Part shown: one piece after another, positions 1 through 64,000 of the stretch
Layout of the letters: each line of letters starts with the position of its first letter
How positions within the stretch are numbered: position 1 is the stretch's first letter
Assembly (NCBI GenBank): GCA_020059745.1
Contig: JAGVBK010000003.1
Coordinates: 68,492-132,491, forward strand
DNA from: Candidatus Shapirobacteria bacterium
Lineage (GTDB): Bacteria; Patescibacteriota; Microgenomatia; UM-FILTER-40-11
Length of the DNA: 64,000 nucleotides
Direction: 5' to 3'
Position numbers and translations under genes: made by a program
Notes under the pieces: generated by a model
The model's input: only the letters and a program-made list of their open reading frames with translations
Told to the model about the DNA's origin: nothing
Database searches by the model: none

Positions 1-915
1 GCTGTTTTGGCAAGGGGGATGGTTGGGCTTTTAGTAATTTATTTAATCTCTCCCTGGAGGGTTGGCCTTGCTTTTTCCAAAGACTCTTTAAAAAGGCTTC
101 TTCGTTTTGGAGTTCCTTATCAAGCCAATACCATGATGGCAGTTTTAAAAGATGATTTAATGACAATCTTTTTGGGAAGGATTATCGGCCCTGTTGGCTT
201 AGGTTATTTGGGTTGGGCAAAAAAATGGGCAGAGCAGCCCTTAAGGTTTTTTATGGACAATGTTTCAAAAGTGGCGTTTCCTGCTTTTTCCCGGCTTCAG
301 GACGACAAACAAAAACTAACAAATGCCGTAGAAAAATCTTTGTTCTTTTTGGCTTTTCTTACTTTTCCGATTTTAGTCGGATTTTCTGTTTTGGCCTCTG
401 ATTTGGTAAAAATAATTCCCAGGTATTCAAAATGGGAGCCTGCGATTTTAGCGCTTTACCTTTATGCCTTTAACAGTGCTTGGGCAACTATTTCAACACC
501 AATGACAAACCTTTTAAATGCCACCGGAAACATTAAAAAGACTTTTAAGCTGATGGTTATGTGGCTTATTTTAACTTGGGCCTTAATGCCGGTTTTGGGC
601 TTAAGGTTAGGTTACAACGGGGTCGCAATTGCTGCTTCTGTTATTTCTTTATCTTCAGTCGTGGCAGTATTGGTTGCCAGGAAAATTGTCAGTTTTAATC
701 TTGTTAATCCTGTTTTAAAACCGCTTGCCGCTTCTTTGCTGATGGGAACGGTGATTCATTTCTTAAATCCCGGCTTTTCAAGTTTAACAGCCTCAATTGT
801 ATTCAGGCTCTTTGCCGGTGGGGTTTTATACTTTCTTTTTTCCTACCTTTTTATCGGAAAAACTTTATTTGCCGACATTGAAAAAGTTTACCTCGAGTTT
901 AAGAGAAGAAAATGA
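1..915 (+). CDS. Polysaccharide biosynthesis flippase of the Wzx/MOP family, C-terminal part. The gene is truncated at the window start.
   Basis: Open frame runs from nucleotide 1. The product is multi-TM and hydrophobic with the periodicity typical of the Polysacc_synt_C region of Wzx-like transporters. It abuts the next gene with an ATGA overlap. Confidence 0.6.
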   Translation, partial: AVLARGMVGLLVIYLISPWRVGLAFSKDSLKRLLRFGVPYQANTMMAVLKDDLMTIFLGRIIGPVGLGYLGWAKKWAEQPLRFFMDNVSKVAFPAFSRLQDDKQKLTNAVEKSLFFLAFLTFPILVGFSVLASDLVKIIPRYSKWEPAILALYLYAFNSAWATISTPMTNLLNATGNIKKTFKLMVMWLILTWALMPVLGLRLGYNGVAIAASVISLSSVVAVLVARKIVSFNLVNPVLKPLAASLLMGTVIHFLNPGFSSLTASIVFRLFAGGVLYFLFSYLFIGKTLFADIEKVYLEFKRRK

Positions 916-2594
916 CAAAAATTCAAAAGTGGCTTTTAGTTTTTCTTTTGGTGGCAGGAACCTTTTGCCAAAGCCTGACAATGTTTAGAAGCGGGCTTTC
1001 CTATGATTTTGGTATTGGGTTTTGGGGGGCAAACGGCCACGACGGAATTTGGCATCTTTCGCTAATTAATCAGGTTTTTTCAGGTTTTCCTCCAAACCAC
1101 CCAACCTTTTCAGGACATCTTTTAACTAACTACCATTATTTTTATGATTTGATTATCGGCTTTTTTAATAAGCTGACTTTAATTCCGGTAAAAACTCTCT
1201 ATTTTCAAGTTTTTCCAATATTTATATCTTTGTTTATTGGAATTTTATCTTTTTTGGTTGGCTACCGGATAAAAAAAAATTTCTGGACCGGTTTTTGGTT
1301 TGCATTTTTTAATTACTTTGGCGGCTCTTTCGGCTATTTTGTCACACTTGCCAGGGAGGGAAAAATCGGAGGTGAGTCACTCTTTTGGTCAATGCAGTCA
1401 ATTTCAACCCAGATAAACCCGCCTTTTGCTTTTTCTTTAGTTTTACTTCTTTTGGGAATTTATTTATTGCAATGTAAAAAAAGCTTTGTAAAAGCATTTT
1501 TTTTAATTTTAATTTTTGGCATTCTTCTTAATGTTAAAGCTTACGCCGGGGTTCTCGGCTTAACAGGTTTAGCGTTTTACACTTTTTTTTCATTTCTGAA
1601 AAGACAAGAAGAAAAAAAAGAGAATTTTCTTATTTTTGGTTTTGCAACTTTTTTAGCTTTTGGTTTGTTTTTTATGGTGAACAGCAAGGCAAATTCTCTT
1701 TTTGAATTTAAACCTCTTTGGTTTACCCGGTCATTAATTGAATCACAAGACCGGCTTTATCTTCCCCAACTTGCCTTGAACCTTCAATATTTAACCGCAA
1801 AAGGAATGGGGGTGAAGCGTTTTTTAGTTGAAGTTCTTGCCATTTGCTTGTTTGTCATTGGCAATATGGGAACAAGAGTAATCGGTTTTTTATCGCTTCC
1901 CAAAAGGGGTAAGCAAATTACGGGAATGGACGCTTTTTTACTACCGGCTTTGACGGTTGGATTTTTGGTGCCGTTTTTTTTCGTGCAAAAGGGGACCGCC
2001 TGGAACACCATCCAGTTTTTTTATTATTTTCTTTTCTTTATTAACTTATATGCGGCCCAAAGCTTGGCAAAAATTAGTCTTCAGAAAAAAGCAGGAGTTT
2101 TAGCAGTGTGTTCAGTCATTGTTTTAACCCTGCCGACCACGATTTCATCTTTAAAAAACTATACCGGCTGGCCGCCGCCTTCTGCCTTGCCCAACGAGGA
2201 GGCGGAAGCGCTTTCTTTTCTAAGGAAAAAAGAAAAAGGGATTGTTTTAACCATGCCTTTTAATAAGTATAAAAAGGGAAGTTACGACCAAACGCCGCTG
2301 CCTTTGCATGCCTATGAAAGCACGGCCTATGTTTCTGCTTTTTCTGAAAAACAAACCTTTTTAGAGGACGAAATGAATCTTGATATTTCCGGTTATCCCT
2401 GGAAAGAAAGAAAAGCTGATGTTGAAAAATTCTTTACTTCCAATGACCCTGTTTGGGCAAGAAACTTTTTAAAAGAAAACAACATCCGCTATATTTACCT
2501 TCCGGCAGCAATTGATTTGCCCAGCGATTTGGGTTTGGAGATGATTTTTGGGAATGAAGAATCGAGAATTTATGCTGTCAGTGATAAAATCTAA
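912..2594 (+). CDS. Polytopic membrane protein, possibly GT-C-like, with a soluble C-terminal domain of about 150 aa. Function unknown.
   Basis: 560 aa ORF. There are more than 10 predicted TM helices, then a hydrophilic C-terminal domain. The start overlaps the upstream stop. No DE loop motif, so it is not assigned to the ArnT/PMT family. Confidence 0.45.
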   Translation: MTKIQKWLLVFLLVAGTFCQSLTMFRSGLSYDFGIGFWGANGHDGIWHLSLINQVFSGFPPNHPTFSGHLLTNYHYFYDLIIGFFNKLTLIPVKTLYFQVFPIFISLFIGILSFLVGYRIKKNFWTGFWFAFFNYFGGSFGYFVTLAREGKIGGESLFWSMQSISTQINPPFAFSLVLLLLGIYLLQCKKSFVKAFFLILIFGILLNVKAYAGVLGLTGLAFYTFFSFLKRQEEKKENFLIFGFATFLAFGLFFMVNSKANSLFEFKPLWFTRSLIESQDRLYLPQLALNLQYLTAKGMGVKRFLVEVLAICLFVIGNMGTRVIGFLSLPKRGKQITGMDAFLLPALTVGFLVPFFFVQKGTAWNTIQFFYYFLFFINLYAAQSLAKISLQKKAGVLAVCSVIVLTLPTTISSLKNYTGWPPPSALPNEEAEALSFLRKKEKGIVLTMPFNKYKKGSYDQTPLPLHAYESTAYVSAFSEKQTFLEDEMNLDISGYPWKERKADVEKFFTSNDPVWARNFLKENNIRYIYLPAAIDLPSDLGLEMIFGNEESRIYAVSDKI

Positions 2595-2600
2595 ATAGAT

Positions 2601-3485
2601 ATGCCAAAAATATCAGTAGTCGTTAACACCTATAAAGAAGAAAAAAATATTCAAAGGTGTCTTGCGTCGGTTAAAGACTTTGCCGGGGAAATCGTGGTGG
2701 TTGACATGCATTCAGATGACAAAACAGTAGAAATTGCCAAAAAATATAATGCAAGAGTTTTTTATCATGACTATACTCGCTATGTTGAGCCGGCAAGGAA
2801 CTTTGCCATAACAAAAGCAAAAGGCGACTATATTTTTATTATTGATGCCGACGAAGAGCTTTCTTCTACCCTTGCTTCAGAGCTGACTCGAATCGCCAGA
2901 GAAGGGAAAGTTGATTATGTTGAGATCCCTAGGAAAAACATAATTTTTGGAAAATGGATAGAAAACAGCCGCTGGTGGCCTGATTACCTCATTAGATTTT
3001 TTAAAAAAAATAAAGTTAAATATTCAACCGAGATTCATGTTCCTCCTAAAGCTGAAGGAACCGCACTTAAGCTTGAGGCCCGCGGAGAGTTTGCCATTGT
3101 TCACCATAATTTTCAATCTGTTTTTCAGTACATAGAGAGGCTTAACCGTTATACCGATATTCAATCGGAGGAGATTTTTAAAAAAACCGAAGTTTTTGAC
3201 TGGAAAGATTTGGTGTTTAAGCCGGCGAATGAATTTTTTTCCAGATTTTTTGCCGCAGAGGGCTACAAGGATGGGCTTCATGGCTTGGTCTTAGCCTTAC
3301 TCCAGGCTTTTTCTGAATTTATTTTATATCTCAAAGTTTGGGAAAAGAAAGGCTTTAAAGAAGAGAAAATTAACGAGTTTAATAAAGTATCCATTAAAAT
3401 AATTAAGGATTATTTTTATTGGCTGGAAAGAACCACAAAGAACTCGCTTGAAAAACTTCGTTTAAAGATTAAAGCAAAAATTTAA
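2601..3485 (+). CDS. Family 2 glycosyltransferase.
   Basis: The N-terminus reads ISVVVNTYKEE...VVVDMHSDDKT. A DADE (DxD-type) motif is present. It is paralogous to the GT2 genes at 7286 and 35175, which share a C-terminal WWPDY motif. Confidence 0.8.
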   Translation: MPKISVVVNTYKEEKNIQRCLASVKDFAGEIVVVDMHSDDKTVEIAKKYNARVFYHDYTRYVEPARNFAITKAKGDYIFIIDADEELSSTLASELTRIAREGKVDYVEIPRKNIIFGKWIENSRWWPDYLIRFFKKNKVKYSTEIHVPPKAEGTALKLEARGEFAIVHHNFQSVFQYIERLNRYTDIQSEEIFKKTEVFDWKDLVFKPANEFFSRFFAAEGYKDGLHGLVLALLQAFSEFILYLKVWEKKGFKEEKINEFNKVSIKIIKDYFYWLERTTKNSLEKLRLKIKAKI

Positions 3486-4903
3486 TGATTTTATTAATTC
3501 TTTTTGTTGCTGCACTGCTTAGGTGGTACGATTTGCCTAAAATGACAATTTTTTTAGGTGAACAAGGCAGGGATTTGATAATCGCAAATGACATTTTAAG
3601 CGGAAAATTAACTTTATTAGGTCCGCCAACAAGTATTTCCAATGTTCATTTTGGGCCTTTTTATCACTATTTTAATGCCTTTTTTCTTTTTCTTTTTGGC
3701 CGAGACCCCATTGGCCCGGCAATTGGTTTTTCTCTTTTATCCATTGTTTCCGTTTATTTAATTTATTCAACTGCGTCATTGCTGGGGCACAAAAAGGCAG
3801 GCTTGATAGCATCCTCTCTTTTTGCGATTTCTCCTTGGATGGTTGAGTACGGAAGAAGCACCTTTAACTCTTTTTTCATAACCTCTTTTTCTGCTTTTTC
3901 TCTTTGGAGTTTAGTTAAATTCTTAAAGACAGAGAAAAAAAATCAGTACTTTTTTCTTATACTTTCAGGGATTTTTGCCGGCTTGGCGGTTCAGGCAAAT
4001 TTTTTGGCAGCAGGAGTGCCTTTGGGTTTAGTTTTATTACTTTTATATAAAAAAATTTCTTTTAAAAAACAGATTTTTGCCTGGGGAGGACTATTTTTGG
4101 CAATTTTTCCATATTTAGCGTTTGAGTTAAGACATGATTTTTTTAATTTCCGCGCCTTTTTGTCTCTTTCGGGAGAAGGAAAGGCAGTTTCTTTTTCCTT
4201 CCTTGGGTTTTTGGGAAAGATTTTTTTTAATTTTTCAGAGGCAGTATATTTTTCTCTTTTTTATTCTTATCCCCGCCTGCTTACTGTTTTGGCGGCAGCG
4301 GCAATTGCTTTCGGTGTTTTTACCGTCTTTAATAAAAACCGGAAATCCGAGTTTTTGGGCTTAAATCTTTTTTTATTGTTTTCAGGTTTGATAGTGGCTA
4401 GCCTGTATCCTGGCCAAATTCTTGTTCATTATTTGGGAGCGCTTTACCCGTATATTTTTCTTCTGACGGGGATTATTTTTGAAAAGATAATTCTTGGAAG
4501 ACTTAAGTACTTGGGCTTATTTCTTTTGGCAAGTTTAGTAATCCTCAATTTAGGCAAAATAAGTTTCTCTCAGAAAAACATGCCCGAAGGCTGGGACTTG
4601 GAAGGCGTAAGAAAAACTTCCTTTATTATTGTTAATGATGCTGCTGGCGATTTTAACATTGCTAATCTTTTGGACGGCGATACCCGCGCTTACACCTACC
4701 GTTATTTTGTACAATTGGCAGGAAAAACTCCAAAGAGAGTTGAAGAGTATCCTGTCTCGGATACTTTGTATGTTATCGGAAGGGACACGGAGAATATTTT
4801 GAATTATCCGGTTTGGGAGATTAGCTCTTTCTTGCCGGCTGAGATATCAAAAAAATGGGCTATCAAAAACGGGATTAGTCTTTTTAAATTAGAAAAATTA
4901 TGA
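3485..4903 (+). CDS. GT-C-like polytopic membrane protein with weak ArnT/PMT-like features.
   Basis: 472 aa and multi-TM. A SPW...R segment resembles the SPWH..SR box of the paralog array. It lacks the DE loop motif. The start overlaps the upstream stop. Confidence 0.4.
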   Translation: MILLILFVAALLRWYDLPKMTIFLGEQGRDLIIANDILSGKLTLLGPPTSISNVHFGPFYHYFNAFFLFLFGRDPIGPAIGFSLLSIVSVYLIYSTASLLGHKKAGLIASSLFAISPWMVEYGRSTFNSFFITSFSAFSLWSLVKFLKTEKKNQYFFLILSGIFAGLAVQANFLAAGVPLGLVLLLLYKKISFKKQIFAWGGLFLAIFPYLAFELRHDFFNFRAFLSLSGEGKAVSFSFLGFLGKIFFNFSEAVYFSLFYSYPRLLTVLAAAAIAFGVFTVFNKNRKSEFLGLNLFLLFSGLIVASLYPGQILVHYLGALYPYIFLLTGIIFEKIILGRLKYLGLFLLASLVILNLGKISFSQKNMPEGWDLEGVRKTSFIIVNDAAGDFNIANLLDGDTRAYTYRYFVQLAGKTPKRVEEYPVSDTLYVIGRDTENILNYPVWEISSFLPAEISKKWAIKNGISLFKLEKL

Positions 4904-5778
4904 TTTCAATTATTTCACCGGTTTATAACGAGAAGGAAAGCTTAAAAGAACTTTATCAAAGAGTTGCCGAAGTTTTTAAAGATAAAAAGTTTGAATTAAT
5001 TTTTGTGAACGACGGCTCAACCGACGGGTCAGGTGAAGTTATTGAGGAAATTGCCAAGAAGGATACAAAAGTCCGGCTTGTTAGTTTTAAAAGAAACCAG
5101 GGGAAATCGAAAGCTTTAATGGCTGGTTTTGAAGCGGCTAAGGGAGAAGAGATAATTACCATGGACGCTGATCTTCAAGATAGGCCGGAAGAGACTCCCA
5201 AGCTTATTTCCGAGCTTTCACGATATGATTTGGTTTCCGGTTGGAAGAAGAAAAGAAACGATCCTTTTTTAAGTGTTGTTTTTTCCCGGGTTTTTAATTT
5301 TGTGGTTGGTATCACTACCGGGGTTTATCTTCATGACATTAACTGCGGGCTAAAAGCTTACCGCCGGGAAGTAACGGAAAACATAAATCTTTATGGAGAC
5401 CTTTACCGATTCATTCCGGTGTTGGCGTCAAGAGAAGGATTTAAGGTTGGTGAAATTGAGGTCCAGCATGAACAAAGAAAATATGGTTCATCCAAATACG
5501 GTTATTCAAAATTTTTGCGCGGATTTTTTGATTTGTTTACAATTTTGTTTTTAACAAATTTTAAGTTAAGGCCGCTTCATCTTTTTGGCTTAATCGGAGG
5601 AGTTATGATTTTAATGGGTTTAATCGCCTGCTCATATTTAACAATTGTTTGGTTTTCCGGAGAAGCTATCGGAGGCAGGCCGTTGCTCTTTTTGGGCGTT
5701 CTTTTAATAATTTCGGGGTTGCAGTTTTTTTTATCAGGGCTTTTGGCCGAGCTTATTATTTATTACAAAGAAAATTAA
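4900..5778 (+). CDS. Polyprenyl-phosphate sugar synthase of the GT2 GtrB/ArnC/DPM1 family.
   Basis: The N-terminus reads ISIISPVYNEKESL. It contains VNDGSTDGS and DADLQD motifs, plus two C-terminal TM helices characteristic of bactoprenol/dolichol-phosphate glycosyltransferases. Confidence 0.8.
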   Translation: MISIISPVYNEKESLKELYQRVAEVFKDKKFELIFVNDGSTDGSGEVIEEIAKKDTKVRLVSFKRNQGKSKALMAGFEAAKGEEIITMDADLQDRPEETPKLISELSRYDLVSGWKKKRNDPFLSVVFSRVFNFVVGITTGVYLHDINCGLKAYRREVTENINLYGDLYRFIPVLASREGFKVGEIEVQHEQRKYGSSKYGYSKFLRGFFDLFTILFLTNFKLRPLHLFGLIGGVMILMGLIACSYLTIVWFSGEAIGGRPLLFLGVLLIISGLQFFLSGLLAELIIYYKEN

Positions 5779-5781
5779 TTC

Positions 5782-6360
5782 ATGAAGGAGAGCCAAGATA
5801 AAAAGAAGTACACCCATTTTATAAAAAGAAAGTTTGTAGATTTTTTTCTTAATAAAATCAATGAAAAGATTGATGTATTGGACGCGCAAAAGATTGTTGA
5901 TATTGGGTGTGGGGAAGGATACCCTGAAAGTTTTTTTCTGGAAAGAAAGCCAAATTTAAAAATTACCGGAATAGATACTAACGACCAGCATTTAAAAGAA
6001 GCAAAGAAAAAAAACCCGAAAGCAGAATACATAAAAGGAGATATCTATAATTTAAATTTCAATAAAGATTTTTTTGATTTAGCGATTGTTTTAGAAGTGC
6101 TTGAGCATCTTAAGGAGCCCAATGTTGCCGTTGGGCAAGTTAAAAAAATATCCAAAAAGGCGATTTTTTCTGTTCCTTACGAGCCTTGGTTTTCTTTACT
6201 ATCCTTTCTTGGCGGAAGTTATATTAAAAGCTTAGGTAGACATCCTGAACATGTGAATTTTTGGAATATTGAGTCTTTTAAGAAAATGCTTCTTAAAGAT
6301 TATGGTAAAGTTAATATTGAGTTAGCCTTTCCCTGGATAATTGCCGTATGCGAAAAGTAG
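5782..6360 (+). CDS. Class I SAM-dependent methyltransferase.
   Basis: Motif I reads VDIGCGEGY. An acidic loop follows, then VLEVLEHL (the motif II/post-I region). Confidence 0.75.
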   Translation: MKESQDKKKYTHFIKRKFVDFFLNKINEKIDVLDAQKIVDIGCGEGYPESFFLERKPNLKITGIDTNDQHLKEAKKKNPKAEYIKGDIYNLNFNKDFFDLAIVLEVLEHLKEPNVAVGQVKKISKKAIFSVPYEPWFSLLSFLGGSYIKSLGRHPEHVNFWNIESFKKMLLKDYGKVNIELAFPWIIAVCEK

Positions 6361-7289
6361 CCTTAATAATTTTAAACTGGAACGGGTTTGAAATGACCCG
6401 CAATTGCCTCTCCTCAATTGTGAAAGCCGACGTAAAAGATTTTAATCTTGAGATATATGTTGTTGATAATGGTTCAACAGACGGAAGTACTGAGCGCCTA
6501 AGAGAGTTAATAGACAATTCGCTGATTACCGGTAACCGGTCACCGATCACTCTCAGGCTGATCGAAAACAAAGAAAATCTGGGGTTTGCGGAAGGAAACA
6601 ATGTGGGAATAAGAAAGGCTTTAGAAAATAAAGCGGATTATGTTTGTTTGCTTAATAATGATACCAGGGTTGATAAAAACTTTCTTGTTTTTTTAATAAA
6701 AGCGGCAGAAGAAGAAATAAATGCAGGAGTTATCGGGGGGAAAATTTATTTTGAAAAAGGATTCGAGTATTTTAAGGATAAATACAGTGAGAAAGAAAGG
6801 GGCAATGTTATCTGGTACGCCGGAGGGAAAATAGACTGGCTTAATGTTTACGCTTCCCATCGGGGAGTAGACGAAGTTGATAAAGGCCAGTATGAAAAAA
6901 GGGAAGAAACAGAATATGTTAATGGTTGCCTGATGCTGGTAAAAAAGGAAGTTTTTGAAAGAATCGGCCTTTTTAACCCCCAATACTATCTTTATTATGA
7001 AGAAAATGATTTCTGCCAACGAGCCAAAAAAGCAGGCTACAAGCTTTTTTATGAGCCGAAGTCAGTGATTTGGCACCTTAATGCCGGCTCTTCCGGCTCA
7101 GGTTCTGATCTTCACGATTATTTTTTGACCAGAAACAGAATGCTTTTTGGGATAAAACATGCTCCTTTCAAATCGAAAGCTGCTTTGCTAAAGGAGAGTC
7201 TTTGGATTTTAAGAAAAGGCAGAAAATGGCAGAAAAAGGCAATTTTGGACTTTTACAAAGGAAATTTAGGAAAAGGATCTTGGAAATGA
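6348..7289 (+). CDS. Family 2 glycosyltransferase of the rhamnosyltransferase-like subgroup.
   Basis: Contains ALIILNWNG...VVDNGSTDGS...RLIENKENLGFAEGNN, the typical GT2 signature. The DxD region reads LLNNDT. A heptamer-repeat patch lies inside the CDS at 6524-6550. Confidence 0.8.
   Translation: MRKVALIILNWNGFEMTRNCLSSIVKADVKDFNLEIYVVDNGSTDGSTERLRELIDNSLITGNRSPITLRLIENKENLGFAEGNNVGIRKALENKADYVCLLNNDTRVDKNFLVFLIKAAEEEINAGVIGGKIYFEKGFEYFKDKYSEKERGNVIWYAGGKIDWLNVYASHRGVDEVDKGQYEKREETEYVNGCLMLVKKEVFERIGLFNPQYYLYYEENDFCQRAKKAGYKLFYEPKSVIWHLNAGSSGSGSDLHDYFLTRNRMLFGIKHAPFKSKAALLKESLWILRKGRKWQKKAILDFYKGNLGKGSWK
6524..6550. repeat. Degenerate heptanucleotide tandem repeat of the GGTNACC family, inside a GT2 CDS.
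   Basis: GATTACC GGTAACC GGTCACC GATCAC at exact 7-nt phase. It encodes LITGNRSPI. Confidence 0.6.
6541..6578. repeat. 38-nt tract nearly identical (37 of 38) to 20526-20563 in a diverged GT2 paralog.
   Basis: Here it reads caccgatcactctcaggctgatCgaaaacaaagaaaat; the other copy differs at one position (...gatAgaaaac...). Flanking codons are much more diverged. Confidence 0.7.
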
Positions 7290-8062
7290 AAAAAGAATTG
7301 AAACTGTCCGTGATCATTCTTACTAAAAATGAAGAAGACATTATTGGCGACTGTTTGGAGTCGGTTAAATGGGCTCCGGAAGTTGTTGTGGTTGACCATT
7401 ATTCTACCGACCAAACATTAAAAATCGTAAAAGAACACGGAATTAATAAGATTTATGTCGCAGACGAAAAATCCAGTTTTTCGGAAAGAAGGGATCTTGG
7501 TGCTCAAAAAGCGCAAGGAGAGTGGCTTTTATATGTCGATGCCGACGAGAGAGTAACACCGGTTTTAAGAAAAGAAGTTGAGGAGGTTATCAAAGATAGC
7601 AACTTTTCAGCTTATGCAATTCCAAGAAGAAATGTCAGGTTAACTAAAGAACTTCATTTTGGCGGTTGGTGGCCGGATTATGTTCTCAGGCTGATGAGAA
7701 AAGACAAGTTAAAAACCTGGAAAGGAGACTTGCACGAGCAGCCGGAAATTGAAGGAGAAACAGGCTATCTTAAGGAAGCCCTTGTTCATTTTAGCCACCG
7801 GGGCAGCTTGGAACATAAGTTTAAAAACACGATTAATTGGTCAAAGATTGAAGCCCAAAAAATGTTTGATGCCGGGCATCCACCAATGAATGTCAAAAGA
7901 TTTGTTTCTGCCATGTTTAGAGAGTTTTACAAAAGAGCAGTTAAGCTGCAGGCTTTTAGGGACGGAACAGAAGGGATAATTGAAGCTTTTTATCAGGTTT
8001 TCAGCGTCTTTATAAGTTATGCCAGGCTTTGGGAGATGCAAATTGAGTCAAAAAAGAAATGA
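7286..8062 (+). CDS. Family 2 glycosyltransferase.
   Basis: Contains LSVIILTKNEEDII...VVVDHYSTDQT...DADE and a WWPDY motif. I prefer the ATG at 7286, which overlaps the upstream TGA as ATGA, over the lysine-rich upstream extension from 7202. Confidence 0.75.
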   Translation: MKKELKLSVIILTKNEEDIIGDCLESVKWAPEVVVVDHYSTDQTLKIVKEHGINKIYVADEKSSFSERRDLGAQKAQGEWLLYVDADERVTPVLRKEVEEVIKDSNFSAYAIPRRNVRLTKELHFGGWWPDYVLRLMRKDKLKTWKGDLHEQPEIEGETGYLKEALVHFSHRGSLEHKFKNTINWSKIEAQKMFDAGHPPMNVKRFVSAMFREFYKRAVKLQAFRDGTEGIIEAFYQVFSVFISYARLWEMQIESKKK

Positions 8063-9150
8063 AAAAAACAAGCACGACAAAAACACTTGGCATATTTGAT
8101 CCTTATTTGGATACTCTTGGTGGGGGAGAAAGGTACTGCCTTTCCCTTGCCGAAGCAATGCTTAAAAAAGGTTGGAAAGTGGATCTTTTTTGGCAGGATG
8201 AAACTATTAAAGAAAAGCTAATAGAGAGATTTGGTTTGGAAATTAAGCCTCTTGGTTTTGTTAGCTATTCACCGGGAAAATCTCTTTTTGAGAGAAGAAA
8301 ATTTGAAAAAAAATATGATGTTTTGTTCTATGTTTCTGACGGCAGTATTCCTTTCATGTTTGGAAAGAATAATTTTCTTCATTTTCAGGTCCCTTTTACC
8401 AACCTCTCAAAAAAACCTGTTCTAAATTCTATAAAATTAAAAAACATTAGAAAAATTATTTGCAATTCCGACTTTACTAAAGGCATTATTGATTCGGGCC
8501 TTAAAGCCGATTCTCTTGTCGTTTACCCTCCGGTTGACATTACCCCGCTTAAGCCGTTAAAAAAGGAAAACACTATTCTTTCTGTCGGCCGTTTTTCTCA
8601 GCTTTTGCAAGGGAAAAGGCAAGATGTTTTGATTGATGCTTTTAAGGTATTGGTTGATAGACATTCCATAAATAATTGGCAATTGGTTTTGGCAGGGGGA
8701 AGCGAGATAGGAGGAAAGGAATATGTAGAAACGCTTAAAAATTTGGCCAAAGGATATAACATTTTGATTATTGAAAACCCTCCTTTTGCCGAGCTTCTTA
8801 AGCTATACGGAAAAGCTAAAATTTTTTGGACTGCTTCAGGGTTTGAGGTTGATGAAGAAAAAAATCCGGAAAAAGTTGAACACTTTGGCATGACAACCGT
8901 TGAGGCAATGGCAGCCGGGTGCGTGCCTGTAGTTATGGCAAAAGGAGGGCAAAAAGAAATTGTAAAAGAGGGTGAAAACGGTTTTTTGTGGTTAGCAAAA
9001 GAAGAGCTTGTTAAAAAAACTCTTGAGATTGCCGGTAACGGCCAATTAATGAAGAAACTGTCAGAAAATGCTATCCTAAGGAGTGAAGCCTTTTCAAAAG
9101 AAAAATTTTCCGAAAAAATTTATCAAATTTTCGAGAATGAAAGAAAGTAA
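8059..9150 (+). CDS. Family 4 glycosyltransferase with a GT-B fold.
   Basis: The C-terminal half has the EX7E-like region FGMTTVEAMAAGCVPVV that is typical of GT4. Confidence 0.75.
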   Translation: MKKTSTTKTLGIFDPYLDTLGGGERYCLSLAEAMLKKGWKVDLFWQDETIKEKLIERFGLEIKPLGFVSYSPGKSLFERRKFEKKYDVLFYVSDGSIPFMFGKNNFLHFQVPFTNLSKKPVLNSIKLKNIRKIICNSDFTKGIIDSGLKADSLVVYPPVDITPLKPLKKENTILSVGRFSQLLQGKRQDVLIDAFKVLVDRHSINNWQLVLAGGSEIGGKEYVETLKNLAKGYNILIIENPPFAELLKLYGKAKIFWTASGFEVDEEKNPEKVEHFGMTTVEAMAAGCVPVVMAKGGQKEIVKEGENGFLWLAKEELVKKTLEIAGNGQLMKKLSENAILRSEAFSKEKFSEKIYQIFENERK

Positions 9151-10408
9151 AAAAGAGAAAGGTTTTAGCTTTTGGAAAGTTTTGATAATCGGGGTTCTTC
9201 TCAGGTTGGTTTTAATGCCGGTTACGCTTCATCCCGATATTTTGGGCCATTCTTTTAGCGCCTACTTTTTTGCTTATGAAGGAAAGATAAATCTTTATGA
9301 CACTCTGGCTGAGTTGCCGCAAACGCATCCTTTGGTAAAAAATTTTGGGGTCAGCGATATTTTTATTTATCCTCCTTTAACCTACTTCACCTTAGGGCTT
9401 TTTAGAGTAATAGTTAAGCCGTTTTCAGACCCAAACTTTGTTCCATTCCTCATGGAAAACCTGAGCCAGATTCATTACCGAAATGATCTCTTCTTAAACC
9501 TTTTCTTATTTAAATTTCCATATCTCTTTTTTGATGTCGGCCTGGCGTTTTTACTGGCCGGGCTTTTTGATGATCTGAAAAAGAAGAATCTTGCTTTCGC
9601 TCTTTGGATATTTAACCCGGTTACAATCTATGCCACTTTCATGATTGGCCAGCTCGACCTTTTGCCAGCCTTTTTTAGCGTTTTGGGTATTTACCTTTTT
9701 AAAAAAGAGAAATTTTCTTGGGCAGCATTTTCTGTCGGAGTTGCCGCTTCTTTTAAAATGTACCCTCTTTTTTTGCTTTTTCCTTTGGCCTTTTTAAGCA
9801 ACATTAAATTTTCGGAAAAGATAAAAAACCTTGTTTTTGGCGTAGCGCCTTTTATCTTTTTTATTGCTCCTTTTGTAAACTCACCGGCATTTCGGGCTCA
9901 GGTATTTTCTCCCAAAAGCCAGAAAATGCTTTTTATGGGCTGGCCTTTATCAGGGGCGGAAGTAATTTATCCGTTTATTTTAGGGTTAAGCATTCTTTGT
10001 TTTTCCGCTTATTACTCAAAAAAGAAAAGCGATTTGCCTGTTTACTTTGCTTCAGCGCTGCTTTTGACCTTTAGCGTTACCCATTTTCACCCCCAATGGT
10101 TTTTATGGGTTACTCCGTTTTTAATTTGGGAGCTGGTAGAGAATAATTTTAAAAATTGGTTTTTAACTTTTACCATTTTTATCTCCTGGCTGGTTCTAAC
10201 CTTAATGTTTGAGCCCTCGCTTTCTTACGGGCTTTTTAACCCGCTTTGGCCGGATTTAGACAAAGCAGCCGGGCTTTCGGACTTGCTTGGCCGATATACA
10301 AATGTTTTCCAGTTTAAAAGCCTTGTCAGAAGCCTTTTTGCCGGAGCCTCGCTATTTTATGTAGTCAAACTTCTTTGGGGCGGGTTAAAAACCAATGCCG
10401 ACAATTAA
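9137..10408 (+). CDS. Polytopic membrane protein, a putative GT-C-type glycosyltransferase.
   Basis: About 424 aa from the ATG at 9137; the ORF track extends it to 9083 through a lysine-rich leader. There are more than 10 TM helices with short loops. It sits between GT4 and YfhO-like genes. Confidence 0.45.
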   Translation: MKESKKEKGFSFWKVLIIGVLLRLVLMPVTLHPDILGHSFSAYFFAYEGKINLYDTLAELPQTHPLVKNFGVSDIFIYPPLTYFTLGLFRVIVKPFSDPNFVPFLMENLSQIHYRNDLFLNLFLFKFPYLFFDVGLAFLLAGLFDDLKKKNLAFALWIFNPVTIYATFMIGQLDLLPAFFSVLGIYLFKKEKFSWAAFSVGVAASFKMYPLFLLFPLAFLSNIKFSEKIKNLVFGVAPFIFFIAPFVNSPAFRAQVFSPKSQKMLFMGWPLSGAEVIYPFILGLSILCFSAYYSKKKSDLPVYFASALLLTFSVTHFHPQWFLWVTPFLIWELVENNFKNWFLTFTIFISWLVLTLMFEPSLSYGLFNPLWPDLDKAAGLSDLLGRYTNVFQFKSLVRSLFAGASLFYVVKLLWGGLKTNADN

Positions 10409-12794
10409 AAAAAATTTAAAATATTTTGCACTTTTATTTCTTTTTTTAGCATGGTTTGTTTTGTTTCACAAGGTATTTTTAAAAGGCTTGCTGCCAATCC
10501 CGGCAGACATTATTACCGGCGTTTACTTCCCCTGGCTTGACTATAAATGGGGATTTTTGACCGGAGTGCCGGTTAAGAATCCCTTAATTTCCGACATTCC
10601 TTCTTTGCTTTACCCTTGGCGGCAGCTTGTTATTGACCAGTATGCTTCTGGCAGTTGGCCGCTTTGGAATCCATACTACTTTGGCGGCATGCCTCTTCTT
10701 GCCAATTTTCAGTCGGCAGCGTTTTCTTATGTTAATGCCTTTTTTTTGTTTTTGCCCAAAGCCTTTGCCTGGTCTTTTGGGGTAATGCTTTCGCCCCTTA
10801 TAACCATGCTTGCTTTTTATATATTTTTAAGGAACAAGAAACTTGGAGTAATGCCTTCGCTTTTGGGAAGCATTACTTTTTCGCTTTCAGGTTTTCAGAC
10901 AGCCTGGCTTGAATATAATGTCCACGGCCACACAGCCCTTTTTTTGCCTTTGCTTCTTTTATTTATTGATAAAATTCTGGGAGAAAACAAAAGAAGATAC
11001 CTTTTTGGATTGCCATTGCTCGTTGCTTTCCAAATTTTTGCAGGTTATATCCCCGTCGTTATTTATTCTTATCTTATTTGCGGCTTTTATGTTTTGTTTT
11101 TTTATCTTATACCGGAATTAAAAAAATCTTTTGAATATAAAAAATTCCTTCTTTTTTTTGGCTTCTTTCTCTGGGGGATTTTTTTAGCTTCAGTTCAATT
11201 GTTTCCGGGTTTTGAGTTGACTCAGAATTCAATAAGAAAAATTGATCCGACCGTTACCGCCAGTAATGCTTCCTATCTTCCTTTTGTCAATTTAGCGACC
11301 GCCCTGGCTCCGGATTTTTTTGGCAACCCTGCCACCGGGAATTATTTTGGCACGGCTTTTTATGACAACTTCTACTTTTTTATGGGCACCGGCACTTTAA
11401 TATTGCTGTTTTTTTCTTTATTTTTTTTAAAAAAAGAAAAAAACATTTTCTTTTGGTGGGCAGTTTTAGGTTTTTCCTTTATTTTAATTTTTGAAAACCC
11501 GCTGGGAAAAATTTTGGAAAAGATACTTTTTTTGTCAGGGGGAGTTTCGGCGAGGGCTCTTTTTATGACCACTTTCTCCCTGGCTGTTCTTTTTGCTTAC
11601 GGTTTTGAAAAAATGCTAAGCGAAACCAGGGCAAGGAAAAAACTTCTTTTTTCAATCTTTATTTTGCTTGCTTTATTTTTGTTAACTTATTTAATTTCCA
11701 ACCAAATTAAAAACCCGGTTTTTAAGAGTGTCGCTCAAAGAAACCTTGTTATTCCCTTTGCCGCATTTGCCTTCTCCGGTTTTTGCCTGTTTTTATTGAG
11801 TTTTAAAAAGTTAAAGAAATATAAATACTTTTTTGCTTTTGTTTTTTGTTTGATTACCCTGGCGCAGCTCATTTATTCGACCCAAAAGTACCTTCCTTTT
11901 TCAAAAAAAGAGCTTTTGTTCCCAAAGACTCCGGTTTTGGATTTTCTTGTCGGAAAGCAAAAATTGGAAAAATCTCCCTTTAGGGTGGAACTAGGCGAGG
12001 TGATTCCCCAAAATTTTCTTATGCCTTATAAACTTCAAACAATATCAGGCTATGATGCCTTGATGCCAAAAAGAACAGGAGAATTTCTTTCCCTGCTTAA
12101 AACAGGGGAAGTTAAAGAAAATATTTCCAGGGTTTTTCTTATCGACGGCTTTGACTCAAATTTATACCCGATTCTTAACATTAATTATGTTTTGGCAAAA
12201 AAGACTGATGAAAAAGGGTTTTTTTCTCCTTCCGGCAGCCCGCCGGCAGTTTTTGCAAACCCCCGCTTTAAGGCGGTTTTTGAAGATAAAACCGTAGTTG
12301 TTTATGAAGACCAAAAGGCATTACCGCGTGCTTTTTGGGTTTATGACTTTGCAGTTGCAGAAGACGATTTAGGATTGATTAATCTTTTAAAAACTTCCGA
12401 CCTTTCTAAAAAAGTGATTTTAGAAGAAAAACCGGAAATCGAGCCGATTTTAGAAAATATCGTTCCGGGTTCAGTTGTATGGAGTGAGTATTTACCCAAT
12501 AAAGTCTCTTTTGTTGCCGAATCCGAAAAGCCGGGAATAATTTTTTTATCGGATAATTTTTATCCTGGCTGGGTAGCTTTTATTGACGGGCAAAAAGCTA
12601 AAATTTTACGGGCCAATTATACTTTTAGGGCTCTCAGTGTTCCTGAAGGTAAGCACCGCATTGACTTTGAATATAAACCTAAAAGCTTTTACTTGGGGCT
12701 AGGGGTTTCATTGGCCTCTTTTGTGATTTATGGCCTTTTTCTTTTAAGGGAAGTAATAAAATTAAAAAAATCTCAAGTAAAAAATGATTACTAA
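10395..12794 (+). CDS. YfhO-family-like GT-C membrane glycosyltransferase.
   Basis: 799 aa. The N-terminal loop reads PADIITGVYFPWLDYKWG...PVKNPLISD...WNPYYFGGMPLLANFQS. A large soluble C-terminal domain follows. It is a tandem paralog of the 12784 gene. Confidence 0.5.
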   Translation: MPTIKKNLKYFALLFLFLAWFVLFHKVFLKGLLPIPADIITGVYFPWLDYKWGFLTGVPVKNPLISDIPSLLYPWRQLVIDQYASGSWPLWNPYYFGGMPLLANFQSAAFSYVNAFFLFLPKAFAWSFGVMLSPLITMLAFYIFLRNKKLGVMPSLLGSITFSLSGFQTAWLEYNVHGHTALFLPLLLLFIDKILGENKRRYLFGLPLLVAFQIFAGYIPVVIYSYLICGFYVLFFYLIPELKKSFEYKKFLLFFGFFLWGIFLASVQLFPGFELTQNSIRKIDPTVTASNASYLPFVNLATALAPDFFGNPATGNYFGTAFYDNFYFFMGTGTLILLFFSLFFLKKEKNIFFWWAVLGFSFILIFENPLGKILEKILFLSGGVSARALFMTTFSLAVLFAYGFEKMLSETRARKKLLFSIFILLALFLLTYLISNQIKNPVFKSVAQRNLVIPFAAFAFSGFCLFLLSFKKLKKYKYFFAFVFCLITLAQLIYSTQKYLPFSKKELLFPKTPVLDFLVGKQKLEKSPFRVELGEVIPQNFLMPYKLQTISGYDALMPKRTGEFLSLLKTGEVKENISRVFLIDGFDSNLYPILNINYVLAKKTDEKGFFSPSGSPPAVFANPRFKAVFEDKTVVVYEDQKALPRAFWVYDFAVAEDDLGLINLLKTSDLSKKVILEEKPEIEPILENIVPGSVVWSEYLPNKVSFVAESEKPGIIFLSDNFYPGWVAFIDGQKAKILRANYTFRALSVPEGKHRIDFEYKPKSFYLGLGVSLASFVIYGLFLLREVIKLKKSQVKNDY

Positions 12795-15207
12795 TTTGAA
12801 AAACATTTTGTTAAAAACTTGGCCCTTTTTATTAATTATATTTTTGGTAGGAGTCTTTTTTTGGAAATTCTTCCTGAAAGGATTAATCCCTCTTCCGGCA
12901 GATTTGGTTATTGGCGCATATTACCCCTGGCTTGACTACAAATGGGGCTATGAGGTCGGGGTTCCAGTGAAAAATCCTCTTATTGCCGATTCTGTTTCTC
13001 AATTTTATCCTTTTAAGATATATGCCATGGAACAAATTAAGGAAGGATTTCTACCGCTTTGGAACTCCTCGTTGTTCGGAGGTTGTCCCTTGTTTTCAAA
13101 TGTGCTGATTGGAATTCTAAATCCTACAAATTTATTATTTGTTTTTCTACCAAAATTGACTGCTTGGGGGTTACAGACTTCCCTTCAGCCCTTGCTGGCG
13201 GCCTTCTTTACTTATTTATTCTTAAGGTCGTTTAATCTTGGTAAATTCTCAAGCATTGCCGGAGCGATTATCTATGCTTTTTGCGGCTTTAACATTATGT
13301 GGATGGAACTTAATATCCACGGCTTTACTGCCGCTTTTCTTCCTCTCATTTTTTATTCAATAAATAAGTTCTATCATTCTAAAAATATTTTATTTTTAAT
13401 ACTAACCAGCTTGGCAATTTGTTTGCAGATATTTTCCGGTTATCCTCAAATAATTATTTACTCATTTTTAACTTTAATATTCTATGTTTTCTGGGTTTTT
13501 GGGGTCCCCAGGAAGGAAAATTTGCTTGTTTTTTCCTTTGTGGCGCTTGGTATAATTTTGGCAAGTGTCCAGATTGTTCCTACGATAGAGCTTTTTTTAA
13601 ATTCCCAACGGCGGCTTGAGAGTTTACCTTTTGACCAGGTTTATCTGCCTTGGTCGTATATCATCTCTTTTTTCGCCCCGGATTACTACGGGAATCCTGT
13701 CACTGGCAATTTCTGGGGCAAGACCGATTATACGGCTATTTGCGGATATTGCGGGATTGTTTCTGTTGTTTTGGCGGGAACAGCTTTTTCCTGGATAAAA
13801 AAGAAAAAAATTGTTTCCTTTTTTATCGTATTACTTTTTTTTACACTGGCGCTGGCTTTTCCTACTCCATTAATGAAACTTTTCTATAAAGGCAATTTTT
13901 TTGGGCTAGGGGCTTCGGGAGCCTCAAGGATCCTTTTCCTTTCCTGTTTTTCCATTGCCTCTCTTTCTGCTTTTGGTTTCGAAATATTGTTAAACCATAA
14001 GTTTGAAAAAAAATATTTAAGGGCGTTATATTTGCCACTAATAATCTTGGGTGGGTTTGGTGTTGGCACCTTGCTTTCAATAGCAATTGTTAAATATGCT
14101 TCCAGGGAACTAGCTCAAGAAGCACTTATTTATCTGGATAAATTTTGCTATGGAAACTTAAAGGTTGGCATGAGGAATTTAGTGCTGCCCTCGCTGGTAT
14201 TATCCTCAATGATATTGGCACTTGCCGCTTTGAATTTTAAAAATAGAATTACTAAAAAAGCTTCATTAATCTTGATCTTTTTAGTTTTAATATTAGAACT
14301 TTTCCGTTTTGGGTGGAAATTTCTTCCGTTTACTAAGCCTGATTTGGTTTATCCGGAAACTCCGGTTATAACATTTTTAAAAGAAAAACAAGGAATTTTT
14401 AGAGTTGAGGGGGGAGATGCTATTCCGATGAACATGCTGATGCCGTATGGAATCGACACTTTCTCTGCTTATGACCCGATGTATCCCCTAAGAACAGCGG
14501 AGATGATTTCCCTTGTTGACGGAGGATCAATCCTTAGACCAAAAGACCGTTATGCAAAGATAAACAACTATCATTCAAGGCTTCTTGACCTGAGCAATAT
14601 TTGTTATCTGCTGTCAGTAAAAAAAGACGATAGGGACAGAGTAAGTATTGAGGGTAGGCCTGGTTATCAGTTCCGGTTGGATAAGTTTTCGGTAATTTTC
14701 AGCGACAAGTCAGTCGATGTTTTAAAAAATAAAGATTGTTTTCCGAGGGCCTTTTTGGTTAGAGACTATATTATTTCCAGTTCAAAAGAAGAAATTGCCC
14801 AGTTTTTACAGAGCAAAGATTTTGACTTGAAAAAGACCATTATACTTGAAAAAAATCCTGGTGTTATTTCTTTAAAAACAGAGACATCCAAAGAAGATAA
14901 GCTGGTTTGGAGAGTCCAAAAACCGGGTTTTAATGAGATAGAGGTTGACTTGAAGGAGCCTGCCTTTATTTTTCTTTCTGAGAACTATTATCCGGGGTGG
15001 AAAGCCTTTGTTGATGACCAGAAAACTGAAGTTTTTCGAGCTGATTATGCGTTTCAATCAGTATATGTTCCTTCGGGAAAACATTTAGTCAAATTTGTTT
15101 ACAGCCCTGTTTCCTTTAAAATAGGAATTATTTGTTCAGGGCTGGCAGCAACGGTTTTATTTGTTTTATTATTAAGCAAAAGGAAAAAAACTATTACTGG
15201 TTACTAA
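12784..15207 (+). CDS. YfhO-family-like GT-C membrane glycosyltransferase; paralog of the 10395 gene.
   Basis: 807 aa. The N-terminal motifs are near-identical to the upstream gene (PADLVIGAYYPWLDYKWG...PVKNPLIAD). It has the same architecture. Confidence 0.5.
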   Translation: MITNLKNILLKTWPFLLIIFLVGVFFWKFFLKGLIPLPADLVIGAYYPWLDYKWGYEVGVPVKNPLIADSVSQFYPFKIYAMEQIKEGFLPLWNSSLFGGCPLFSNVLIGILNPTNLLFVFLPKLTAWGLQTSLQPLLAAFFTYLFLRSFNLGKFSSIAGAIIYAFCGFNIMWMELNIHGFTAAFLPLIFYSINKFYHSKNILFLILTSLAICLQIFSGYPQIIIYSFLTLIFYVFWVFGVPRKENLLVFSFVALGIILASVQIVPTIELFLNSQRRLESLPFDQVYLPWSYIISFFAPDYYGNPVTGNFWGKTDYTAICGYCGIVSVVLAGTAFSWIKKKKIVSFFIVLLFFTLALAFPTPLMKLFYKGNFFGLGASGASRILFLSCFSIASLSAFGFEILLNHKFEKKYLRALYLPLIILGGFGVGTLLSIAIVKYASRELAQEALIYLDKFCYGNLKVGMRNLVLPSLVLSSMILALAALNFKNRITKKASLILIFLVLILELFRFGWKFLPFTKPDLVYPETPVITFLKEKQGIFRVEGGDAIPMNMLMPYGIDTFSAYDPMYPLRTAEMISLVDGGSILRPKDRYAKINNYHSRLLDLSNICYLLSVKKDDRDRVSIEGRPGYQFRLDKFSVIFSDKSVDVLKNKDCFPRAFLVRDYIISSSKEEIAQFLQSKDFDLKKTIILEKNPGVISLKTETSKEDKLVWRVQKPGFNEIEVDLKEPAFIFLSENYYPGWKAFVDDQKTEVFRADYAFQSVYVPSGKHLVKFVYSPVSFKIGIICSGLAATVLFVLLLSKRKKTITGY

Positions 15208-15215
15208 TTTAAAAG

Positions 15216-15857
15216 ATGATAGAAGAAGCAGCCAGGCTGCATCACAATGTTCCCCCGAACTATTACGAGGAAAGTATCAAAAAAAATATTTTCCAGCGTT
15301 TTTGGCATTTTCAACGGTTTAAGAATATTAGCAAAATAAGCACCCCTGTTAAGGGCGCTATTTTGGATATTGGATGTGCAGACGGAACTTTCTCGGAAAT
15401 TATTTTCAAAAAAACTAAGGCCGAAAAAATTATCGGCATTGATGTTTTAAAAAAGTCGGTTGAGTATGCGGCAAAAAGATTTAAGAACAAAGAAAAAATG
15501 AGTTTTATGGTTGCCGACGCTGAAAACCTGCCTTTTAAAGACAATCAATTTGGAGCAGTTTTTTGTCTTGAAGCACTGGAGCATATTCTTGATCCCAAGA
15601 AAGCTATTTTGGAAATGAAGAGGGTTCTAAGGCCGGGAGGTTATTTAATTATTCTTGTTCCCACCGACAGCCTTCTTTTTTTAGTTTTATGGCAGATAGT
15701 TTTAATGACCTGGGGAAAGCACTGGCGGGAAACTCATGTTAACAGTTTTAAAGAGAGAAGAAGCTTGCAGAATTTTTTGGAAGAAAACGGCTTGAGCGTA
15801 GTTGAAGATAAAAAGTTTCTTTGGGGAATGCTTGAGGCAGTTAAGGCGGTGAAATAA
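15216..15857 (+). CDS. Class I SAM-dependent methyltransferase.
   Basis: Motif I reads ILDIGCADGTF. Motifs II/III are FCLEALEHI...LRPGGYLII. Confidence 0.75.
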   Translation: MIEEAARLHHNVPPNYYEESIKKNIFQRFWHFQRFKNISKISTPVKGAILDIGCADGTFSEIIFKKTKAEKIIGIDVLKKSVEYAAKRFKNKEKMSFMVADAENLPFKDNQFGAVFCLEALEHILDPKKAILEMKRVLRPGGYLIILVPTDSLLFLVLWQIVLMTWGKHWRETHVNSFKERRSLQNFLEENGLSVVEDKKFLWGMLEAVKAVK

Positions 15858-15906
15858 TAAAAATTGCCTCTTTTCAAAACTTAATTTTGGTTTTATACTT
15901 TACTTT

Positions 15907-16635
15907 ATGGAAAAAGAAAAAAAGTCAACCCGAAAACCCGCAGCCAAAAAACCTGTTCGAAAAACCAAGTCATTACCCAAAACCCAGGAAAACATTGTTG
16001 AAGCTGTTTCCGTAGAAACACTTACTGTCAGCGAAACTCCTGTTGTAAAAAATTCCGGTCCGAAAATAAACACCTTTTCTCTTATCTTTGTTCTGATGGT
16101 GGTTATTTTAGGTCTTTTGGGATACTTGTTTAGAGACAGGATTTTTGCAGCTACAGTTAATGGCAAGCCGATTTTCAGATATGAACTTAACGAGAGGATG
16201 GTTAAAACTTTTGGCAAGGAAGTTCTTGAAAATTTGATTGTCGAGAGGTTAGTCGCCGAAGAAGCAGCCAAAAACAGCATTGCCGTTACTTCAGACGAAG
16301 TTGATGAAGAAGTAAAAAAAGTATCAGAAAGCCTAGGGCCAGACACCAAGCTTGAGGACATTTTAAAGTTTCAAGGCATGACCCTTGAGGACTTTAAAGA
16401 GCAAATGAGATTAAAAATCCAGGTGAACAAACTTCTTGCCAATGAAGTGGTTATTTCCGATGAAGAAATTGCGGATTTTGTTGAAAACAACAGCCAGTCC
16501 TTAACCGCCGCAGACGATGAAGGCAAGAAAGAAGAGGCGAGAAACATTCTTAAAGAACAGAAGATTAACCAAGCTTTTGGAACTTGGATTGATGAGCTGA
16601 TGAAAAACAGCAAAATCACCAGGTATCTGAACTAA
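15907..16635 (+). CDS. Membrane-anchored SurA-N-domain-like chaperone protein with no PPIase domain.
   Basis: It has a lysine-rich N-terminus and a single TM helix. A helical domain follows that resembles the N-terminal chaperone domain of SurA/PrsA. Confidence 0.45.
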   Translation: MEKEKKSTRKPAAKKPVRKTKSLPKTQENIVEAVSVETLTVSETPVVKNSGPKINTFSLIFVLMVVILGLLGYLFRDRIFAATVNGKPIFRYELNERMVKTFGKEVLENLIVERLVAEEAAKNSIAVTSDEVDEEVKKVSESLGPDTKLEDILKFQGMTLEDFKEQMRLKIQVNKLLANEVVISDEEIADFVENNSQSLTAADDEGKKEEARNILKEQKINQAFGTWIDELMKNSKITRYLN

Positions 16636-16672
16636 TCTCTCTTTCGTCTTTTCTTTATGCTAAAATTTCCTC

Positions 16673-17527
16673 ATGGATGTATCTATCCTTGTTACTTGCT
16701 GGAACGGGGAAAAACTTCTCTCTCATAACTTTTCAAAAGTAGTTGAGGCGGCGGAAAACAAAGATAATAAGGTTAAAGAGATTTTGGTTGTTGATGACGG
16801 CTCTTCAGACAATTCTGTTTCTTTCCTAAAAAAGAATTTTCCCCAAGTTAAGGTACTGGAGAATAAAAGGAACTATGGTTATGGCTTTTCTTGCAACCGG
16901 GGAATGGAAGAAGCAAAAGCTGATTTGGTGGCAATTTTAAATCTTGATGTGATTCCGGATAAAGATTTTTTAGTTTCCTGTTTGCCGCACTTTGAAGACG
17001 AAAAGGTTTTTTCTGTTTCTTTTAATGAGGGCAGTTTTGGTCCCGGCAGGCTGGCTTGGAACAAAGGGTTTATTGAAATTGTTGAAACAAAACCGGAAAA
17101 AACAACCTCTTTTGCTTCCTGGCCGAGCGGGGGAAGCTCAGTTTTCAGAAAAAAGCTTTGGCGGGAAATAGGGGGAATGGATGAAATTTTTCTTCCTTTT
17201 TATTTTGAAGATATTGATTTGGGAATACGGGCCGAAAAAAAGGGCTATAAGTGCTTATGGGAGCCCAAGGCAAAGGTAAACCACAAACACGAGGCAACAA
17301 TCAATCCGGAAAATTTTGCTCTTCATAAGCACAAAAAAGACATTTCTTTAATAAAAGAAAGAAACTTTCTGCTTTTAAATTGGAAACATTTAGACAGTCC
17401 TTCAGATTTTTTTAATCATTTAGTTTATCTTTTTAAAAGGGCTTTTTTCGCGCCGGGGTATTTTAAAGTCATTTTTTCTGCAATCTTAAGAAAAATATCC
17501 TTCAGTTTTACCCATGAGCAACTTTAA
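16673..17527 (+). CDS. Family 2 glycosyltransferase.
   Basis: Contains SILVTCWNGEKLL...VVDDGSSDNS...YGYGFSCNRG and a DxD-like LNLD. Confidence 0.75.
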   Translation: MDVSILVTCWNGEKLLSHNFSKVVEAAENKDNKVKEILVVDDGSSDNSVSFLKKNFPQVKVLENKRNYGYGFSCNRGMEEAKADLVAILNLDVIPDKDFLVSCLPHFEDEKVFSVSFNEGSFGPGRLAWNKGFIEIVETKPEKTTSFASWPSGGSSVFRKKLWREIGGMDEIFLPFYFEDIDLGIRAEKKGYKCLWEPKAKVNHKHEATINPENFALHKHKKDISLIKERNFLLLNWKHLDSPSDFFNHLVYLFKRAFFAPGYFKVIFSAILRKISFSFTHEQL

Positions 17528-18773
17528 GATTAAGCTTTCTTTGTTTGGTGCTTTTTTGTTGAGAATCGCTTTTTTTCCTTGGGGGCGTCACAGTGACTGC
17601 GACAACTTTTTTTATTGGTCAAAATACCTTTGGGATAAAAAAGATTTTTTGGGGTTTTTAGGGAAGTCGGTTCCTAATGCTATGCCGGCAACCTACCCTC
17701 CGATTTACTATTACCTTATTTACCTTTGGCGCGGTTTTTACGAACTAATCGGCGAAATTTTATGGCGGCTTAATGTCAAGCTGTCATTTTTCCCTTCAAA
17801 CTTCATTTTCATTTATCAAAGCTATCAAGGAGGGGTAGCTTTTAATAAACTGCCTGCAATTTTTGCTGATTTTGGCTGTGCATTTCTGATTTTTAAAACC
17901 GCGGTTTTGGCAGGATGCAAGAGAGAAGCGGCGGCGGTTTCCTCTCTTCTTTTCCTCTTGCTGCCGCCTTTTTGGTATAACAGCGCCCACTGGGGGCAGA
18001 TAGACAGCATTTACGCCTTTTTTATCCTGCTGGCTTTTTATTTAACTTTCAAGAGTAAATTTTTGTTGGCAACTTTTTCATTAGGTTTGTCTGCCCTGGT
18101 AAAACCAACAGGTCTTTTTGTTTTACCGGCTTTTTTAATATATTTTTTAGGAAAAAGAAAAATTATGGATGGAATCTTTGGCGCTGCTTTTTTTGCTATT
18201 TTGGCTTATATTTTATATTTTCCCATCCAGCCTTTAAATACTCTTGCGTGGGCTTTCAGTTTTTATTTTGGCAGCTTTAAAGGCGAAGTAGATTTTCTTG
18301 CCTCAAATGCCTTTAATTTTTGGTCTTTTCTTTTTGGATTTGATCAAAGGCCGGCCGGATCGCTTTTCTTGGGAATCCCTTTATCCTTGTGGGGTTTTGC
18401 CGTTTTTACTTTTTTTGGCGGAGTGATTGCTTTTTATCAGTGGAAAAGAAATAACCGAAAAAGTTTTCTTTTTTCAGCCTTTCTTTTTAGTTTTGCCTCT
18501 TTTCTTTTTTTACCAAGGATGCATGAGCGTTATTTCTATACAGCGGCGGCAGTTTTGGCAATTCTCTCTGGGTTTAACAAAAAAATGCTTTATTTGTTTG
18601 TTGCTCTTTCTTTAATTCACTTTATTAACCTTTACCATTTTTGGTGGTCACCAAGAATTCCTTTGCTAATTTCGCTTTTTTCCAATCTGGCAGTTCTTCG
18701 GGTTCTTATCTTTCTTAAGATGGCAATTTTTGCTAAACTATTGCTAGCCCACGCGAAAAATGAAACTGCTTGA
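17514..18773 (+). CDS. GT-C-fold polytopic membrane protein, DUF2029 or PIG-V/Gpi18 mannosyltransferase-like.
   Basis: 419 aa with about 11 TM helices and a C-terminal MHERYFY motif. It is a paralog of the 22953 gene, which has MHERYLY. Confidence 0.45.
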   Translation: MSNFKIKLSLFGAFLLRIAFFPWGRHSDCDNFFYWSKYLWDKKDFLGFLGKSVPNAMPATYPPIYYYLIYLWRGFYELIGEILWRLNVKLSFFPSNFIFIYQSYQGGVAFNKLPAIFADFGCAFLIFKTAVLAGCKREAAAVSSLLFLLLPPFWYNSAHWGQIDSIYAFFILLAFYLTFKSKFLLATFSLGLSALVKPTGLFVLPAFLIYFLGKRKIMDGIFGAAFFAILAYILYFPIQPLNTLAWAFSFYFGSFKGEVDFLASNAFNFWSFLFGFDQRPAGSLFLGIPLSLWGFAVFTFFGGVIAFYQWKRNNRKSFLFSAFLFSFASFLFLPRMHERYFYTAAAVLAILSGFNKKMLYLFVALSLIHFINLYHFWWSPRIPLLISLFSNLAVLRVLIFLKMAIFAKLLLAHAKNETA

Positions 18774-20274
18774 AATTGCATACAAATATCTTTGGGTTGT
18801 TATCCTTGTTTCTTTCTTTTTTTTGTATTCTTACAAATTAACCGAAGTTCCTCCGGGAATTAACTTTGACGAAGCTTCCATCGGGTATAATGCCGCTTTA
18901 ATTTCAGATGATCTTCATGACGAAAACGGCCGTTTATTGCCGGTTTTTATTCTTACCCTTGACGGAAAAGATTGGAAACAGCCGAGCAATGTTTATTTTG
19001 CCGCTTTAATTTTTAAAATTTTGGGAAAGTCATATTTTAACCTGCGGCTTATCAGCGTTATTTATGCTGTTGTTTCCGGCTTTCTTTTTTATAAGCTTTT
19101 AAGACTTTTTGTTTCCCAGTTTTTAAGTCTAATTGGTTTGGTTTTGTATTTAACCGCTCCTTCGATGATGATTCAAAGCCATCTGGTATTGGAAAATATG
19201 GCCCTGCTTCCTTTTTTTATGGTCTGGCTTTATTTTCTTCTTTCCTATTCGCTTAAGCCAAAACCCTATAAAGCGCTTATTTCGGGGATTTTTTTGGGGA
19301 TTTCTTTTTATTCTTATAAGGGCATGCGGGCAATGGTGCCGGTTTATTTAGTTTTATCAGTTTTTTATTTTCTTTACCTTGATTTTTACCCCCTGCCGGA
19401 TTTAAAAAAAATTAAGGCTCTTTTAATTAAAGCCAAACCTTTGTTTTATTTCTTAATCGGAATTGGTCCTTTTCTTTTGCCTGTAAATTGGTTGAATTCC
19501 CGCTACGCCGGCGCTGTTTATGACCCGCGGGTTTTTATTCCAACTTCTCTTTATGAGTCAGCGCTTATCTATTTTGGCAATTTTGATTTTTCCTTTCTTT
19601 TTGCCAAAGGCGACAGCATGCTGACCCATTCCACCGGCAGGCACGGAATTTTTTTGGGTCCGACCTTTTTTCTTTTTTTTCTTGGGCTTTTTCAGCTGGC
19701 TAAAGAAAAAAAACACCAATACTACTTTGTTTTCCTTACTCTTATCTTAACCCCGGTTCTTTTGATGAGAGTTGGTTCAGTATACCGGGCCAGCCGCTTA
19801 ATGATGTATATTCCTCTGGCGACTTTTATTTTTACTTTGGGAGTAAAAAAAATATTGGAATACAAAACCGCAGTTTTAAAATATGCGCTTTTGTCGGCGG
19901 TGATACTTTCTGTTGGCTTTTTTTATTCTGACTTTTTAAAGCATTATTTTGGGCCTTACCCTAAAAGAATCAGCCAGGACTTTTCTCCAAATTTTAACGA
20001 GGCCTTTAAAAGCTTGGCAGAGCTTTCAAGGGAAACCGGCAAAACTCCTTATGTTGAGTACGACGACTACAACCGCCACTTTACCGACATGCAATTTTTT
20101 AGGGAAGTATTTTTTCCCAAAGAAGACCTTAAAATGTGGCCCAGGGATTTTGATCCTTTTCCTGAAAACGGCTTGGTGCTAACCTCAATCGGCGGAAGCG
20201 GAGAAATAATTAATTACAAAGAAATCCCGGCGCTTGAGTCTGGCCAGCGGACTTTTTTTATTGTCGGCAAATAA
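18760..20274 (+). CDS. ArnT/PMT-family GT-C glycosyltransferase (GT83/GT39-like). This is the divergent member preceding the tandem array.
   Basis: The first extracytoplasmic loop carries the DE motif, NFDEASIGYNA...DENG. There are about 11 TM helices and a soluble C-terminal domain. Confidence 0.7.
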   Translation: MKLLEIAYKYLWVVILVSFFFLYSYKLTEVPPGINFDEASIGYNAALISDDLHDENGRLLPVFILTLDGKDWKQPSNVYFAALIFKILGKSYFNLRLISVIYAVVSGFLFYKLLRLFVSQFLSLIGLVLYLTAPSMMIQSHLVLENMALLPFFMVWLYFLLSYSLKPKPYKALISGIFLGISFYSYKGMRAMVPVYLVLSVFYFLYLDFYPLPDLKKIKALLIKAKPLFYFLIGIGPFLLPVNWLNSRYAGAVYDPRVFIPTSLYESALIYFGNFDFSFLFAKGDSMLTHSTGRHGIFLGPTFFLFFLGLFQLAKEKKHQYYFVFLTLILTPVLLMRVGSVYRASRLMMYIPLATFIFTLGVKKILEYKTAVLKYALLSAVILSVGFFYSDFLKHYFGPYPKRISQDFSPNFNEAFKSLAELSRETGKTPYVEYDDYNRHFTDMQFFREVFFPKEDLKMWPRDFDPFPENGLVLTSIGGSGEIINYKEIPALESGQRTFFIVGK

Positions 20275-21181
20275 CATGAATCTTTCAATTATCATTGTCA
20301 GCTACAACACCAAGGAACTTTTGAGAAAGTGCCTTGAGTCGGTGATCAGGGATCAGTTATCGGGAATCAGTTATCAGGGATCGGTTGTCGGTAAAAACAA
20401 AAAACCGGTAACCGATAACCAATTACCGGTAACCGAAATCATTGTCGTTGACAATGCTTCAAAAGACGGAAGCGTAGAGTACTTAAGGGAGCTAGTAGAT
20501 AATTCACCGACCACCGACCACCGATCACCGATCACTCTCAGGCTGATAGAAAACAAAGAAAATTTTGGTTTTGCCAAAGCGGCAAATCAAGGTATAAGGA
20601 TAGCAAAAGGAGAAAATATTTTGCTTTTAAATTCAGACACAAAGCTTACTGAAAATTCGCTTAAGAGCCTTTTAGAGTTTGCGGAGAAAGTGCAGCCTGC
20701 TGTGATTGGAGCCCAAATGCTAAATCCCGACGGTTCAGTGCAGGGGTCTTGCTTTTTATTGCCAACCGTTAAAAGAGCGATTTTAGAATATTGGTTGGGG
20801 AAAAAAGATTATTTTTCAAAATACTATCCAAAGGGAGATAGGCCGGTTGAGGTTGAGGCGGTTTCCGGAGGAGCGATGCTAGTCTCAAAAGAGATTGTTA
20901 ATGAAGTGGGAATGCTGGACGAGCGGTATTTTATGTATTTTGAAGACCTTGATTTTTGCCGCCGAGCAAGAAAAGCAGGATATAAAATTTATTATCTTCC
21001 TTCCTCAAAGATCATTCACGAGCACGGAGCCAGCGGTAAAAAACTGGCAGAACCGAAAGATCAATGGCGAAGACTTGTTCCTTCAAGCAAGATTTATCAC
21101 GGCAGCTTAAACCATTTTTTAATCACTTTTATTATTTTAAGCGGGCAGAAAATTAGAAAGCTTTTTACAGGCAAAAAATGA
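20234..21181 (+). CDS. Family 2 glycosyltransferase carrying an in-frame heptamer-repeat insertion.
   Basis: Contains LSIIIVSYNTKEL...VVDNASKDGS...RLIENKENFGFAKAAN...LLNSDT. Relative to the 6348 paralog, an insertion of about 30 aa (DQLSGISYQGSVVGKNKKPVTDNQLPVTE) is encoded by a palindromic heptamer array. Confidence 0.8.
   Translation: MSLASGLFLLSANNMNLSIIIVSYNTKELLRKCLESVIRDQLSGISYQGSVVGKNKKPVTDNQLPVTEIIVVDNASKDGSVEYLRELVDNSPTTDHRSPITLRLIENKENFGFAKAANQGIRIAKGENILLLNSDTKLTENSLKSLLEFAEKVQPAVIGAQMLNPDGSVQGSCFLLPTVKRAILEYWLGKKDYFSKYYPKGDRPVEVEAVSGGAMLVSKEIVNEVGMLDERYFMYFEDLDFCRRARKAGYKIYYLPSSKIIHEHGASGKKLAEPKDQWRRLVPSSKIYHGSLNHFLITFIILSGQKIRKLFTGKK
20344..20434. repeat. Array of about 13 degenerate heptamers forming an imperfect palindrome, inside a GT2 CDS.
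   Basis: The units are GATCAGG GATCAGT TATCGGG AATCAGT TATCAGG GATCGGT TGTCGGT AAAAACA AAAAACC GGTAACC GATAACC AATTACC GGTAACC. Left-arm units contain GTTATCGG, and right-arm units contain its complement CCGATAAC. Confidence 0.65.
20505..20535. repeat. Heptamer tandem repeat CACCGA(C/T) with 4.4 units, inside a GT2 CDS.
   Basis: CACCGAC CACCGAC CACCGAT CACCGAT CAC. It is contiguous with the 38-nt tract shared with the 6348 gene. Confidence 0.65.
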
Positions 21182-22956
21182 AAAAAAAGCAAGTTTTTTT
21201 ATTGTTAATTATAATTATTATTGCTTCTGTCCTAAGGTTTTATAAATTAAACCAGTATCCGCCGGCGCTTTTTTCCGATGAGGTTGACTTGGGTTACCAA
21301 GCTTACAGCTTTTTAAAAACAGGAGCCGATTATTTTGGCAATAAATGGCCGGTTTCCTTTCGTTCGTTTGCCGACTTCAGAGCGCCTCTTTATCTTTATT
21401 CTGCAGCCGGAACGATTTCGATTTTTGGTTTAAACGAGTGGGGGGTGAGGCTGCCAGCAGCCATCTACGGGGTGCTTGGGGTAATTGCCTTTTTCTTTTT
21501 GGTTTTACAGATAAGCAAAAACTATAGTTTTTCTTTGCTCGCCTCTTTTATTTTGGCAATTTTGCCTTGGCACATTCATTACTCAAGGGCGGGATTTGAG
21601 GTTTCCGCTTTGTTTTTCTTGCTTTCTCTGGGGCTTTTTTCGTTTTTCAGGTTTTTGGAAAAAAAGAAACTTTTATTTTTGCTTTTTTCGCTTTTTGCTC
21701 TTAGCCTTTGCTTTTATACCTATGCCACTTCAAGGCTTTTTCTGCCTTTGCTTTGTTTTGCTGCCCTTCTAATTTACGGAAAAGAAATTTTTAGTTTTAA
21801 CTTAAAAAAATTATCAGTTTCTTTCTTTGTCTGTTTTATATTTCTTTCCCCTTTTATCAAAGATGCTTTTTGGGGGGAAGGTTTGCACCGTTTTTCTTAT
21901 TTGAATATTTTTTCTGACTCTAACTTGAAGTTTGAAATCGATAGGCAAAGGCTGGTTGACGCAGTTCACAACCGCGAGCAGGTGGTGGGAATGGCTACAC
22001 CTAAATTTGCTTATGTTTTCCACAATAAACCGCTTTCCTGGGCCACAACAATAGTGAGAAGCTTCATTTCCAGTTTTTCTTTTGATTTTCTTTTTCTTAA
22101 AGGCGATCCCAACCTAAGGCACGGAATTGGAAAAATGGGAGGAGTGCTGATTGTATTTTTGCCGTTTTTGCTTTTAGGGCTCTTTAAAGTTTTTGAAACA
22201 CTAAAAGCAGGGAAGGGTTCTTTATTATCAGCTAAAGAAAGCCTTTTCTTTTTATCCTTTCTTTTTTTAGCCCCTCTTCCTTCATCAATTACCTACGACG
22301 GCGGAACTCACGCCACCAGGCTCTTTTTTATGGTTTTGCCTTTGTCATTACTTGTTGCCTTAGGAATTTGGGAGTTTTTTACCTGGATAAAGAAAGCTAA
22401 AATAAGAAACGCACTAATAGTTTTTACTGGATTTCTTCTCTCAATTAATTTAGTTAACTACCTGCACTTTTACTATTATCATTACCCGCTTGAGTCAGAA
22501 CGCTTATGGCATTATGGATTTAAGGAAGGGATTACTAAGCTTAATAAGCTCTCAGAAAGCTATGACAAGGTTATTTTAAGCAGTTCATACGAACCGCCCA
22601 TGATTTTCTTTTTATTTTGGTCAAAGCATGAGCCTTCTTTGTTTAAGGCTAAAGACTACCAGTATTTTAGCAATGATTGGTTTGAAGGAAAGCAAATTGG
22701 AAAATATTATTTTGGCAAGCTAAAAAGCAGTTTTCTTGATCAGTATTTAACTTCCCAGTTAAAAGAGGAAAACTTGGAGAAAATTTTAATTTTGGCTGGG
22801 AGAAACGACTTTGGCAGTGACCTAAATCACAAGATCCCTTCGCTTTTAAGCGCTGTCGACAAGGTTAATCTTCCCTCAAAAGAGCCAATTCTTTTTTTAC
22901 TGAGAACAAAAACTTATGAAGAATTGGAAAAAGAAAGAGTAGAATTAGTTAAATGA
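21178..22956 (+). CDS. ArnT/PMT-family GT-C glycosyltransferase; array paralog 1.
   Basis: Conserved motifs are FSDEVDLGYQAYSFLKTGADYFGNKWP, FGLNEWGVRLPAA and LPWHIHYSR. It has a GT-C TM core plus a C-terminal domain of about 170 aa. Confidence 0.8.
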   Translation: MKKKQVFLLLIIIIIASVLRFYKLNQYPPALFSDEVDLGYQAYSFLKTGADYFGNKWPVSFRSFADFRAPLYLYSAAGTISIFGLNEWGVRLPAAIYGVLGVIAFFFLVLQISKNYSFSLLASFILAILPWHIHYSRAGFEVSALFFLLSLGLFSFFRFLEKKKLLFLLFSLFALSLCFYTYATSRLFLPLLCFAALLIYGKEIFSFNLKKLSVSFFVCFIFLSPFIKDAFWGEGLHRFSYLNIFSDSNLKFEIDRQRLVDAVHNREQVVGMATPKFAYVFHNKPLSWATTIVRSFISSFSFDFLFLKGDPNLRHGIGKMGGVLIVFLPFLLLGLFKVFETLKAGKGSLLSAKESLFFLSFLFLAPLPSSITYDGGTHATRLFFMVLPLSLLVALGIWEFFTWIKKAKIRNALIVFTGFLLSINLVNYLHFYYYHYPLESERLWHYGFKEGITKLNKLSESYDKVILSSSYEPPMIFFLFWSKHEPSLFKAKDYQYFSNDWFEGKQIGKYYFGKLKSSFLDQYLTSQLKEENLEKILILAGRNDFGSDLNHKIPSLLSAVDKVNLPSKEPILFLLRTKTYEELEKERVELVK

Positions 22957-24215
22957 AAAAGATTATATTATTTGCTTTGATTGTCAGGCTGATTTTTATC
23001 TTTGGCCATTATCACCCTGATTTGGGCAATCATCTTGATTGGGGGAACAGGCTTTGGGAATATGGTGCAAAAAATTTCTATGGAAGTAGCGTGTGGACGG
23101 TTTCCTGGCCTAACCAGCCACCGGGAACAATGTACCTTTGGGGATTATTAAGTAAGGTTAATCAGGGAATCTTTAATGTTTTTTGGTATGTAAACTTAAA
23201 TATTCCTGCCTTTCCATCTTTCATTATCCCTTTTTTGGAAAAAAGTTTACATCCGGCTTTAGTAAAATTGCCTTCAGTTCTGGCTGAACTTGGCATTGGC
23301 TGGCTTATTTATCAGTTTCTTTTACACTTTGGTTTGAAAAAAAAGAAAGCCTTGTCTGGAGCTGCTCTTTTTTTATTTAACCCGGTAATAGTTTACAATT
23401 CCGCAGTTTGGGGGCAGACCGATGGGGTGGTAAACTTTTTTGCACTATTTGCATTCTTTTTAACCCTGAAAAAGAAATATTTATGGGGAATTTTGGCTTT
23501 TATGTTTTCAATATATGTAAAACTGTCTTTGATAATCTTTTTACCTCTGTTTTTGTTGCTTCTCTGGAGGGAAAAAGTCCCGGTTGCAAAAATTATTTTG
23601 AATTTTACCTTATCTTTTTTATTTATTGTCTTGATCAGCCTGCCTTTCACTCATGGCAACCCTGTTCTTTGGTTAAAGGGCCTTTATCAGGCCCGGATTA
23701 TTGGAGGCCAGGGGAATATGCTTACTGCCAATGCCTTTAATCTTTGGGCAATTATTTTTGGAATTGATCTTTCCAGACCCGATGTAGGTACTTTTTTAAA
23801 TTTGAGTTATAAAATTTGGGGAATAATCCTTTTTTCGCTTGGCTTTGTGGCTACTATTTTCAAATTTGAAAAAAATAAATTTAATAATCAAAGCTTTTTC
23901 TTTAGTCTCGCCCTGGTTTCCTTTTTTTCTTTTATGTTTTTAACTAACATGCATGAAAGATACCTATATCCTGCTTTTCCTTATCTTGCTCTGCTTACTG
24001 CCTGGGGTTTTTTGCCCTTGGCGATTTACATAACTATCTCGGTTATTCATTTATTAAATCTTTACAATCTTTGGTTTTATCCAGACATTGGTTTTGGGGT
24101 AAGCTTTTTAAATTGGCTGCCAAGTGTTAAAATTCTTTCGTTAATTCTTCTTTTAATGAACTTTTATATTATCTACCGATTTTATTCATTGAATCAGTCA
24201 AAAAAAGGGGAGTAA
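22953..24215 (+). CDS. GT-C-fold polytopic membrane protein (DUF2029/PIG-V-like); paralog of the 17514 gene.
   Basis: 420 aa and multi-TM with a C-terminal MHERYLY motif. It is interleaved within the ArnT-like array. Confidence 0.45.
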   Translation: MKKIILFALIVRLIFIFGHYHPDLGNHLDWGNRLWEYGAKNFYGSSVWTVSWPNQPPGTMYLWGLLSKVNQGIFNVFWYVNLNIPAFPSFIIPFLEKSLHPALVKLPSVLAELGIGWLIYQFLLHFGLKKKKALSGAALFLFNPVIVYNSAVWGQTDGVVNFFALFAFFLTLKKKYLWGILAFMFSIYVKLSLIIFLPLFLLLLWREKVPVAKIILNFTLSFLFIVLISLPFTHGNPVLWLKGLYQARIIGGQGNMLTANAFNLWAIIFGIDLSRPDVGTFLNLSYKIWGIILFSLGFVATIFKFEKNKFNNQSFFFSLALVSFFSFMFLTNMHERYLYPAFPYLALLTAWGFLPLAIYITISVIHLLNLYNLWFYPDIGFGVSFLNWLPSVKILSLILLLMNFYIIYRFYSLNQSKKGE

Positions 24216-25873
24216 TGAAAAGATATTTAAATTCCGTATTTCTTGCCTTAATTATCTTTTTATCTTTTTTCCTAAGAATTTACCGCTTGGATAATTTGGA
24301 GCTTTTTGGAGATGAAATTGATGTCGGCTACCAAGCCTATTCGGTTTTAAAAACAGCCAGAGACTACCGGGGCAATTTTCTTCCTTTTTATATGGAATCT
24401 TTTTCTGAATCAAGGGCCCCTCTTTTTTTGTATAGCGCTGTCCCTTTTATCAAGATTTTCGGTTTAAATGAATGGGGAGTTAGGCTGCCGGCAGTTTTTT
24501 GGGGGGTTTTGGGAATTGTCTTTTTGTATCTTTTGGTAAAGCTTTTATTTAAAGATTCAAAAACTGCTTTAATTTCTTCCTTGTTGCTGTCAGTTTCGTA
24601 CTGGCACCTTCATTATTCAAGAGCAGCTTTTGAGGTGACCTTACTTTTGTTTTTAGTGCTTTCCGGAACTTATTTTTTCCTTAAAGGAGAAAAAAGGAGA
24701 GTTTTTTATTATTTTTCTGCCTTTTGTTTTGCGCTTTCTTTTTATACCTACAATACTGCAAATGTTTTTGTTCCTTTGTGGGGCCTTTCCCTGGTTATCT
24801 TGAGCCTAAAGGAAACAAAAAAACTTAAGCCACTGCTTCTTCCCGGTTTTGTCTTTTTTTTAGCTGTTTTACCTTTAGGTTTTAAAGTGCTTAATGGCCA
24901 GGCATCCGACCGTTTTTCAAAAATAAGCATATTTTCCGACCCTGCATCAATTAACTGGATCATTAAAAAACGAAGCAGTGGCGATAACTCCTTGAAAGAA
25001 AGATTTTTTTATAATAAGTTAACACGATTTAGTTACAAATTTGGGGAAAATTACTTAACTTCTTTTTCTCCCCAGTTCCTTTTTATCTCCGGCGACCCCA
25101 ATCCCAGACACTCCGTTCCTGGTTTTGGAATGTTTCCGTGGGCTTTTTTGCCGCTACTCCTTTTGGGGATATATTTTTCCCTGAAAAAATTTGACCAAAA
25201 AGAGCATAAGTTTTTATGGTTGTGGTTAGCTTTTTCCCCTCTTGCTTCTGCCCTCACCGCCGAGGGAGGCAATCAAGCCACGCGGCTTTTTCTTATGCTG
25301 CCTGCTTTTGTGGTTCTTATGGCCTTAGGGGTAAAACAGGCTCTTAGCCTCAAGTTTGGAAAAGTGTTAGTGCTTGGTTTTGCCATGCTTTTAATTTTTA
25401 ACATCTTTTCCTATTTTCATGAGCTTTTTTCTCATTATTCAAAAGACCAATTTAAGTACTGGCATTATGGCTATAAAGAAATAACCCTTGCTCTTAAAGA
25501 AAGCGATTGCCGTAGGGTTTACATTAACAATAACCATGAGCCCTTTTTGCCCCGCTACCTTTTTTGGATGAAGAAAGATCCGGCCTGGTTTCAGAAAAAG
25601 TTTGAAGGAGACCAGGGAAATCAGGATATTGGCGAAAACTTTTCCGGTTTCAAGTTGGAAGAAAGCTTTTTTGGCAGGGTGAAGGAAGATGATAAGCTTT
25701 TGGCGATAAAACAAATATTAGAAGAAAAAGATACTTGTTTGATCGCTTTTCAGAAAGACGAAATTCCGGGTGATTGGAATCTTAAAGAAAGCAAACACGA
25801 GGGAATAAATGTTTTAAAGCTGGTAAAGAACCCCTTGGGAGAACCCTATATTTACCTTCTTAAGGGCGACTGA
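24215..25873 (+). CDS. ArnT/PMT-family GT-C glycosyltransferase; array paralog 2.
   Basis: Contains FGDEIDVGYQAYSVLKTARDYRGNFLP, FGLNEWGVRLPAV and SYWHLHYSR. The C-terminal domain has WHYGYKE. Confidence 0.8.
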   Translation: MKRYLNSVFLALIIFLSFFLRIYRLDNLELFGDEIDVGYQAYSVLKTARDYRGNFLPFYMESFSESRAPLFLYSAVPFIKIFGLNEWGVRLPAVFWGVLGIVFLYLLVKLLFKDSKTALISSLLLSVSYWHLHYSRAAFEVTLLLFLVLSGTYFFLKGEKRRVFYYFSAFCFALSFYTYNTANVFVPLWGLSLVILSLKETKKLKPLLLPGFVFFLAVLPLGFKVLNGQASDRFSKISIFSDPASINWIIKKRSSGDNSLKERFFYNKLTRFSYKFGENYLTSFSPQFLFISGDPNPRHSVPGFGMFPWAFLPLLLLGIYFSLKKFDQKEHKFLWLWLAFSPLASALTAEGGNQATRLFLMLPAFVVLMALGVKQALSLKFGKVLVLGFAMLLIFNIFSYFHELFSHYSKDQFKYWHYGYKEITLALKESDCRRVYINNNHEPFLPRYLFWMKKDPAWFQKKFEGDQGNQDIGENFSGFKLEESFFGRVKEDDKLLAIKQILEEKDTCLIAFQKDEIPGDWNLKESKHEGINVLKLVKNPLGEPYIYLLKGD

Positions 25874-26511
25874 TGACAAAAAAAGTTACCGCTATTTTTC
25901 TTGCTTTGGTTTTTATCTCTCCTTGGTTTTGGCTGTTTGTCCGGAGCCCGGGAGCCTTAATTCCCCGAAAAGAGGATCTGTATCAAAGAAATACTCATGA
26001 GTTTATTAGTGAAGTTAACTCCTTTCAAAGCGAAAGCAGGAAACAAAACATAGGGTTATGGGGAAAAATTATTGTGAACAAGGCAACATTCTTGTTTAAG
26101 GATGCAATTACCCGTTATAGCGAGTCTTTTGACTTTCATTTTCTTTTTATTGAAGGTGATTTGGATGTTAAAAAAACCACCAGGGCTTCAGGCCCTCTTT
26201 ACCTTTCATTCTTGCCCTTCATTGCTTACGGTTTTGCTCTTTGCTTTAAAAAAAAGGATTATTGGCCGATTTTTTTTGTTTTTATTTCACCGGCTTTGGC
26301 TGCTTTTTTTAATCAACACTATGAAACCCTGTCCAGAATACCCTTTATTCTTAGCTTGACTGCACTTGCCGCCATGGGAATAAATGCCTTTTCAAAGCTT
26401 AAAGGCTACTTTTTTTTGAAATCAGTTTTTATTTTTTTTCTCATTTTTGAATTTTTAAGGTTTGTTCATTATTACTTTATGCACCACCCGTATCTTTTGC
26501 TAAAAAGATGA
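25873..26511 (+). pseudogene. Internal fragment of an ArnT/PMT-family paralog. Both the N-terminal catalytic loop and the C-terminal domain are missing.
   Basis: The 212-aa ORF aligns only to the central TM region of the neighbouring paralogs: FDFHFLFIEGDLD in the fragment versus FSPQFLFISGDPNPRH and FSPKFLFIEGPKDDRQR in full-length copies. It lacks the DE loop, the SPWH box and the W.YGYKE C-terminal domain. Confidence 0.55.
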
Positions 26512-28169
26512 AAACCAGCTTGAAATTTTCATTGCTTTTAATTTTTTTATTAGCTTTGGGAATGCGCTTTTATAAAATAAGCAAAGTTCCAGCCTCGCTA
26601 AATTGGGATGAGGCAGCCTTTGCTTATAATGCTTACTCAATTCTAGAAACAGGAAAAGATGAGTATGGCTACAGTTTTCCTCTTGAATTTAAGTCTGTGG
26701 GAGATTATAAATGTCCTTTGTTTGTTTATCTCTCTGTTCCGGTAATCAAATACCTTGGTCTTAATGAATTTTCCATCAGGTTTCTTTCCTCTTTTTTTGG
26801 TGCTTTAACTGTTGTAGTTTTCTTTATGCTGGTTAAGGAGCTTTTTAATGATGACCGTTTATCGGTTTTGTCTGGAATTATCCTTTCAATTTCTCCTTGG
26901 CACCTGCAGTTTACCCGGGCTCAGGGGGATGTTGCCATAAGCTCTTTTTTGGTTATTTTAGGTATTTGGCAGTTTTTGGCTTGGGTTAAGGGTGGCAAAA
27001 AAGCTTCAATTTTTGTTTCCATTGCCAGTTTTGCTTTAAGCTTCTATGCATATTTTTCCGAGAGATTTTTTGTTCCGGTTTTAGCCTTGCTGTTTGTATT
27101 TATTTTTAGAAAAGAAATTTTAGAAAAAAGAAAGACTCTTGTGCCAGCTTCTTTTTTGGGTCTTGTTTTGCTTTTTCCTTTGATTTCAACCATGGTTTCG
27201 TCAGGCCAAAAAAGTAAGATTCTAATGACAACCATTTTTGGCTACCGCAGACCCGCAGAATATCTTAGTAGGATGCTTTACGAAGACCATTTCCCGATTC
27301 TTTTTAAAGTTTTTCACCACCCTTTGGTTGAATATCCCTGGATGACGGTTGACCGTTATTTAAATCATTTTTCTCCAAAATTCCTTTTTATTGAGGGGCC
27401 GAAGGATGACCGGCAGAGAATTGAAGGCATGGGTATGCTTTACTGGTCAGACGCAGTTTTGCTTGTCTTGGCATTGGCCTCAATTGCGGGGGGAATAAAA
27501 AAAAGAAAAGAGCTTTTCTTTGTTATGGGTTGGCTTTCAATTTCGCCTTTGCCCTCAATTATTACCAGGGACCCGGTTCACGCCAGAAGAGCTTTTAATA
27601 TGGTTTATCCTCTTTGCATTATTCTCGCTATAGGGATGGTTAAGTTTATTGACCTTGTTAGACAAAAAAAAGGTCTTATAAAAATCTTTCTTTCTTCTTT
27701 CTTTTTTCTTCTTTTTGCCTGGTCTTTTTCTTTCTACCTTTTAAGCTACTATGTTTTTACTCCACCCAGGACAGCTGCCGGTCCCGGAGGGTGGAATTAC
27801 GGCTATAAAGAGTTAGTGGAATATGTTTCTCCTTTAAAAGAAAACTATAACAAAGTAGTGATAGATACCAGCTACCAAGGCCCTTATTTGTTTTTTTTAT
27901 TTTATGAAAAATATCCTCCTTTGAAATATCAACCTCAAGCCCAATTGGTTAAGAAAAATGAGTTTTCACTAGGGGAGGGAAAAGGCTATGACAGCTACGA
28001 GTTCAGAGACATTTACTGGCCCAAAGACCGAGGGCTGAAAAACACTTTGTTTGCCGGCTCTCCCGAGCGGTTGCCTTTGCAGGATATTGACCCCAAAGAA
28101 GCAAGAATTATAAAGAAAATTTATTTTCCCGACGGCAGGGAAGCATTTTATGTGGTTGAGACTTTTTAG
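26508..28169 (+). CDS. ArnT/PMT-family GT-C glycosyltransferase; array paralog 3.
   Basis: Contains NWDEAAFAYNAYSILETGKDEYGYSFP, LGLNEFSIRFLSS and SPWHLQFTR. The C-terminal domain has WNYGYKE. Confidence 0.8.
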   Translation: MKTSLKFSLLLIFLLALGMRFYKISKVPASLNWDEAAFAYNAYSILETGKDEYGYSFPLEFKSVGDYKCPLFVYLSVPVIKYLGLNEFSIRFLSSFFGALTVVVFFMLVKELFNDDRLSVLSGIILSISPWHLQFTRAQGDVAISSFLVILGIWQFLAWVKGGKKASIFVSIASFALSFYAYFSERFFVPVLALLFVFIFRKEILEKRKTLVPASFLGLVLLFPLISTMVSSGQKSKILMTTIFGYRRPAEYLSRMLYEDHFPILFKVFHHPLVEYPWMTVDRYLNHFSPKFLFIEGPKDDRQRIEGMGMLYWSDAVLLVLALASIAGGIKKRKELFFVMGWLSISPLPSIITRDPVHARRAFNMVYPLCIILAIGMVKFIDLVRQKKGLIKIFLSSFFFLLFAWSFSFYLLSYYVFTPPRTAAGPGGWNYGYKELVEYVSPLKENYNKVVIDTSYQGPYLFFLFYEKYPPLKYQPQAQLVKKNEFSLGEGKGYDSYEFRDIYWPKDRGLKNTLFAGSPERLPLQDIDPKEARIIKKIYFPDGREAFYVVETF

Positions 28170-28192
28170 TTTTATAATGGTATAAGAAAAAA

Positions 28193-29854
28193 GTGAAGAA
28201 AATTATTTTAAGCTTAATTTTTATTTTAGCTCTTGGTTTAAGGGTTTACAGGGTTTCCGACTTTCCTGCTGGTCCTAATCTGGACGAGATTTCCCAGGGA
28301 TATACTGCCTATTCAATCCTAAAAACCGGCAGAGACGAATGGGGGGAATTTTTGCCCTTTTCACCCCGGGCTTTTGGAGATTACAGGGCCCCACTTTACA
28401 CTTACCTTATAATTCCCTCAATTGCCGTTTTTAACTTAAACGAGTTTGCCCTTCGCTTTCCGGCTGCGGTTTTGGGCAGCTTGGCAGTTTTAGTGCTTTA
28501 TTTTCTGGTAAAAGAGCTTTTTGGAGATGAAAAAATTTCACTTGCCGCTTCTTTATTATTGGCAATAAGCCCTTGGCATTTACCCCTTTCCAGGGGAGCT
28601 TTTGAGGCTTCTCTTCATGTTTTCCTTTTTCCTTTAGGAATGTTTCTTTTTTTAAAAGGCCTAAAAAAACATTTTTGGCTTTTCCCCTCGGCCGTTATTT
28701 TTGGCCTAAACCTATTTAGCTATTATGCGCCAAGGCTATTTACGCCTTTAGCGGTTTTGTTACTGGTTTATTTTTTTAGGAAAGAATTTTTTAAGAAAAA
28801 AGCAAACTTGGGTTTTATCTTTGTTTTTGGAACACTGTCTTTATTTGCCTTCTTTGCACTTTTAGTTGGCGGAACCAGGGTCTCTGACACCAGTCTTTTA
28901 AGCCCGACCGACAAATGGCAGTGGGTGGCAAACAGACAGTACGAGGCAGCTTGGAATGGTCTTTCTCCACTGGTAGAAAAAGCTTTTAATAATAAGGTTT
29001 CTTTTCTTTCAACTGTTTTTTATAAACAATATTTAGATTATTTTTCTCTAAGCTTTCTTTTTAGCCGCGGGCCGGCTGAAGCTACTTACGGCATGATTCC
29101 CGGACGCGGGGTTCTTTATCTTTTTGAACTGCCTTTGGTTTTTTATGGCATTTACCTTCTTATCAAAAGTAAGGAAAAAAAACAGGGTGTTTTGGTTTTA
29201 GCTTTGCTTTTAATTTCTCCTCTTTCAGCTGCTTTGGCAAAAGGAGAAAGAGCGGCAAATAGGGCTGTTACCATGCTGCCTCTTTGGCAGATAGTCTCAG
29301 CCGCAGGGGCCTTAGGGGTTTTGCAGTACTTTCAAAAATATGTTTCAAAAAAACTTTTGATATTTTTATTTGTTGCTTTTTCTTTTGTCTCTCTTGCCTT
29401 TTTCCTTGAAGACTATTTTTATCACGCTCCGGTGGTAAATGCTCCCAGTATGTCTTATGGCTGGAAGGAGGCGAGCGGCTATCTTTTAAAAGAAAGCAAA
29501 AACTATGACAAAATAATTGTCAGCAGAAAACTTTCGGAACCCCAGATTGCGGTTGCCTATTTTTTGAAAATGGAGCCTAAGACAGTGCAGCAATATTCAC
29601 CGGAATGGCTGGAATATGAGCAAAAAGGCCTTCTTTTTGTGGATCAATTGCAAAAATACAATCTTGACAAGTTTGAATTTAGAGATTTTCATTTTCCGGA
29701 AGACCAGAAATTGCCAAACACCCTTTTTGTTGGTAAACTTGAAGACTTTGCCGGGGTAAAAGGTGAAATTAAAAAGAAGGTTTATTATCCGGGGCCTGAC
29801 CAAAGGATTGCTTTAATAATTATGAGTTTTGAAAATGAAGAAGGCAGTAATTAA
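28193..29854 (+). CDS. ArnT/PMT-family GT-C glycosyltransferase; array paralog 4.
   Basis: Starts with GTG in the ORF track. Contains NLDEISQGYTAYSILKTGRDEWGEFLP, FNLNEFALRFPAA and SPWHLPLSR. The C-terminal domain has MSYGWKE. Confidence 0.8.
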   Translation: MKKIILSLIFILALGLRVYRVSDFPAGPNLDEISQGYTAYSILKTGRDEWGEFLPFSPRAFGDYRAPLYTYLIIPSIAVFNLNEFALRFPAAVLGSLAVLVLYFLVKELFGDEKISLAASLLLAISPWHLPLSRGAFEASLHVFLFPLGMFLFLKGLKKHFWLFPSAVIFGLNLFSYYAPRLFTPLAVLLLVYFFRKEFFKKKANLGFIFVFGTLSLFAFFALLVGGTRVSDTSLLSPTDKWQWVANRQYEAAWNGLSPLVEKAFNNKVSFLSTVFYKQYLDYFSLSFLFSRGPAEATYGMIPGRGVLYLFELPLVFYGIYLLIKSKEKKQGVLVLALLLISPLSAALAKGERAANRAVTMLPLWQIVSAAGALGVLQYFQKYVSKKLLIFLFVAFSFVSLAFFLEDYFYHAPVVNAPSMSYGWKEASGYLLKESKNYDKIIVSRKLSEPQIAVAYFLKMEPKTVQQYSPEWLEYEQKGLLFVDQLQKYNLDKFEFRDFHFPEDQKLPNTLFVGKLEDFAGVKGEIKKKVYYPGPDQRIALIIMSFENEEGSN

Positions 29855-31475
29855 ACAAATAGGGTTAGTTTTATTGGTAGCTTTTTCTCTTTTTCTCAGG
29901 CTCTATAAAATATCAAGCTTGCCGCCTTCTCTTAATTGGGACGAGGTTTCTCACGGATTTAATGCTTTTTCAGTTTTAGAAACCGGAAAAGATGAATGGG
30001 GCCAAAGTTTTCCCTTAATTTTTCGAGCCTATGGCGACTATAAGCTTCCTTTATATATATATTTAACCTCTCTTTCAATAAAATTCTTCGGCTTAAACAT
30101 TTTTTCGGTTCGGCTTGTTTCCGCTTTGGCGGGAACAGGATTGGTGCTGGTTTCATATCTGATTGCTTTAAAGATTACAAAAAGCAAAAGCCTTTCCTTT
30201 TTTGCCGCTTTTTTAACAGCCGTTTCTCCTTGGAGTCTTTTTGTTTCAAGGGCCGGTCTTGAGGCAAACCTTGCCGCTTTTTTGTTTGCTTTGGGGGTTT
30301 ACTTTTTAATCAATTTTTTAGATAAAAGTGATTACAAAAAACTTTCTTATACCGCGTTTTTCTGGGGGCTTTCAGTTTATGCTTATAATTCTGCCAGGGT
30401 TTTAGTGCCTTTATTTGTGCTTTTTTGCCTGCTTCTTTTTATAAAGACCAAAGTAAGTTTTAGACATATTAAGTTGGGATTGATTGTTTTGTCTATTTTT
30501 TCCCTGCCGGTATTCGGTCAAATTTTTAATAAAACCGGGCAGGCCAGATTTAATCTTGTGGCCATTAACGACGAGGGCGCGGTGGCAAAAATTATTGAAC
30601 AAAGGCAAAACTCTAAGCTTGGTCCTTTTGTGACAAGGCTAATCTATAACCGGCCGGTAAATTTTTTACATACTGCTTTTAAAAATTACATTAGCAATCT
30701 TTCTCCTAGGTATCTCTTTTTAAGAGGGGGGAGCCATTACCAGTTTTCCATGCCCGACCATGAGCTTCTTTATCTGGTAATTTCTCCCTTTCTTCTCTTT
30801 GGCTTAGGCAGGTGTCTTTTCTCTAAAGAGGCAAAAGTTAAGCTGCTTTTTTTCTGGTTTTTAGCTGCTTTTATTCCCTCGGCAATAACCAAAGACGCAC
30901 CTCATGTTTTAAGAAGTATTTTGATTTTGCCGGCGCCAATGATAATAAGCGCATATGGGGTGGGAGGGATAACAGAAAGAATAAAAGGGAGGTCTTTGTT
31001 TAAAGGCCAGCTTCTTCTTTGGGTTTTAATTTTTGCTGTTTTAGTAAGTTTTGTCCACTGGTGGCAGGACTATTTTAATATTTATCCTAAAGCTTATTCT
31101 TGGGCTTGGCAATATGGTTACAAAGAGGCGGTTTTGTTTATGAAAGAAAACTACCAAAACTATGACAAAATTTTTGTAACCAAAAGGCATGGAGAGCCTC
31201 ACGAGTTTGTATTGTTTTATTTTGGCTGGAACCCACAGGATTATCAGAATGATCCTTTAAAAAAGTGGGATTACCATGCCGGTTGGTATTGGGTTGACGG
31301 TTTTGATAAATTTGTTTTTCTTAACGACTGGGAAGTTTCCGTTAAGGCAGCTTGCCCCAAAGCAGAAAAATGCCTGCTTGTTACCAGCCCCGGGAATCAT
31401 TCAAACGGTTGGTCAAAACAAAGTGAAGTAAAATTTTTGGACGGAAAAACAGCTTTTGAAATATTAGAAAAATGA
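29829..31475 (+). CDS. ArnT/PMT-family GT-C glycosyltransferase; array paralog 5.
   Basis: Contains NWDEVSHGFNAFSVLETGKDEWGQSFP and SPWSLFVSR. The C-terminal domain has WQYGYKE. It overlaps the upstream gene by 26 nt. Confidence 0.8.
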   Translation: MKMKKAVIKQIGLVLLVAFSLFLRLYKISSLPPSLNWDEVSHGFNAFSVLETGKDEWGQSFPLIFRAYGDYKLPLYIYLTSLSIKFFGLNIFSVRLVSALAGTGLVLVSYLIALKITKSKSLSFFAAFLTAVSPWSLFVSRAGLEANLAAFLFALGVYFLINFLDKSDYKKLSYTAFFWGLSVYAYNSARVLVPLFVLFCLLLFIKTKVSFRHIKLGLIVLSIFSLPVFGQIFNKTGQARFNLVAINDEGAVAKIIEQRQNSKLGPFVTRLIYNRPVNFLHTAFKNYISNLSPRYLFLRGGSHYQFSMPDHELLYLVISPFLLFGLGRCLFSKEAKVKLLFFWFLAAFIPSAITKDAPHVLRSILILPAPMIISAYGVGGITERIKGRSLFKGQLLLWVLIFAVLVSFVHWWQDYFNIYPKAYSWAWQYGYKEAVLFMKENYQNYDKIFVTKRHGEPHEFVLFYFGWNPQDYQNDPLKKWDYHAGWYWVDGFDKFVFLNDWEVSVKAACPKAEKCLLVTSPGNHSNGWSKQSEVKFLDGKTAFEILEK

Positions 31476-33124
31476 AGTTGATAAAAAAATATTTATTTGT
31501 GGCAGTATTTTTGCTTGCCTTGTTTCTGAGGCTTTATAAACTGGGGGAGTTCCCAGTAGGTTTTTTGTGGGATGAGGCTGCTTTGGGTTATAATGCCTAC
31601 TCAATCTTAAAAACCGGCCGCGACGAATATGGGAAAGCCCTGCCCTTAATTTTTAAATCTTTTGGTGATCATAAGCCTGGTTTTTATATTTATTTGACAG
31701 TTCCCTCAGTGGCGGTTTTTGGTCTTAATGAGTTTGCCGTCAGGTTTCCTTCGGCGATTTTTGGCAGTTTGTCTGTTTTGTTTATTTACCTTCTTTTAAA
31801 AGAAAGAAACTTAAGAGTTGCTCTTTTTGCCTCGGCTGCCCTGGCTGTTTCGCCTTGGCATTTTTCTTTTTCCCGCGGCGCTTGGGAACTTAATGTGATG
31901 ACTTTTGAAATTCTCGGAGGCCTATATTTTTTAACCAAGTATTTAACTTTAAAAAAGGTTTTTCATTTGTACCTTTCTGCGCTTTTTTGGGTTATTACGC
32001 TTTTTACCTATCAGTCAGCCAAAGCCTTGGTTCCGGCGCTTTTATTTGGTTTTGTTTTCTTTTTTCGCAGAGAGCTTAAAGGAATTTCCCTTAAGCCAAA
32101 ATTCGTGTTTGCTGCTCTTTTTTTAGCTTCTTTTTTATTTTTTAACTTTCTCACGGCTACCGGTGGACGCTCAGGCAGAATTAAAGTGATGAGCGTTTTT
32201 TCTTACCCCCGTTCGCAGGAGGAAACCCAGGCGATTTTAGAACAAGATGAGGGAGACCGGGTAAGTTGGAAACTCTTTCATAATTCTTTGGTGTTTTTTA
32301 GCCGCGGTGTCTTGGGGCGATACTTAAACCACTTTTCAGGGAATTTCCTATTTTTTTCAGGGGATTGGTCTAATCCCAGAAATGGGGTTGTTTACCACGG
32401 CGTTTTATATCTTCCTGACCTGATTTTTGTAATTGCAGGGCTAGGGATACTTTTCAGCCGTAAAAGAGCACCTTCAGAAAACTTAATGCTTTACTGGTTG
32501 CTCCTGGCACCGCTTCCTTCTGCCGTAACCCGGGATATTATTTCCTCAGTCAGGTCTTTTACCATGGTTATTCCTTTTGTTTTCCTTATTGCCACGGGAA
32601 TGGACGGAATTCTCAATTTGCTTTCTAAAAAAAGATTTAAGATTGCAGGAGCAGTTACTTTTCTTTTAATTTACACTGTATTTTTTGTTCGTTTTCTGGA
32701 TCTTTATTTTATTCACGATCCAGAAATTAATGCCCAAGACCGCCTTTACGGGTACAAAGAAATGGTGGAATACATAAACCCGAGGGTACATACAAAAAAC
32801 AAAGTGGTGGTTACTTCAAAATACGGCCAACCCTACATTTTTTATCTTTTTTACACGAAATACGACCCGTCTTTATATCAAAAACAAGCCAGCCTTAAGG
32901 AAAGCGAAGTGGGTGATGTCGGCGAGGTTGAGAGAATTGACAACATTGAGTTTCGTAAAGTTTATTGGCCGGACGACCGGGGAAAAGAAAATTCGCTTTT
33001 TGTTGACGACGAATTTGGTTTGCCTATGCATGACCTTTTAGGGGAGGAAGAAAAGCATGTTATTCTTAAAGAAATAAAATACCCAAACCAAAAAGTAGCT
33101 TTTAGAATAGTGGAAACAAAATAA
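31472..33124 (+). CDS. ArnT/PMT-family GT-C glycosyltransferase; array paralog 6.
   Basis: Contains LWDEAALGYNAYSILKTGRDEYGKALP, FGLNEFAVRFPSA and SPWHFSFSR. The C-terminal domain has LYGYKE. Confidence 0.8.
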   Translation: MKLIKKYLFVAVFLLALFLRLYKLGEFPVGFLWDEAALGYNAYSILKTGRDEYGKALPLIFKSFGDHKPGFYIYLTVPSVAVFGLNEFAVRFPSAIFGSLSVLFIYLLLKERNLRVALFASAALAVSPWHFSFSRGAWELNVMTFEILGGLYFLTKYLTLKKVFHLYLSALFWVITLFTYQSAKALVPALLFGFVFFFRRELKGISLKPKFVFAALFLASFLFFNFLTATGGRSGRIKVMSVFSYPRSQEETQAILEQDEGDRVSWKLFHNSLVFFSRGVLGRYLNHFSGNFLFFSGDWSNPRNGVVYHGVLYLPDLIFVIAGLGILFSRKRAPSENLMLYWLLLAPLPSAVTRDIISSVRSFTMVIPFVFLIATGMDGILNLLSKKRFKIAGAVTFLLIYTVFFVRFLDLYFIHDPEINAQDRLYGYKEMVEYINPRVHTKNKVVVTSKYGQPYIFYLFYTKYDPSLYQKQASLKESEVGDVGEVERIDNIEFRKVYWPDDRGKENSLFVDDEFGLPMHDLLGEEEKHVILKEIKYPNQKVAFRIVETK

Positions 33125-34758
33125 TGATAAAAACAAAATCAGGAAAGATTATTCTTGTTTTGATATTTTTTTTAACTCTATTTTTAAGAACTTTCAAACT
33201 CAATGAGTTTCCGACTGGTCTTAATGCAGACGAGGCTGCTATTGGTTACAATGCCTACAGTTTAATTCAAACAGGCAAAGATGAGTTTGGCCATGCCTGG
33301 CCTGTTAATTTTCAGTCTTTTAATGACTTTAAGCCTGGTTTGTATTTTTATTTGGTTTTGCCGTTTGTAAAAGCTTTAGGACTTAATGAGTGGGCGGTTA
33401 GGCTTCCCTCAGCTTTGATGGGAACTTTAACAGTTGTTGTTTTGTATTTCTTGCTGAAAGAATTTTTTTCCAAAGAAGCAGCCTTGGTTTCAGCGCTGCT
33501 TTTATCTTTGAGCCCCTGGCATCTTCATTTTTCCCGGGGCGGTTGGGAAACAAACGCCGCTACTTTTTTCATTGTTTTGGGAATTTGGCTTTTTGTCAAA
33601 GCTTTTAAAAAGCCCGGTTTCTTTGTTCTTAGTGTTCTTTGTTTTGGACTTTCAATGCTTGCCTACCACAGTGCCAGAGTAGTGGCGCCGCTTTTGGGAT
33701 TGGGCCTGGTTTTTATGAATTTTTCCCAGGTTTTTGCAAAGAAAAACTTTAAATGGCTTTTGGCGAGTTTCTTTGTCGGCATTGTTTTTTTAATCCTTTT
33801 GGCCTCTTCTTTTCTAGGCGAAGCAGGAGCTTCGAGGTTTTCAGGAGTCGGCATTTTTGCCGACCAAGGGCCGCTCTGGCGGGTGAATGAGCTTAGAGGA
33901 CAGCACCCTGATCCTTTTTCCACTTTTTCAAAGTTAGCACACAACAAGTTTGTGGAATATTCTTTTCGCTTTGTTGACAATTGGCTGCGCCACTTTAGCG
34001 GTAATTTTCTATTTATTTCCGGTGACGAAATCCAAAGAAACAGAGTTCCGGAAATGGGCCAGTTTCTTTTAATTGAACTGCCGTTTTTAGTTTTTGGCTT
34101 TTACTTTTTATTAAGAAACAAACCAAAATTTTGGCTGTTTTTTCTTGGGTGGGTTGCCGTTGCTCCCATTGCTTCGGCTTTAACATTTCAGTCTCCCCAT
34201 GCCATAAGAGCCTTGAATATGGTAATACCATTGATTGTTTTAGCCGGGTACGGAATAACTCAATCATTTTTATGGTTGAAAAGTAAAACAAAACTGTATG
34301 GGGCATTAAGTATTATGTATTTGGTATTTTTTGTCTGGAATTTTAGTTTTTATTTACATCAGTACTATGTCCATTATCATAAAACCTATCCGGCAGCCTG
34401 GGAGGATGGCTTTAGAGAACTGGCTGGATATGTTTCTGGTAGAAAGGATGACTTTGAAAGAATTTATATCACCAACAAATATGACCAGCCTTATATTTTG
34501 ATGGCCTTTTATTTAAAATACCCGCCGGAAAAATTCCAAGAGCAAGCAGTGCTGACACCAAGGGACCAATTTGGCTTTTCTACCGTTGACCGCTTTGATA
34601 AGTTTTACTTTGGCCCAATCGATTATGAAAGCCTAAGCGGGCAAGAAAACATTATGATTATCGGTTCTTCCGGAGAGATACCCGATTCTGCTACAATAGC
34701 CAAGAGAATTTACTTTAGAGACGGAAAGACAGAGGCGTTTAGGATAGTTGAATATTGA
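33124..34758 (+). CDS. ArnT/PMT-family GT-C glycosyltransferase; array paralog 7.
   Basis: Contains NADEAAIGYNAYSLIQTGKDEFGHAWP, LGLNEWAVRLPSA and SPWHLHFSR. The C-terminal domain has WEDGFRE. Confidence 0.8.
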   Translation: MIKTKSGKIILVLIFFLTLFLRTFKLNEFPTGLNADEAAIGYNAYSLIQTGKDEFGHAWPVNFQSFNDFKPGLYFYLVLPFVKALGLNEWAVRLPSALMGTLTVVVLYFLLKEFFSKEAALVSALLLSLSPWHLHFSRGGWETNAATFFIVLGIWLFVKAFKKPGFFVLSVLCFGLSMLAYHSARVVAPLLGLGLVFMNFSQVFAKKNFKWLLASFFVGIVFLILLASSFLGEAGASRFSGVGIFADQGPLWRVNELRGQHPDPFSTFSKLAHNKFVEYSFRFVDNWLRHFSGNFLFISGDEIQRNRVPEMGQFLLIELPFLVFGFYFLLRNKPKFWLFFLGWVAVAPIASALTFQSPHAIRALNMVIPLIVLAGYGITQSFLWLKSKTKLYGALSIMYLVFFVWNFSFYLHQYYVHYHKTYPAAWEDGFRELAGYVSGRKDDFERIYITNKYDQPYILMAFYLKYPPEKFQEQAVLTPRDQFGFSTVDRFDKFYFGPIDYESLSGQENIMIIGSSGEIPDSATIAKRIYFRDGKTEAFRIVEY

Positions 34759-35190
34759 ACCATGAACAATGAATGCTGAACCATGAATATTGAAACATGA
34801 ACAAGATTTTGAATTTTTACGACCTAGATGCATGGAAAGAGGGACGCAAATTAGTATTAATGAATTATAAATTAACGGAAAATTTTCCAGAAAAAGAAAA
34901 ATTTTGTCTGGTTTCACAAATGAACAGAGTGGCAATTTCAATAACTTCTAATATTGCAGAGGGATTTACGAGAATGGGGGTTAAAGATAAAACTAATTTT
35001 TATTATATGGCGAAAGCTTCTTTAACTGAATTACAAAATCAGTTTATCTTGGCTAAGGAGTTATCTTATGTCACTCCGAATGAATTTAATGAAACATGGC
35101 TGCAGACAGTTATAGTTCACAAATTAATAACAGGGATAATCAAAGGTGTTAATAATTTACATGGTTCATAGTTCATGATTCATAATTCAA
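34748..35190. mobile_element. Putative small cassette: the IVS-protein gene bounded by inverted heptanucleotide repeat arrays.
   Basis: The left arm at 34748-34804 has 8 units of NTGAANN at exact 7-nt spacing, spanning the upstream stop and the IVS start. The right arm at 35158-35190 has 4-5 units of the reverse complement TTCANNN, spanning the IVS stop and the downstream start. Confidence 0.3.
34797..35171 (+). CDS. Four-helix-bundle protein of the 23S rRNA intervening-sequence (IVS) protein family.
   Basis: 124 aa, all helical. The hallmark SNIAEGF motif is present, in the typical KF.IA.GS..E-like context. It is flanked by inverted heptamer arrays. Confidence 0.7.
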   Translation: MNKILNFYDLDAWKEGRKLVLMNYKLTENFPEKEKFCLVSQMNRVAISITSNIAEGFTRMGVKDKTNFYYMAKASLTELQNQFILAKELSYVTPNEFNETWLQTVIVHKLITGIIKGVNNLHGS

Positions 35191-36008
35191 AGCCCGAGCT
35201 TTCTGTTGCCTTGGCTACCTATAATGAGGAGCGTATTTTGACAGAATGCCTCTCAAGCATTAAGTCTATAGCTGACGAAATTGTGGTTGTTGACGGTTCT
35301 TCTCAGGATAAAACAGTAGAAATTGCCCGGTCTTTTGGGGCGAAAGTAATAGTTGAAGACAATAAGCCTATTTTTCATATTAACAAACAAATTGCGATTG
35401 ACGAATGCCGCGGAGACTGGATTTTGCAGCTTGATGCTGATGAAATTGTTACTCCTGAACTGGCCAGAGAGATAGAAAAAATTGTTAAGGCTTCTGATAA
35501 TCGATCACTGATGGCCGATAACCAACCCGTTGCTTTTTACATTAAAAGAAAAAAAATGTTTTTGGGAAGATTTATAAAAAAGGGCGGCCAATATCCTGAT
35601 CCGGTGATCAGGCTTTTTAAAAAAGGAAAGGCTTTTTTGCCTTGTAAAAGCGTTCATGAGCAGATGCAGGTAAACGGAGAAACCGGTTGGCTTAAAGAGC
35701 CAATGCTTCATTTGCCAACGCCAAGCTTTAGTGTCTATATTACCAAAGATAACCGCTACTCAACTTTAACTGCAAACGAATTCTATGATAAAAATTTGGC
35801 ACTAAATGCTCAAAGCTTTTTGACTTATGTTTTTGTAAAACCTTTTTTAACTTTCTTTTCTCTTTTTATTAGGCACCGCGGCTTTGAGGATGGCTTTCCC
35901 GGTTTTGTTTTTGCGCTTTTTTCGGGTCTTCACTATGTTTCTGCTTATGTAAAGTATTGGGAAATGAAGAATACAAAAAATAAAGATATTGAAAAAGACT
36001 GGAAATGA
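35175..36008 (+). CDS. Family 2 glycosyltransferase.
   Basis: Contains LSVALATYNEERIL...VVVDGSSQDKT...DADE. It is paralogous to the 2601 and 7286 genes. Confidence 0.8.
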   Translation: MIHNSKPELSVALATYNEERILTECLSSIKSIADEIVVVDGSSQDKTVEIARSFGAKVIVEDNKPIFHINKQIAIDECRGDWILQLDADEIVTPELAREIEKIVKASDNRSLMADNQPVAFYIKRKKMFLGRFIKKGGQYPDPVIRLFKKGKAFLPCKSVHEQMQVNGETGWLKEPMLHLPTPSFSVYITKDNRYSTLTANEFYDKNLALNAQSFLTYVFVKPFLTFFSLFIRHRGFEDGFPGFVFALFSGLHYVSAYVKYWEMKNTKNKDIEKDWK

Positions 36009-37030
36009 TAAGAGTAGGAATTGACCTAACCCCCCTTAATAACCAAAGTAAATATCGGGGCATTGGAAAATATACCCAAAGGCTGATTGCTTCCCTAAGG
36101 AGTGTTAAGGATATTGAGCTTACTTCTTTACCGAACGAAGCCGACATTGTTCATTACCCCTTTTTTGATTTCTTTTTTTTAACACTTCCTTTTGTTAAGC
36201 CTAAAAAAACAGTAGTTACCATTCACGACTGCATTCCCCTTGCTTTTCCCGACCAATACCCGCCAGGAATTAAAGGCAGGGCAAAATTTCTTATTCAAAA
36301 ACAATCTTTAAAAGGAGTAGAGGCGGTTATAACTGATTCTGAAAGCTCAAAAAAAGACATTGTTAAATACCTTGACTACCCAGCTGAAAAAATTTGGGTT
36401 GTTTATCTTGCGGCTGATCCTTGTTTTGGAATAGTGGAAGACAAAAAAGAAAAAGACAAAATTAAAGAAAAATATATGCTTCCGGATAAATTTGTCTTAT
36501 ATGTGGGAGATGTTAACTACAATAAAAACTTAAGCAACCTGATAAAAGCCTACAGCCAGGTAAAAGATAAAGCTGATTTGGTGTTTGTCGGCAAATCTTT
36601 TGAAAATAAAACTTTAAAAGAGGTTAAGGAAATACTTTTTTTAATAAAAGAGCTTAATTTAGAAAAGAAAGTTCATTTTCCGGGGTATATTCCTGACTCT
36701 GATTTAAAAGTTGTTTATAATTTGGCTTCAGTGTATTGCCTTATTTCTTTATATGAAGGATTTGGCCTGGGAGTGCTTGAAGCCATGAGCTGCGGCTGTC
36801 CGGTTGTCGCTAGTAAGCTCTCCAGTCTTCCTGAAGCTGCGGGAGACGCTGCCTTGCTTGTTGACCCTTATTCCAAAGATGAGATAGGTAAAGCAATAGG
36901 AAAATTATTGGGCAGTAAAAAAGAAAGAGAAGAGTATGCTAAAAAAGGCGTAAAAAGAGCTGGTCTTTTTTCCTGGGAAAAAGTTGCCGAGGAAACAGCG
37001 GAGGTTTACAAAAAAGTAGTAAAAAAATGA
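36005..37030 (+). CDS. Family 4 glycosyltransferase with a GT-B fold.
   Basis: The C-terminal region reads FGLGVLEAMSCGCPVVASK. The start overlaps the upstream stop. Confidence 0.75.
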   Translation: MIRVGIDLTPLNNQSKYRGIGKYTQRLIASLRSVKDIELTSLPNEADIVHYPFFDFFFLTLPFVKPKKTVVTIHDCIPLAFPDQYPPGIKGRAKFLIQKQSLKGVEAVITDSESSKKDIVKYLDYPAEKIWVVYLAADPCFGIVEDKKEKDKIKEKYMLPDKFVLYVGDVNYNKNLSNLIKAYSQVKDKADLVFVGKSFENKTLKEVKEILFLIKELNLEKKVHFPGYIPDSDLKVVYNLASVYCLISLYEGFGLGVLEAMSCGCPVVASKLSSLPEAAGDAALLVDPYSKDEIGKAIGKLLGSKKEREEYAKKGVKRAGLFSWEKVAEETAEVYKKVVKK

Positions 37031-38172
37031 AGAAGTTTCTGAAAACTAACGGAGAGATATTAAAGTTTGTCTTAGTGGTTTTTTTAGTTTGGCAATGCGC
37101 TTTGGTCTCTTTGTCTTTTGTTGCCGACTGCCTGCCAAAAAGACATAATTTTCTCTATAATGACGGCCAAAGAAGGGTAAACCCAAGGTTTTTTTGGAAA
37201 ACTGCCAATTTTGACGGCATCCACTACCTTCACATTGCCAGAAATGGCTATGGAATGTATGAGCAGGCCTTTTTTCCTTTGTATCCAAACATTATAAAAA
37301 AGGCTGCTCCCCTTTTTGCCGGGAAAGATTTGGTTGCAAGTTTGGCTATCTCTAACCTTTCTTTTATTTTCTTTTTGTTTCTTTTTTACAAGCTTATAAG
37401 GCTCGATTTTAAGGATGATACTGCCCAAAAGGCAATTATCTTTCTTGTTCTTTTTCCTGCTTCTTTTTTCTTTGGCATGGTTTATACGGAAAGCTTTTTT
37501 TTGCTTTTGGCAATCGGGAGCTTTTATTCGGCCAGAAAAGGTAAGTGGCTGCTTGCGGGCCTGCTTGGGGCTTTGGCAGCCAATACAAGGCTTTTTGGCA
37601 TTTTCCTATTTCCGTCTCTTTTTTATGAATTTTTATATCAAAAAAGAGAAGAAAGGAAAAAACTTAGCTACCTGAATTTTCTGGCGATATCTTTAGTTCC
37701 CTTAGGGCTTTTGTCGTACATGAACTTTTTAAAACAAAAATATAATGATCCCTTAATGTTTTTTCACCTTCAACCTCATTTTGGGGCAGAAAGAAGCGGG
37801 GGAAAACTTATTCTTATTTACCAGGTTTTCTACCGTTATTTGAAAATGATTTTAACTACTTATTCTGACCCGCTTTACTTTGCCGTTTGGATAGAGCTTT
37901 TATCGGCGGTTGGTTTTCTGGCTTTGGGCTATTTTGCCTTTAAAAGAAAAATAAGAGCATCTTACCTTGTTTTTGCCTTGCTTGCTTATTTGGTGCCGAC
38001 CTTAACCGGCACTTTTTCCTCTTTACCCAGATATGCTCTAGTTCTGTTTCCCTGTTTTATTCTCTTAGGGACAATTAAAAATAAAATATTGGAAAGGTTT
38101 TTAATGGCAATTTTTGTTGTTTGTTTTATTATGGCATTACTCTTTTTCTACAGAGGTTACTGGGTAGCATAA
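37027..38172 (+). CDS. Polytopic membrane protein, GT-C-like (PIG-V/Gpi18- or DUF2029-like). Function unknown.
   Basis: 381 aa with about 9-10 TM helices and a conserved HYLHIARNGYGMYEQAFFPLYP loop. Confidence 0.4.
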   Translation: MKKFLKTNGEILKFVLVVFLVWQCALVSLSFVADCLPKRHNFLYNDGQRRVNPRFFWKTANFDGIHYLHIARNGYGMYEQAFFPLYPNIIKKAAPLFAGKDLVASLAISNLSFIFFLFLFYKLIRLDFKDDTAQKAIIFLVLFPASFFFGMVYTESFFLLLAIGSFYSARKGKWLLAGLLGALAANTRLFGIFLFPSLFYEFLYQKREERKKLSYLNFLAISLVPLGLLSYMNFLKQKYNDPLMFFHLQPHFGAERSGGKLILIYQVFYRYLKMILTTYSDPLYFAVWIELLSAVGFLALGYFAFKRKIRASYLVFALLAYLVPTLTGTFSSLPRYALVLFPCFILLGTIKNKILERFLMAIFVVCFIMALLFFYRGYWVA

Positions 38173-39441
38173 ATGAGAGCAAAACTTCACCGGCTTTTTT
38201 TAGACAACCTTCTTCTAAAGGGTAGTTTTGTGATTTTAATTGGTTCAACCCTGGCTAATTTTGGGGCTTATCTTTATCATCTTCTTATGGGCCGGTTACT
38301 TGGCCCTGTAGATTACAGCGTTCTTGAAAGCTTAATTTCTGTTCTCTACTATCTCGGCATTCCCATGACAGTTTTTGGGGTGGTAGTGGTAAAGTATATT
38401 TCCGGCGAAAAGGATTCTGAAAAGATTGCCAGGTTTTTTACTAAAATTTTAAACAAAGTAGCGTTGTGGGGGTTTTATGGCTTAATTATTTTTCTCTTAC
38501 TTTTTCCCCTTTTTAGAAATCTTTTAAAAATAGATTCTTTTTTGCTTTTTTTAGGTTTAGGAATTACTGCTTATTTGGGGGTGTTCAATAGTCTTTTTTC
38601 ATATTCTCTTCAGGGAGTGATGAAGTTTAAAGACTTAAGTATCTATAGCGTTTTTTCTTCTTGGCTTAAGCTCTTTTTTTCGTTAGTTTTCCTTTATTTT
38701 GGTTTTAAAGTTTATGGAGCTTTAATAGGTTTGCTCTTGTCTTCGTTTTTAGCATGTCTTTTTGGTTTAAATTTGGCAAAAAAATATATTAATCTTTTTA
38801 AGTCAAACAACATAAGCATTAAGGATTCTTTTGGTAATATTAGATCTTATTCTCTGGCTGTTTTTTTTACAAATTTTTCTCTTATTTCTCTTTTTACGGC
38901 TGATATTATTTTGGCTCGTTATTTTTTGCCTTCTGTTGAGGCTGGATACTATGCTTCGCTATCAATTTTAGGAAAAGTTATTTTTTACGCCTCTAGTCCT
39001 ATTGTTTCGGTGATGTTTCCTCTGGTCTCAAGTAAACATTCGGCCGGTGAAAACTACCAGAAATTATTTTGGATGAGCTTTTCTTTAATACTGCTTACGT
39101 CTTTAATTATTTCTATAATATATTTTTCTTTTCCTGAGCTTATGATTAACTTTCTTTTTGGCAAAGCTTATCTTGAGGGCGCTTCAAGCTTGGGACTTTT
39201 CGCAGTTTTTTTGACTCTCTACTCACTCTGTTCTCTTTTTCTTAACTTTTACCTCTCAATTTCCCGGACAAAAGCAATTTTTTTAGCAGGATTTTTTGCG
39301 GTTGTTCAGGTGATTTTAATTTTTTTCAACCACGGAAGCATTGGAGAAATTGTCAGGATAAATATTTTCACTCTTTCTTTATTACTGCTTGGACTTTTGC
39401 TTTTTTATATTAAAAGCTTTAAATTTAAACAATGCAGTTAA
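38173..39441 (+). CDS. Wzx-like oligosaccharide flippase of the MOP superfamily.
   Basis: 422 aa with about 12 TM helices. The N-terminus (LKGSFVILIGSTLANFGAYLYHLLMGRLLGP.DYS) is typical of polysaccharide biosynthesis / Wzx proteins. Confidence 0.7.
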   Translation: MRAKLHRLFLDNLLLKGSFVILIGSTLANFGAYLYHLLMGRLLGPVDYSVLESLISVLYYLGIPMTVFGVVVVKYISGEKDSEKIARFFTKILNKVALWGFYGLIIFLLLFPLFRNLLKIDSFLLFLGLGITAYLGVFNSLFSYSLQGVMKFKDLSIYSVFSSWLKLFFSLVFLYFGFKVYGALIGLLLSSFLACLFGLNLAKKYINLFKSNNISIKDSFGNIRSYSLAVFFTNFSLISLFTADIILARYFLPSVEAGYYASLSILGKVIFYASSPIVSVMFPLVSSKHSAGENYQKLFWMSFSLILLTSLIISIIYFSFPELMINFLFGKAYLEGASSLGLFAVFLTLYSLCSLFLNFYLSISRTKAIFLAGFFAVVQVILIFFNHGSIGEIVRINIFTLSLLLLGLLLFYIKSFKFKQCS

Positions 39442-40223
39442 ATCTTCTCTCGGTCATTGTTCCTGCTTACAAACAGGAAAAAACTATAATTAAAGACCTT
39501 AAAAACATAGAGTCGGTATTAACTCAGCTCAACTGTGATTATGAGATTATTTGCGTGGCTGACGGCAAGATAGATAAAACCTTTGAAAAAGCAAAAAAGA
39601 TTGCTTCTCAAAAAATTAAGGTTGTCGGTTACAGGGAAAATCGCGGTAAGGGCTATGCGGTAAGATATGGCATGGCCAGAGCCAAAGGCGAGGTGGTGGC
39701 CTTTATTGACGCCGGCATGGACATAAACCCAAGGGGGTTGCCGATGCTTTTGGAGCATATGAAGTGGTATGATTCGGATGTTATTGTCGGCTCAATCAGA
39801 CATTCGGCCTCAAAAGTTATAGGCTATCCCCTTAAAAGAAGAATTTTTAGTGTCGGTTACCACTTTTTAACCAGGTTTCTTTTTGGTTTAAGAATAACTG
39901 ACAGCCAAAGAGGGATAAAGATATTTAAAAGAGAGGTTCTTGAAAAGGTATTGCCTAGAATGATAGTTAAAAAATTCTCCTTTGATATTGAAATGTTAGC
40001 CGTGGCTTATCATCTTGGCTTTAAAAAAATTCATGACGGTCCGGTGGAAATGGATGCAAGAAAGTTTAAGTATTCAAGCATAAGATATACAACAGTAAGC
40101 TCGATGTTTATTGATACTCTTGCCATTTTTTATCGATTACATCTTTTAAGATACTATTCCAGTAAAAATAAAAGAAAGTGGGTGTATGACCCTGACTTGG
40201 ACATGAATATAAATATAGGATGA
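39432..40223 (+). CDS. Family 2 glycosyltransferase, polyprenyl-phosphate glucosyl/mannosyl-transferase-like (DPM1/ALG5-like).
   Basis: The N-terminus reads LSVIVPAYKQEKTI. A DxD-like region reads FIDAGMD. The overall length and spacing fit the GtrB/DPM1 group. Confidence 0.65.
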   Translation: MQLNLLSVIVPAYKQEKTIIKDLKNIESVLTQLNCDYEIICVADGKIDKTFEKAKKIASQKIKVVGYRENRGKGYAVRYGMARAKGEVVAFIDAGMDINPRGLPMLLEHMKWYDSDVIVGSIRHSASKVIGYPLKRRIFSVGYHFLTRFLFGLRITDSQRGIKIFKREVLEKVLPRMIVKKFSFDIEMLAVAYHLGFKKIHDGPVEMDARKFKYSSIRYTTVSSMFIDTLAIFYRLHLLRYYSSKNKRKWVYDPDLDMNINIG

Positions 40224-41248
40224 AAAAGCCAAAAGCCTCTGTTATCATTCCCGTTAGAACCATTACCCCTTATGTTAGAGAGACCGTTGATCATCTTTTA
40301 AGACAGACAGAAAAAAACTTTGAAATTATTGTTGTTACGGACAAAAAAGAGGAACTAAAAGGGGTAATGGTAATTGCCAGCGGCCAGCCGACACCTTCTT
40401 TTAAAAGAAATCTAGGAGCAAAGAAGGCAAAAGGAGAAATTCTTGCTTTTTTAGATGATGATTCTTACCCCTGCAAAGATTGGCTGAAAAACGCTCTTAG
40501 AATTTTTAATGATCGCTCACTGAGCGATCACCGGCCACTGACGGCTGTCTGCGGACCCACCTTAACCCCTCCTCATGATAATATTTTTCAGAAAGCTTCA
40601 GGTTGTGTTTGGTCTTCTTTTTTAGGCAGCGGAGGAGCAGGGGTTTACCGAAACAGGGTTAAAGAAAGGCGGGAAGTTGACGATTTTCCTTCAGTTAACC
40701 TTTTAGTCAAGAAAAAAGATTTTGAAAAAGTATCTGGTTTTGACATTAACCATTGGCCGGGAGAGGATACTAAGCTTTGCCTAGACTTAACTTCTTTAGG
40801 GAAAAAAATTATTTATGACCCTGGGGTTTTAGTTTATCACCACCGCCGAGCAGTTATTGTTCCCCATTTAAAGCAAATAAGCCGGTATGCTTTAAGAAGA
40901 GGACATTTTGCCAAAATTTTTCCCAAGACTTCCTTAAGGATCGGATATTTACTGCCTTCTTTTTTGGCTTATGGCCTTTTGTTTGGCTTGGGTGCTATTT
41001 TACTTTTTCCTTTTTTAGCTTTTTTTTATCTTTCCTTTCTTGCAATTTATTTTATCGCACTTTTCCTTACCGGCCTTGAGGTGCAGATTAGGGAAAAGGA
41101 TTTAAGAATAACTATTTTGACCATAATTTCAATTTTTTTGACCCATTTAGTTTATGGTTTTCTTTTTCCAATCGGATTTTTGCAAAAGGAACTTAAAACA
41201 GTGGCGCATCAAGTTGACGAAAAAAGAAAAGTTTATATAGGTGGTTAG
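40220..41248 (+). CDS. Family 2 glycosyltransferase with C-terminal TM helices.
   Basis: Contains ASVIIPVRTITPYV...IIVVTD...FLDDDS (DxD) and 3-4 C-terminal TM helices. Its stop overlaps the stop of the convergent minus-strand gene. Confidence 0.7.
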   Translation: MKKPKASVIIPVRTITPYVRETVDHLLRQTEKNFEIIVVTDKKEELKGVMVIASGQPTPSFKRNLGAKKAKGEILAFLDDDSYPCKDWLKNALRIFNDRSLSDHRPLTAVCGPTLTPPHDNIFQKASGCVWSSFLGSGGAGVYRNRVKERREVDDFPSVNLLVKKKDFEKVSGFDINHWPGEDTKLCLDLTSLGKKIIYDPGVLVYHHRRAVIVPHLKQISRYALRRGHFAKIFPKTSLRIGYLLPSFLAYGLLFGLGAILLFPFLAFFYLSFLAIYFIALFLTGLEVQIREKDLRITILTIISIFLTHLVYGFLFPIGFLQKELKTVAHQVDEKRKVYIGG

Positions 41249-43104
41249 TTTTGGGAAGAGATTTTGTTTAAAACTTCATTAATCCTCTGGTTTTCAGGGT
41301 CCATGCTTTTTGCCTTAAGAAGCGCCTCTTTTGCCTCGGAAGTTTTGCCCATGTTAAGGAAAACAATTCCCTTGGCAAAATAAAGGCCCGGGTTTTCCGG
41401 ACTTATAGAAAGGGCTTTGTCGAGAAAGGAAATAGCAGAATCAAAGTCTTTGTTTTCTGCATAAATGACAGCTAAGTTTTGATATGACTGCCAGAGGTTG
41501 GGATTTGCCTTTATCGCCTGTTCGTAATTTTGCCTTGCCAGGTCAAGTTTGCCCATTTGCAAATAGGTGTTGGCCAAGTTATGGTAGGCGTCGCCATAAT
41601 TGGGAAGAAGCTTTATGGCAGCTTGAAACTCTTCAACAGCTTTTTCAAATTCCCCTCTTCTTGCATAGAGGTCTCCAAGATTATTGTGGTTTTGTGGGCT
41701 TGAAGGCGAAGTTTTTCCGGCGGCGATCCAAAGAGTATCCTGATTTTTCCAATCCATATTTCTGTAAACAGTTCTTATGGAAAGAGCAGTTATTAGCAAA
41801 GAAAAAATTAGCCAAGAATAGAATTTATCTTTAAGTAACTCTCCAAGTTTAACGATTAAAACCGAAACAATGACAAAAATGCCAAGCGTACCAAAATAGG
41901 CGTATCTTTCGGCAATAATCCAGGAGATTTTTATTGGCGTAAGCATGGGCATGAGGCCGATAAAAAAGAAGGCAAGCCAAAAGGAGTAAGTTCTGAGCTT
42001 TTTGTTAAAGTAAGTGTAAGCAATGGCACCAAAATAAGCCAAAGTAGTAATTAGCATCATAATATAGCTTGACACAGAAAAAGCCAGCTCAGAGTGGTAG
42101 AGGGTAAGTTTTTGCGGCCAGAAAATAAGATAAAAATAATTGGCCATGGCGGTAGGAATCTGGGTTAGAGGATTGTATCGCCCTCCGTCCTGATAGTGAA
42201 CCGTTTTATGGATATGTTGAATGTTTTTCAAAGTTCCGCCGAAAACAATAAGTGAAATACAGATAAGGCTGATTAGGAAAAACGGAATCAGGATTTTCCA
42301 GTTTTTACGCAAATTCCCTTGCGTCAGTTCATAAAAAAACAAAATTCCCGGAAAAGAAACCGCTTTCTCTTCAGTAAAAAGGGCCAAAAGGAAAAAAACG
42401 ATGGAGAATAAATAATATTTAACCGGTTTTTTTTCTTTTTTGGAAAGCAAATAAGAGAGAAAAGAAAAAAGCAGGAAAAAAGTGTATTGCGAGTGGATGG
42501 CTCCCGATATCCAGGTTACCGCTTCACTTAAAAGCGGATGAACAGCAAAAAGCCCGGCAGACATAAAAGCTAAAGGAAAGGAGGAAAAAAGCAAAGAAAT
42601 GATTGTAAAAATCAAAAGAACCGAGCCTAGGTGAGTAATAATTCCAATCATTCTGAATACAGCCGGATTAAGGCCGCCGATTTTATAAGCTAGCGTTAAA
42701 GTAAGAGGTCTTAGAAAAGTAAAAACATTACGGTTGCCTACGAAAGCTTTGGAGAAACTCGATATTCTCTTGCTCTCTTTGATGGTGGCAATATCGTCGG
42801 ATAAAAACTCGTTATTTAGGGAATTAAAATAAACTCCGATAACCAGGAGCGAAAGAGCCAGCAAAGCCCACCAGTTTTTTTTAAAGAATTGTTTAAAGCA
42901 AAAAGCATTTTTTTCTTTTGTCTCGTCTTCCTTTTTTCTATGATTTTCACTTAGATATTTGCTAACCTTTTCTTCAGACCAGACTTCACTAAGATGATTA
43001 ATTATTTCGTTTTCATCAACTTTAAGTTTACCGGCAAGTTCGGAAAGCGAAAATTTTCTTAAATTCTTTTTTACAAATTTTTTTTGTGATTTGCTTAACG
43101 GCAT
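41245..43104 (-). CDS. TMTC-like protein: a GT-C-type TM domain followed by C-terminal TPR repeats.
   Basis: 619 aa. It has a cytoplasmic N-terminus, about 10 TM helices, then 5 or more canonical TPR units (NLGDLYARRGEFEKAVEEFQAAIKLLPNYGDAYHNLANTYLQMGKLD...). The architecture resembles the TMTC O-mannosyltransferase family with its PMT_2/DUF1736-like core. It is the only minus-strand gene in the window. Confidence 0.6.
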   Translation of the reverse strand: MPLSKSQKKFVKKNLRKFSLSELAGKLKVDENEIINHLSEVWSEEKVSKYLSENHRKKEDETKEKNAFCFKQFFKKNWWALLALSLLVIGVYFNSLNNEFLSDDIATIKESKRISSFSKAFVGNRNVFTFLRPLTLTLAYKIGGLNPAVFRMIGIITHLGSVLLIFTIISLLFSSFPLAFMSAGLFAVHPLLSEAVTWISGAIHSQYTFFLLFSFLSYLLSKKEKKPVKYYLFSIVFFLLALFTEEKAVSFPGILFFYELTQGNLRKNWKILIPFFLISLICISLIVFGGTLKNIQHIHKTVHYQDGGRYNPLTQIPTAMANYFYLIFWPQKLTLYHSELAFSVSSYIMMLITTLAYFGAIAYTYFNKKLRTYSFWLAFFFIGLMPMLTPIKISWIIAERYAYFGTLGIFVIVSVLIVKLGELLKDKFYSWLIFSLLITALSIRTVYRNMDWKNQDTLWIAAGKTSPSSPQNHNNLGDLYARRGEFEKAVEEFQAAIKLLPNYGDAYHNLANTYLQMGKLDLARQNYEQAIKANPNLWQSYQNLAVIYAENKDFDSAISFLDKALSISPENPGLYFAKGIVFLNMGKTSEAKEALLKAKSMDPENQRINEVLNKISSQN

Positions 43105-43157
43105 AGCTATTTTTTTAGTTTAGCAAAAGGGCAGAGGTCTGACAATAAAGAAAAAAT

Positions 43158-43200
43158 TTGAGGCAAACTTATGCTACAATTATGCTACTCAAACTATATA
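43158..43200 (+). promoter_or_regulatory. Putative sigma70-like promoter for the epimerase gene, in the divergent intergenic region.
   Basis: TTGAGG at 43158-43163, a 17-nt spacer, then TATGCT at 43181-43186. Alternative -10-like hexamers lie nearby. This is the only intergenic gap over 100 nt between divergent genes. Confidence 0.3.
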
Positions 43201-43208
43201 GAAAAAAG

Positions 43209-44237
43209 ATGAAAGTTTTAGTAACAGGAGGCGCAGGTTTTATCGGCTCACATGTGGTTGACATGCTTGTTAATAAAGGCCACGAGGTATTTAGTATTGA
43301 TGATATGTCAGGTGGGTTTTGGAGGAATATTAATCCTTCGTGCAAATTTGAAAAGATTAACTTAGTTGACAAAGAAAAAACTTCCGAATTTGTAAAAAAA
43401 ATACAGCCGGAAATAATTTTCCATTTGGCAGCCGACGCAACCGAGGGAAGAAGCCAATTTACTCCTATAAACTGCACGGAAAGAAACTATAACGCTTTTT
43501 TACACACTCTTGTCCCCGCTATAAAAACAAAGCGGCTTAAAAGATTTGTTGCTATCTCTTCTATGAGTATTTACGGTGCCCAAAAGCCTCCTTTTTCGGA
43601 AGAAATGAGACCCTGCCCTGAAGACATATACGGGGTTTCAAAAACAGCGATGGAAGAAACATTAAAAATTCTTGCCGATGTTTATGGCTTTGAATATTGC
43701 ATTATGAGGCCTCACAATGTTTACGGAATAAGGCAAAATATTGCCGATCCATATAGGAATGTGATCGGAATATTTATAAACCAACTTCTTGGCGGCAGAA
43801 AGTATTATATTTATGGTGACGGCAAGCAAAAAAGGGCTTTCAGCCACATAAATGATGTTGCTCCTTACATTGTCATGGCTGGTTTTTCAAAAAACTGCAA
43901 AAACGAGGTGTTTAATGTCGGCCCGAGTGAGGAATATTCGATAAACCATGTTTCTGGGCTTATTCTTAAAAGCTTTTTTGGAAGTTTAGATAAGGTCCCG
44001 GAGAACCAAAAGCCGGAACACATACCCGACAGACCGAAAGAAGTAAAAAACGCTTACTGCACTAATAGCAAAATAGTAAAAATAATGGGCTATAAAACAA
44101 GCATCGGCCTCGAGGACGGAATTGGAGAAATGATTGATTGGGCAAAAAATCTTGGTTATCAGAAGCCTCGTTATCTCCACGAGCTTGAGATTGAAAATCA
44201 GCTGACCCCTAAAACCTGGAAAGAAAAATTACTTTAA
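43209..44237 (+). CDS. NAD-dependent sugar epimerase/dehydratase of the extended SDR family.
   Basis: The Rossmann motif MKVLVTGGAGFIGSH is present, followed by a YxxxK catalytic region. I prefer the ATG at 43209 over the TTG-initiated ORF-track start at 43158. Confidence 0.8.
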   Translation: MKVLVTGGAGFIGSHVVDMLVNKGHEVFSIDDMSGGFWRNINPSCKFEKINLVDKEKTSEFVKKIQPEIIFHLAADATEGRSQFTPINCTERNYNAFLHTLVPAIKTKRLKRFVAISSMSIYGAQKPPFSEEMRPCPEDIYGVSKTAMEETLKILADVYGFEYCIMRPHNVYGIRQNIADPYRNVIGIFINQLLGGRKYYIYGDGKQKRAFSHINDVAPYIVMAGFSKNCKNEVFNVGPSEEYSINHVSGLILKSFFGSLDKVPENQKPEHIPDRPKEVKNAYCTNSKIVKIMGYKTSIGLEDGIGEMIDWAKNLGYQKPRYLHELEIENQLTPKTWKEKLL

Positions 44238-44238
44238 C

Positions 44239-45237
44239 ATGAACTTTGTTGAGTATTACAAAGCAGCAAGAAAAGCAACGGCCAAGTTTATCTTTTGGGA
44301 ACTTTATTGGACGGTTAGATTTCTTTCTTTAAAAAAATTTTTAAATTTAATCTTAATTTTTTATCAGGATCATTTAAGACGGTCTTTTGAAGTAAGGGGA
44401 TTTCCGGTTAAATTGACTATTGATCCTACGGCTAACTGTAATCTTCACTGTCCGCTTTGTCCTACCGGCCAGGGCAATAAAGGGAGGAAAAAGGGGCTGA
44501 TGAAATTAACCGACTTTAAAAAAATTATTGACGAAACAGGGGATTTTCTTTTAGAAGTGGATCTTTTTAACTGGGGAGAGCCGCTTTTAAATAAAGAAGT
44601 GTTTAAAATGATAAGCTACACGCACAAAAAGAAAATAAAAGCCAGAATAAGTTCGAACTTAAACTTTTTTCCTTCTGGTTTTGAGAAAGAACTGGTTAAA
44701 AGCAAGCTTCATCATTTGGTAGTTTCACTTGACGGAATTTCCCAAGAAACATATTCTCAATACCGAGTAGGCGGATCATTGCCTAAAGTTTTAGATTCAG
44801 TTAAAAAAATTGCTCTTGAAAAAAAACGGCAAAGCTCCCCCTTTCCTTTCATAACCTGGCAGTTTATTGTCATGAAACATAACGAGCATGAAGTAAAGGA
44901 AGCTAAGAAATTGGTAAAGGAGTGGGGTTTTGACAGAATAGTTTTTCAGAGAAACCGGGGAGATATGGGTAAAGAGCTTTTTAAAAAGGCAAAAAAGCAG
45001 TTAAAAACCTGCCATTTTCTCTGGAATCAGTCTGTTATTAACTGGAACGGTTCTGTTTCTCCATGCTGTCTTTACTATGATGAGAAATATGATTTTGGCA
45101 ATGCTTTTAATGATGGTTTTGCCGAAGTTTGGAATAACCAAAGATACAAAGAAGCAAGAAGGCTAGTAACTGAAAAGAAATGCAATGATAAAAACTTGAT
45201 TTGTTGGAACTGTATTAAAAATGGTTTTCCTGATTGA
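44239..45237 (+). CDS. Radical SAM protein with a SPASM/twitch C-terminal domain.
   Basis: A CNLHCPLCP motif (CxxxCxxC) follows DPTANCN. The C-terminus has a cysteine cluster, PCCLYYDE...CWNC. Confidence 0.75.
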   Translation: MNFVEYYKAARKATAKFIFWELYWTVRFLSLKKFLNLILIFYQDHLRRSFEVRGFPVKLTIDPTANCNLHCPLCPTGQGNKGRKKGLMKLTDFKKIIDETGDFLLEVDLFNWGEPLLNKEVFKMISYTHKKKIKARISSNLNFFPSGFEKELVKSKLHHLVVSLDGISQETYSQYRVGGSLPKVLDSVKKIALEKKRQSSPFPFITWQFIVMKHNEHEVKEAKKLVKEWGFDRIVFQRNRGDMGKELFKKAKKQLKTCHFLWNQSVINWNGSVSPCCLYYDEKYDFGNAFNDGFAEVWNNQRYKEARRLVTEKKCNDKNLICWNCIKNGFPD

Positions 45238-45266
45238 TTAATGTTTATTAACAATGAATAAATAAT

Positions 45267-46298
45267 ATGAACAAAAAAAATCCGTTGGTTAGCGTACTCA
45301 TTGTTAATTACAATGGCGGAGCGGTTCTTGATTCCTGTCTTGCTTCACTTAAAAAGACCGATTATCCGAATTTTGAGACCATTGTTGTTGACAATGGTTC
45401 GACAGATGAAAGCATTAAAATGATAAAAAAGAAATACAAATGGGTTATTCTTTCGGAAGCAAAGAAAAATCTCGGTTTTGCTGCAGGTAATAATTTTGCT
45501 TATAAATCTTCCGGCGGTGAATATATAGCTTTGCTTAATGGGGATACTGAAGTTGAACCCGGCTGGTTAAGAAAGTTAGTTGAATTCGCCCAAAAACATA
45601 AGGACGGGGCAGCTTTTGCCGCTAAAGTGCTTTTTTTCGATGATAAAAAAACGCTCAATTCGGCTGGCGGGCTTTGTGATTGGTATGGTTTTTCTCCACT
45701 AAGAGGAACTTTTGAAAAAGACGAAGGCCAATATGACAGTCCTGACATGGTTTTTTATGCCCATGGAGCCGCAATGATGATTCGCCGTGAGACAATAGAA
45801 AAGATTGGTTTTTTTGATGAAGACTATTTTATTTACCATGAAGAGCTGGATTTTTGCTGGCGAGCATGGATTTTCGGTTACAAGGTTTATTATGTTCCCG
45901 GATCTGTTGTCTATCACAAGTTAAAGCAAAGAAATTTTTATGCCCCGGAAAAAAGAGCGCAAAGGCAGTTCTTGGTGAAAAAAAACAGGATTAGCACTCT
46001 TATTAAAAACCATAAAAGCCTTTCTCTTCTTACAGCCTCCCTTTTAGTAAATTTTATTGTTTCTCTTGGTGAAACCGTTTTTTATTTATCTAAAGGTGAC
46101 CTGCAAACAATTAAAGGTACTTTTATGGCATACTTTTGGAATGTTAAGCATTTTAGAAAAGACTGGAAAAAAAGAAAGAGAGTACAGAAACTGTATATGG
46201 CAGATGAGGTCTACATCTTGAAGAGAATGAAAAGATTTCCGGTGGCAATTGACATTTTTAAAGGTATAATTTCTGGGAAACTATCTCTCCCTTTATAA
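45267..46298 (+). CDS. Family 2 glycosyltransferase of the rhamnosyltransferase-like subgroup.
   Basis: Contains VSVLIVNYNGGAVL...VVDNGSTDES...NLGFAAGNN...LLNGDT. Confidence 0.8.
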   Translation: MNKKNPLVSVLIVNYNGGAVLDSCLASLKKTDYPNFETIVVDNGSTDESIKMIKKKYKWVILSEAKKNLGFAAGNNFAYKSSGGEYIALLNGDTEVEPGWLRKLVEFAQKHKDGAAFAAKVLFFDDKKTLNSAGGLCDWYGFSPLRGTFEKDEGQYDSPDMVFYAHGAAMMIRRETIEKIGFFDEDYFIYHEELDFCWRAWIFGYKVYYVPGSVVYHKLKQRNFYAPEKRAQRQFLVKKNRISTLIKNHKSLSLLTASLLVNFIVSLGETVFYLSKGDLQTIKGTFMAYFWNVKHFRKDWKKRKRVQKLYMADEVYILKRMKRFPVAIDIFKGIISGKLSLPL

Positions 46299-46302
46299 AA
46301 TT

Positions 46303-47811
46303 ATGAAAATATTGCTAGCTAATCCTAGTTGCAGAATTAAAATCGGACAGGACAAAGAGAGGTATTTTGTGCGGGCAGGGAGCAGGTGGCCTTTTTCTAC
46401 CGTTAAAAAGCGGAAACAGCCGCCTGAGTATATTCCTTTTCCTTTTTATCTTGCATATACTGCTGCTCTCTTAGAAAAAGAAGGACATGAAGTTATTGTT
46501 GATGACGGTGTGGCCACTAATCAGACAGAAAAAGAATTTTTAGACAATGTTTTAAAATCAAGTCTCAAGGTAATTCTTTTTGAGACCTCAACGCCGACCA
46601 TAAATTATGACTTAAGGCTGGTAAAAAGAATAAAAAAATTACTCCCCGATACTGTGGTTTGTCTTGCTGGTACTCATGCAACCACTTTTTTTAAAGAAAT
46701 TTTAATAGAAAGCAAGGGGGTTGATTTTGTTTTTCTTGGTGAATATGAGATAAATTTTTCTAAACTGGTTAATGCTTTGGATAAAAAGTGGAACCTCGAA
46801 AAAATCAAAGGCATTGCTTTTAAGAAAGATGGCAAAATATTTTTCTCGGAGCCGGAATTGGTTGAACCCCTTGATCAGCTTCCTTTTCCATCCCGCCATC
46901 TTTTTCCGAATAACAAAAACCCTGACCCAACCATTTATTGGGATGGGTTTTGCCAGAATAAACCTGCCATTCAAATGCATGCCTCAAGGGGGTGCCCTTT
47001 TCGGTGCAATTTCTGCCTTTGGAATCAAGTAATGTATCGGAACGGAAAGTACCGTTTTTTTTCAGCAAAAAGAGTAGCTGATGAAATGGAAGAAGTGATT
47101 AAAAAGTATAAGGCAAGGGAAATATATTTTGACGATGACACTTTTACGGCTAATAAAAAACAGGTGATTGAGGTGTGTAGGGAAATAAAAAAAAGGAAGT
47201 TAAAAGTAAGCTGGTCGGTAATGGGAGATGCTATGGTAACTGATAGGGAAATGATAGAGGCAATGGCAGATGCTGGTTGCATCGGTATGAAATTCGGAGT
47301 TGAAAGCGGAAACCTGAAGATCTTAAGACACATTGAAAAACCTGTTAATTTTGAAAAATTAAGAGAGTTCACGAACTGGTGCGCAAAAAGGAGGATAAAA
47401 ACCCATGCCACTTTTACTTTTGGCCTTTCCGGAGAAACAGGGGAGACAATGAGAGAAACAATGGAACTTGCCAAAAGCCTTGATGTGGATTCTGTCCAAT
47501 TTAGCATTACCACTCCATTTCCCGGAACAAGATACTATGAAGAAGTAAAAAGGAAAAAAATGCTTAAGGCTAAAAAATGGGCTGATTTTGATGGCTCTTC
47601 GGCCTCGATAGTAAAATTTGGAAAATTATCAAGTAAGGAAGTCGTTGAATTTTACAAAAGTGCTTCAAGGAGATGGCTTATTCATAAACTTACCAAGCCA
47701 AGATGGGTACAGAGACAATTTAAAAATCTGAATAGACTAAGGAAAGGGCAGGGGAGCGGTGTAATTTTTGAGAAAACCTTTAGGGTAATTGGGCTTCTGA
47801 AAGGACAATAA
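46303..47811 (+). CDS. Cobalamin-binding (class B) radical SAM enzyme.
   Basis: It has an N-terminal B12-binding-like domain, then ASRGCPFRCNFC (CxxxCxxC) and an elongated rSAM core. It is paralogous to the 55661 and 62058 genes. Confidence 0.75.
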   Translation: MKILLANPSCRIKIGQDKERYFVRAGSRWPFSTVKKRKQPPEYIPFPFYLAYTAALLEKEGHEVIVDDGVATNQTEKEFLDNVLKSSLKVILFETSTPTINYDLRLVKRIKKLLPDTVVCLAGTHATTFFKEILIESKGVDFVFLGEYEINFSKLVNALDKKWNLEKIKGIAFKKDGKIFFSEPELVEPLDQLPFPSRHLFPNNKNPDPTIYWDGFCQNKPAIQMHASRGCPFRCNFCLWNQVMYRNGKYRFFSAKRVADEMEEVIKKYKAREIYFDDDTFTANKKQVIEVCREIKKRKLKVSWSVMGDAMVTDREMIEAMADAGCIGMKFGVESGNLKILRHIEKPVNFEKLREFTNWCAKRRIKTHATFTFGLSGETGETMRETMELAKSLDVDSVQFSITTPFPGTRYYEEVKRKKMLKAKKWADFDGSSASIVKFGKLSSKEVVEFYKSASRRWLIHKLTKPRWVQRQFKNLNRLRKGQGSGVIFEKTFRVIGLLKGQ

Positions 47812-49004
47812 TGTTAAAGAAAAAGGAAAATAACTCTTTAAAAGCCGCGGTTTTGCTGGGCCAGTTAACGGTTCTTGGGGGGGTGGGAATAGCTGCCGTG
47901 AACGAAGTGAGAGAGCTTAGAAAGCTTGGCGTTGATGCCGAGCTGGTTATCCTTTTTAGAAAAAAGGAGTTTAATTCAATTAAGGACTATAATGCCGGCG
48001 ATGTTCCCATTGTTTTTCTTTCAGATTTTTTGCCTCGTTTTATGAGGTTAAATTTTAAGTTCCCCTTTTTCTCATTTTTTAGCTTTTTCCATATCGGCGC
48101 AATTTTTTGGGCGCCTTCTCTTATAAAAAAGCGTAACTATGAAGTAATTTTAGTTCATGAAACATACAACTGCTTTTCTGCCATTGCGGCCGCAAGGGCG
48201 AGCAAGGCTAAACTAATTAGTTACCTTTGGGACCCGGTTTCATATATTGTCCCCAGAATTTATGGTAAGAAGCTGCCAAAATTTTTCCTTCCGTTTTTAA
48301 AGGCGTTTACGATGTTTGTCGATAAACAAATTTACAAAAGAAGCGATGTTGTTCTGATCGGTTCAAATTTGCACAAAAATACATTTGAAACTTTTAGCCA
48401 AAAAAAGCCGTTAATAATTCTTCCGGCAGGGACGGAAATCCTGAAAAATCCGCCAAAAGTCAGAGACAGGGTTATTGTTTCTTTAACAAAATGGGATAGG
48501 GGAAAAAACCCGGAATTCATTTTACAAGTTGCTAAAAAGTTAGTTGGCGATTTTGTTTGGCTGATTGCCGGCAACTGGTCAGATCAGGATCAAAAAGAAG
48601 TATTTTTAAAAAAAATCAAAGAGATGAAGTTGGAGAAAAAAGTAAAGATAATCGGGAAAGTTACGGAGGAAGAAAAAAGAAAGCTATTTTCTCAGGCAAG
48701 GGTACTGGTTCACCCGATTGTGGAGGCTTTTGGCATGTTTGCTCTGGAGGCTGCCGGTTGCGGCTGCCCTTTTGTTATTCCCAAAAACTCCGGGGTTACC
48801 GAACTTTTTAAGGAGGAGAAACATGGCTATTTCCCTGGCGAGGGTAATACCGCTTCATTTGTTGAAAGAATTGAAGATCTTCTTAAAGATGAAAAAAAGA
48901 CTGGAGAAATGGGAAGAAAAGCTTGGGAACAAGCAAAGAAATATTCTTGGAAAGAGCATGCTTTAAAGCTTAAAAAAATATTTGAAAAAGCGATCCTGAA
49001 ATGA
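47811..49004 (+). CDS. Family 4 glycosyltransferase with a GT-B fold.
   Basis: The C-terminal region reads EAFGMFALEAAGCGCPFVIP. Confidence 0.7.
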   Translation: MLKKKENNSLKAAVLLGQLTVLGGVGIAAVNEVRELRKLGVDAELVILFRKKEFNSIKDYNAGDVPIVFLSDFLPRFMRLNFKFPFFSFFSFFHIGAIFWAPSLIKKRNYEVILVHETYNCFSAIAAARASKAKLISYLWDPVSYIVPRIYGKKLPKFFLPFLKAFTMFVDKQIYKRSDVVLIGSNLHKNTFETFSQKKPLIILPAGTEILKNPPKVRDRVIVSLTKWDRGKNPEFILQVAKKLVGDFVWLIAGNWSDQDQKEVFLKKIKEMKLEKKVKIIGKVTEEEKRKLFSQARVLVHPIVEAFGMFALEAAGCGCPFVIPKNSGVTELFKEEKHGYFPGEGNTASFVERIEDLLKDEKKTGEMGRKAWEQAKKYSWKEHALKLKKIFEKAILK

Positions 49005-49666
49005 GGGTAAAAAATAAAGAACAAACTTCTCAAATTGGTTATGACTCTTGGCATAAAACTCTCGGGTTTGGAGAAGAGAGGGAATATTATGAAATGCTGG
49101 GAGCTCTTCTAAAAGGAAGCAAATCAGTTGATATTGGCTGCGGGTCTGGTTTTATTGAGATTTATTCTCCAAATACTGTTGGTGTTGATTTTTCAAAAGA
49201 AGCATTAAAAATTGCAAAAAAGAACGGAGCAAAGCATTTGGTGCAAGCTTCGGCAGACAACCTTCCTTTTAAAGAAAATGAATTTGAAATTTCTTTAAGC
49301 AATGGAGTGCTTGAGCACTGCATTAATCAGGAGAAGGTAGTAGAGGAAATGGTCAGGGTTTCCAAAATTCAAATTATTATTGCCCATGCCAGGCTTCCTT
49401 ACGGTTTGGAACTTATAAGAAAACCTTTTATCGGACTTTTTGGATTAAAAGACCAGCCGGTTGAAAAACCGTTAACATTAAATCAAATTGAAAGAATGCT
49501 TCTTAAAAACAGCAGCCGTGTTTTGGTCAAGGGGATATGGAATTATGTTGACTTAAGGTGGGTTTGGAAAAAGATCCCTTATGGCATTGTGAAAATTCCT
49601 TCACATCATTTTATTATTGCCATTAAAACAAAACAATTAAATAGGAGGCTGCTTGGCAAAGAATAA
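49001..49666 (+). CDS. Class I SAM-dependent methyltransferase.
   Basis: Motif I reads VDIGCGSGF. There is an acidic DNLPF loop and then NGVLEH. Confidence 0.7.
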   Translation: MRVKNKEQTSQIGYDSWHKTLGFGEEREYYEMLGALLKGSKSVDIGCGSGFIEIYSPNTVGVDFSKEALKIAKKNGAKHLVQASADNLPFKENEFEISLSNGVLEHCINQEKVVEEMVRVSKIQIIIAHARLPYGLELIRKPFIGLFGLKDQPVEKPLTLNQIERMLLKNSSRVLVKGIWNYVDLRWVWKKIPYGIVKIPSHHFIIAIKTKQLNRRLLGKE

Positions 49667-50369
49667 AAACTTCAAGGAAAAACAAGCGGAGTACTTCGAC
49701 AAGCAATCTCAAAAAGCTAGAGATTTTGAAGAGACCAAGGCTTCAAGGTTTGAGTTTGACACGGTACTTTCTTTTATGGATTTGCCTCATGGCAGCGAAA
49801 TATTGGAACTTGGTTGTGGAGCAGGGAGATATTCTTTAAAGTTTTTACAAGCGGGCTATGATGTTTTGGGAGTTGATATTTCAACATCATCGCTAAGAAA
49901 ACTTCAGGATTTATATAACATCCAAAAAAAACCTGAGTGGGGGAGACTTAGAGTAAGCCAAAAGTTGCCAGAAGAAGGAAATTTTGACGCTTTAGTTTGT
50001 GTGAATATTCTTCACCATACGGAGGAGCCAAGGGAGATGTTGATAAAAGCAAAAAGATTGTTAAATAACAAGGGAAAGATTTTTATTTTTGAGCCCAACC
50101 CGTTTTGCCTTCCTTGGTATCTTTTGTTTTTATTTAAGGGGATTTTATCAATTGAAAAAAATATTGCCAAAACCGGAGTTTTAAATTTAAAAAGAATGCT
50201 CAAAGAGACTGGGTTTGTGAACATTCAGTCAAGGCCGTATGGTTTCATTCCTACCCGTTTAATTTGCTGGTCAGGGTGGCTTCTTAGGTTTAGTTCTGTT
50301 ACTTTGGCAAAAATTCCTCCGATTTGTTTTTTTTCTTTTCATAATATGGTTAAAGCGGAAATAAGCTAA
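49653..50369 (+). CDS. Class I SAM-dependent methyltransferase.
   Basis: Motif I reads ILELGCGAGRYS, and the DVLGVDIS and CVNILHH motifs follow. Confidence 0.75.
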   Translation: MAKNKNFKEKQAEYFDKQSQKARDFEETKASRFEFDTVLSFMDLPHGSEILELGCGAGRYSLKFLQAGYDVLGVDISTSSLRKLQDLYNIQKKPEWGRLRVSQKLPEEGNFDALVCVNILHHTEEPREMLIKAKRLLNNKGKIFIFEPNPFCLPWYLLFLFKGILSIEKNIAKTGVLNLKRMLKETGFVNIQSRPYGFIPTRLICWSGWLLRFSSVTLAKIPPICFFSFHNMVKAEIS

Positions 50370-51494
50370 ATGTTTAAGAAAGCATTATTTATTCTTAAAA
50401 ATAATCCTTCATATTTTTTCCCTTTAATAGCCGGTTTATTGAGAAGAATTGTTTTGGTGAAAACATTTAGCCGTTTCCTTTACCCCGAGCTTATTACAAT
50501 CACGGTTACCAACCGCTGTAATTTTAATTGCCCGGGTTGCTCTTCGAACTCACCCTTATATACTCGTAAAAATGGCAAAGTTAAAGAAGTCAGCCTCAAA
50601 GATATTAAAAAAGTTATTGATGAAGTGGCCGTTTTTAAACCTTTTATATATTTAAACGGTGGCGAGCCGACTTTAAGAGATGACTTAGTTGAGATAATAA
50701 AATATGTTAAAAGCAAAAAATTAGTTTGCTCTTTTACTACAAACGGAAGCCTATTAACTCCGGATTTGTTAGAGAAATTAGTAAAAGCCAAACTTGATTT
50801 TCTGTCGGTTTCAATTGACGGGCCAAAAGAGTTCCACGACAAAATTCGTGGCTTTAAAGGTGCTTTTGATAGAGCGGTTTCCGGTTTGGAAAGCTTGAGA
50901 CTGCTAAAAAATAAATACAAAGTTTCTTATCCACATGTAAGACTGGCCTCAATTATTTATCCTGAGAATATTAATAATTCAAAATATATTATTAATTTGG
51001 CCAATAATCTTAAGGTGAATGAGTTGGGTTTTGGTTTTCTTATGTATTATCCAGAAAAAATAATTGGGATGCAGAAAAAGTTTGTTGAAAAAAACAAAAC
51101 AGGCGGAGAAGAACCGATTGGTTTAAAGATTGACAACAATTACAGATTTAACTTTGACGAAAAGAAATACCTAAATTTTTTGGCTTATCTAAAGAAGAGC
51201 AAAATTCCATACTTCTTTGCATATCAAGGCAATCAATATAAAGAGTATTTTGACCCCGGCGTCTTTCCGAGTAATAAATCAGTTTGTTTGACACCTTGGA
51301 ACAATTTACTTATTCATCCTAACGGAGATTTAGGTGTTTGTCAGGGATTTAGGTTTGGCAGTATTTATAAAAGCAGCATTCTTAAGCAATGGAATAGTGA
51401 GGAAATGGTCAGGTTTAGGAAAAAAAGAGCCCAGGGGCCTTTTCCTGTCTGTTTCAGGTGTAATGAGGGCCAAAAAATTAAATTCGATAAATGA
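50370..51494 (+). CDS. Radical SAM protein with a SPASM/twitch C-terminal domain.
   Basis: Contains TNRCNFNCPGC (CxxxCxxC). The C-terminal cysteines are CLTPW...CQGF...CFRC. Confidence 0.75.
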   Translation: MFKKALFILKNNPSYFFPLIAGLLRRIVLVKTFSRFLYPELITITVTNRCNFNCPGCSSNSPLYTRKNGKVKEVSLKDIKKVIDEVAVFKPFIYLNGGEPTLRDDLVEIIKYVKSKKLVCSFTTNGSLLTPDLLEKLVKAKLDFLSVSIDGPKEFHDKIRGFKGAFDRAVSGLESLRLLKNKYKVSYPHVRLASIIYPENINNSKYIINLANNLKVNELGFGFLMYYPEKIIGMQKKFVEKNKTGGEEPIGLKIDNNYRFNFDEKKYLNFLAYLKKSKIPYFFAYQGNQYKEYFDPGVFPSNKSVCLTPWNNLLIHPNGDLGVCQGFRFGSIYKSSILKQWNSEEMVRFRKKRAQGPFPVCFRCNEGQKIKFDK

Positions 51495-52678
51495 AAGCAG
51501 TAATTTTTGACATTAACCGCTTAAGTTTTGAAGGAGGGGCGGAAAAGTACTTTACGGAAGTCGGGAAAGAGTTATCTAAAAAAGACTATGATGTTTTTTT
51601 TATTGGAGACTGCCGTCCTATTCTGAAGTTCTACATTTTATTAGGGTCTTTACTTTTGGTTAACCCCGTTTGGAAACTGCCTCGCTTGTTTGCAGAGTTG
51701 AAGAAATCTTCGGCACTGCCTGCTGGAGCTGATAGGTATTTTACTCACATCGGCTTAAGTCTTTTATCTTTGGTTTCGTTTTCAAGAAATAGGAAAAAAA
51801 TCAAAGGTATTTTAAAAGAATCCGATTTAGTTTTAATTAAAAATGAATTTATTGAGCTTTTATTTTATTTTTTGCTGGGTGTAAGAACAAATTCTTATGT
51901 TTTAGTTTTTAGTTCCATACAATATCAATCTCCTCAAAGCTTAAGGGCTTTTTTGCATAATCTTTCTTATTCAAGTTTTATTTATAAATACTTGCTAAAA
52001 AAAATCGGGAAGGCAGTCACCTCAAACTCATTTGATAGAGATTTATTGGTAAAAAACTTTGGACTAAAAAAAGAGAAAATTCACTTAATTCCGTACGGAC
52101 TGGATAAAAAATACTTTGCCGATAAGAGTGAATTAAAAACAAAAGAAGGATTTAGAGTTCTTTTTGTGGGAAGAATGGAGGAACAAAAAGGACTTTTATA
52201 TTTAAAACAAATTATTGAAACTATAAATAGTAAAAAAACAAAGGACATTTCATTTTGCCTGGTTGGCAGTGGGCCTTTAGAAAAAATCCCAACATATTTA
52301 GCCAGCAGGTATTCTAATGTTGAATACAAAGGCCAGCTTTCCCCCGAACAAGTTCGCAGATTATATTTACAGTTTGATTTAGTTTTAATTACTTCAAAGT
52401 GGGAAACATTTAGTTATGTGTGTCTTGAAGCTCAGGCTTGCGGAGTACCGGTTGTTTCTTTTGATATTCCAGGCCCAAGAGATATTGTTTCGTTAACCAA
52501 AGGCGGAGCAATTGTTCCAGTCGGAGAAATTGATAAGTTTACGCAGAAAATACTACATTATTATTCTCTAAAAAACAAAAATAAAGACAAGTATCTCAGC
52601 TTAAAAGAAAGTATTTCAAAAGCAGCCGATAGCTTTTCTCTAGGCAAGACTGTCGATAGGCTGTCCCGGCTTTCTTAG
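51491..52678 (+). CDS. Family 4 glycosyltransferase with a GT-B fold.
   Basis: The C-terminal region reads FSYVCLEAQACGVPVVSFDIPG. Confidence 0.7.
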   Translation: MKAVIFDINRLSFEGGAEKYFTEVGKELSKKDYDVFFIGDCRPILKFYILLGSLLLVNPVWKLPRLFAELKKSSALPAGADRYFTHIGLSLLSLVSFSRNRKKIKGILKESDLVLIKNEFIELLFYFLLGVRTNSYVLVFSSIQYQSPQSLRAFLHNLSYSSFIYKYLLKKIGKAVTSNSFDRDLLVKNFGLKKEKIHLIPYGLDKKYFADKSELKTKEGFRVLFVGRMEEQKGLLYLKQIIETINSKKTKDISFCLVGSGPLEKIPTYLASRYSNVEYKGQLSPEQVRRLYLQFDLVLITSKWETFSYVCLEAQACGVPVVSFDIPGPRDIVSLTKGGAIVPVGEIDKFTQKILHYYSLKNKNKDKYLSLKESISKAADSFSLGKTVDRLSRLS

Positions 52679-52693
52679 TGCTACAATTGATTA

Positions 52694-55360
52694 ATGTTGG
52701 CCCTGTTTAAGAAAAATTGGCCCTTGGCAGTGATATTATTGCTGGGGCTAGTTCCCTTTTTTTGGTTCCGGCCGGGAAAAATTATTGCGGGCGGGGATAA
52801 CTATTTATCCATTAACCCGTCAGCGGGTTATTTTGAAAGTTTTTTTAGCTGGAACAGTAAAACCGATGCGGGAACGCCTTCTTTTCAAAAACCGCTAATC
52901 TTTCCATATTTTACTTTCTATTATTTTGGCCAGAAGATAGGGATCTCTCTTGAATTTTTGCAAAGAGTTTGGTTGGTTTTTCATTTTACTGCCAGGGGTA
53001 TTTTTGCATATTTCTTTATCCGGGAAATTTACCGCGGTAAAGAAAAGGGCGGAATTGTTGCCGGTCTTATCGGCGCAGTTTTTTACATGTTTAACTGTCT
53101 GATAATGCTTGACATAATGACCCTGGCGAGAACTCTTACCTTTACCTACCTTCCGGTAATGCTTTATCTTTTCATGAAAGGCTTAGAAAAAAGAAAACTT
53201 TCCTTAAGATATTGCTTTCTTATTGCCCTGGTTTCAATCCTTTATTCACCGGCAAATGCAAATTTTCCTGTTGTGTTTCCGATCTATCTTATTTTGGCTC
53301 TTTATCTTGTTTATTATGTAATTTTTAGCCGAAGAGTCAAGCATTCTTTGTTTTTTGCCTTAATTACCGCAGTTTTTGTTTTGGTTGCTAATCTTTGGTG
53401 GGTAACTGATTTTTATTTTTCCCAAATTCAGGCCAGCAAGCAATTTATTGCCGCGGTTAAGGAATACGACTTTATAGAAAGGACACCTATTTCTGAATCT
53501 TTTAGGACAATGGGTTTCTGGGCCTTTAGAACTCTTTTAGGGGACAAGCCTCTTATTCCCTTTGCATTGCCTTATTACAAGCTGCCTTTGGTCTTATTAA
53601 CATTCATGATTCCGTTTTTGAGTTTTTCTTCCCTTCTTTTTAGGTCAGAGAACAAGAAAAAATATTTTTTTGCCTTGCTTGCTTTGACGGGAATATTTTT
53701 AGCAAAAGGAGCTAATCCGCCTTTTGGCTTTATTTATAACTTTTTATATGACAAAGTTCCGCTCTTTAGTAGTTTCAGGGAACCTTTTGCTAAATTTACT
53801 TTAATTCATGTTTTTTCTTTTTCCGTTCTTTTAGGTTTTTTTACCGAAGACTTATATAACTACATTGCCCAAAAAGAAAAAAGATATTTGAAATATGCAA
53901 AAGTTTTTCCTGCAGTTGTTATTCTAACAATCTTAATCATTTGTTATCCTCTTTTTTTAGGTAAAAGCATTCAGGATGAAACATGGTATGGTGATTCAAG
54001 ATATTCCCTTTTTGTGAAGGTTCCCCAATATTGGAAAGATCTAAGCATCTGGCTTCAGCGACACAATAAAGATGCCAGGATATTAGTCTTTCCAAAAAAC
54101 TTTTATGGAATGACTTACAATTGGGAATCCGGGGCTTCCTTTGCCGGCCCGGCGGCAATTCCTTTGTTACCTAATCCGATTATCATGCACCCCCCGCGGG
54201 TGCCTACAAGCGAACAAAACAGAATGGCGATGTTAATTTACCGGTCTCTTTATTTAGGCGAGAAAGCCGATATTTTCCCTTATCTTGATTTGTTTAATGT
54301 TGGTTATGTTTTACAGCAGAATGACGCTGCTTTTAATAATGAAACCGGAGTTTTTGACCCTTTTATAATGAATAAATTGTTATCTGATCAAGAGTATCTA
54401 AAACAGGAAGCGGGGTTTGGTCATCTTGAATTCATCAATCAAGACAAAAAAAGCGGCCAAAGAGAAGTGGAAGCGCTTGGCATATTTTCAGTTCGGGGAA
54501 ATAACAAGAGAAGGTATATTTATTCTCCCCAGGAAGTGATTTTTGTTTCAGGCAGGCTGGAAGACTACTGGGATATTTTTTCTTTTTCAGAATACAGCAC
54601 TGGAAGCGCTTACATCTTTTCAGGGGACCAGTACGAAAGCATCAACCCCGCCCAATTTTCTGCTTCCCAGATTTTCATAAGCTTAAAAAACAAGCTTGAT
54701 AGCAAAAACAACGAAAATTATGTTTATAAATTCAGCGTTCCCGTTTCCTCTTTTTTTAGGCTGCTTATTAATAACTTGTTGGTTGGAAAGAGTGAAGAAA
54801 GCGGCAGCAAAGATTATTACTTTAAAATTAACGGTATTGATTTGAACAAATCTAGTAATAAGGGTACATGGGGAAGGAGTGAACCTTTATTGCTTGCCGA
54901 AGGGCAACACACCTTTGAGACCAATTTGCCTGTTGAAGAAATTAAGGACGAGTATATTACTAATCCCTTTTGGATAATCGAAGAAAAAAAGCAAACTGAG
55001 CTTCTAAGTTCTGAGATTATCCCCCAAAAAATTAACCCGGCTAAGTATAAAGTTGAGATAAGCAGGAATAAAGGCGATTCTATTTTAATTCTCAATGAAT
55101 CATTTCACCCGCAATGGAAAGTCTATTACAAAAACCAGGAGCAGAAACCAATTCATTTTTTAGCTAACGGTTATGCTAATGGTTGGATTTTGCCAGAGGA
55201 GTTGTTTAAGGGAAATGAAAAAATCGATTTAGAAATCAGGTACTATCCCCAGGAGGTTGCTCAAAAAGCGGCAGTAGTTTCAGTCTTTTTTGTTTTTACT
55301 GCTGTTTCCTACCTGTCTATTGATTTGTTAGCTGGTTTAGTAAAAAAGAGGGAGCAATAA
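52694..55360 (+). CDS. Large polytopic membrane protein with extensive extracytoplasmic domains, possibly a GT-C/YfhO/AftD-like glycosyltransferase. Function unknown.
   Basis: 888 aa. An N-terminal GGDNYLSINP loop is followed by about 12 TM helices in the first ~420 aa. A large hydrophilic domain follows, and there is a final C-terminal TM helix. Confidence 0.45.
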   Translation: MLALFKKNWPLAVILLLGLVPFFWFRPGKIIAGGDNYLSINPSAGYFESFFSWNSKTDAGTPSFQKPLIFPYFTFYYFGQKIGISLEFLQRVWLVFHFTARGIFAYFFIREIYRGKEKGGIVAGLIGAVFYMFNCLIMLDIMTLARTLTFTYLPVMLYLFMKGLEKRKLSLRYCFLIALVSILYSPANANFPVVFPIYLILALYLVYYVIFSRRVKHSLFFALITAVFVLVANLWWVTDFYFSQIQASKQFIAAVKEYDFIERTPISESFRTMGFWAFRTLLGDKPLIPFALPYYKLPLVLLTFMIPFLSFSSLLFRSENKKKYFFALLALTGIFLAKGANPPFGFIYNFLYDKVPLFSSFREPFAKFTLIHVFSFSVLLGFFTEDLYNYIAQKEKRYLKYAKVFPAVVILTILIICYPLFLGKSIQDETWYGDSRYSLFVKVPQYWKDLSIWLQRHNKDARILVFPKNFYGMTYNWESGASFAGPAAIPLLPNPIIMHPPRVPTSEQNRMAMLIYRSLYLGEKADIFPYLDLFNVGYVLQQNDAAFNNETGVFDPFIMNKLLSDQEYLKQEAGFGHLEFINQDKKSGQREVEALGIFSVRGNNKRRYIYSPQEVIFVSGRLEDYWDIFSFSEYSTGSAYIFSGDQYESINPAQFSASQIFISLKNKLDSKNNENYVYKFSVPVSSFFRLLINNLLVGKSEESGSKDYYFKINGIDLNKSSNKGTWGRSEPLLLAEGQHTFETNLPVEEIKDEYITNPFWIIEEKKQTELLSSEIIPQKINPAKYKVEISRNKGDSILILNESFHPQWKVYYKNQEQKPIHFLANGYANGWILPEELFKGNEKIDLEIRYYPQEVAQKAAVVSVFFVFTAVSYLSIDLLAGLVKKREQ

Positions 55361-55364
55361 GAAA

Positions 55365-55664
55365 ATGTCATTTTTTATAGCTTTAATTTCACTTATTCTG
55401 GTTAACATTTTTTTACTAAAAATAGAAAGCGAATTAATTTATGTTTTTATACCAGTAATTGTGATTTTTACAGAAAAGCACTTTAAAGTCGATGCAAAAA
55501 TAACTATAGTTTCGGGACTCTTTTTTTTATCTTTATGTGCGGTTTTCATGCTTATAAATGAAACCGTGGCATCTAAGCTCGCTGTCTGGGCGTTTTTGCT
55601 TTTGCTTTCCGGAACATTTAAAATGATATTTCAGCAAGAAGAAACTAAAAAATTAAAAAAATGA
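55365..55664 (+). CDS. Small membrane protein with 3 TM helices.
   Basis: 99-aa ORF packed between overlapping neighbours. It is hydrophobic with a lysine-rich tail. Confidence 0.45.
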   Translation: MSFFIALISLILVNIFLLKIESELIYVFIPVIVIFTEKHFKVDAKITIVSGLFFLSLCAVFMLINETVASKLAVWAFLLLLSGTFKMIFQQEETKKLKK

Positions 55665-57145
55665 AGATAGTTATTGGTTATCCGCCGCTTAAGTCAGAGA
55701 AAGGTATTCCTCAGATTTCTCAAAATCGCCAATTCCAATGGACAGCAGGCGGTCCGCTTTCTTATTTTATTTACCCGGTTATCCCCGCTTATGCAGCCAG
55801 TTTATTAAAAGAAAGAGGTTATGAAGTTTACTGGCTTGATGGTTTGGCCGAGAAAATGACTTACGAGCAGTGGGAAAAGAAACTGCTGGAAATTAAACCT
55901 GATATTTTAGCCATTGAAACAAAAACTCCGGTTATCAAATACCACTGGCAAATCATTAAACAACTTAAAAAACTGGTCACTGATCACTGGTCACTGGTTA
56001 CTGTCTTGATGGGCGATCATGTTACTGCCTTGCCAGAAGAATCATTTTCAAAATGTCCTGTCGACTATATTTTAACCGGCGGTGATTATGATTTTGGCCT
56101 TCTTTCCATTGCTAATCATTTAAGCAAAGGCGAGAAGTTAGATTCTGGCATATATTACCGCACCAAAAACGATGATTCGAAGTTCATGGTTCATGGTTCA
56201 AAGTTCAAGTTAAATCATAGTCTTGACGAGTTGCCCCTAATTGATCGGGATTTAACAAAGTGGCACCTCTATGCTTACAGAAATTCGAATTTTTACCGCG
56301 CTCCCGGAGCCTACACAATGTTTGGTCGGGATTGCTGGTGGGGAAAATGTTCATTTTGTTCCTGGACAACTCTTTTTCCCGGAGAAAAATTCAGAGTAAT
56401 GAGCGTTAAACAGGCGATTGCTGAAGTGAAGAATTTGGTTGAAAACTATCATGTTAAGGAAATAATGGACGATTCGGGCACTTTTCCGACCGGCGATTGG
56501 TTAAGGGAATTTTGTGAAGAAATTATTAAAAGAGGATACCAGAAAAAAATTAATATTAACTGCAATATGCGGTTTAACTGCGGGCTTTCACAAAAAGATT
56601 ATAACTTGATGGGGAAAGCGGGTTTCAGGTTTATTCTTTATGGTCTTGAATCGGCGAACCAGGAAACACTTGACAAGCTTAATAAAAATCTCAAGGTTGA
56701 GCAAATAGAGCCGGCCCTTAGCGCGGCAAAAAAGGCTGGGCTCAAGCCCCATGTAACCGTAATGGTCGGCTACCCGTGGGAAGGAGAAAAAGAAATTCAA
56801 AAAACAGTCTCTTTTGTCAAAAATCTTTTTGAAAAAGAGTTGGTTGATACAATGCAGGCCACAGTAGTAATTCCTTACCCCGGAACTCCTCTTTTTGAGG
56901 AATGTAAAAAGAAAAAACTTCTTAAAACTTTGGACTGGAATAGGTATGACATGAGAGAGCCCATTATGAAGGCTGGGGTTTCCGATGAAAAGCTAATGTG
57001 TGCCGTCAGGGAGCTATATAGCAGTTCCGTTTGGAATAAGACCTTTGTATTTAATACACTTAAGAAATTAGGAAACTATGATGGTTTTAAGTATGTTTCT
57101 TTTCAGGGATTTAAGTATTTAGGAAAACTTTTAGAATTCAAGTGA
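55661..57145 (+). CDS. Cobalamin-binding (class B) radical SAM enzyme.
   Basis: It has an N-terminal B12-binding-like domain, then FGRDCWWGKCSFC (CxxxCxxC). It carries two heptamer-repeat patches, at 55974-56001 and 56183-56210, inside the CDS. Confidence 0.75.
   Translation: MKIVIGYPPLKSEKGIPQISQNRQFQWTAGGPLSYFIYPVIPAYAASLLKERGYEVYWLDGLAEKMTYEQWEKKLLEIKPDILAIETKTPVIKYHWQIIKQLKKLVTDHWSLVTVLMGDHVTALPEESFSKCPVDYILTGGDYDFGLLSIANHLSKGEKLDSGIYYRTKNDDSKFMVHGSKFKLNHSLDELPLIDRDLTKWHLYAYRNSNFYRAPGAYTMFGRDCWWGKCSFCSWTTLFPGEKFRVMSVKQAIAEVKNLVENYHVKEIMDDSGTFPTGDWLREFCEEIIKRGYQKKININCNMRFNCGLSQKDYNLMGKAGFRFILYGLESANQETLDKLNKNLKVEQIEPALSAAKKAGLKPHVTVMVGYPWEGEKEIQKTVSFVKNLFEKELVDTMQATVVIPYPGTPLFEECKKKKLLKTLDWNRYDMREPIMKAGVSDEKLMCAVRELYSSSVWNKTFVFNTLKKLGNYDGFKYVSFQGFKYLGKLLEFK
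55974..56001. repeat. Heptamer tandem repeat TG(G/A)T(C/T)AC with 4 units, inside a cobalamin radical-SAM CDS.
   Basis: TGGTCAC TGATCAC TGGTCAC TGGTTAC. It encodes VTDHWSLVT, which is absent from the paralog at 46303. Confidence 0.6.
56183..56210. repeat. Heptamer tandem repeat GTTCA(T/A)(G/A) with 4 units, inside a cobalamin radical-SAM CDS.
   Basis: GTTCATG GTTCATG GTTCAAA GTTCAAG. It belongs to the same family as the arrays flanking the IVS gene. Confidence 0.6.
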
Positions 57146-57154
57146 TCTCATTTT

Positions 57155-57628
57155 ATGAAATTTTTAAATTTAATCAATAAAAACTTGTTTTTCCATGAGC
57201 TTACCCATTTCATCTTGAGTTTGTTGTCTGGATTATTTGTATGGCTAATATTCAGAGACTGGAGACTTTTGCCAGTTGCCATTTTATTTGGATTTTTTAT
57301 TGATGTGGATCACCTATTTGATTATTTGAATTGGTCAAGGGGAAGTCTTAAACTCTCCGAGTTTTTTACCCCCCGGCTTTATGTCAGGGGATCAAAAAAG
57401 GTTTTCGTTCCCCTTCATGGTTGGGAATTTTTACCGTTTGTCTGGATTTTTGGGAGAATAATTGGTTTAAAAATCGGAATTTCCGGATTTCAATGGGCTG
57501 CTTCTTTGGCCTATTTTACCCACATGTCTTGGGATCAAATTACAGTCAACCCCAACACACTTGGATATTTCTTTATCTATCGCTTGATAAATAATTTTAA
57601 AATGAAAAGCTTTAATGGAAAAAAATAG
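57155..57628 (+). CDS. Small integral membrane protein, possibly a YdjM/DUF457-like membrane-bound metal-dependent hydrolase.
   Basis: 157 aa with 3-4 TM helices. There are conserved His/Asp positions (HELTHF...DVDHLFD). Confidence 0.35.
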   Translation: MKFLNLINKNLFFHELTHFILSLLSGLFVWLIFRDWRLLPVAILFGFFIDVDHLFDYLNWSRGSLKLSEFFTPRLYVRGSKKVFVPLHGWEFLPFVWIFGRIIGLKIGISGFQWAASLAYFTHMSWDQITVNPNTLGYFFIYRLINNFKMKSFNGKK

Positions 57629-58640
57629 CCTACCAACAATTTCGGTGTTGATTCCAACTTTAAATGCCGGCAGGGTACTCGAGGAATGTCTTAAATCGAT
57701 TTCAATTCAGGATTATCCCAAAGACAAAATTGAGATAATTATTGCTGACGGCGGATCTGTCGATAATACTCTAAAGATTGCAAAGAAATATGGTGCAAAA
57801 ATCTTCGAAAACCCCCTCAAGACTGGAGAAACGGGAAAGGCTGTGGCATTAAAAAACGCAAAAAACGAACTTGTTGCCCTAATTGACTCTGATAATATCT
57901 TACCAAACAAAGACTGGCTTAAAAGGATGGTTGAGCCTTTTGACGACAGAGAAATTAATGGTAGTGAGCCTTGGGCTTTTACTTACAGAAAGTTTGATGG
58001 TTTTATCGACCGGTACTGTGCCTTGATGGGCATGAACGATCCCTTTTGCTATTTTATCGGCAACTACGACCATTTAAATCTGATTACTAATAAGTGGACA
58101 AAATTAAACTTAGAAGAAGAAGACAAGGGCAGTTGGCTTAAGCTAAGCTTGAAGTTTCCGAATGTTCCTACAATTGGCGCTAATGGAGCATTATTTAGAA
58201 GGAAATTTCTTATAGAAGGAGGAGTAACTAAGGATTACTTATTTGATATTGATGTGATTCCCAAACTTTCCAGGAGAAGGGCGATTAAATATGCGAAAGT
58301 TAAAATTAGTATAGTTCATGTTTCCTGCGGAAGCAGCTCAGTAAGATTTACTTTAAAACAATTGAGGAGAATTACCGATTATTTATATTATCAAAAACGC
58401 AATCTTAGGATTTATCCTTGGCAGAAACAAGACAAGACAGGCCTGATTAATTTTTTACTAAGTTGTATTTTTGTATTTCCCTTATTATATCAATCACTAA
58501 GAGGGTATATGAAAAAACCAGACCCAGCTTGGCTTTTTCATCCGCTTGCTTGCTGGATAACGCTTTTTGTCTATACGACAAAGGTGCTGTCTGGGTTTGT
58601 AACAACAAACATCCAAAGTAGGGAAAAATGGAAACAATGA
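57615..58640 (+). CDS. Family 2 glycosyltransferase.
   Basis: Contains ISVLIPTLNAGRVLEECL...IIADGGSVDNT...DSDN (DxD). It is a tandem paralog of the 58751 gene. Confidence 0.7.
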   Translation: MEKNSLPTISVLIPTLNAGRVLEECLKSISIQDYPKDKIEIIIADGGSVDNTLKIAKKYGAKIFENPLKTGETGKAVALKNAKNELVALIDSDNILPNKDWLKRMVEPFDDREINGSEPWAFTYRKFDGFIDRYCALMGMNDPFCYFIGNYDHLNLITNKWTKLNLEEEDKGSWLKLSLKFPNVPTIGANGALFRRKFLIEGGVTKDYLFDIDVIPKLSRRRAIKYAKVKISIVHVSCGSSSVRFTLKQLRRITDYLYYQKRNLRIYPWQKQDKTGLINFLLSCIFVFPLLYQSLRGYMKKPDPAWLFHPLACWITLFVYTTKVLSGFVTTNIQSREKWKQ

Positions 58641-58750
58641 TTTACTCTGATAAAAATTCGTAGATTTTTTTTGAGAGTAAATTGTGCTAATATTTATGCT
58701 AGTTTTCTTACCAGAAAAGAGATAGTAACAATTATTAATTAAATATTTAA

Positions 58751-59797
58751 ATGCCTAAAAAATCTTCAAACAAAAAACAGACTCTTCCCTCTGTTTCTTT
58801 TGTTATTGCCACATATAATAGCGGTTGGTGTGTTGAAGACGCTTTGAAATCCATTAAGAAGCAGGACTATTCTAAAAATAAAGTTGAAATAATTTTTGCC
58901 GACGGCGGGTCAAAAGATAATACTTTAGAGCTGGCTAAAAAATACGGTGTTAAGGTTCTAAAAAACGAATTCAAACTAGGCGAACCGGGTTTTGCTTTGG
59001 GATGTGAAGAAGCAAATGGCGATCTTGTTGTTTTTTTGGGCCACGACAATCAGCTTGTTCAGGATAACTGGATTCAGTTAATGATCAAGCCTTTTATGGA
59101 AGCTGATGTTACCGTTGCTTTCCCGCATATTGAAAACAGGCCCCAGGATAGTTGGTTGACAAAATATGTAAACCGCTTTACTGACCCATTTAATCATTTT
59201 GTTTATGGCTACGCCAATAATCCTTTAACCTTTGATAAGGTTTATAGAGTAATTAAGAGAACTAAACACTGGATAATCTTTGATTTTGATCTTCAAGACC
59301 ATCCTATTTTAGCTTTTGATCAGGGCTTGATGCTGAAGAAAGAAGGTTTCCATCGTGATAAAGAAACGTGGTACTGTGATATTCTGCCGATTTTGGACTT
59401 GATAAAAGAAGGAAAGAAATTTGCCTATGTACCGTTGGCAAGCAACTACCATGTTACCTTAAATAAAGGTGTAAGGCAATTTATAAAGAAGCATCAATGG
59501 GCAATTGATTATAATTTAAGTCCTAAAAAAACATTCGGTATTTTTAAACAACCGTTTGGTCTTAAAGCAAGAAAGCAGTATATTTCTCTGAAGAGAAAGA
59601 TGCGAATGTTGGCTTATCCTTTTTATGGGATTAGTTTTTTTATTCCGATACTTAGAGCCGGTTACATGTTTTTAAAAGACAGGGAGAGAGAGTGGTTTTA
59701 TCATCCCTTTATTACATTTATTTCTGCTTATATTATATGGAAAGAAGCGGTCAGAGTGCTTGTTTTTAAGAGAGATCCATTAACAGAAAGATATTAA
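58751..59797 (+). CDS. Family 2 glycosyltransferase; paralog of the 57615 gene.
   Basis: Contains VSFVIATYNSGWCVEDAL...IIFADGGSKDNT. It has the same domain order and its own 110-nt AT-rich upstream spacer. Confidence 0.7.
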   Translation: MPKKSSNKKQTLPSVSFVIATYNSGWCVEDALKSIKKQDYSKNKVEIIFADGGSKDNTLELAKKYGVKVLKNEFKLGEPGFALGCEEANGDLVVFLGHDNQLVQDNWIQLMIKPFMEADVTVAFPHIENRPQDSWLTKYVNRFTDPFNHFVYGYANNPLTFDKVYRVIKRTKHWIIFDFDLQDHPILAFDQGLMLKKEGFHRDKETWYCDILPILDLIKEGKKFAYVPLASNYHVTLNKGVRQFIKKHQWAIDYNLSPKKTFGIFKQPFGLKARKQYISLKRKMRMLAYPFYGISFFIPILRAGYMFLKDREREWFYHPFITFISAYIIWKEAVRVLVFKRDPLTERY

Positions 59798-59815
59798 TTA
59801 CTAAAAAGGAGTTAT

Positions 59816-60229
59816 ATGAACTACAAGCTTATTTCAAAAGATAAATTTATCGACCAAAGAGGAAGTTTGGCAGAATTTTTAACCAGAAGCGAATTGGAAG
59901 AAGGTTTTCCCTTTGGTCACATATACTTTGTCACTTTTGAGAAAAAAGGGGTTATTAGGGGCAATCACTATCATGCTAAGAAGGACGAATATTTTGGTTT
60001 GGCTATGGGTAAAGTTGAAATTACAATCGAGGATATTAAAACCAAAGAAAGAAAATCTTTCATTCTTGATTCCGAGGAGGATAAGTTCACAAGACTTCAG
60101 ATTGGACCTAACACCGCCCACGCAGTTGAAAGCTTATCTGATAAAGCAGTTCTGATTGACTATTTTCCTGAGCCGTACAATAAAGAGGATCCGGACTCAA
60201 TTAGCTATGAAGTAGTAAAAAAAGAATGA
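59816..60229 (+). CDS. WxcM-domain / FdtA-like cupin, a putative dTDP-4-keto-6-deoxyhexose 3,4-ketoisomerase.
   Basis: 137 aa. Contains [10 protein letters not shown] and a HYH-containing cupin core ([22 protein letters not shown]). Good SD sequence (AAAGGAG) upstream. Confidence 0.65.
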
Positions 60230-61335
60230 ATGTGAGTTTTATTGATTTTAAAAGAGAATATCTAGAAATAAAAGAGGAGATAGATAACGCTGTAAATAAG
60301 GTTTTAGAGAGCGGTTGGTTTGTTTTGGGTAAAGAAGTTGAAGCTTTCGAAAAGGAATTTGCATCTTATTGCGGAGTTAACTATTGTTATGGCGTGAATT
60401 CCGGTACAGATGCTCTCTATTTATCTCTACGGGCTTTAGGTTTAAACCCAAAGGATGAAGTTATAATTCCGGTAAATACCTTTATTGCTTCAGCTTTAGC
60501 AGTCAGCCAGCTTGGAGCGATTCCTGTTTTTGTAGATGTGGACGAAAAAACTGGGAACATTGATCCGGCTAAAATTGAAAAAAAGATAGGTTATGCGACC
60601 AAGGCGATTATGGCTGTTCATCTTTATGGTCAAATTGCCGACATGAAAGAAATTCTTACGCTGGCAAAGAGACATCAGCTTTTAGTGATTGAAGATGCTT
60701 GCCAAGCTCACGGGGCAACTTATGAAGGTAAAAAAGCTGGTGGTTTTGGTGATATTGCGGCTTTTTCCTTTTATCCAACAAAAAATTTGGGTGCTTATGG
60801 TGATGCCGGTGCAGTTGTTACGAAAAATGATCAGTTGGCCGAGAAAATTAAACTTTTGAGAAATTATGGACAAAAAGAAAAGTATTATCATGAAATAAAA
60901 GGGGTTAACAGCCGAATGGACGAACTTCAAGCGGCAATTTTGAGGGTGAAGCTTCGATATCTTGATGCGTGGGTAAAAAAAAGAAGGGAAATCGTAGCTC
61001 GGTATAATCGGCAGCTAGCTGATTTACCTCTCACCTTACCAAAAGAAAAAGAAAACCGCTTCCACTCTTATTATCTTTATGTTATAAGAACCGCTGAAAG
61101 AGATGCCTTAATGGGATATATGAAAGAAAAAGGAATTGGAGCCTTGATTCATTATCCAGCCCCCCTTCACCTGCAAAGGGCTTATCGAGAATTGAAATAT
61201 AAGGATGGAGATTTTCCTCTCGCAGAAAAATTTTGCAAAGAGATTATTTCTTTACCTTTGTATCCACAAATCAAAGAAGAAGAAGTAGACTATGTTTGTC
61301 AGAGCATAAGGAGTTTTTTTAATGAAAAAATTTAA
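60226..61335 (+). CDS. PLP-dependent sugar aminotransferase of the DegT/DnrJ/EryC1/StrS family.
   Basis: Contains [24 protein letters not shown] and [19 protein letters not shown], the last of which holds the lysine-containing active-site region. Confidence 0.85.
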
Positions 61336-61996
61336 TTCGGGTATTGGGGAAAGACTTACCGGTAGGCATAAATATAGTTTTAAATTTTGTGGAAACGTAA
61401 AAGGTAAAACAATTCTTGATGTCGGGAGTTCTTATGGTTGGTTTGAAAAATTTGCCGTCGAAGCGGAGTGTAAATCTGTTTTAGGAATCGAACCAGAGGA
61501 AAATTTATTTTACGCAGCCCAGAAAGAAGTACCCAAAGCTATTTTTAAAAAAGGATCTGCTTTAAAAATTCCAGCAAAGGATAACTTTTTTGATTTGGTT
61601 GTTATGTTTGATGTTATCGAGCACATTCCCCGTAAAACTGAATCAAAAGCACTAAAAGAAATTAAAAGGGTTTTAAGGCCTGGTGGAACATTTGCTATGT
61701 CCACTTCACTGAACTTTTGGTTTACTAACATCATGGACCCCATATGGTATTTTGGACACCGCCATTACAACGAAAAGCAATTAAGAAATTTACTGGGTAA
61801 AGAAGGTTTTAAAGTGAAAAAGGTTGAGTATCGGGGTGGTTGGGGTGAAATGGCTAGCGCAATTTTACTTTATCCTTTTAAATGGATTTTTCATTGTGAA
61901 GTTCCTTTTAAAAAATATCTGGAACAAAAAAGAGATGAAGAATATTTGGTTAATAAAAAAGGATTCATGACAATTTATCTGAAGGCAACAAAATGA
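61322..61996 (+). CDS. Class I SAM-dependent methyltransferase.
   Basis: Contains [24 protein letters not shown] and LRPGGTF. Confidence 0.7.
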
Positions 61997-62057
61997 ATTT
62001 ATCTATTAATTTGTTTTGTTAGTTTCTGTTATTAGATTAGTACTGAAAGGAAGCAAA

Positions 62058-63572
62058 ATGAAAGTATTATTGTTAAACCCGTATCGAACGACAACTTTCA
62101 ATCGGAGAACTTATCCCTTGGAACCAATTGGTTTGCTCTATTTAGCTACATATATTCGCGAAAAGCTTTCAAAAAAATATCCATCGATAAAAGTTAGTAT
62201 TGTTGATACTTATTTTAATGGTCCTCCAGCTTGCACTAAAACCAAGCTAGGTTATAGAGCGGGGTTGAGCGACGAAGAAATTGAGGAAATTCTAAAAAAA
62301 GAGAAACCCGACATGATTGGGATAAGCAACAATTATACCTCATACACACCCGACAGTCTGTCGTTGGCTGAGTTGGCAAAGAAAACATGCCCTAAGGCGG
62401 TAATAGTACTTGGAGGTGCTCATGCCACAGTGGATCACGAATTTTTAATTACTAAGGATTGTGTTGATGTTGTTGTGAGAGGAGAGGGGGAGGAGACCTT
62501 CAGAGAAATGATTTACAACATTTATAAGAAAAAAGGATTGAGGAACGTATTGGGAATTACTTATAAAGAAGGTAAAAGAATTATTTCTAATTCAGACAGA
62601 CCTTTAATTGAAGATTTAGATGAGTTGCCTATTCCTGACAGGTCCTTTATTAATTATCCGGAATATCTCAAAAAGACTTCCGAAATATACTTTGTGCCTG
62701 AAAAGAAGCCTGTAGGAACAATTTTTTCTTCCAGAGGCTGTATGTACCATTGCGTTTTTTGTAGTACCCATAAAGTATGGTCGGATAAATGGCGGTATCG
62801 GTCTGCCAAGAATGTCATAAAAGAGATTAACTATCTTAGGAAGAAGTATGGGGTCCGAGAGTTTGCCTTTGAGGATGATCAGTTTTTGGGAAGTAATGAA
62901 AGGGTTGTTGAAATATGCAAAATGATTATCAAACAAAAGATGGATATCTCTCTTATTGTACCTCCAGGACTATCCCCATCATTGTTAAAGAAAGAAACCT
63001 TGAAATATTTAAAGCAGGCGGGTCTTTATAGGGTATCTTTTTCGGTTGACGCCGGGAGTCCGAAATCAGTTGCATATGTCAAAAAACCGGTTAATTTAGA
63101 CAAAGTTAGAGACATTGTTGCTTATGCTAACCGTTTGGGATTATGGACTTATGGGTTTTTTGTAATCGGGTATCCCTATGAGACTATTAAAGATCTTGAA
63201 GAGGTTAGGGATTACGCTTATGGATTGAAAATGGATTTTATTAGATTTTATATTGCTCAACCCCACATGGGATCTGACCTTTATGAAATATATTTAAAGG
63301 AGGGAAAGATTGATAAACGGGCAAAAGAACAACACACTATGTTCGATTCTCTATTCGGAACAGATCATGTTTCCGCCAAAAAACTGTTTAGATTAAGAGA
63401 AGAATATGAGAACAGTTATCTCTTATATCATATAAAGAACCATTTACCTTCACTAAAGTATTTTTTTTGGGAGTTTATTCCTAAAATTTCCAGTCCCAAA
63501 AAGATTTTTTATCTATTTAGAGTAATGGTTTCTTACACTAAACAGATATCCATAACCCCATCTAAAAAGTAA
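62058..63572 (+). CDS. Cobalamin-binding (class B) radical SAM enzyme.
   Basis: It has an N-terminal B12-binding-like domain, then SSRGCMYHCVFC (CxxxCxxC). I prefer the ATG at 62058, which has an AAGGAAG SD sequence, over the ORF-track start at 62016. Confidence 0.75.
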   Translation: MKVLLLNPYRTTTFNRRTYPLEPIGLLYLATYIREKLSKKYPSIKVSIVDTYFNGPPACTKTKLGYRAGLSDEEIEEILKKEKPDMIGISNNYTSYTPDSLSLAELAKKTCPKAVIVLGGAHATVDHEFLITKDCVDVVVRGEGEETFREMIYNIYKKKGLRNVLGITYKEGKRIISNSDRPLIEDLDELPIPDRSFINYPEYLKKTSEIYFVPEKKPVGTIFSSRGCMYHCVFCSTHKVWSDKWRYRSAKNVIKEINYLRKKYGVREFAFEDDQFLGSNERVVEICKMIIKQKMDISLIVPPGLSPSLLKKETLKYLKQAGLYRVSFSVDAGSPKSVAYVKKPVNLDKVRDIVAYANRLGLWTYGFFVIGYPYETIKDLEEVRDYAYGLKMDFIRFYIAQPHMGSDLYEIYLKEGKIDKRAKEQHTMFDSLFGTDHVSAKKLFRLREEYENSYLLYHIKNHLPSLKYFFWEFIPKISSPKKIFYLFRVMVSYTKQISITPSKK

Positions 63573-63592
63573 TAAAACAATCTGAATCCTGT

Positions 63593-64000
63593 ATGAAAAT
63601 TGCATTTTTTACTGCACCCCTTCTGAATCATGGTGGGGGAGTTGAGAAACATTTTATGACTATGGCCAATGAGATGGCAAAGAGAGGACATCAAGTTTCG
63701 ATTCTCAACTTGAGTGGGGGTTTTTATAAAAAGCTAAGTATTTTTTTGACCCTTTATTATCATTCAAATCAAGTTAACGATTTAAGGTTGAAGGATTCAG
63801 AGGTAAAAGAGGGTCTGAAAAATATTAGATGGATAGTGGGAGACCTGAAAAAAATCCAAAAAAACTTAAAAGAATTCGATGTTGTTTATTCTAAAAATGA
63901 AATTATTGATCTTTTACCTTTAAAGTTGATGAGAAAGAAGTACCTACCTCCTGTTCTGGTTGGTATTCATACACCAATATATTATCCTGTTAGTAATTCC
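63593..64000 (+). CDS. Family 4 glycosyltransferase, N-terminal part. The gene continues beyond the window.
   Basis: The ATG at 63593 opens a frame that stays open to the window end. MKIAFFTAPLLNHGGGVEKH matches the GT4 N-terminal glycine-rich motif. Confidence 0.55.
   Translation, partial: MKIAFFTAPLLNHGGGVEKHFMTMANEMAKRGHQVSILNLSGGFYKKLSIFLTLYYHSNQVNDLRLKDSEVKEGLKNIRWIVGDLKKIQKNLKEFDVVYSKNEIIDLLPLKLMRKKYLPPVLVGIHTPIYYPVSNS

Follow-up and report, generated by a model that had tools for sequence, protein, structure and literature searches.

In-frame heptanucleotide repeat arrays in enzyme genes of a Candidatus Shapirobacteria bacterium and arrays around its IVP gene

Patches of tandem 7-nt units lying in glycosyltransferase genes of this Candidatus Shapirobacteria bacterium are best explained, at a probability of roughly 0.6, as STRR-type heptamer repeats that are translated and carried as tolerated passengers rather than used as ON/OFF switches. 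We scanned the window, i.e., the whole 64,000-nt stretch of DNA analyzed, with a sliding self-match scan and TRF. Period-7 tandem arrays were found at 8 loci (at least 14/21 self-matches), against approximately 0.9 in codon-block shuffles, and at a stricter threshold of at least 16/21 they were found at 4 loci, against 0 in the shuffles. Periods 4 to 6 and 8 to 12 stayed at the shuffle level in the 14/21 scan of the window, and among periods 10 to 24, only 14 and 21 scored. Tandem repetition is specific to the 7-nt unit, and other short periods are not enriched in the window. TRF reported 20344-20436 and 20505-20535, both with period 7; the array at 6524-6551 was missed by TRF and caught by the self-match scan.

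Nine arrays of two unit families, A (approximately GATCACC) and B (approximately TGAACCA), were located in the 64 kb (Table 1). The three patches of a preliminary description, which was made from the sequence alone, were all recovered at their positions, and five more arrays that it had missed were found within the window, those from position 34749 onward in Table 1. Six of the nine are in-frame within coding sequences, and the arrays occupy permissive loop positions in at least four enzyme genes, plus both flanks of an IVP gene. In addition to the GT2 genes, a radical-SAM gene and the IVP flanks carry arrays. The inverted pairs are the site-1 hairpin (20341-20437) and the two arrays bracketing the IVP gene, and the other four arrays are one-armed. 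The copies span 28 to 97 nt and have nothing in common beyond the unit family and an A-rich loop of 12 nt; the longest perfect period-7 run is 10 to 20 nt, i.e., fewer than three units. Rfam and tRNA scans of the window gave no match and no rRNA. An assembly artifact was ruled out, since several samples had independently assembled identical sequences.

Table 1. Heptamer arrays and their host genes in the 64,000-nt window.
Feature	Position	Strand	Details
GT2 glycosyltransferase gene, 313 aa, host of array 1	6348-7289	+	PF00535, E 1.5e-16; protein identical to RJR23667.1 (Candidatus Microgenomates bacterium)
One-armed family-A array GATTACC GGTAACC GGTCACC GATCACT	6524-6551	+	Encodes LITGNRSPIT; "site 2" of the GT2 fold
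GT2 gene, 301 aa from ATG 20276, host of arrays 2 and 3	20276-21181	+	PF00535, E 4.6e-23; P0001 100% identical
Site-1 hairpin left arm, seven reverse-complement-type units (GGTGATC AGGGATC AGTTATC ...)	20341-20392	+	Encodes part of RDQLSGISYQGSVVG
A-rich 12-nt hairpin loop AAAAACAAAAAA, encodes KNKK	20393-20404	+	
Site-1 hairpin right arm CC GGTAACC GATAACC AATTACC GGTAACC GAA	20405-20437	+	Encodes PVTDNQLPVTE
One-armed family-A array at site 2, CACCGAC x2, CACCGAT x2, CAC	20505-20535	+	Encodes PTTDHRSPIT; TRF 4.4 copies, 95% matches
Family-B array TGAAYNN x8, 5' of IVP gene	34749-34804	+	Holds PMT_2 stop codon (34756-34758) and IVP start codon (34797)
IVP gene, 124 aa	34797-35171	+	PF05635, E 3e-30; TIGR02436, E 6.8e-27
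Inverted family-B array NNNTTCA x5, 3' of IVP gene	35156-35190	+	Holds IVP stop codon (35169-35171) and next GT2 start codon (35175)
Weaker family-A array GATAATC GATCACT GATGGCC GATAACC	35496-35523	+	In-frame in third GT2 gene, 35175-36008 (PF00535); GATC at 35503
Family-A array ACTGGTC ACTGATC ACTGGTC ACTGGTT ACTG	55972-56003	+	In-frame in B12/radical-SAM gene, 55661-57145; encodes LVTDHWSLVTV
Family-B array, stop-free orientation, GATTCGA AGTTCAT GGTTCAT GGTTCAA AGTTCAA	56174-56208	+	In B12/radical-SAM gene, 55661-57145; encodes DSKFMVHGSKFK

The earlier view that the patches lie in-frame in GT2 genes (6348-7289 and 20276-21181) and are nucleic-acid-level features inserted as in-frame loops was borne out. 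In the second of these genes, the arrays fall at codons 23 to 87 of 301, near the 5' end, a placement in which gain or loss of one unit, 7 being indivisible by 3, would shift the frame. The arrays avoid stop codons, either through the strand they occupy or through substitutions; in the site-1 left arm, TGA occurs in the first unit only and is out of frame, and this reshaping of the arm to avoid stops points to long-term translation. An AF2 model of the protein has a GT-A fold with an overall pLDDT of 89.3, dropping to approximately 55 for residues 31 to 50 and below 50 for residues 80 to 82, and in this model, the arrays are predicted to encode low-confidence, disordered loops just upstream of beta-strands. 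A protein-level repeat was ruled out, as the two arms are complementary as DNA and unrelated as peptides. Overall identity between the two GT2 paralogues is 50%, but around the site-2 array, 105 of 132 positions match.

The long hairpin proposed in the preliminary description stood for site 1, where 20339-20438 folds at -32.7 kcal/mol (z -4.68) and none of 200 shuffles was equally stable. It did not extend to the one-armed arrays, which gave no significant fold at 20480-20560 (z +1.4) or 6500-6575 (z -1.4). Of four two-armed arrays, three gave a significant fold (z -4.7, -4.1, and -3.5), and the one in L005 did not (z -1.5). Loops nearly identical to the A-rich one at site 1 recur in the orthologue hairpins of L006/L009 and L005, and the 20505-20535 array shows 76% complementarity with the left arm of the site-1 hairpin, which lies 143 nt upstream of it.

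The inserts had been described as absent from paralogs, and some GT2 orthologues indeed have none (e.g., P0014, P0026, P0032, P0062, and P0071), but in many others, which come from other Microgenomates and are 55 to 71% identical, heptamer arrays are found in variable form at the codon positions of these two sites, as confirmed in the DNA of L002, L003, and L005. At the site of array 1, orthologues P0124 and P0125 (86 to 87% identical) have the same right arm plus a further 24 nt, a degenerate left arm, and an A-rich loop. Radical-SAM orthologues encode PITNHQSLITI, LITNHQSPVTV, and PVTSHQSPITV at the 55972-56003 site, and one of the radical-SAM orthologues has 11 units versus 4.5 here, a 42-nt difference; the family-B array of the same gene is common to orthologues P0136 and P0144. 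All length differences that could be placed, of 24 and 42 nt, are divisible by 3 and map to the array sites, as read from consensus assemblies and intact-protein databases, neither of which would reveal OFF variants. Among cluster members at least 90% identical (90 to 100%), arrays differ by substitutions only, with copy number unchanged, and substitutions are elevated inside the arrays. Sample L001 is identical over the stretches it covers, namely the IVP-flanking arrays and the 35496-35523 array, and so is sample L098 over the site-1 left arm, the loop, and the first two right-arm units; one short contig found through the neighboring genes ends inside the site-1 right arm and covers that array only in part.

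These patterns are consistent with a course of events in which arrays within genes would be transcribed and translated with a net length that is a multiple of three. The arrays would persist and change by unit gain and loss, probably through slipped-strand mispairing, perhaps with a contribution from arm-to-arm or paralogue-to-paralogue conversion, while selection would remove every frame-breaking outcome. The preliminary description's fallback, a footprint of an insertion process, comes close to the evidence. On the other hand, a stable hairpin in coding sequence and a 7-nt periodicity kept at the same sites across orthologues of 55 to 85% identity may mean that the structure or the repeat is selected, and hence functional rather than neutral.

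An unexpected outcome was the association of arrays with the IVP gene, which ties together two unexplained features. The gene has PMT_2 and GT2 genes as its neighbors and is enclosed by the inverted array pair, whose arms are 76% complementary over 37 nt. A syntenic IVP copy in L003 is preceded by an array of the same type. Synteny at this locus extends to a genome with only 57% identity in GT2, so there has been no recent movement of the locus. Tandem 7- to 8-nt arrays were found at 66 of 80 metagenomic IVP loci and at all eight plasmid IVP genes inspected, which came from cultured cyanobacteria and Riemerella; array-flanked IVP genes are carried by Nostoc, Trichormus, Aulosira, and Calothrix plasmids, and on one cyanobacterial plasmid, the IVP gene is inserted between cas10 and cmr3. 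A contig search with the IVP protein matched five Bacteroidota loci. Where arrays lie on both sides, their orientation is usually inverted, and complementary flanking arrays were present at 36 of 41 IVP loci (median z -7), the unit sequence being arbitrary between loci. The stem energies showed no sense-strand bias (21 versus 19, P = 0.79), and RNA-specific G-U pairing was not evident. IVP resembles Avd, but a diversity-generating retroelement was rejected, as NF033474 scored 27 bits against a cutoff of 80 and no RT was found among the ORFs scanned. No transposase, RT, or nuclease adjoins the IVP gene in the window.

Several known systems resemble these arrays in part. Mazel et al. are said to have described STRR heptanucleotides in heterocystous cyanobacteria in 1990, and an STRR within the gene for RNase P RNA, reportedly found by Vioque in 1997, is an exception to their intergenic placing. 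STRRs are 7-bp, hairpin-forming repeats with several families per genome, dispersed copies, and no known function (PMC2670836), all of which are shared by the arrays here; however, the host here is a CPR bacterium (Microgenomates), the unit sequences differ, and the arrays are in-frame in coding sequences, whereas STRRs lie mainly between genes. A coding location is atypical for the STRR or heptameric class. The GGGAATC/GGGGAYT repeats of Xanthomonas and Nostoc likewise form arrays of approximately four units, with 70 to 75 convergent (inverted) pairs per genome at conserved positions and with lengths variable between species, and phase variation was judged unlikely for those of Xanthomonas (Rehm et al. 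2015, PMC4692102); the present arrays, by contrast, lie within genes and lack G-richness. Across prokaryotes, no tandem repeat is commoner between genes than the heptamer, for which no function is known and whose role has been described as clueless (PMC6344855). A search of the literature for heptamers with CPR or heptamers with IVP returned nothing general, the sole precedent being the 23S rRNA IVS of Coxiella, where two to three heptamer repeats (GACAGAT) of strain-variable number precede the ORF, the first of them being the site of RNase III cleavage (PMC4990558). Such IVS, as in Leptospira and Coxiella, are matched here by 34749-35190 only, an IVP/S23p ORF between complementary termini, but this element lies between two glycan genes instead of rRNA helix 9, 25, or 45, and if the ORF-less arrays in protein-coding sequence were cut out and the ends not rejoined, the message would be lost. 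Rickettsia palindromic elements, reportedly described by Ogata et al. in 2000, are 100- to 150-bp elements with a conserved consensus that form extra surface segments of conserved proteins. They are likewise in-frame, translated hairpin repeats, and the present inserts are similarly absent from some orthologues and form low-pLDDT loops in a confident fold; here, however, only the 7-nt unit family and the short A-rich loop are common, and lengths vary continuously. The neuO tracts of Escherichia coli K1 are perfect repeats. They repeat a 7-nt unit toward the 5' end of the gene for a glycan-modifying enzyme, and the full-length protein is made only when the copy number is a multiple of three (PMC13001214, PMC3046976); unlike our four to seven degenerate units, which showed no variation among close relatives, these are long tracts whose number varies between isolates. 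The assertion that such a mechanism had yet to be described in organisms of this kind is tempered by the cyanobacterial, Xanthomonas, and neuO precedents (PMC2670836, PMC4692102, PMC13001214).

The preliminary description had favored phase-variation switches, with slippage by one or two units reversibly turning off surface-glycan enzymes as in neuO. A unit that is not a multiple of 3, the position near the GT2 5' end, and the glycan-enzyme hosts all suit this idea, and there are precedents in the neuO heptanucleotides and the 7-bp repeats of Haemophilus hmw promoters (PMC13001214, PMC8262952) and in the strain-dependent heptamer number of the Coxiella IVS (PMC4990558). Nevertheless, we consider it highly unlikely: the arrays are short and degenerate, none having three perfect units, whereas known switches use tracts that are long and perfect; nothing differs between the independent samples in the parts that their contigs cover, and proteins of 90 to 100% identity show no copy-number differences, in data that would hide OFF variants and low-frequency variants of ±7 nt; the length differences that do exist are multiples of 3; the left arm was reshaped to avoid stops; and the same repeats are also present in a radical-SAM gene and between genes, on either side of IVP, where the reading frame is irrelevant. 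It is extremely unlikely that SPIT/DHR-type peptides are linkers or glycosylation sites selected at the protein level. They are Ser/Thr/Pro-rich and lie in exposed loops, but the left and right arms are complementary DNA encoding unrelated peptides, units of this kind are found outside genes too, the insert is missing from many orthologues, and substitutions are elevated inside the arrays. What we observed is the opposite of a conserved peptide encoded by non-repetitive DNA. Barely credible is the suggestion that GGTNACC or GATC is the target of a restriction-modification or methylation system, for which one could cite four GGTNACC and nine GATC sites inside arrays. The window has 12 GGTNACC sites versus 6.0 ± 2.2 expected, but 4 of the 12 are array units themselves, leaving the motif at expectation elsewhere; GATC is under-represented (98 versus 126.5 ± 11.4); family-B arrays and arrays elsewhere have unrelated units; and neither a cognate DNA methyltransferase nor a restriction gene was present among the ORFs scanned.

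Two further possibilities concern the hairpins. The stems of the GT2 mRNA and the IVP locus might be RNase III substrates or pause sites that set mRNA stability or the translation rate in the glycan operon, a proposal we regard as rather unlikely. The site-1 hairpin is significantly stable here and in orthologues, complementary arrays flank most IVP loci, the Coxiella IVS has its 5' RNase III cut at the first heptamer (PMC4990558), and STRR hairpins have been proposed to act on transcript stability or translational coupling (PMC2670836); against this, three of five coding arrays are one-armed and non-folding, stem energies lack a sense-strand bias, and many orthologues are entirely without the insert. 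It is quite unlikely, in our estimate, that the arrays are non-autonomous relatives of an IVP-centered element, in which IVP or a partner enzyme would recognize or propagate heptamer hairpins, with ORF-less hairpins in genes as its MITE-like satellites. The frequency of arrays at metagenomic and plasmid IVP loci, the insertion between cas10 and cmr3, the presence of family-B units both around IVP and in the radical-SAM gene, and the recurrence of a near-identical A-rich loop in hairpins of different genes speak for it, but the locus has not moved recently, no transposase, RT, or nuclease adjoins IVP in the window, family-A arrays occur in the window without IVP, and IVP has no known enzymatic activity. 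More speculatively, and to us fairly unlikely, heptamer arrays and the four-helix-bundle IVP (a relative of Avd) could form one cross-phylum unit, with IVP binding or helping to propagate hairpins of 7-nt units, IVP-flanked stems (in rRNA, operons, and even a cas operon) being autonomous, and ORF-less hairpins, including those in GT2, being satellites. If true, such a unit would account both for the heptamer excess of prokaryotes, so far unexplained, and for what IVP does.

The analysis sets aside an appealing idea, phase variation of CPR surface glycans, for which it gives no support. Heptamer repeats of this class are present in CPR bacteria, where they can reside as translated loops in enzyme genes that look essential, at positions recurring among orthologues; this matters for CPR protein annotation and structure modeling and offers a natural map of insertion-tolerant loops. 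STRRs have been without an explanation since 1990 and the IVP family without a function since its discovery in rRNA intervening sequences; IVP genes, mostly bracketed by inverted 7- to 8-nt arrays from Microgenomates to Bacteroidota and cyanobacteria, give a testable handle on both puzzles.

We found the three heptanucleotide patches of the preliminary description where it had placed them, along with five further arrays in the window. TRF gave period 7 for both arrays of the 20276 gene, and patch 6524-6551 was detected only by a sliding self-match scan, run at thresholds of ≥14/21 and ≥16/21 matches with codon-block shuffles as the control. At ≥14/21, period 7 was found at 8 loci, compared with 0.9 in the shuffles, and none of the other periods from 4 to 12 showed an excess over shuffles in the window; at ≥16/21, there were 4 period-7 loci, compared with 0. 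Across periods 10 to 24, a signal appeared at the multiples 14 and 21 only. The array signal is specific to period 7, and the units in the window fall into two families, A (~GATCACC, GGTAACC, GACCACC, GGTCACT) and B (~TGAACCA).

Period-7 arrays in the window and their locations (sites 1 and 2 are the two array positions in the GT2 fold; IVP is a PF05635, S23p-type protein)
Feature	Coordinates	Location
Patch, site 2	6524-6551	GT2 gene 6348-7289
Patch, site 1	20341-20437	GT2 gene 20276-21181
Patch, site 2	20505-20535	GT2 gene 20276-21181
Inverted array pair	34749-34804 and 35156-35190	either side of IVP gene 34797-35171
Array, weaker, family A (GATAATC GATCACT GATGGCC GATAACC)	35496-35523	in-frame, third GT2 gene 35175-36008
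Two arrays	55972-56003 and 56174-56208	B12-binding radical-SAM gene

The window has a G+C content of 37% and is nearly all coding, on the + strand. The ORFs scanned encode glycan enzymes (GT2, GT4, PMT_2, YfhO, GT87, AftD-like, radical SAM, epimerase, aminotransferase, and flippase), a small-molecule methyltransferase, and a few unrelated proteins (a SurA-like domain protein and a TPR protein). The window comes from a Candidatus Microgenomates (CPR) bacterium, the organism under which NCBI names a protein with 100% identity to the 20276-21181 GT2. Positions 1-64000, especially 24215-34758, read as a single glycan-assembly locus, with six consecutive paralogous GT-C/PMT_2-like membrane proteins of ~550 aa each, two YfhO-like proteins, others resembling GT87, ALG3, and AftD, three enzymes of the B12/radical-SAM type, and several of the GT2 and GT4 families. 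For a small CPR genome, a glycan locus of this size is an unusually heavy commitment.

The inverted-repeat hairpin proposed for the patch at 20344-20434 was borne out at 20341-20437, with a folding energy of -32.7 kcal/mol (z -4.68) that none of 200 shuffles equaled. Its left arm has seven units and its right arm ~4.5, on either side of a 12-nt loop (AAAAACAAAAAA). One of the three patches is a hairpin; the one-armed (single) arrays, that is, the other two patches and the radical-SAM arrays, showed no significant fold (z +1.4, -1.4, -0.5, and -0.7). The site-1 left arm (20339-20363) has a second potential partner in the one-armed site-2 array at 20507-20531, 143 nt downstream (76% complementarity), so an alternative long-range pairing in the GT2 mRNA or DNA is possible.

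All of the coding arrays are in-frame in their host genes, as had been described for the three patches. Because 7 and 3 are coprime, translation runs through a heptamer array in all three phases; (GATCACC)n is stop-free in every phase, and its complement, (GGTGATC)n, contains TGA. The site-1 left arm retains TGA in its first unit only, out of frame, and its remaining units read AGGGATC, AGTTATC, and GGGAATC. This avoidance of stops accounts for the hairpin being imperfect with a 7-nt rhythm, and it shows that the message has long been translated with this sequence left in. In an AlphaFold2 prediction, the 20276 GT2 had an overall pLDDT of 89.3, falling to ~55 at residues 31 to 50 (site 1) and <50 at residues 80 to 82 (site 2). 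Both sites are loops of the GT-A fold, with a helix before and a β-strand after. The array at 35496-35523 occupies a fold position different from these sites.

We aligned 42 GT2 orthologues (54-70% identity) with both window paralogues. Many of them carry, at the same two sites, variable-length inserts of heptamer-translation peptides, such as SDWLLVV...NQPPVANHQSPTTE, SPITGHRS, and TNHQSPVT, and five (P0014, P0026, P0032, P0062, and P0071) are without insert at both sites. Orthologous DNA from three loci confirmed heptamer arrays at the GT2 sites, with inverted arms and lineage-specific unit variants. Two-armed arrays, which are inverted pairs, folded significantly in 3 of the 4 tested (z -4.7, -4.1, and -3.5), the locus L005 being weaker (z -1.5). 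Orthologues of the 6348 GT2 at 86-87% identity have the right arm as in the window and 24 extra nt, consisting of a degenerate left arm and a AAAAAACAAAAAA loop. The near identity of this A-rich loop across hairpins of different genes points to common descent or copying, not independent origin. Overall identity between the window GT2 paralogues is 37% for protein and 50% for DNA, compared with 105 of 132 positions, ungapped, between 6458-6589 and 20443-20574, a stretch centered on the site-2 array in which rare codons are also identical (ACT CTC AGG CTG). The sequence of this stretch suggests conversion between paralogues or a common inserted segment.

A similar pattern was found at the radical-SAM site, which reads LVTDHWSLVTV in the window and PITNHQSLITI, LITNHQSPVTV, or PVTSHQSPITV in orthologues; one orthologue has 11 units (+42 nt), and others are without a family-A array. 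Some orthologues (P0188, P0246, and P0208; alignment A9, columns ~130-190 and 460-500) carry long inserts whose composition is altogether different, rich in Ala/Gly/Pro/Arg. One of these lies at the heptamer-array site, which therefore appears to be a general insertion hotspot.

At the window IVP gene, the upstream array takes in the preceding gene's stop codon and the IVP start codon, and the downstream array the IVP stop codon and the following gene's start codon. A syntenic IVP gene with an array of the same type ahead of it was found in L003 (20640-20966), from a genome whose GT2 is 57% identical. In a sample of 80 IVP loci drawn from metagenomes, 92 period-7 arrays (43 upstream and 49 downstream) lay near an IVP gene (within ~250-300 nt), compared with 34 elsewhere; the counts were 23 and 16 for period 8, and ≤6 and ≤10 for each of periods 4-6 and 9-12. 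A period-7 or period-8 array was present at 66 of the 80 loci and on both sides at 41. The consensus unit on one side of the gene is the reverse complement of that on the other, the unit sequence being locus-specific, and 36 of the 41 two-sided pairs were far above shuffles in complementarity (median z -7). The arrays lie directly against the ORF (median gap, 9 nt on the upstream and -2 nt on the downstream side) and flanked 32/70 IVP ORFs on both sides versus 13/141 other ORFs. The same picture was seen at 4 of 5 loci in Bacteroidota genomes and on plasmids of cultured Nostoc, Trichormus, Aulosira, Calothrix, Riemerella, and Picosynechococcus. Xanthomonas, too, has an IVP homologue. On plasmid NZ_CP016476.1 of Picosynechococcus sp. 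PCC 7003 (L106, 125930-127587), the IVP gene lies between cas10 and cmr3 of a type III-B CRISPR operon, with inverted short repeats of the GAGGAGATAAG / CTTATCTCCTC type on either side. This position may be why IVP is listed among CRISPR-associated genes (PMC10910872).

Filamentous cyanobacteria carry short tandemly repeated repetitive sequences (STRR), which have a 7-bp unit, form hairpins, and are of unknown function (PMC2670836). Heptamer repeats of Xanthomonas and Nostoc were described by Rehm et al., who counted 70-75 inverted pairs in each Xanthomonas genome. The repeats kept their positions from species to species but differed in length, and they were under-represented in coding regions; the authors considered phase variation unlikely and noted that polymerase slippage has been proposed to explain why heptamers are in excess (PMC4692102). 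According to Mori et al., no intergenic tandem repeat is more common in prokaryotes than the heptamer, and there is "no clear clue" to what it does (PMC6344855). The S23p ORF of the Coxiella IVS follows two or three GACAGAT repeats, the number depending on the strain, and RNase III cuts at the first of them (PMC4990558). Our literature search found no paper generalizing the IVP-heptamer association and none on heptamer arrays in CPR.

The heptamer arrays had been proposed as frame-shifting switches for phase variation, which we consider very improbable. Perfect period-7 runs in the window arrays extend to 10-20 nt at most, fewer than three units. In independently assembled contigs from two other samples, the arrays covered are identical to the window: L001 covers the IVP-flanking arrays and array 35496-35523, and L098 the site-1 left arm, loop, and first two right-arm units. 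L098 3007-3227 (SRR22315508) is identical to window 20200-20420 and ends within the hairpin right arm; repeats probably break short-read assemblies, which would bias public contigs at such loci. Within clusters of ≥90% identity, the arrays differ by substitutions only, which are locally frequent (2 in P0251; 4/11 residues between P0262 and P0178), no member differs in unit number, and the other length differences are start-codon calls. Placeable indels are all at array sites and all multiples of 3 nt. Such stability and frame-preserving indels are what purifying selection on a translated passenger predicts. The comparison used intact-protein databases and consensus assemblies, which would hide OFF variants, and is not a final test; as it stands, the switch proposal is unsupported.

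Nor did the suggestion of restriction or methylation targets find support. GGTNACC occurs 12 times in the window against 6.0 ± 2.2 expected, 4 of the 12 being array units themselves, and GATC is depleted (98 versus 126.5 ± 11.4 expected). The units of family-B arrays and of arrays elsewhere are unrelated to the GGTNACC/GATC type, and no R-M genes were found among the window ORFs scanned. A role of the arrays as regulatory RNA is possible but unlikely, and so is a dependence on IVP.

With their periodicity, structure, coding constraints, and comparative pattern observed directly, we read the patches, at a probability of about 0.6, as STRR-type heptamer arrays that sit in permissive glycan-enzyme loops as translated passengers and preserve the reading frame. 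Related genomes carry such arrays at the same sites, with lengths that change slowly. They would change by slippage and conversion and may be neutral in their host genes. The association between IVP and heptamer arrays is the part most worth following up.

Follow-up and report, generated by a model that had tools for sequence, protein, structure and literature searches.

Why would a bacterium of a candidate phylum with a tiny genome (Microgenomates) carry a row of eight genes for different membrane glycosyltransferases? The array lies in a 64-kb stretch of DNA (the window), and we found no description of it in the literature. The original prediction had listed eight full-length open reading frames of 504-592 aa and one fragment, and all of these are present exactly as claimed. 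It had also named a GT-C gene at 22953 as the sole interruption; instead, a GT2 gene (20234/20276-21181) also lies between the first two copies. The array reads as follows:

18760..20274, + strand: copy A, a divergent PMT_2 GT-C glycosyltransferase, 504 aa (PMT_2 E 2.5e-11)
20234..21181, + strand: soluble GT2 glycosyltransferase between copies A and B (Glycos_transf_2 E 5e-23; no TM segments predicted), probably starting at the ATG at 20276
21178..22956, + strand: copy B, PMT_2 GT-C, 592 aa (PMT_2 and PMT above threshold)
22953..24215, + strand: ALG3/GT87-like GT-C inside the array, 420 aa (Pfam ALG3 27 bits, cut-off 23.6)
24215..25873, + strand: copy C, PMT_2 GT-C, 552 aa (PMT_2 E 2.2e-15)
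25873..26511, + strand: half-size family member, 212 aa (positions 215-419 of 559 in the family HMM, E 3e-23)
26508..28169, + strand: copy E, PMT_2 GT-C, 553 aa (PMT_2 and PMT above threshold)
28193..29854, + strand: copy F, PMT_2 GT-C, 553 aa, GTG start (PMT_2 above gathering threshold)
29829..31475, + strand: copy G, PMT_2 GT-C, 548 aa, TTG start with an ATG at 29835; G-H-I core
31472..33124, + strand: copy H, PMT_2 GT-C, 550 aa; G-H-I core
33124..34758, + strand: copy I, PMT_2 GT-C and last gene of the array, 544 aa (PMT_2 E 6.7e-17, with PMT and STT3 matches)

At most junctions, the stop codon of one gene overlaps the start codon of the next, an operon-like packing that suggests co-expression of the copies. 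The 212-aa half-size member consists of the EL4 loop and the C-terminal TM bundle, without the catalytic loop or the soluble domain.

All eight copies pass the Pfam gathering threshold for PMT_2 (E 1.6e-9 to 6.7e-17), and six of them also score above threshold for Pfam PMT. The predicted membership in the ArnT/PMT family holds for the GT-C fold, for PMT_2, and at the clan level, but not for the NCBIfam equivalog models, which give only 19.7 bits for ArnT (cut-off 567) and 20.8 bits for Pmt (cut-off 800). Likewise, comparison with the structures of ArnT and Pmt bears out the fold but reveals no preference: the AF2 model of copy I (pLDDT 93.7) has a GT-C(A) fold, and the array protein is equidistant from ALG12, AglB, ArnT, Pmt4, and STT3B. 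ArnT is the only solved structure matched by a sequence profile below E=0.001 (E 9e-4), over residues 69-226 only.

As predicted, the DE..GY.AYS..TG.DE.G..P loop is found in every copy, in variant form in copy A, and the FGLNEW.VRLPSA-type and SPWH...SR boxes are confined to the other seven. Across 63 sequences that include the eight copies, the D36-E37 pair that opens the first juxtamembrane loop helix is invariant, as are D53, R93, and R362, and the residues of the catalytic loop are intact in every one of the eight. An essential Asp occupies the equivalent place in all GT-C(A) enzymes (PMC12041299).

Copies B-I had been described as closely related. Their pairwise amino-acid identity is only 26-37%, and each shares 21-25% with copy A, which is indeed divergent. 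DNA similarity among the copies is limited to short patches (19-347 nt) of 65-85% identity, with two exact matches of 19 and 26 nt; this excludes collapsed recent duplicates, and the view that these are diversified paralogs stands. Conservation had been assigned to the TM core and divergence to a C-terminal domain of 150-170 aa. Instead, this domain is ~120-160 aa long and only modestly more divergent than the TM part (14-44% versus 26-39% identity among copies), and conservation within ortholog groups is ~0.6 in every region, the C-terminal domain included. What all groups have in common lies mainly in the first external loop and not in the TM core: 25% of columns in the catalytic loop are conserved across the groups, compared to 2-9% elsewhere.

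Using copy I as the query to find all related loci, we examined the arrays of relatives within 10-kb flanks. Positional orthologs occur in the same order in Shapirobacteria, Woesebacteria, and other Microgenomates at 38-75% identity, and a neighbour-joining tree resolves separate ortholog clades for I (45 loci), H (33), G (33), F (16), B (14), and C (9). For every copy, the orthologs are more similar than any paralog. Identities are 48-76% for the ortholog group of copy A, found on the same contigs as the E and I orthologs, 38-47% for the positional orthologs of copy C, and 58-63% for copy G in close relatives; for copy E they are 43-75%, followed by a sharp drop to the paralog level of 39%. 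Copies A and E occur only in nearer relatives, and the 10-kb flanks of more distant species contain no copy E orthologs. The C-F-G-H-I order recurs and is common among relatives, with G-H-I as its stable core; G is present in 22 and H in 21 of the 24 species examined. The arrays of relatives hold between one and six full-length copies within the 10 kb examined, in nested patterns (I; G-I; G-H-I; C-F-G-H-I) drawn from these flanks only, so that copies elsewhere in the genomes are not visible. These results show that each copy is its own old ortholog group and that the array is no oddity of one genome but a long-established cluster, conserved in position across Microgenomates, from a family of 7,313 clusters at 50% identity (E<=1e-30).

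Ten loci, and L051 as well, have an ortholog of the ALG3-like gene at 22953 (42-50% identity) in the corresponding position. The GT2 at 20234..21181 is conserved as an upstream partner: in several loci (e.g. L013, L019, L027, and L030), orthologs with 40-66% identity immediately precede the ALG3-like gene. Arrays of relatives are flanked by the same GT2/GT4 genes and the B12 radical-SAM gene, which directly follows gt2c in most of them. The whole window is a glycan island: besides 15 GT-C genes supported by Pfam, it encodes flippases of the Wzx type and candidate polyprenyl-phosphate-sugar synthases, ArnC-like and DPMS-like, a content that supports the polyprenyl-phosphate-sugar-dependent context first proposed. 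The partner genes are:

3485..5778, + strand: GT-C/GT-A pair apart from the array, consisting of a PMT_2 gene (3485-4903) and, directly after it, an ArnC/GtrB-like synthase (4900-5778)
35175..36008, + strand: gt2a, conserved downstream GT2 (homologs in 48 loci, median 51% identity)
36005..37030, + strand: gt4a, conserved downstream GT4 (homologs in 45 loci)
37027..38172, + strand: PIG-V-like GT-C (Mannosyl_trans2 E 6e-11), present in close relatives L051-L053
38173..39441, + strand: Wzx-type (Polysacc_synt) flippase, also in L051-L053
39432..40223, + strand: DPMS/GtrB/PpgS-like GT2 without TM segments (homologs in 39 loci, median 52% identity)
40220..41248, + strand: gt2c, conserved GT2 with two C-terminal TM helices (homologs in 38 loci, median 51% identity)
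55661..57145, + strand: B12-binding radical SAM enzyme of the conserved core cluster (homologs in 32 loci, median 51% identity)
57615..58640, + strand: GT2 of the conserved core cluster (homologs in 25 loci, median 50% identity)

The PMT_2 gene at 3485-4903 (E 1.2e-13) is a ninth PMT_2 gene, outside the array. The synthase that follows it, with predicted C-terminal TM helices, matches the ArnC equivalog model (E 1.3e-54), the solved ArnC over its full length (E 9e-46), and GtrB (E 1e-28). The GT2 at 39432..40223 matches DPMS (E 1.1e-16) and GtrB (E 2.1e-11) in the PDB as well as NCBIfam PpgS and PgfS, which marks it as the conserved core's candidate for donor synthesis. Two points count against the proposal made below: for at least 15 GT-Cs we identified just two or three candidates for lipid-phosphate-sugar synthesis, and the 64 kb yielded neither a priming phosphoglycosyltransferase nor an LCP ligase or GtrA-type flippase.

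From the fold and the catalytic loop, the partner genes, the operon-like packing, and the higher identity of positional orthologs in other species (38-75%) than of paralogs (26-37%), we propose, with a probability of roughly 0.6, that the eight genes encode non-redundant GT-C(A) enzymes, each with its own linkage or acceptor specificity, that transfer one sugar apiece from polyprenyl-phosphate-sugars to a growing cell-surface glycan at the outer face of the cytoplasmic membrane. The array's most likely role is to build or decorate a complex sugar coat outside the membrane. The cytoplasmic GT2 and GT4 enzymes of the island would assemble a lipid-linked precursor, while the GT2 synthases at 39432 (DPMS-like) and 4900 (ArnC-like) would load polyprenyl phosphate with single sugars; Wzx-type flippases would carry both lipid types across the membrane, where the array enzymes would extend and decorate the glycan jointly with the ALG3-like GT-C in their midst and the island's remaining GT-Cs. 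The closest models are the many mycobacterial GT-C arabinosyl- and mannosyltransferases, with a single lipid donor in common, and the PMT_2 enzymes by which wall polymers of Gram-positive bacteria are decorated. With C55-P-sugars as donors, PMT_2 GT-Cs glycosylate wall polymers, LTA and WTA among them (PMC8035078), and seven mycobacterial GT-Cs have separate roles with DPA as their common donor (PMC12041299). The observations of the original prediction are confirmed and its interpretation is partly supported.

As the acceptor, we somewhat favour a glycopolymer of the envelope or a lipid-linked glycan over a protein; the fold of the C-terminal domain was uninformative on this point. A protein acceptor, which we consider unlikely, is nevertheless a serious alternative because the family resembles PMTs in its DE motif and in the Arg that aligns with Pmt1 R138, and a GT39 enzyme of a Firmicute (556 aa) glycosylates proteins (PMC6151902). 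The paralogs would then be PMT/GT39-type O-glycosyltransferases that modify different secreted or surface proteins (S-layer protein, pilins, adhesins) or add successive sugars to protein-linked glycans. Consistent with this are the PMT matches in six of eight copies; a sub-threshold HMMER alignment that places D36-E37 on Pmt1 D77-E78 and R93 on Pmt1 R138; the fact that the monoderm C. bescii needs a similar-sized GT39 enzyme for protein glycosylation (PMC6151902); the neighbour gt2a, whose best solved relatives are the protein/peptide glycosyltransferases GmaR and SunS; and the periodic surface layer and pili of imaged CPR cells (PMC7906910). But the array copies score far below the Pmt equivalog cut-off and have no MIR domain by Pfam search, their structure is no nearer to PMT than to ALG12, AglB, or ArnT, and the conserved core of relatives' loci contains no candidate target protein gene. 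The rest of the island, moreover, is rich in polysaccharide-type machinery (YfhO, GT87, AftD-like, Wzx), and we know of no precedent for five to eight distinct protein O-transferases within a single operon.

That the array is a reservoir of alternative enzymes, with only a subset in use and fast gain and loss of copies, varying the surface glycan for phage evasion or host attachment, strikes us as improbable. Its size and composition do differ between species: within the 10 kb covered, some have only I and others up to six full-length copies; A and E are confined to nearer relatives; and short or internally deleted family ORFs, several weakly resembling the 212-aa fragment, also lie inside other species' arrays. 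However, G, H, and I are kept in nearly all species examined, each copy resembles its orthologs more than any paralog, all eight catalytic loops are intact, and the codon overlaps suggest co-expression. The array also lacks the long homopolymer or simple-repeat tracts typical of phase variation; its only runs are 8-nt A/T runs in AT-rich sequence. As for an assembly artefact or decaying pseudogenes, a reading that the one fragment might invite, we give it almost no credence: the eight ORFs are uninterrupted, nucleotide similarity between copies is short, identical proteins occur on independent contigs of up to 196 kb, and the same array was recovered from dozens of independent assemblies.

How does this proposed array of non-redundant glycan-building enzymes compare with known systems? 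ArnT (GT83), the lipid A aminoarabinose transferase, is of similar length and has a C-terminal periplasmic domain, and the island has an ArnC-like synthase that adjoins the separate PMT_2 gene at 3485; in contrast, the array proteins fall far short of the ArnT equivalog cut-off and match its sequence over part of their length. Lipid A is an unlikely acceptor because no outer membrane is seen in the CPR cells imaged to date. The GT39 protein O-mannosyltransferases (yeast Pmt1/Pmt2/Pmt4, actinobacterial Pmt, C. bescii Cbes_1864) resemble the array in the Pfam PMT matches, the DE motif of the first external loop, and the aligned Arg, but differ in the MIR domain, which the array lacks, in the actinobacterial Pmt equivalog, and in the array's extra C-terminal alpha/beta domain. 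In the ER lumen, ALG3, ALG9, and ALG12, then the oligosaccharyltransferase STT3, act as a GT-C series on a lipid-linked glycan with Dol-P-sugar donors. The array may be likened to them through its embedded ALG3-like gene and the Pfam STT3 match of copy I, although it has no WWDYG motif, Pfam detects no OST-type C-terminal domain, and sequential action is something we only infer.

The closest analogies are two other systems. In the Gram-positive multi-component (three-component) transmembrane glycosylation systems, with the PMT_2-type GT-Cs GacL, GtlB, CsdD/CsdF, GtsC, and YkcB (PMC8035078), we see the same monoderm cell type (judged by cryo-TEM of other CPR cells), a similar-sized PMT_2-domain GT-C predicted to transfer outside the membrane, and a GT-A polyprenyl-phosphate-sugar synthase and Wzx-type flippase encoded nearby. 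But these systems pair one GT-A with one GT-C, in at most about three pairs scattered per genome (PMC8035078), whereas the array has five to eight distinct GT-Cs in one operon-like row and fewer candidate synthases, and a GtrA-type flippase was not found in the island's 64 kb. The mycobacterial enzymes belong to other GT-C families, and the Emb and Aft proteins are larger and have carbohydrate-binding domains. To our knowledge, their longest tandem run is three genes (embCAB). Like the array, the mycobacterial set (the EmbC-EmbA-EmbB operon, AftA-D, PimE, and the Mpt enzymes; PMC12041299) comprises many GT-C paralogs, partly in tandem, with their own roles, and AftD-like and GT87-like genes are also found in the window; the mycobacterial enzymes act outside the membrane on one polymer with a single polyprenyl-phosphate-sugar donor (PMC12041299).

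The eight PMT_2 GT-C genes of the array, copies A, B, C, E, F, G, H and I, appear in the ORF list at exactly the coordinates of the original prediction, and each has a PMT_2 match. With the genes that lie among them, they are arranged as follows.

18760-20274, + strand, copy A, 504 aa
20234-21181, soluble GT2 between A and B, start probably ATG at 20276
21178-22956, + strand, copy B, 592 aa
22953, ALG3-like GT-C (Pfam)
24215-25873, + strand, copy C, 552 aa
25873-26511, 212-aa ORF without the catalytic loop, family-HMM positions 215-419 (EL4 loop and C-terminal TM bundle)
26508-28169, + strand, copy E, 553 aa
28193-29854, + strand, copy F, 553 aa
29829-31475, + strand, copy G, 548 aa
31472-33124, + strand, copy H, 550 aa
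33124-34758, + strand, copy I, 544 aa

The row had been described as broken only by the gene at 22953. An ALG3-like gene does lie there, but the soluble GT2 between A and B breaks the array as well; the full tally of interruptions is two genes and the 212-aa fragment. Because most gene borders within and past the array are overlapping junctions (ATGA, TAATG or TGATG), the layout suggests that the array and the genes that follow it form one operon. A promoter and terminator scan of 16.5-36 kb gave counts no different from those in shuffled sequence. Copy I and its GT2 partner are separated by a gene of the 23S rRNA intervening-sequence protein family (34797-35171, E 3e-30) and are otherwise adjacent; homologs of this gene were not found in any related locus. 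On the minus strand at 20404-20430, within the GT2 gene at 20234-21181, a stem-loop of 12 bp with a T-run behind it overlaps a low-complexity insert (…KKPVTDNQLPVTE…) of the GT2 protein.

Seven of the copies were thought to be close paralogs. They are not; these seven share only 26-37% amino-acid identity, and copy A is 21-25% identical to them. DNA likeness between copies is confined to patches of 33-347 nt at 65-85% identity, with two exact matches of 19 and 26 nt. Recent duplication and assembly collapse are ruled out by this low protein identity and by the shortness of the DNA patches.

The main new result is that the array is old and shared across species. Using copy I as the query and one genome per species, we found 49 loci in Shapirobacteria, Woesebacteria, further Patescibacteria and several MAGs submitted as 'uncultured Gammaproteobacteria'. 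With an HMM made from the eight copies, 2-7 same-strand family ORFs were detected in almost every locus with 10 kb of upstream sequence. Best-match analysis shows that the order C-F-G-H-I recurs, with B sometimes present; the best match typically has about twice the score of the second-best paralog, at 38-47% identity, higher than the 26-37% between paralogs in the window. In a neighbour-joining tree of 160 full-length members, these genes form exclusive ortholog clades, represented in 45 (I), 33 (H), 33 (G), 16 (F), 14 (B) and 9 (C) loci. E and A are missing from those flanks; in nearer relatives each forms a separate ortholog group, sharing contigs with I orthologs: E orthologs are 43-75% identical before a sharp drop to 39%, the paralog level, and A orthologs are 48-76% identical. 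Nearer relatives with I orthologs at 64-67% identity have G-H-I or G-I in common with the window at 58-67%, and their downstream genes are those of the window. Among the 24 species with a full 10-kb upstream flank, five have CFGHI; the others have BGHI, GHI, GI, I alone or variants with up to six full-length copies. The family is a large one, with 7,313 clusters at E<=1e-30 when 1.84 billion cluster representatives were scanned in full with HMMER. Because ortholog clades and recurrent patterns hold across species, the array is, as judged by sequence comparison, a birth-and-death family with a stable G-H-I core and not a recent amplification.

The related loci L005, L008, L009, L012, L014 and some 15 more are in MAGs recorded as 'uncultured Gammaproteobacteria bacterium' that carry a Microgenomates-type array and neighbours; the taxonomic labels of these records are probably wrong. 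Like the 212-aa ORF of the window, short or internally deleted family ORFs also lie within the arrays of other species, at the following loci.

L047, 6154-6777
L014, 6154-6777
L033, 6115-6720
L002, 854-1384
L004, 9350-10255
L044, 5824-6705
L052, 9434-9973

Those of L002, L004 and L044 match overlapping stretches of the family HMM; the ORFs of about 205 aa in L047, L014 and L033 match the window fragment weakly (24-27% identity, E 1e-4 to 0.17). These short ORFs may have arisen by repeated decay, or they may represent a true accessory mini-protein.

What kind of enzymes are these? Assignment to the 'ArnT/PMT family' stands at the level of broad Pfam models and fails at the level of equivalogs. 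All eight copies match PMT_2 (PF13231; 38.6-62.6 bits, E 1.6e-9 to 6.7e-17) above its gathering threshold of 26.1 bits, and six of the eight (B, C, E, F, G and I) match PMT (PF02366) at 24-30 bits, with A and H below the cut-off of 22.7. The STT3 N-terminal Pfam model matches copy I alone. The NCBIfam ArnT, Pmt and archaeal STT3 equivalogs score about 20 bits against cut-offs of 450-800; the sole match to the ArnT equivalog PRK13279 is copy H at 19.7 bits (cut-off 567), and the best to the actinobacterial Pmt equivalog NF058602 is copy G at 20.8 bits (cut-off 800). None of the curated NCBIfam subfamilies, such as Agl23 or the LA_3751 family, applies, their matches being far sub-threshold. A sequence-profile search links them to just two solved structures, ArnT (E 9e-4, residues 69-226) and STT3 (E 0.003). 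Pfam reports neither an OST-type C-terminal domain nor, in loop 5, the MIR domain of eukaryotic PMTs. The 'W.YGY' motif directly after the last TM helix, x-W-x-Y-G-[YF] in the family, had raised the idea of a divergent oligosaccharyltransferase, which we rejected: across groups only YG[YFH] is kept and the WWD part is not, and an OST C-terminal domain is lacking in the Pfam results. Database labels for the proteins are only 'glycosyltransferase family 39', 'ArnT family' or 'phospholipid carrier-dependent glycosyltransferase'. The array proteins can be assigned to class GT-C(A) and to Pfam PMT_2; in the strict sense, membership of ArnT/GT83, PMT/GT39 or OST/GT66 is not demonstrable.

An AlphaFold2 model of copy I, built from 63 sequences, has a mean pLDDT of 93.7 and a pTM of 0.93. 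It displays the multi-pass membrane fold, N-terminal TM module and juxtamembrane helices of the first external loop that mark GT-C(A), and Foldseek returned the same set of GT-C structures (ALG12, AglB, ArnT, Pmt4 and STT3B) at probability 1.0. Because of the model and these matches, the predicted fold is certain to be GT-C(A), in line with the GT-C assignment of the original prediction, with no clear favorite among the characterised subfamilies.

The first-loop motif DE..GY.AYS..TG.DE.G..P is found in all eight copies, in variant form in A, and the FGLNEW.VRLPSA-type and SPWH...SR boxes are confined to the other seven; both points agree with the first account of the sequence. Twelve positions are invariant in the I orthologs and all eight copies: D36, E37, D53, P60, Y76, R93, Y181, L296, F297, G300, R362 and G377. 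The invariance of D36-E37 extends over 63 sequences, including all eight copies, and in the copy I model this pair begins helix 35-50 of the first loop. In all GT-C(A) enzymes, the first juxtamembrane helix carries an essential Asp at its tip (PMC12041299). In a sub-threshold HMMER alignment (E 0.68), D36-E37 falls on D77-E78 of Pmt1 and R93 on R138. Since D36-E37 is invariant in the copies and located at the place of the essential Asp, the predicted catalytic loop is retained in all eight. Homology and a Lys-rich N-terminus before TM1 would put this loop on the extracytoplasmic side.

How do the copies differ from each other? Their C-terminal domains had been described as 150-170 aa long and strongly diverged; in the copy I model the domain is 123 aa, and it is only somewhat more diverged, with 14-44% identity among copies versus 26-39% in the TM part. 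Synonymous sites are too saturated for dN/dS, because the proteins are about 30% identical between paralogs and at most 76% identical between nearest orthologs; constraint was gauged by the conservation of ortholog groups and catalytic residues. Comparing six ortholog groups column by column, we found that 25% of columns in the first loop are conserved in all six, compared to 4-6% in TM blocks, 9% in the long EL4 loop and 2% in the C-terminal domain. Conservation within groups stays near 0.6 throughout (0.60 for the C-terminal domain), and therefore every group is constrained over its full length. Only three columns passed a strict search for specificity-determining positions, too few to be informative. 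These data do not single out the C-terminal domain; they fit groups with little in common past the putative catalytic loop and with distinct, retained specificities.

From its gene content, the entire window is predicted to be a glycan-assembly island, with 15 GT-C genes above Pfam thresholds, including the eight array copies. Its other features are listed here; 'core' marks genes shared across species.

7-915 (partial) and 38173, Wzx-type flippases
3485, further PMT_2 GT-C, 472 aa (Pfam)
10395 and 12784 (span 10395-15207), tandem pair of YfhO GT-Cs, 799 and 807 aa (Pfam)
17514, GT87 (Pfam)
35175, core GT2 after the array, homologs in 48 loci, median 51% identity
36005, core GT4, homologs in 45 loci
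37027, PIG-V-like GT-C (Pfam)
39432, core GT2, DPMS-like, homologs in 39 loci, 52%
40220, core GT2, homologs in 38 loci, 51%
44239-45237 and 50370-51494, two SPASM radical-SAM enzymes
46303-47811, 55661-57145 and 62016-63572, three B12-binding radical-SAM enzymes; that at 55661 is core, homologs in 32 loci, 51%
52694-55360, AftD-like GT-C, 888 aa, E 9e-20
57615, core GT2, homologs in 25 loci
59816-61335, FdtA/WxcM-like sugar isomerase, then DegT-type aminotransferase (E 3e-136)

YfhO proteins glycosylate teichoic acids in Firmicutes, and the AftD family has a role in mycobacterial arabinan synthesis; the AftD-like gene has no homolog past search thresholds in related loci. Two more GT-Cs are borderline, at 9083 and in the N-terminal domain of a TPR protein at 41245. 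The latter (41245-43104, minus strand, 619 aa) joins a multi-TM N-terminal domain, weakly PMT_2-like (hhalign probability 66%, E 6e-5), to C-terminal TPR repeats, an architecture likened to the GT-C plus TPR arrangement of TMTC-type proteins; it is kept at 49-54% identity in near relatives and is the sole large annotated minus-strand gene. The island also holds about 12 GT2 and four GT4 genes, five methyltransferases and an epimerase. Radical-SAM enzymes inside it suggest unusual sugar modification such as C-methylation, and the isomerase-DegT pair suggests synthesis of a 3-amino-3,6-dideoxyhexose nucleotide sugar. The gene at 912-2594 encodes a protein of 560 aa that has about 11 hydrophobic segments and no Pfam match; kept (34-51% identity) at the cluster head in L004, L041 and L052, this protein might be a membrane protein of polymerase- or ligase-like type. 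As a hidden member of the array family it was rejected (hhalign probability 0.8%).

Across species, the core cluster begins with the GT2 (20234) and the ALG3-like GT-C (22953), followed by the array and the core genes listed. The PIG-V-like GT-C, a Wzx flippase and the TPR protein are inserted in the window and near relatives, and about 14 kb of additional insertion is found in the window alone. The closest solved structures to the GT2 at 39432 are Dol-P-Man synthase (E 1.1e-16) and GtrB (E 2.1e-11), and there are further hits to the PpgS and PgfS models. For the GT2 at 4900, the match is to ArnC and spans the whole protein (E 1.3e-54 and 9e-46), which carries TM helices at its C-terminus. It is plausible that both make polyprenyl-phosphate-sugar donors. 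The ArnC/GtrB-like 4900 gene directly follows the PMT_2 gene at 3485, a classic GT-C/GT-A pair (3485-5778) apart from the array. Of the small ORFs that we tested in the window, none was of GtrA type; nor did we see an LCP ligase or genes for a teichoic-acid backbone there.

We propose that the array enzymes are non-redundant, linkage-specific transferases that would act outside the membrane to lengthen or decorate a surface glycan, a reading to which we give a probability of roughly 60%. We favor it because the catalytic loops are intact, because synthases, flippases and cytoplasmic GTs lie alongside, and because there are precedents in Gram-positive bacteria and mycobacteria: Gram-positive PMT_2-type GT-Cs transfer single sugars from C55-P-sugars onto LTA, WTA and other wall polymers (PMC8035078), and in mycobacteria one lipid donor is common to seven GT-Cs, each with its own role in arabinan assembly (PMC12041299). 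It builds on the observed fold, catalytic-loop conservation, paralog age and synteny. We infer the donor class, membrane side, stepwise action and acceptor; for the acceptor, we lean toward a glycopolymer or lipid-linked glycan.

A protein acceptor is the serious alternative, to which we would give about one chance in four. Array copies match Pfam PMT and have PMT-like DE and Arg motifs, though the Pmt1 alignment is non-significant (E 0.68); protein glycosylation in C. bescii needs a 556-aa GT39 enzyme (PMC6151902), and CPR cells bear a periodic surface layer and pili (PMC7906910). It is improbable that the array is instead a reservoir of alternative enzymes for surface variation: its size varies and truncated copies occur, but orthologs are conserved, catalytic residues are intact and no phase-variation repeats were found. 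An artefact or pseudogene array is excluded by the ORF, nucleotide-similarity and related-locus data. One more speculative reading, which we consider unlikely, is that G-H-I, the other copies and the ALG3-like enzyme form a hetero-oligomeric assembly line (compare Pmt1-Pmt2 and EmbA-EmbB) for stepwise oligosaccharide synthesis on the outer face, a bacterial counterpart of the ER-lumenal ALG pathway that might end on a host-attachment surface protein.

With genomes of about 1 Mb, bacteria of the candidate phyla radiation, Microgenomates among them, live attached to other cells. Here more than 64 kb is given to glycan assembly, including 15 Pfam-supported GT-C enzymes, and at the core of the island, distinct GT-C paralogs form an old row whose positions are conserved in Shapirobacteria, Woesebacteria and relatives; this points to a complex surface glycan built outside the membrane as a conserved trait of a large uncultured lineage. 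Searching the literature for CPR, Patescibacteria or Microgenomates with GT-C, ArnT, GT39 or mannosyltransferase, we found no account of the array. The enzymology is expected; the array's scale, age and conservation in an uncultured symbiotic lineage are what is notable. The G-H-I triad, the DPMS-like synthase and the invariant D36-E37 offer biochemical targets, and the array is a natural series of diverged GT-Cs in which to study how acceptor and linkage specificity evolve.

Like the multi-component transmembrane glycosylation system of Gram-positive bacteria, the window has GT-A synthases, Wzx flippases and GT-Cs together; the acceptor in that system is a wall polymer, LTA, WTA or SCWP (PMC8035078). 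The acceptor of ArnT is lipid A in an outer membrane; in cryo-TEM, other CPR cells lack such a membrane (PMC7906910). What sets the array apart from these systems is that a single conserved, operon-like row contains five to eight distinct GT-Cs, in a lineage whose genomes are very small.

Follow-up and report, generated by a model that had tools for sequence, protein, structure and literature searches.

The PF05635 protein family has solved structures and no known function or catalytic activity, and it is known mainly from unexplained intervening sequences (IVSs) of 23S rRNA. In Leptospira and Coxiella burnetii, ORF-containing IVSs carry a PF05635 ORF within stem-forming terminal inverted repeats; a 23S IVS is characterized by a position in helix 25 or 45 of the rRNA and by its excision from the transcript by RNase III. 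The Coxiella IVS has a 28-bp terminal stem with 3-4 GACAGAT heptamers just before the ATG of the S23p gene; the first of these repeats is the site of RNase III cleavage, and the GACAGAT copy number is variable (PMC4990558). The Coxiella ORF itself is decaying.

Many genomes also contain heptanucleotide arrays (STRR, GGGAATC, TAACTGA), a separate puzzle that is just as unexplained. The cyanobacterial STRR arrays were reportedly described by Mazel et al. in 1990, and Vioque is said to have found such repeats inside RNase P RNA in 1997. The STRR, the Xanthomonas GGGAATC, the Nostoc GGGGAYT, and the Beggiatoa TAACTGA arrays all consist of tandem 7-nt units, typically about four per array. In Xanthomonas, 70-75 convergent inverted pairs of GGGAATC arrays have been counted (PMC4692102). 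Most known arrays are situated between co-directional genes and are transcribed; the papers on them make no link to PF05635 and read them as G-quadruplex or regulatory elements.

Two further systems resemble the element described below. Correia/nemis elements of Neisseria and other co-transcribed MITEs are small insertions within transcription units, bounded by terminal inverted repeats (TIRs) and accompanied by target duplication. The RNA hairpins of Correia/nemis elements are RNase III substrates, and Correia elements have no ORF, fixed TIR sequences, and many near-identical copies. In REPIN-RAYT systems, a single-copy gene is flanked by an inverted cognate repeat, and ORF-less hairpin doublets are dispersed in intergenic DNA (PMC3116915).

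We analyzed a locus of Candidatus Shapirobacteria bacterium within a stretch of 64,000 nt, referred to here as the window (assembly GCA_020059745.1, contig JAGVBK010000003.1, positions 68,492-132,491 of the forward strand). The window holds one copy of the intervening-sequence protein (IVP) family, a gene for a 124-aa protein at 34797-35171 on the + strand. Unlike the 23S IVSs, this element separates two coding genes of an operon and is not located in an rRNA helix. To the left of the gene is an array of eight tandem NTGAAYN heptamers (34748-34804, + strand; core G-A-A-Y), which was found by direct reading, by TRF, and by a pattern search. Its TGAA motifs start at 34749, 34756, 34763, 34770, 34777, 34784, 34791, and 34798, an exact 7-nt spacing. 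To the right are four to five TTCANNN heptamers, the reverse complement of the left arm (35158-35190, + strand), with TTCA starting at 35165, 35172, 35179, and 35186 and a degenerate fifth unit at 35158. TRF assigned a period of 7 to both arrays, and the unit numbers and spacing agree with the original prediction from the bare sequence. That prediction had also placed stop and start codons inside the arrays, and this is what we found. The upstream ORF (33124-34758, + strand), the last of several tandem ArnT-like (PMT_2) glycosyltransferase genes, has its final codons in the left arm and stops on the TGA of unit 2 (34756-34758), and the IVP start codon (34797-34799) overlaps unit 8. The right array encloses both the IVP stop codon TAG (35169-35171) and the ATG (35175-35177) of a GT2 glycosyltransferase gene (35175-36008, + strand), whose product begins with residues encoded by the right arm (MIHNS), the start codon included. 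Like the heptamers of Coxiella, the left units are located upstream of an ATG and within a predicted stem; unlike the STRR, GGGAATC, GGGGAYT, and TAACTGA arrays, these two form the arms around a specific gene. Searching the window for TGAA-N3-TGAA-N3-TGAA with at most one mismatch yielded 13 matches versus 1.3 expected (13 or more in none of 100 shuffles). All were at these two arrays and at 56176-56207, except for one 1-mismatch match at 47301. Tandem 7-nt units are therefore commoner in the window than expected by chance, as in STRR-like repeats.

Membership of the encoded protein in the IVS-protein family, as claimed earlier, was borne out by profile scores above the curated cut-offs for PF05635 (105 bits, E 3e-30; cut-off 33.8) and TIGR02436 ('23S rRNA intervening-sequence protein'; 93.8 bits, cut-off 24), and by the SNIAEGF motif. 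The AF2 monomer model (pLDDT 92) has four helices, as in a four-helix bundle, and Foldseek matched it to 2gsc (TM 0.84-0.93) and 2rld (TM 0.8-0.9), which have five chains each; phmmer against 2gsc gave an E value of 6e-19. The termini encoded by the arrays (~7 residues at the N terminus and ~3 at the C terminus) are predicted to be disordered. Profile searches of the protein turned up no motif or domain of a nuclease, recombinase, or transposase, and PADLOC gave no defence-system match. Foldseek also pointed to Avd of diversity-generating retroelements (DGRs; 4dwl, 8ub7), which shares the four-helix-bundle fold and is a pentamer that binds structured RNA in the DGR RNP. We rejected the identification as the DGR accessory protein Avd, because the IVP scored below the Avd cut-offs (NF033474, 27 bits versus 80; PF22296, 27.5 versus 40) and no RT was present in the contig's precomputed Pfam list to 10 kb downstream or among the four flanking glycosyltransferase genes.

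The two genes on each side of the IVP gene (four scanned) all encode glycosyltransferases, and an Rfam scan of 34000-36000 gave no rRNA match and nothing else relevant. With PMT_2 and GT2 neighbours and no rRNA in this region, the element is not a 23S rRNA IVS by location. It has the terminal inverted repeats of transposable, MITE, and foldback elements, and as a small TIR-bounded insertion within a putative transcription unit it is like Correia elements and MITEs, though unlike Correia it carries an ORF. It is not a transposon of the kind with a transposase and near-identical copies, as it has no transposase domain and a single copy in the window; nor is it an integron gene cassette, given the tandem heptamers on both sides of the ORF and the absence of an integrase among the neighbours.

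The original prediction had proposed a candidate mobile element and a comparison with relatives lacking the insertion. Such relatives exist: in two more distant ones (L095 and L096), the ArnT-like/GT2 junction has neither the gene nor the repeats, and the GT2 gene starts ~38 nt inside the ArnT-like gene. Filled sites carry ATMGTYGAA at both ends (in L083, for example, ATAGTTGAA and ATAGTTCAA). This sequence is an apparent, degenerate target duplication of ~9 bp, seen at one insertion site. At the window site, it overlaps with the first and the last array unit. All nine distinct related loci that were retrieved (L083, L084, L094, L097, L117-L119, L121, and L122; L120 was left out as a duplicate of L117) have the cassette at this position, with IVP identities of 57-85%. 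Synonymous sites are saturated (pS ~0.75), and IVP dN was 0.07-0.23 as compared to 0.19-0.25 for GT2. Judged from these rates, the IVP gene is under strong purifying selection, in contrast to the decaying ORF of Coxiella. Since dS is saturated and dN does not exceed that of the adjacent GT2 gene, the window cassette is old, and it has been inherited vertically from the time it entered an ancestor of a Microgenomates/Shapirobacteria clade. The claim of mobility therefore stands for insertion on evolutionary time scales, to which the empty sites and the apparent duplication point, whereas recent excision is unsupported. Excisability at present is likewise unsupported, given the nine filled loci, the saturation, and the purifying selection.

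Homologous loci were compared across 83 species of Patescibacteria (CPR). Period 7 was the best period in 79/83 left and 77/83 right flanks, versus 37 of 415 control segments, which means that 95% of the left and 93% of the right boundaries of the gene have an array, as compared to 9% of controls. A G-W-A-K core is shared in 76/83 loci, and the left consensus is the reverse complement of the right one at at least 6 of 7 positions in 56/83. Median arrays measure ~29 nt, or about four units, which does not support a match of five heptamers to five subunits; the left array most often ends 2-3 nt into the start codon. Upstream neighbours are on the same strand in 73/83 loci and downstream neighbours in 68/83; the gap has a median of 30 nt upstream and 27 nt downstream, approximately the length of an array. 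The cassettes are thus embedded in operons, and the arrays fill both spacers, leaving no room for a promoter or terminator of their own. These data also bear on the invertible or excisable element of the original prediction. Such a switch would use the inverted arrays for recombination, so that the gene is flipped or actively excised. The segment is indeed bounded by inverted repeats, but the strong orientation bias relative to the host operon, the absence of an integrase, invertase, or recombinase in the cassette or among its neighbours, and the identical structures in independent samples (L001 and L002; L117-L119), which show no population-level array polymorphism, make a switch hardly credible and speak against a site-specific invertible segment.

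Gene and inverted arrays as one unit, as had been claimed for the window, recur at unrelated sites and in other phyla. Among cyanobacterial and Riemerella copies, period 7 was found in 13/17 left and 15/17 right flanks, and most of these arrays are inverted; in one cyanobacterial locus (L115) they are direct. An Rfam scan of 16 related loci with atypical neighbours found tRNAs only and no rRNA, and these CPR copies are therefore not rRNA IVSs. The sequence flavours overlap with those of known arrays, in that GGGAATC contains GAAT and the IVP arms of N. edaphicum read GGGAGTA. Altogether, the IVP gene and its repeats make up a widespread genetic element of many bacterial phyla that has apparently not been described; no statement of a general PF05635-heptamer association was found in the literature accessible without subscription.

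Could the arrays simply be functionless products of replication slippage in heptamer-prone genomes, accumulating beside the gene? Unit numbers do vary among orthologs (4-10 on the left, 3-5 on the right), heptamer arrays occur in eight other regions of the window and are abundant in CPR loci, and among the long SSRs of prokaryotes, those with heptanucleotide units form the commonest class (PMC4679880). Slippage would however not account for the excess of arrays at gene boundaries over control segments, for an inverted layout with locus-specific complementarity, or for an identical design across phyla. Moreover, the right arm is near-identical in the window, L083, L084, and L097 (29-30/33 nt) despite the saturated synonymous sites. 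The slippage reading is therefore already disfavoured, and we consider it very improbable.

Terminal inverted repeats that can form a stem around the element are common to the window cassette and the 23S IVSs. The outermost left arm (34748-34773, + strand) is 85% complementary over 26 nt to 35165-35190, and their pairing closes a stem that contains the entire gene; when the alignment is extended to 37 nt, complementarity is 76%. The minimum free energy fold of 34735-35205 likewise pairs the two arrays and encloses the whole gene, so the long imperfect stem proposed earlier is reproduced by both approaches, although the 471-nt fold as a whole is unexceptional (z-score -1.6). The predicted energy of the arm-to-arm duplex is -41.9 kcal/mol in the window. 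Across loci its median is -37.6 kcal/mol, versus -24.4 when the two arms were drawn from different loci and -21.2 when they were shuffled; stems have a median of 27 bp with 86% complementarity and reach at least 20 bp in 70/84 loci. Mismatches cluster at heptamer positions 5 and 7, and the stems are interrupted: the longest perfect helix is 7 bp in the window and has a median of 10 bp across loci. With such short perfect helices, these stems may be poor RNase III substrates. The sense duplex was the more stable one in 52 loci and the antisense duplex in 32 (p 0.007), a weak asymmetry, and in a test for selection on the sense RNA, G.U-type mismatches (56) did not differ significantly from A.C-type mismatches (47). 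The expected signature of selection on the sense RNA is thus weak.

Taken together, the best reading, to which we give about an even chance, is that the window element is a heptamer-foldback cassette of the IVS type, whose arms loop it out of the transcript. In such a cassette, inverted arrays of a lineage-specific heptamer are the arms of a hairpin, and the PF05635 gene occupies its loop. The window copy entered the overlapping ArnT-like/GT2 junction in the clade ancestor, with the apparent ~9-bp duplication of its target, and would now be co-transcribed with the glycosylation operon. Its arms would pair in the RNA, in a helix that repeats every 7 nt, so that pairing would survive slippage. 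Looping out the cassette would then join the ends of the two host cistrons spatially; the upstream stop and the downstream start are now supplied by the arms. By analogy with the Coxiella IVS, RNase III may cleave the stem, and the looping logic would be the same as in PF05635-containing intervening sequences at 23S rRNA helix tips.

Several observations count against this looping model, namely the weak sense-RNA signature, the interrupted stems, the direct arrays of L115, the modest z-score, and heptamer hairpins located in frame within coding genes (e.g. 20338-20442), where cleavage would harm. Neither the conserved G-W-A-K core nor its covariation with the protein would be required by pairing alone, and both count against it as well.

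This covariation was apparent when each protein was compared with its nearest protein neighbour, which shares its core type in 64/81 cases versus 27.5 expected, and in 52/66 cases without flank homology. Arm flavour is thus inherited with the protein lineage, independent of the insertion site. Derivation of the arrays from the target sequence was rejected, as flavour tracks the protein and not the site. Since gene and arms are inherited jointly at unrelated sites and across phyla, with the IVP gene almost always between inverted lineage-specific arrays, the PF05635 puzzle and the heptamer-array puzzle are tied together.

Core types that follow the protein phylogeny at non-homologous sites, and a core kept beyond pairing needs, are also what would be expected of a DNA-level system. 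Here, a PF05635 pentamer would recognize the cognate arrays as TIRs of tandem binding sites and thereby aid spread or maintenance, with ORF-less hairpins as non-autonomous derivatives, analogous to RAYT-REPIN or eukaryotic Foldback elements. The empty and filled sites with their apparent target duplication agree with this, as do the nucleic-acid-binding pentamer Avd as a fold relative and the REPIN precedent (PMC3116915), in which inverted cognate repeats around a gene likewise coexist with ORF-less hairpins. Such hairpins are frequent in cassette-bearing genomes (112 arrays in 405 kb), and one, L072 3609-3684, has the same flavour as the adjacent cassette. Across solo arrays, a match to the local cassette flavour at 6 or more of 7 positions was only modestly enriched (29% versus 16%), so that the cassette-solo link is weakly supported as compared to REPINs. 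The cassette repeats are moreover tandem heptamers and not a 20-25-nt palindrome, and RAYT is a recognizable HUH transposase, whereas PF05635 has no known catalytic activity and the IVP gave no nuclease, recombinase, or transposase match. Same-contig copies are mostly 31-60% identical (one pair, 88%), which argues against recent bursts; the window copy has not moved over a dS-saturating period, and no relatives were found on viral contigs. We therefore regard a DNA-level system as a serious but somewhat unlikely candidate. One array outside the cassette, at ~56176-56207, had been suggested to be a solo footprint. This array is an in-frame part of a radical-SAM gene, in a hypervariable loop where the orthologs have either gaps or heptamer arrays with other flavours, and a footprint is thus not demonstrable.

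An extension of this reading, which we judge rather doubtful, is a gene-repeat system of PF05635 and heptamer arrays that is pan-bacterial, with the pentamer recognizing hairpins of its cognate heptamer and helping to propagate or stabilize them. ORF-containing cassettes would be the autonomous members; STRRs, the Xanthomonas GGGAATC pairs, in-frame CPR hairpins, and ORF-less rRNA IVSs would be non-autonomous ones. If true, a family of more than 30,000 clusters (32,270 at 50% identity) would gain a function, and rRNA intervening sequences and STRR repeats, puzzles more than 30 years old, would have a common origin.

The position of the arrays relative to the start codon also raised the option of a translational device, in which the pentamer would bind G-W-A-K repeats at its own start codon and repress itself, as TRAP and HutP do, or in which the arrays would serve termination-reinitiation coupling only. 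In line with this, the ATG is usually where the left array ends, the upstream stop and downstream start are inside the arrays, and the array-encoded protein termini are predicted to be disordered. Such a device would leave both the reverse-complement 3' arm and the ORF-less hairpins unexplained, and arrays of about four rather than five units fit it poorly, so we find it improbable. The absence of a Shine-Dalgarno sequence is uninformative as evidence for coupling, as GGAG or GAGG is found for no more than 8-10% of genes of any kind in the genomes concerned.

In practice, neighbouring genes have their stop and start codons shifted by these cassettes, and read-through "fusion" gene calls result. 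In cyanobacteria, the host operons include cas operons (with cas10/cmr3 as flanking genes in Picosynechococcus PCC 7003), with possible polar effects, and the cassettes probably explain the reported "associations" of PF05635 with CRISPR loci.

The original prediction had described the cassette as a gene for a 124-aa protein of the 23S rRNA intervening-sequence protein family (IVP) bounded by inverted heptamer arrays, and this anatomy was confirmed. In the left arm (34748-34804), eight units with a TGAA core follow one another on the forward strand at exact 7-nt spacing, starting at 34749, 34756, 34763, 34770, 34777, 34784, 34791, and 34798. The upstream open reading frame (33124-34758) terminates on the TGA of the second unit, and the start codon of the IVP gene (34797-35171) overlaps the eighth. 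The right arm (35158-35190, same strand) carries the reverse complement, with TTCA at 35165, 35172, 35179, and 35186 and a degenerate unit at 35158, and it contains both the IVP stop codon (TAG, 35169-35171) and the ATG (35175-35177) of the downstream glycosyltransferase gene (GT2). Both arrays were detected at period 7 by TRF. Three in-phase TGAA cores, with up to one mismatch allowed, occurred 13 times in the window versus 1.3 expected, a count that none of 100 shuffles reached, and the matches were confined to the two arrays and 56176-56207, with a one-mismatch match at 47301 as the sole exception. A generic scan of the window returned eight period-7 regions versus 0.15 in shuffles, and at most one region for each of the other periods from 4 to 12. 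The two arms are indeed complementary: the outermost 26 nt match at 85%, a 37-nt alignment at 76%, and the minimum free energy fold of 34735-35205 pairs the arrays around the IVP gene, the stability of the whole 471-nt fold being unexceptional (z -1.6).

On this Candidatus Microgenomates (CPR/Patescibacteria) contig, the IVP gene sits between the last ArnT-like (PMT_2) gene of a run and a GT2/GT4 block, all on one strand. The run (24215-34758) consists of six consecutive ArnT-like paralogs of ~550 aa, of which the Pfam scan covered the last two only; it is interrupted by a 212-aa ORF (25873-26511) and followed by GT2, GT4, mannosyltransferase, and flippase-like genes. Together these genes form a large glycosylation locus typical of Patescibacteria (CPR). 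A three-unit array of the GTATT type is present within an ArnT-like gene at 34295-34337, 450 nt upstream of the cassette. The IVP itself is a clear family member, scoring 105 bits against PF05635 (cut-off 33.8) and 93.8 bits against TIGR02436 (cut-off 24). It was modeled as a confident four-helix bundle (pLDDT 92) with disorder only at the array-encoded termini. Structurally, the model aligns with the pentamers 2gsc and 2rld and, at a greater distance, with Avd.

The association of such genes with heptamer flanks proved to be general. When one genome was scanned for each species, 80 loci with IVP relatives at 49-59% identity emerged, mostly labelled as CPR MAGs with many under other labels, and arrays were found at nearly every one of them. 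For flank statistics we compared periods 3-12 for 83 genes with complete flanks, using random segments of the same loci as controls. Period 7 was the best in 79/83 left and 77/83 right flanks versus 37/415 random segments, with a median array length of 29 nt on either side. After rotation into a common register, 76 of the 83 loci shared a G-W-A-K core (GTAT 33, GAAT 28, GTAG 9, GAAG 6), while heptamer positions 5-7 varied between loci. The left consensus was the reverse complement of the right at ≥6 of 7 positions in 56/83 loci, and the predicted arm-to-arm duplex had a median of -37.6 kcal/mol, whereas combining arms across loci gave -24.4 and shuffling the arms gave -21.2. The best ungapped stem had a median of 27 bp with 86% complementarity, its mismatches gathering at heptamer positions 5 and 7. 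Neighbors were on the same strand in 73/83 cases upstream and 68/83 downstream, at median gaps of only 30 and 27 nt, so that the spacers are filled by arrays and leave no space for a promoter or terminator. Gene and inverted, complementary heptamer arms form a composite unit that resides within operons. One contig (L024) carries three tandem IVP cassettes (8-340, 933-1295, and 2992-3366), two of which are 88% identical and of the GTATTTC flavor; the third is 55-59% identical and of the GTAGCAT flavor. The 88% pair is the only apparent sign of recent duplication that we saw.

Core type matched that of the nearest protein neighbor in 64/81 cases, versus a mean of 27.5 and a maximum of 45 in 1000 shuffling trials. 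Since the core was also common to 52/66 nearest-neighbor pairs without homology in the flanking DNA, arm flavor is inherited with the protein and not from the insertion site. The site of the window cassette, in the order PMT_2, IVP, GT2, is filled in nine distinct related loci (L083, L084, L094, L097, L117-L119, L121, and L122; L120 duplicates L117 and was not counted), with IVP identities of 57-85%. Synonymous sites were saturated between these orthologs (pS ~0.75) and IVP dN (0.07-0.23) was not above that of the neighboring GT2 (0.19-0.25), so that the IVP is under strong purifying selection. The GAAY flavor of the window cassette was kept throughout, with slippage-type changes in unit number (left 4 to ~10, right 3-5). 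Among the members of the window lineage, namely the window itself, L083, L084, and L097, the right arm was near-identical (29-30/33 nt); more distant orthologs kept the TTCA flavor, with variation in sequence and unit number.

Relatives without the insertion were also found. Two more distant loci (L095 and L096), with a GT2 67% identical and an ArnT-like gene 58-60% identical to those of the window, have neither gene nor arrays at the ArnT-like/GT2 site, and there the two host genes overlap by ~38 nt (...TTTAGGATCGTCGAAAATTAAGCTTTCCGTT). Alignment of empty and filled sites placed the host string ATMGTYGAA at both insertion ends; in L083 the copies read ATAGTTGAA (left) and ATAGTTCAA (right), and the left end of L117 is exact (ATCGTCGAA). 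At this single site, the alignment suggests that the insertion duplicated ~9 bp of target, and the two apparent copies would be the first and last heptamer units. GT2 now starts at an ATG from the right arm (MIHNSK...), and ~8 original first codons were lost after insertion. A further locus (L098) lacks the IVP gene; it has three ATTCANN units, and its GT2 begins with MIQNSK; judging from this one site, it could be a cassette remnant.

The proposal of an invertible element was not borne out, given the strong co-orientation with neighbors (73/83 and 68/83) and the lack of a recombinase. Recent mobility was likewise not supported: the window holds a single IVP copy, copies on the same contig are 31-60% identical save for one tandem pair at 88%, cassettes from independent samples are identical, and a search of viral contigs gave no IVP relatives. 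As predicted, the orphan array (56176-56208) has the flavor of the cassette arms, but it lies in frame in a loop of a B12-binding radical-SAM gene (55661-57145) and is not demonstrably a solo footprint. This gene holds in-frame arrays at 55972-56003 and 56176-56208, both in surface loops that are indel-rich in 19 orthologs, with a 35-aa insertion in one. The loops of orthologs often encode peptides that back-translate to heptamers of other flavors (e.g. IRNTKYEIRNT to ATWCGAA repeats), and descent of this array from a cassette was not demonstrable. The array is part of a general heptamer phenomenon: in CPR, such arrays seem to persist in protein loops over long times while changing fast.

Outside cassettes, 112 period-7 arrays were present in 405 kb of CPR loci. 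Among them are inverted array pairs that make up ORF-less hairpins, with loops of -2 to 110 nt (L072 3609-3684; L007 4388-4474; L042 1787-1861; L059 4552-4671; L064 4448-4575; L029 5008-5161), about half of which share the core of a nearby IVP cassette; solo arrays match the local cassette flavor modestly (29% versus 16%). In the window, the GT2 gene at 20276-21181 contains an in-frame hairpin of ~100 nt (20338-20442; RNA dG -32.7 kcal/mol, z -3.6), made of inverted GATCAGK x7 (20344-20391) and ACCGRTA x5 (20403-20436) arrays around an 11-nt loop, with a third array (CACCGAY x4.4, 20505-20535) 70 nt 3' of it. Its flavor is similar to TAACTGA/STRR-type repeats and unlike the GAAY of the cassette. 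In Xanthomonas, 70-75 convergent GGGAATC array pairs have been described, mostly between co-directional genes and with no reported link to PF05635 (PMC4692102).

The gene plus inverted-heptamer design extends beyond CPR. Among 17 plasmid-borne cyanobacterial and Riemerella copies, period 7 was found in 13 left and 15 right flanks, with arrays inverted in most and flavors such as TCAGGAG, GGGAGTA, GGGAAAA, GGGTGTA, GGAGATA, and AAGGTTY. Cyanobacterial cassettes were placed within CRISPR-cas operons (cas6-IVP-cas4; cas10-IVP-cmr3) in Anabaena sp. 90 (L089), Pseudanabaena (L115), and Picosynechococcus PCC 7003 (L091). Such insertions may account for the listing of '23S rRNA IVP' among CRISPR adaptation module-associated proteins in a large-scale screen (PMC10910872). 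The L115 copy (304-663, Pseudanabaena galeata plasmid) departs from the foldback design, with long direct arrays of AAAAGCT x12 upstream and AAAAGCC x9 downstream. The copy on Nostoc edaphicum plasmid pNe_5 (L108, 295-663) has perfect GGGAGTA/TACTCCC arms, a G-rich heptamer type that other work has examined for G-quadruplex formation; it lies antisense between both ribonucleotide-reductase genes, among the minority not co-oriented with neighbors. In Coxiella burnetii, the published 23S IVS is closed by a terminal stem of 28 bp, and 3-4 GACAGAT heptamers lie immediately 5' of the S23p ATG, with strain-variable copy number and RNase III cleavage at the first repeat (PMC4990558). Full-text searches of openly searchable literature turned up heptamers beside an S23p ORF for Coxiella only, and no paper with a general PF05635-heptamer association.

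In the model that we prefer, the cassette would be co-transcribed and its arms would pair in RNA, with a 7-nt-periodic helix able to pair in shifted register after gain or loss of units. Arm pairing would loop the cassette out and bring the upstream stop beside the downstream start, the same logic as for an IVS at an rRNA helix tip, and RNase III may cut the arm stem by analogy with Coxiella. However, the sense-strand signature is weak (sense duplex more stable in 52 loci versus 32, p 0.007), the difference between G.U and A.C mismatches is not significant, stems are interrupted, hairpins also occur within coding genes, L115 has direct arrays, and pairing alone does not explain the conserved G-W-A-K core or its covariation with the protein. 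Because of these points, we also retain a rival view in which cognate heptamers would be bound by the pentameric protein. RAYT-REPIN is a precedent for it (PMC3116915), and the fold relative Avd is a pentamer that binds RNA. RNA pairing and heptamer binding are mutually compatible. As to identity, the cassette is not an rRNA IVS because of its location, and Avd, integron cassette, and classical transposon were each rejected; it is best described as IVS-type, in an mRNA context, with arms of STRR-like heptamers.

PF05635 is very large (32,270 clusters at 50% identity). A complete IVP domain stands at the N-terminus of many long proteins among the cluster representatives, P0251 (380 aa), P0253 (887 aa), and P0304 (502 aa) being examples, and these may be read-through fusions to the host gene downstream of the cassette via the right array, or gene-calling artefacts.
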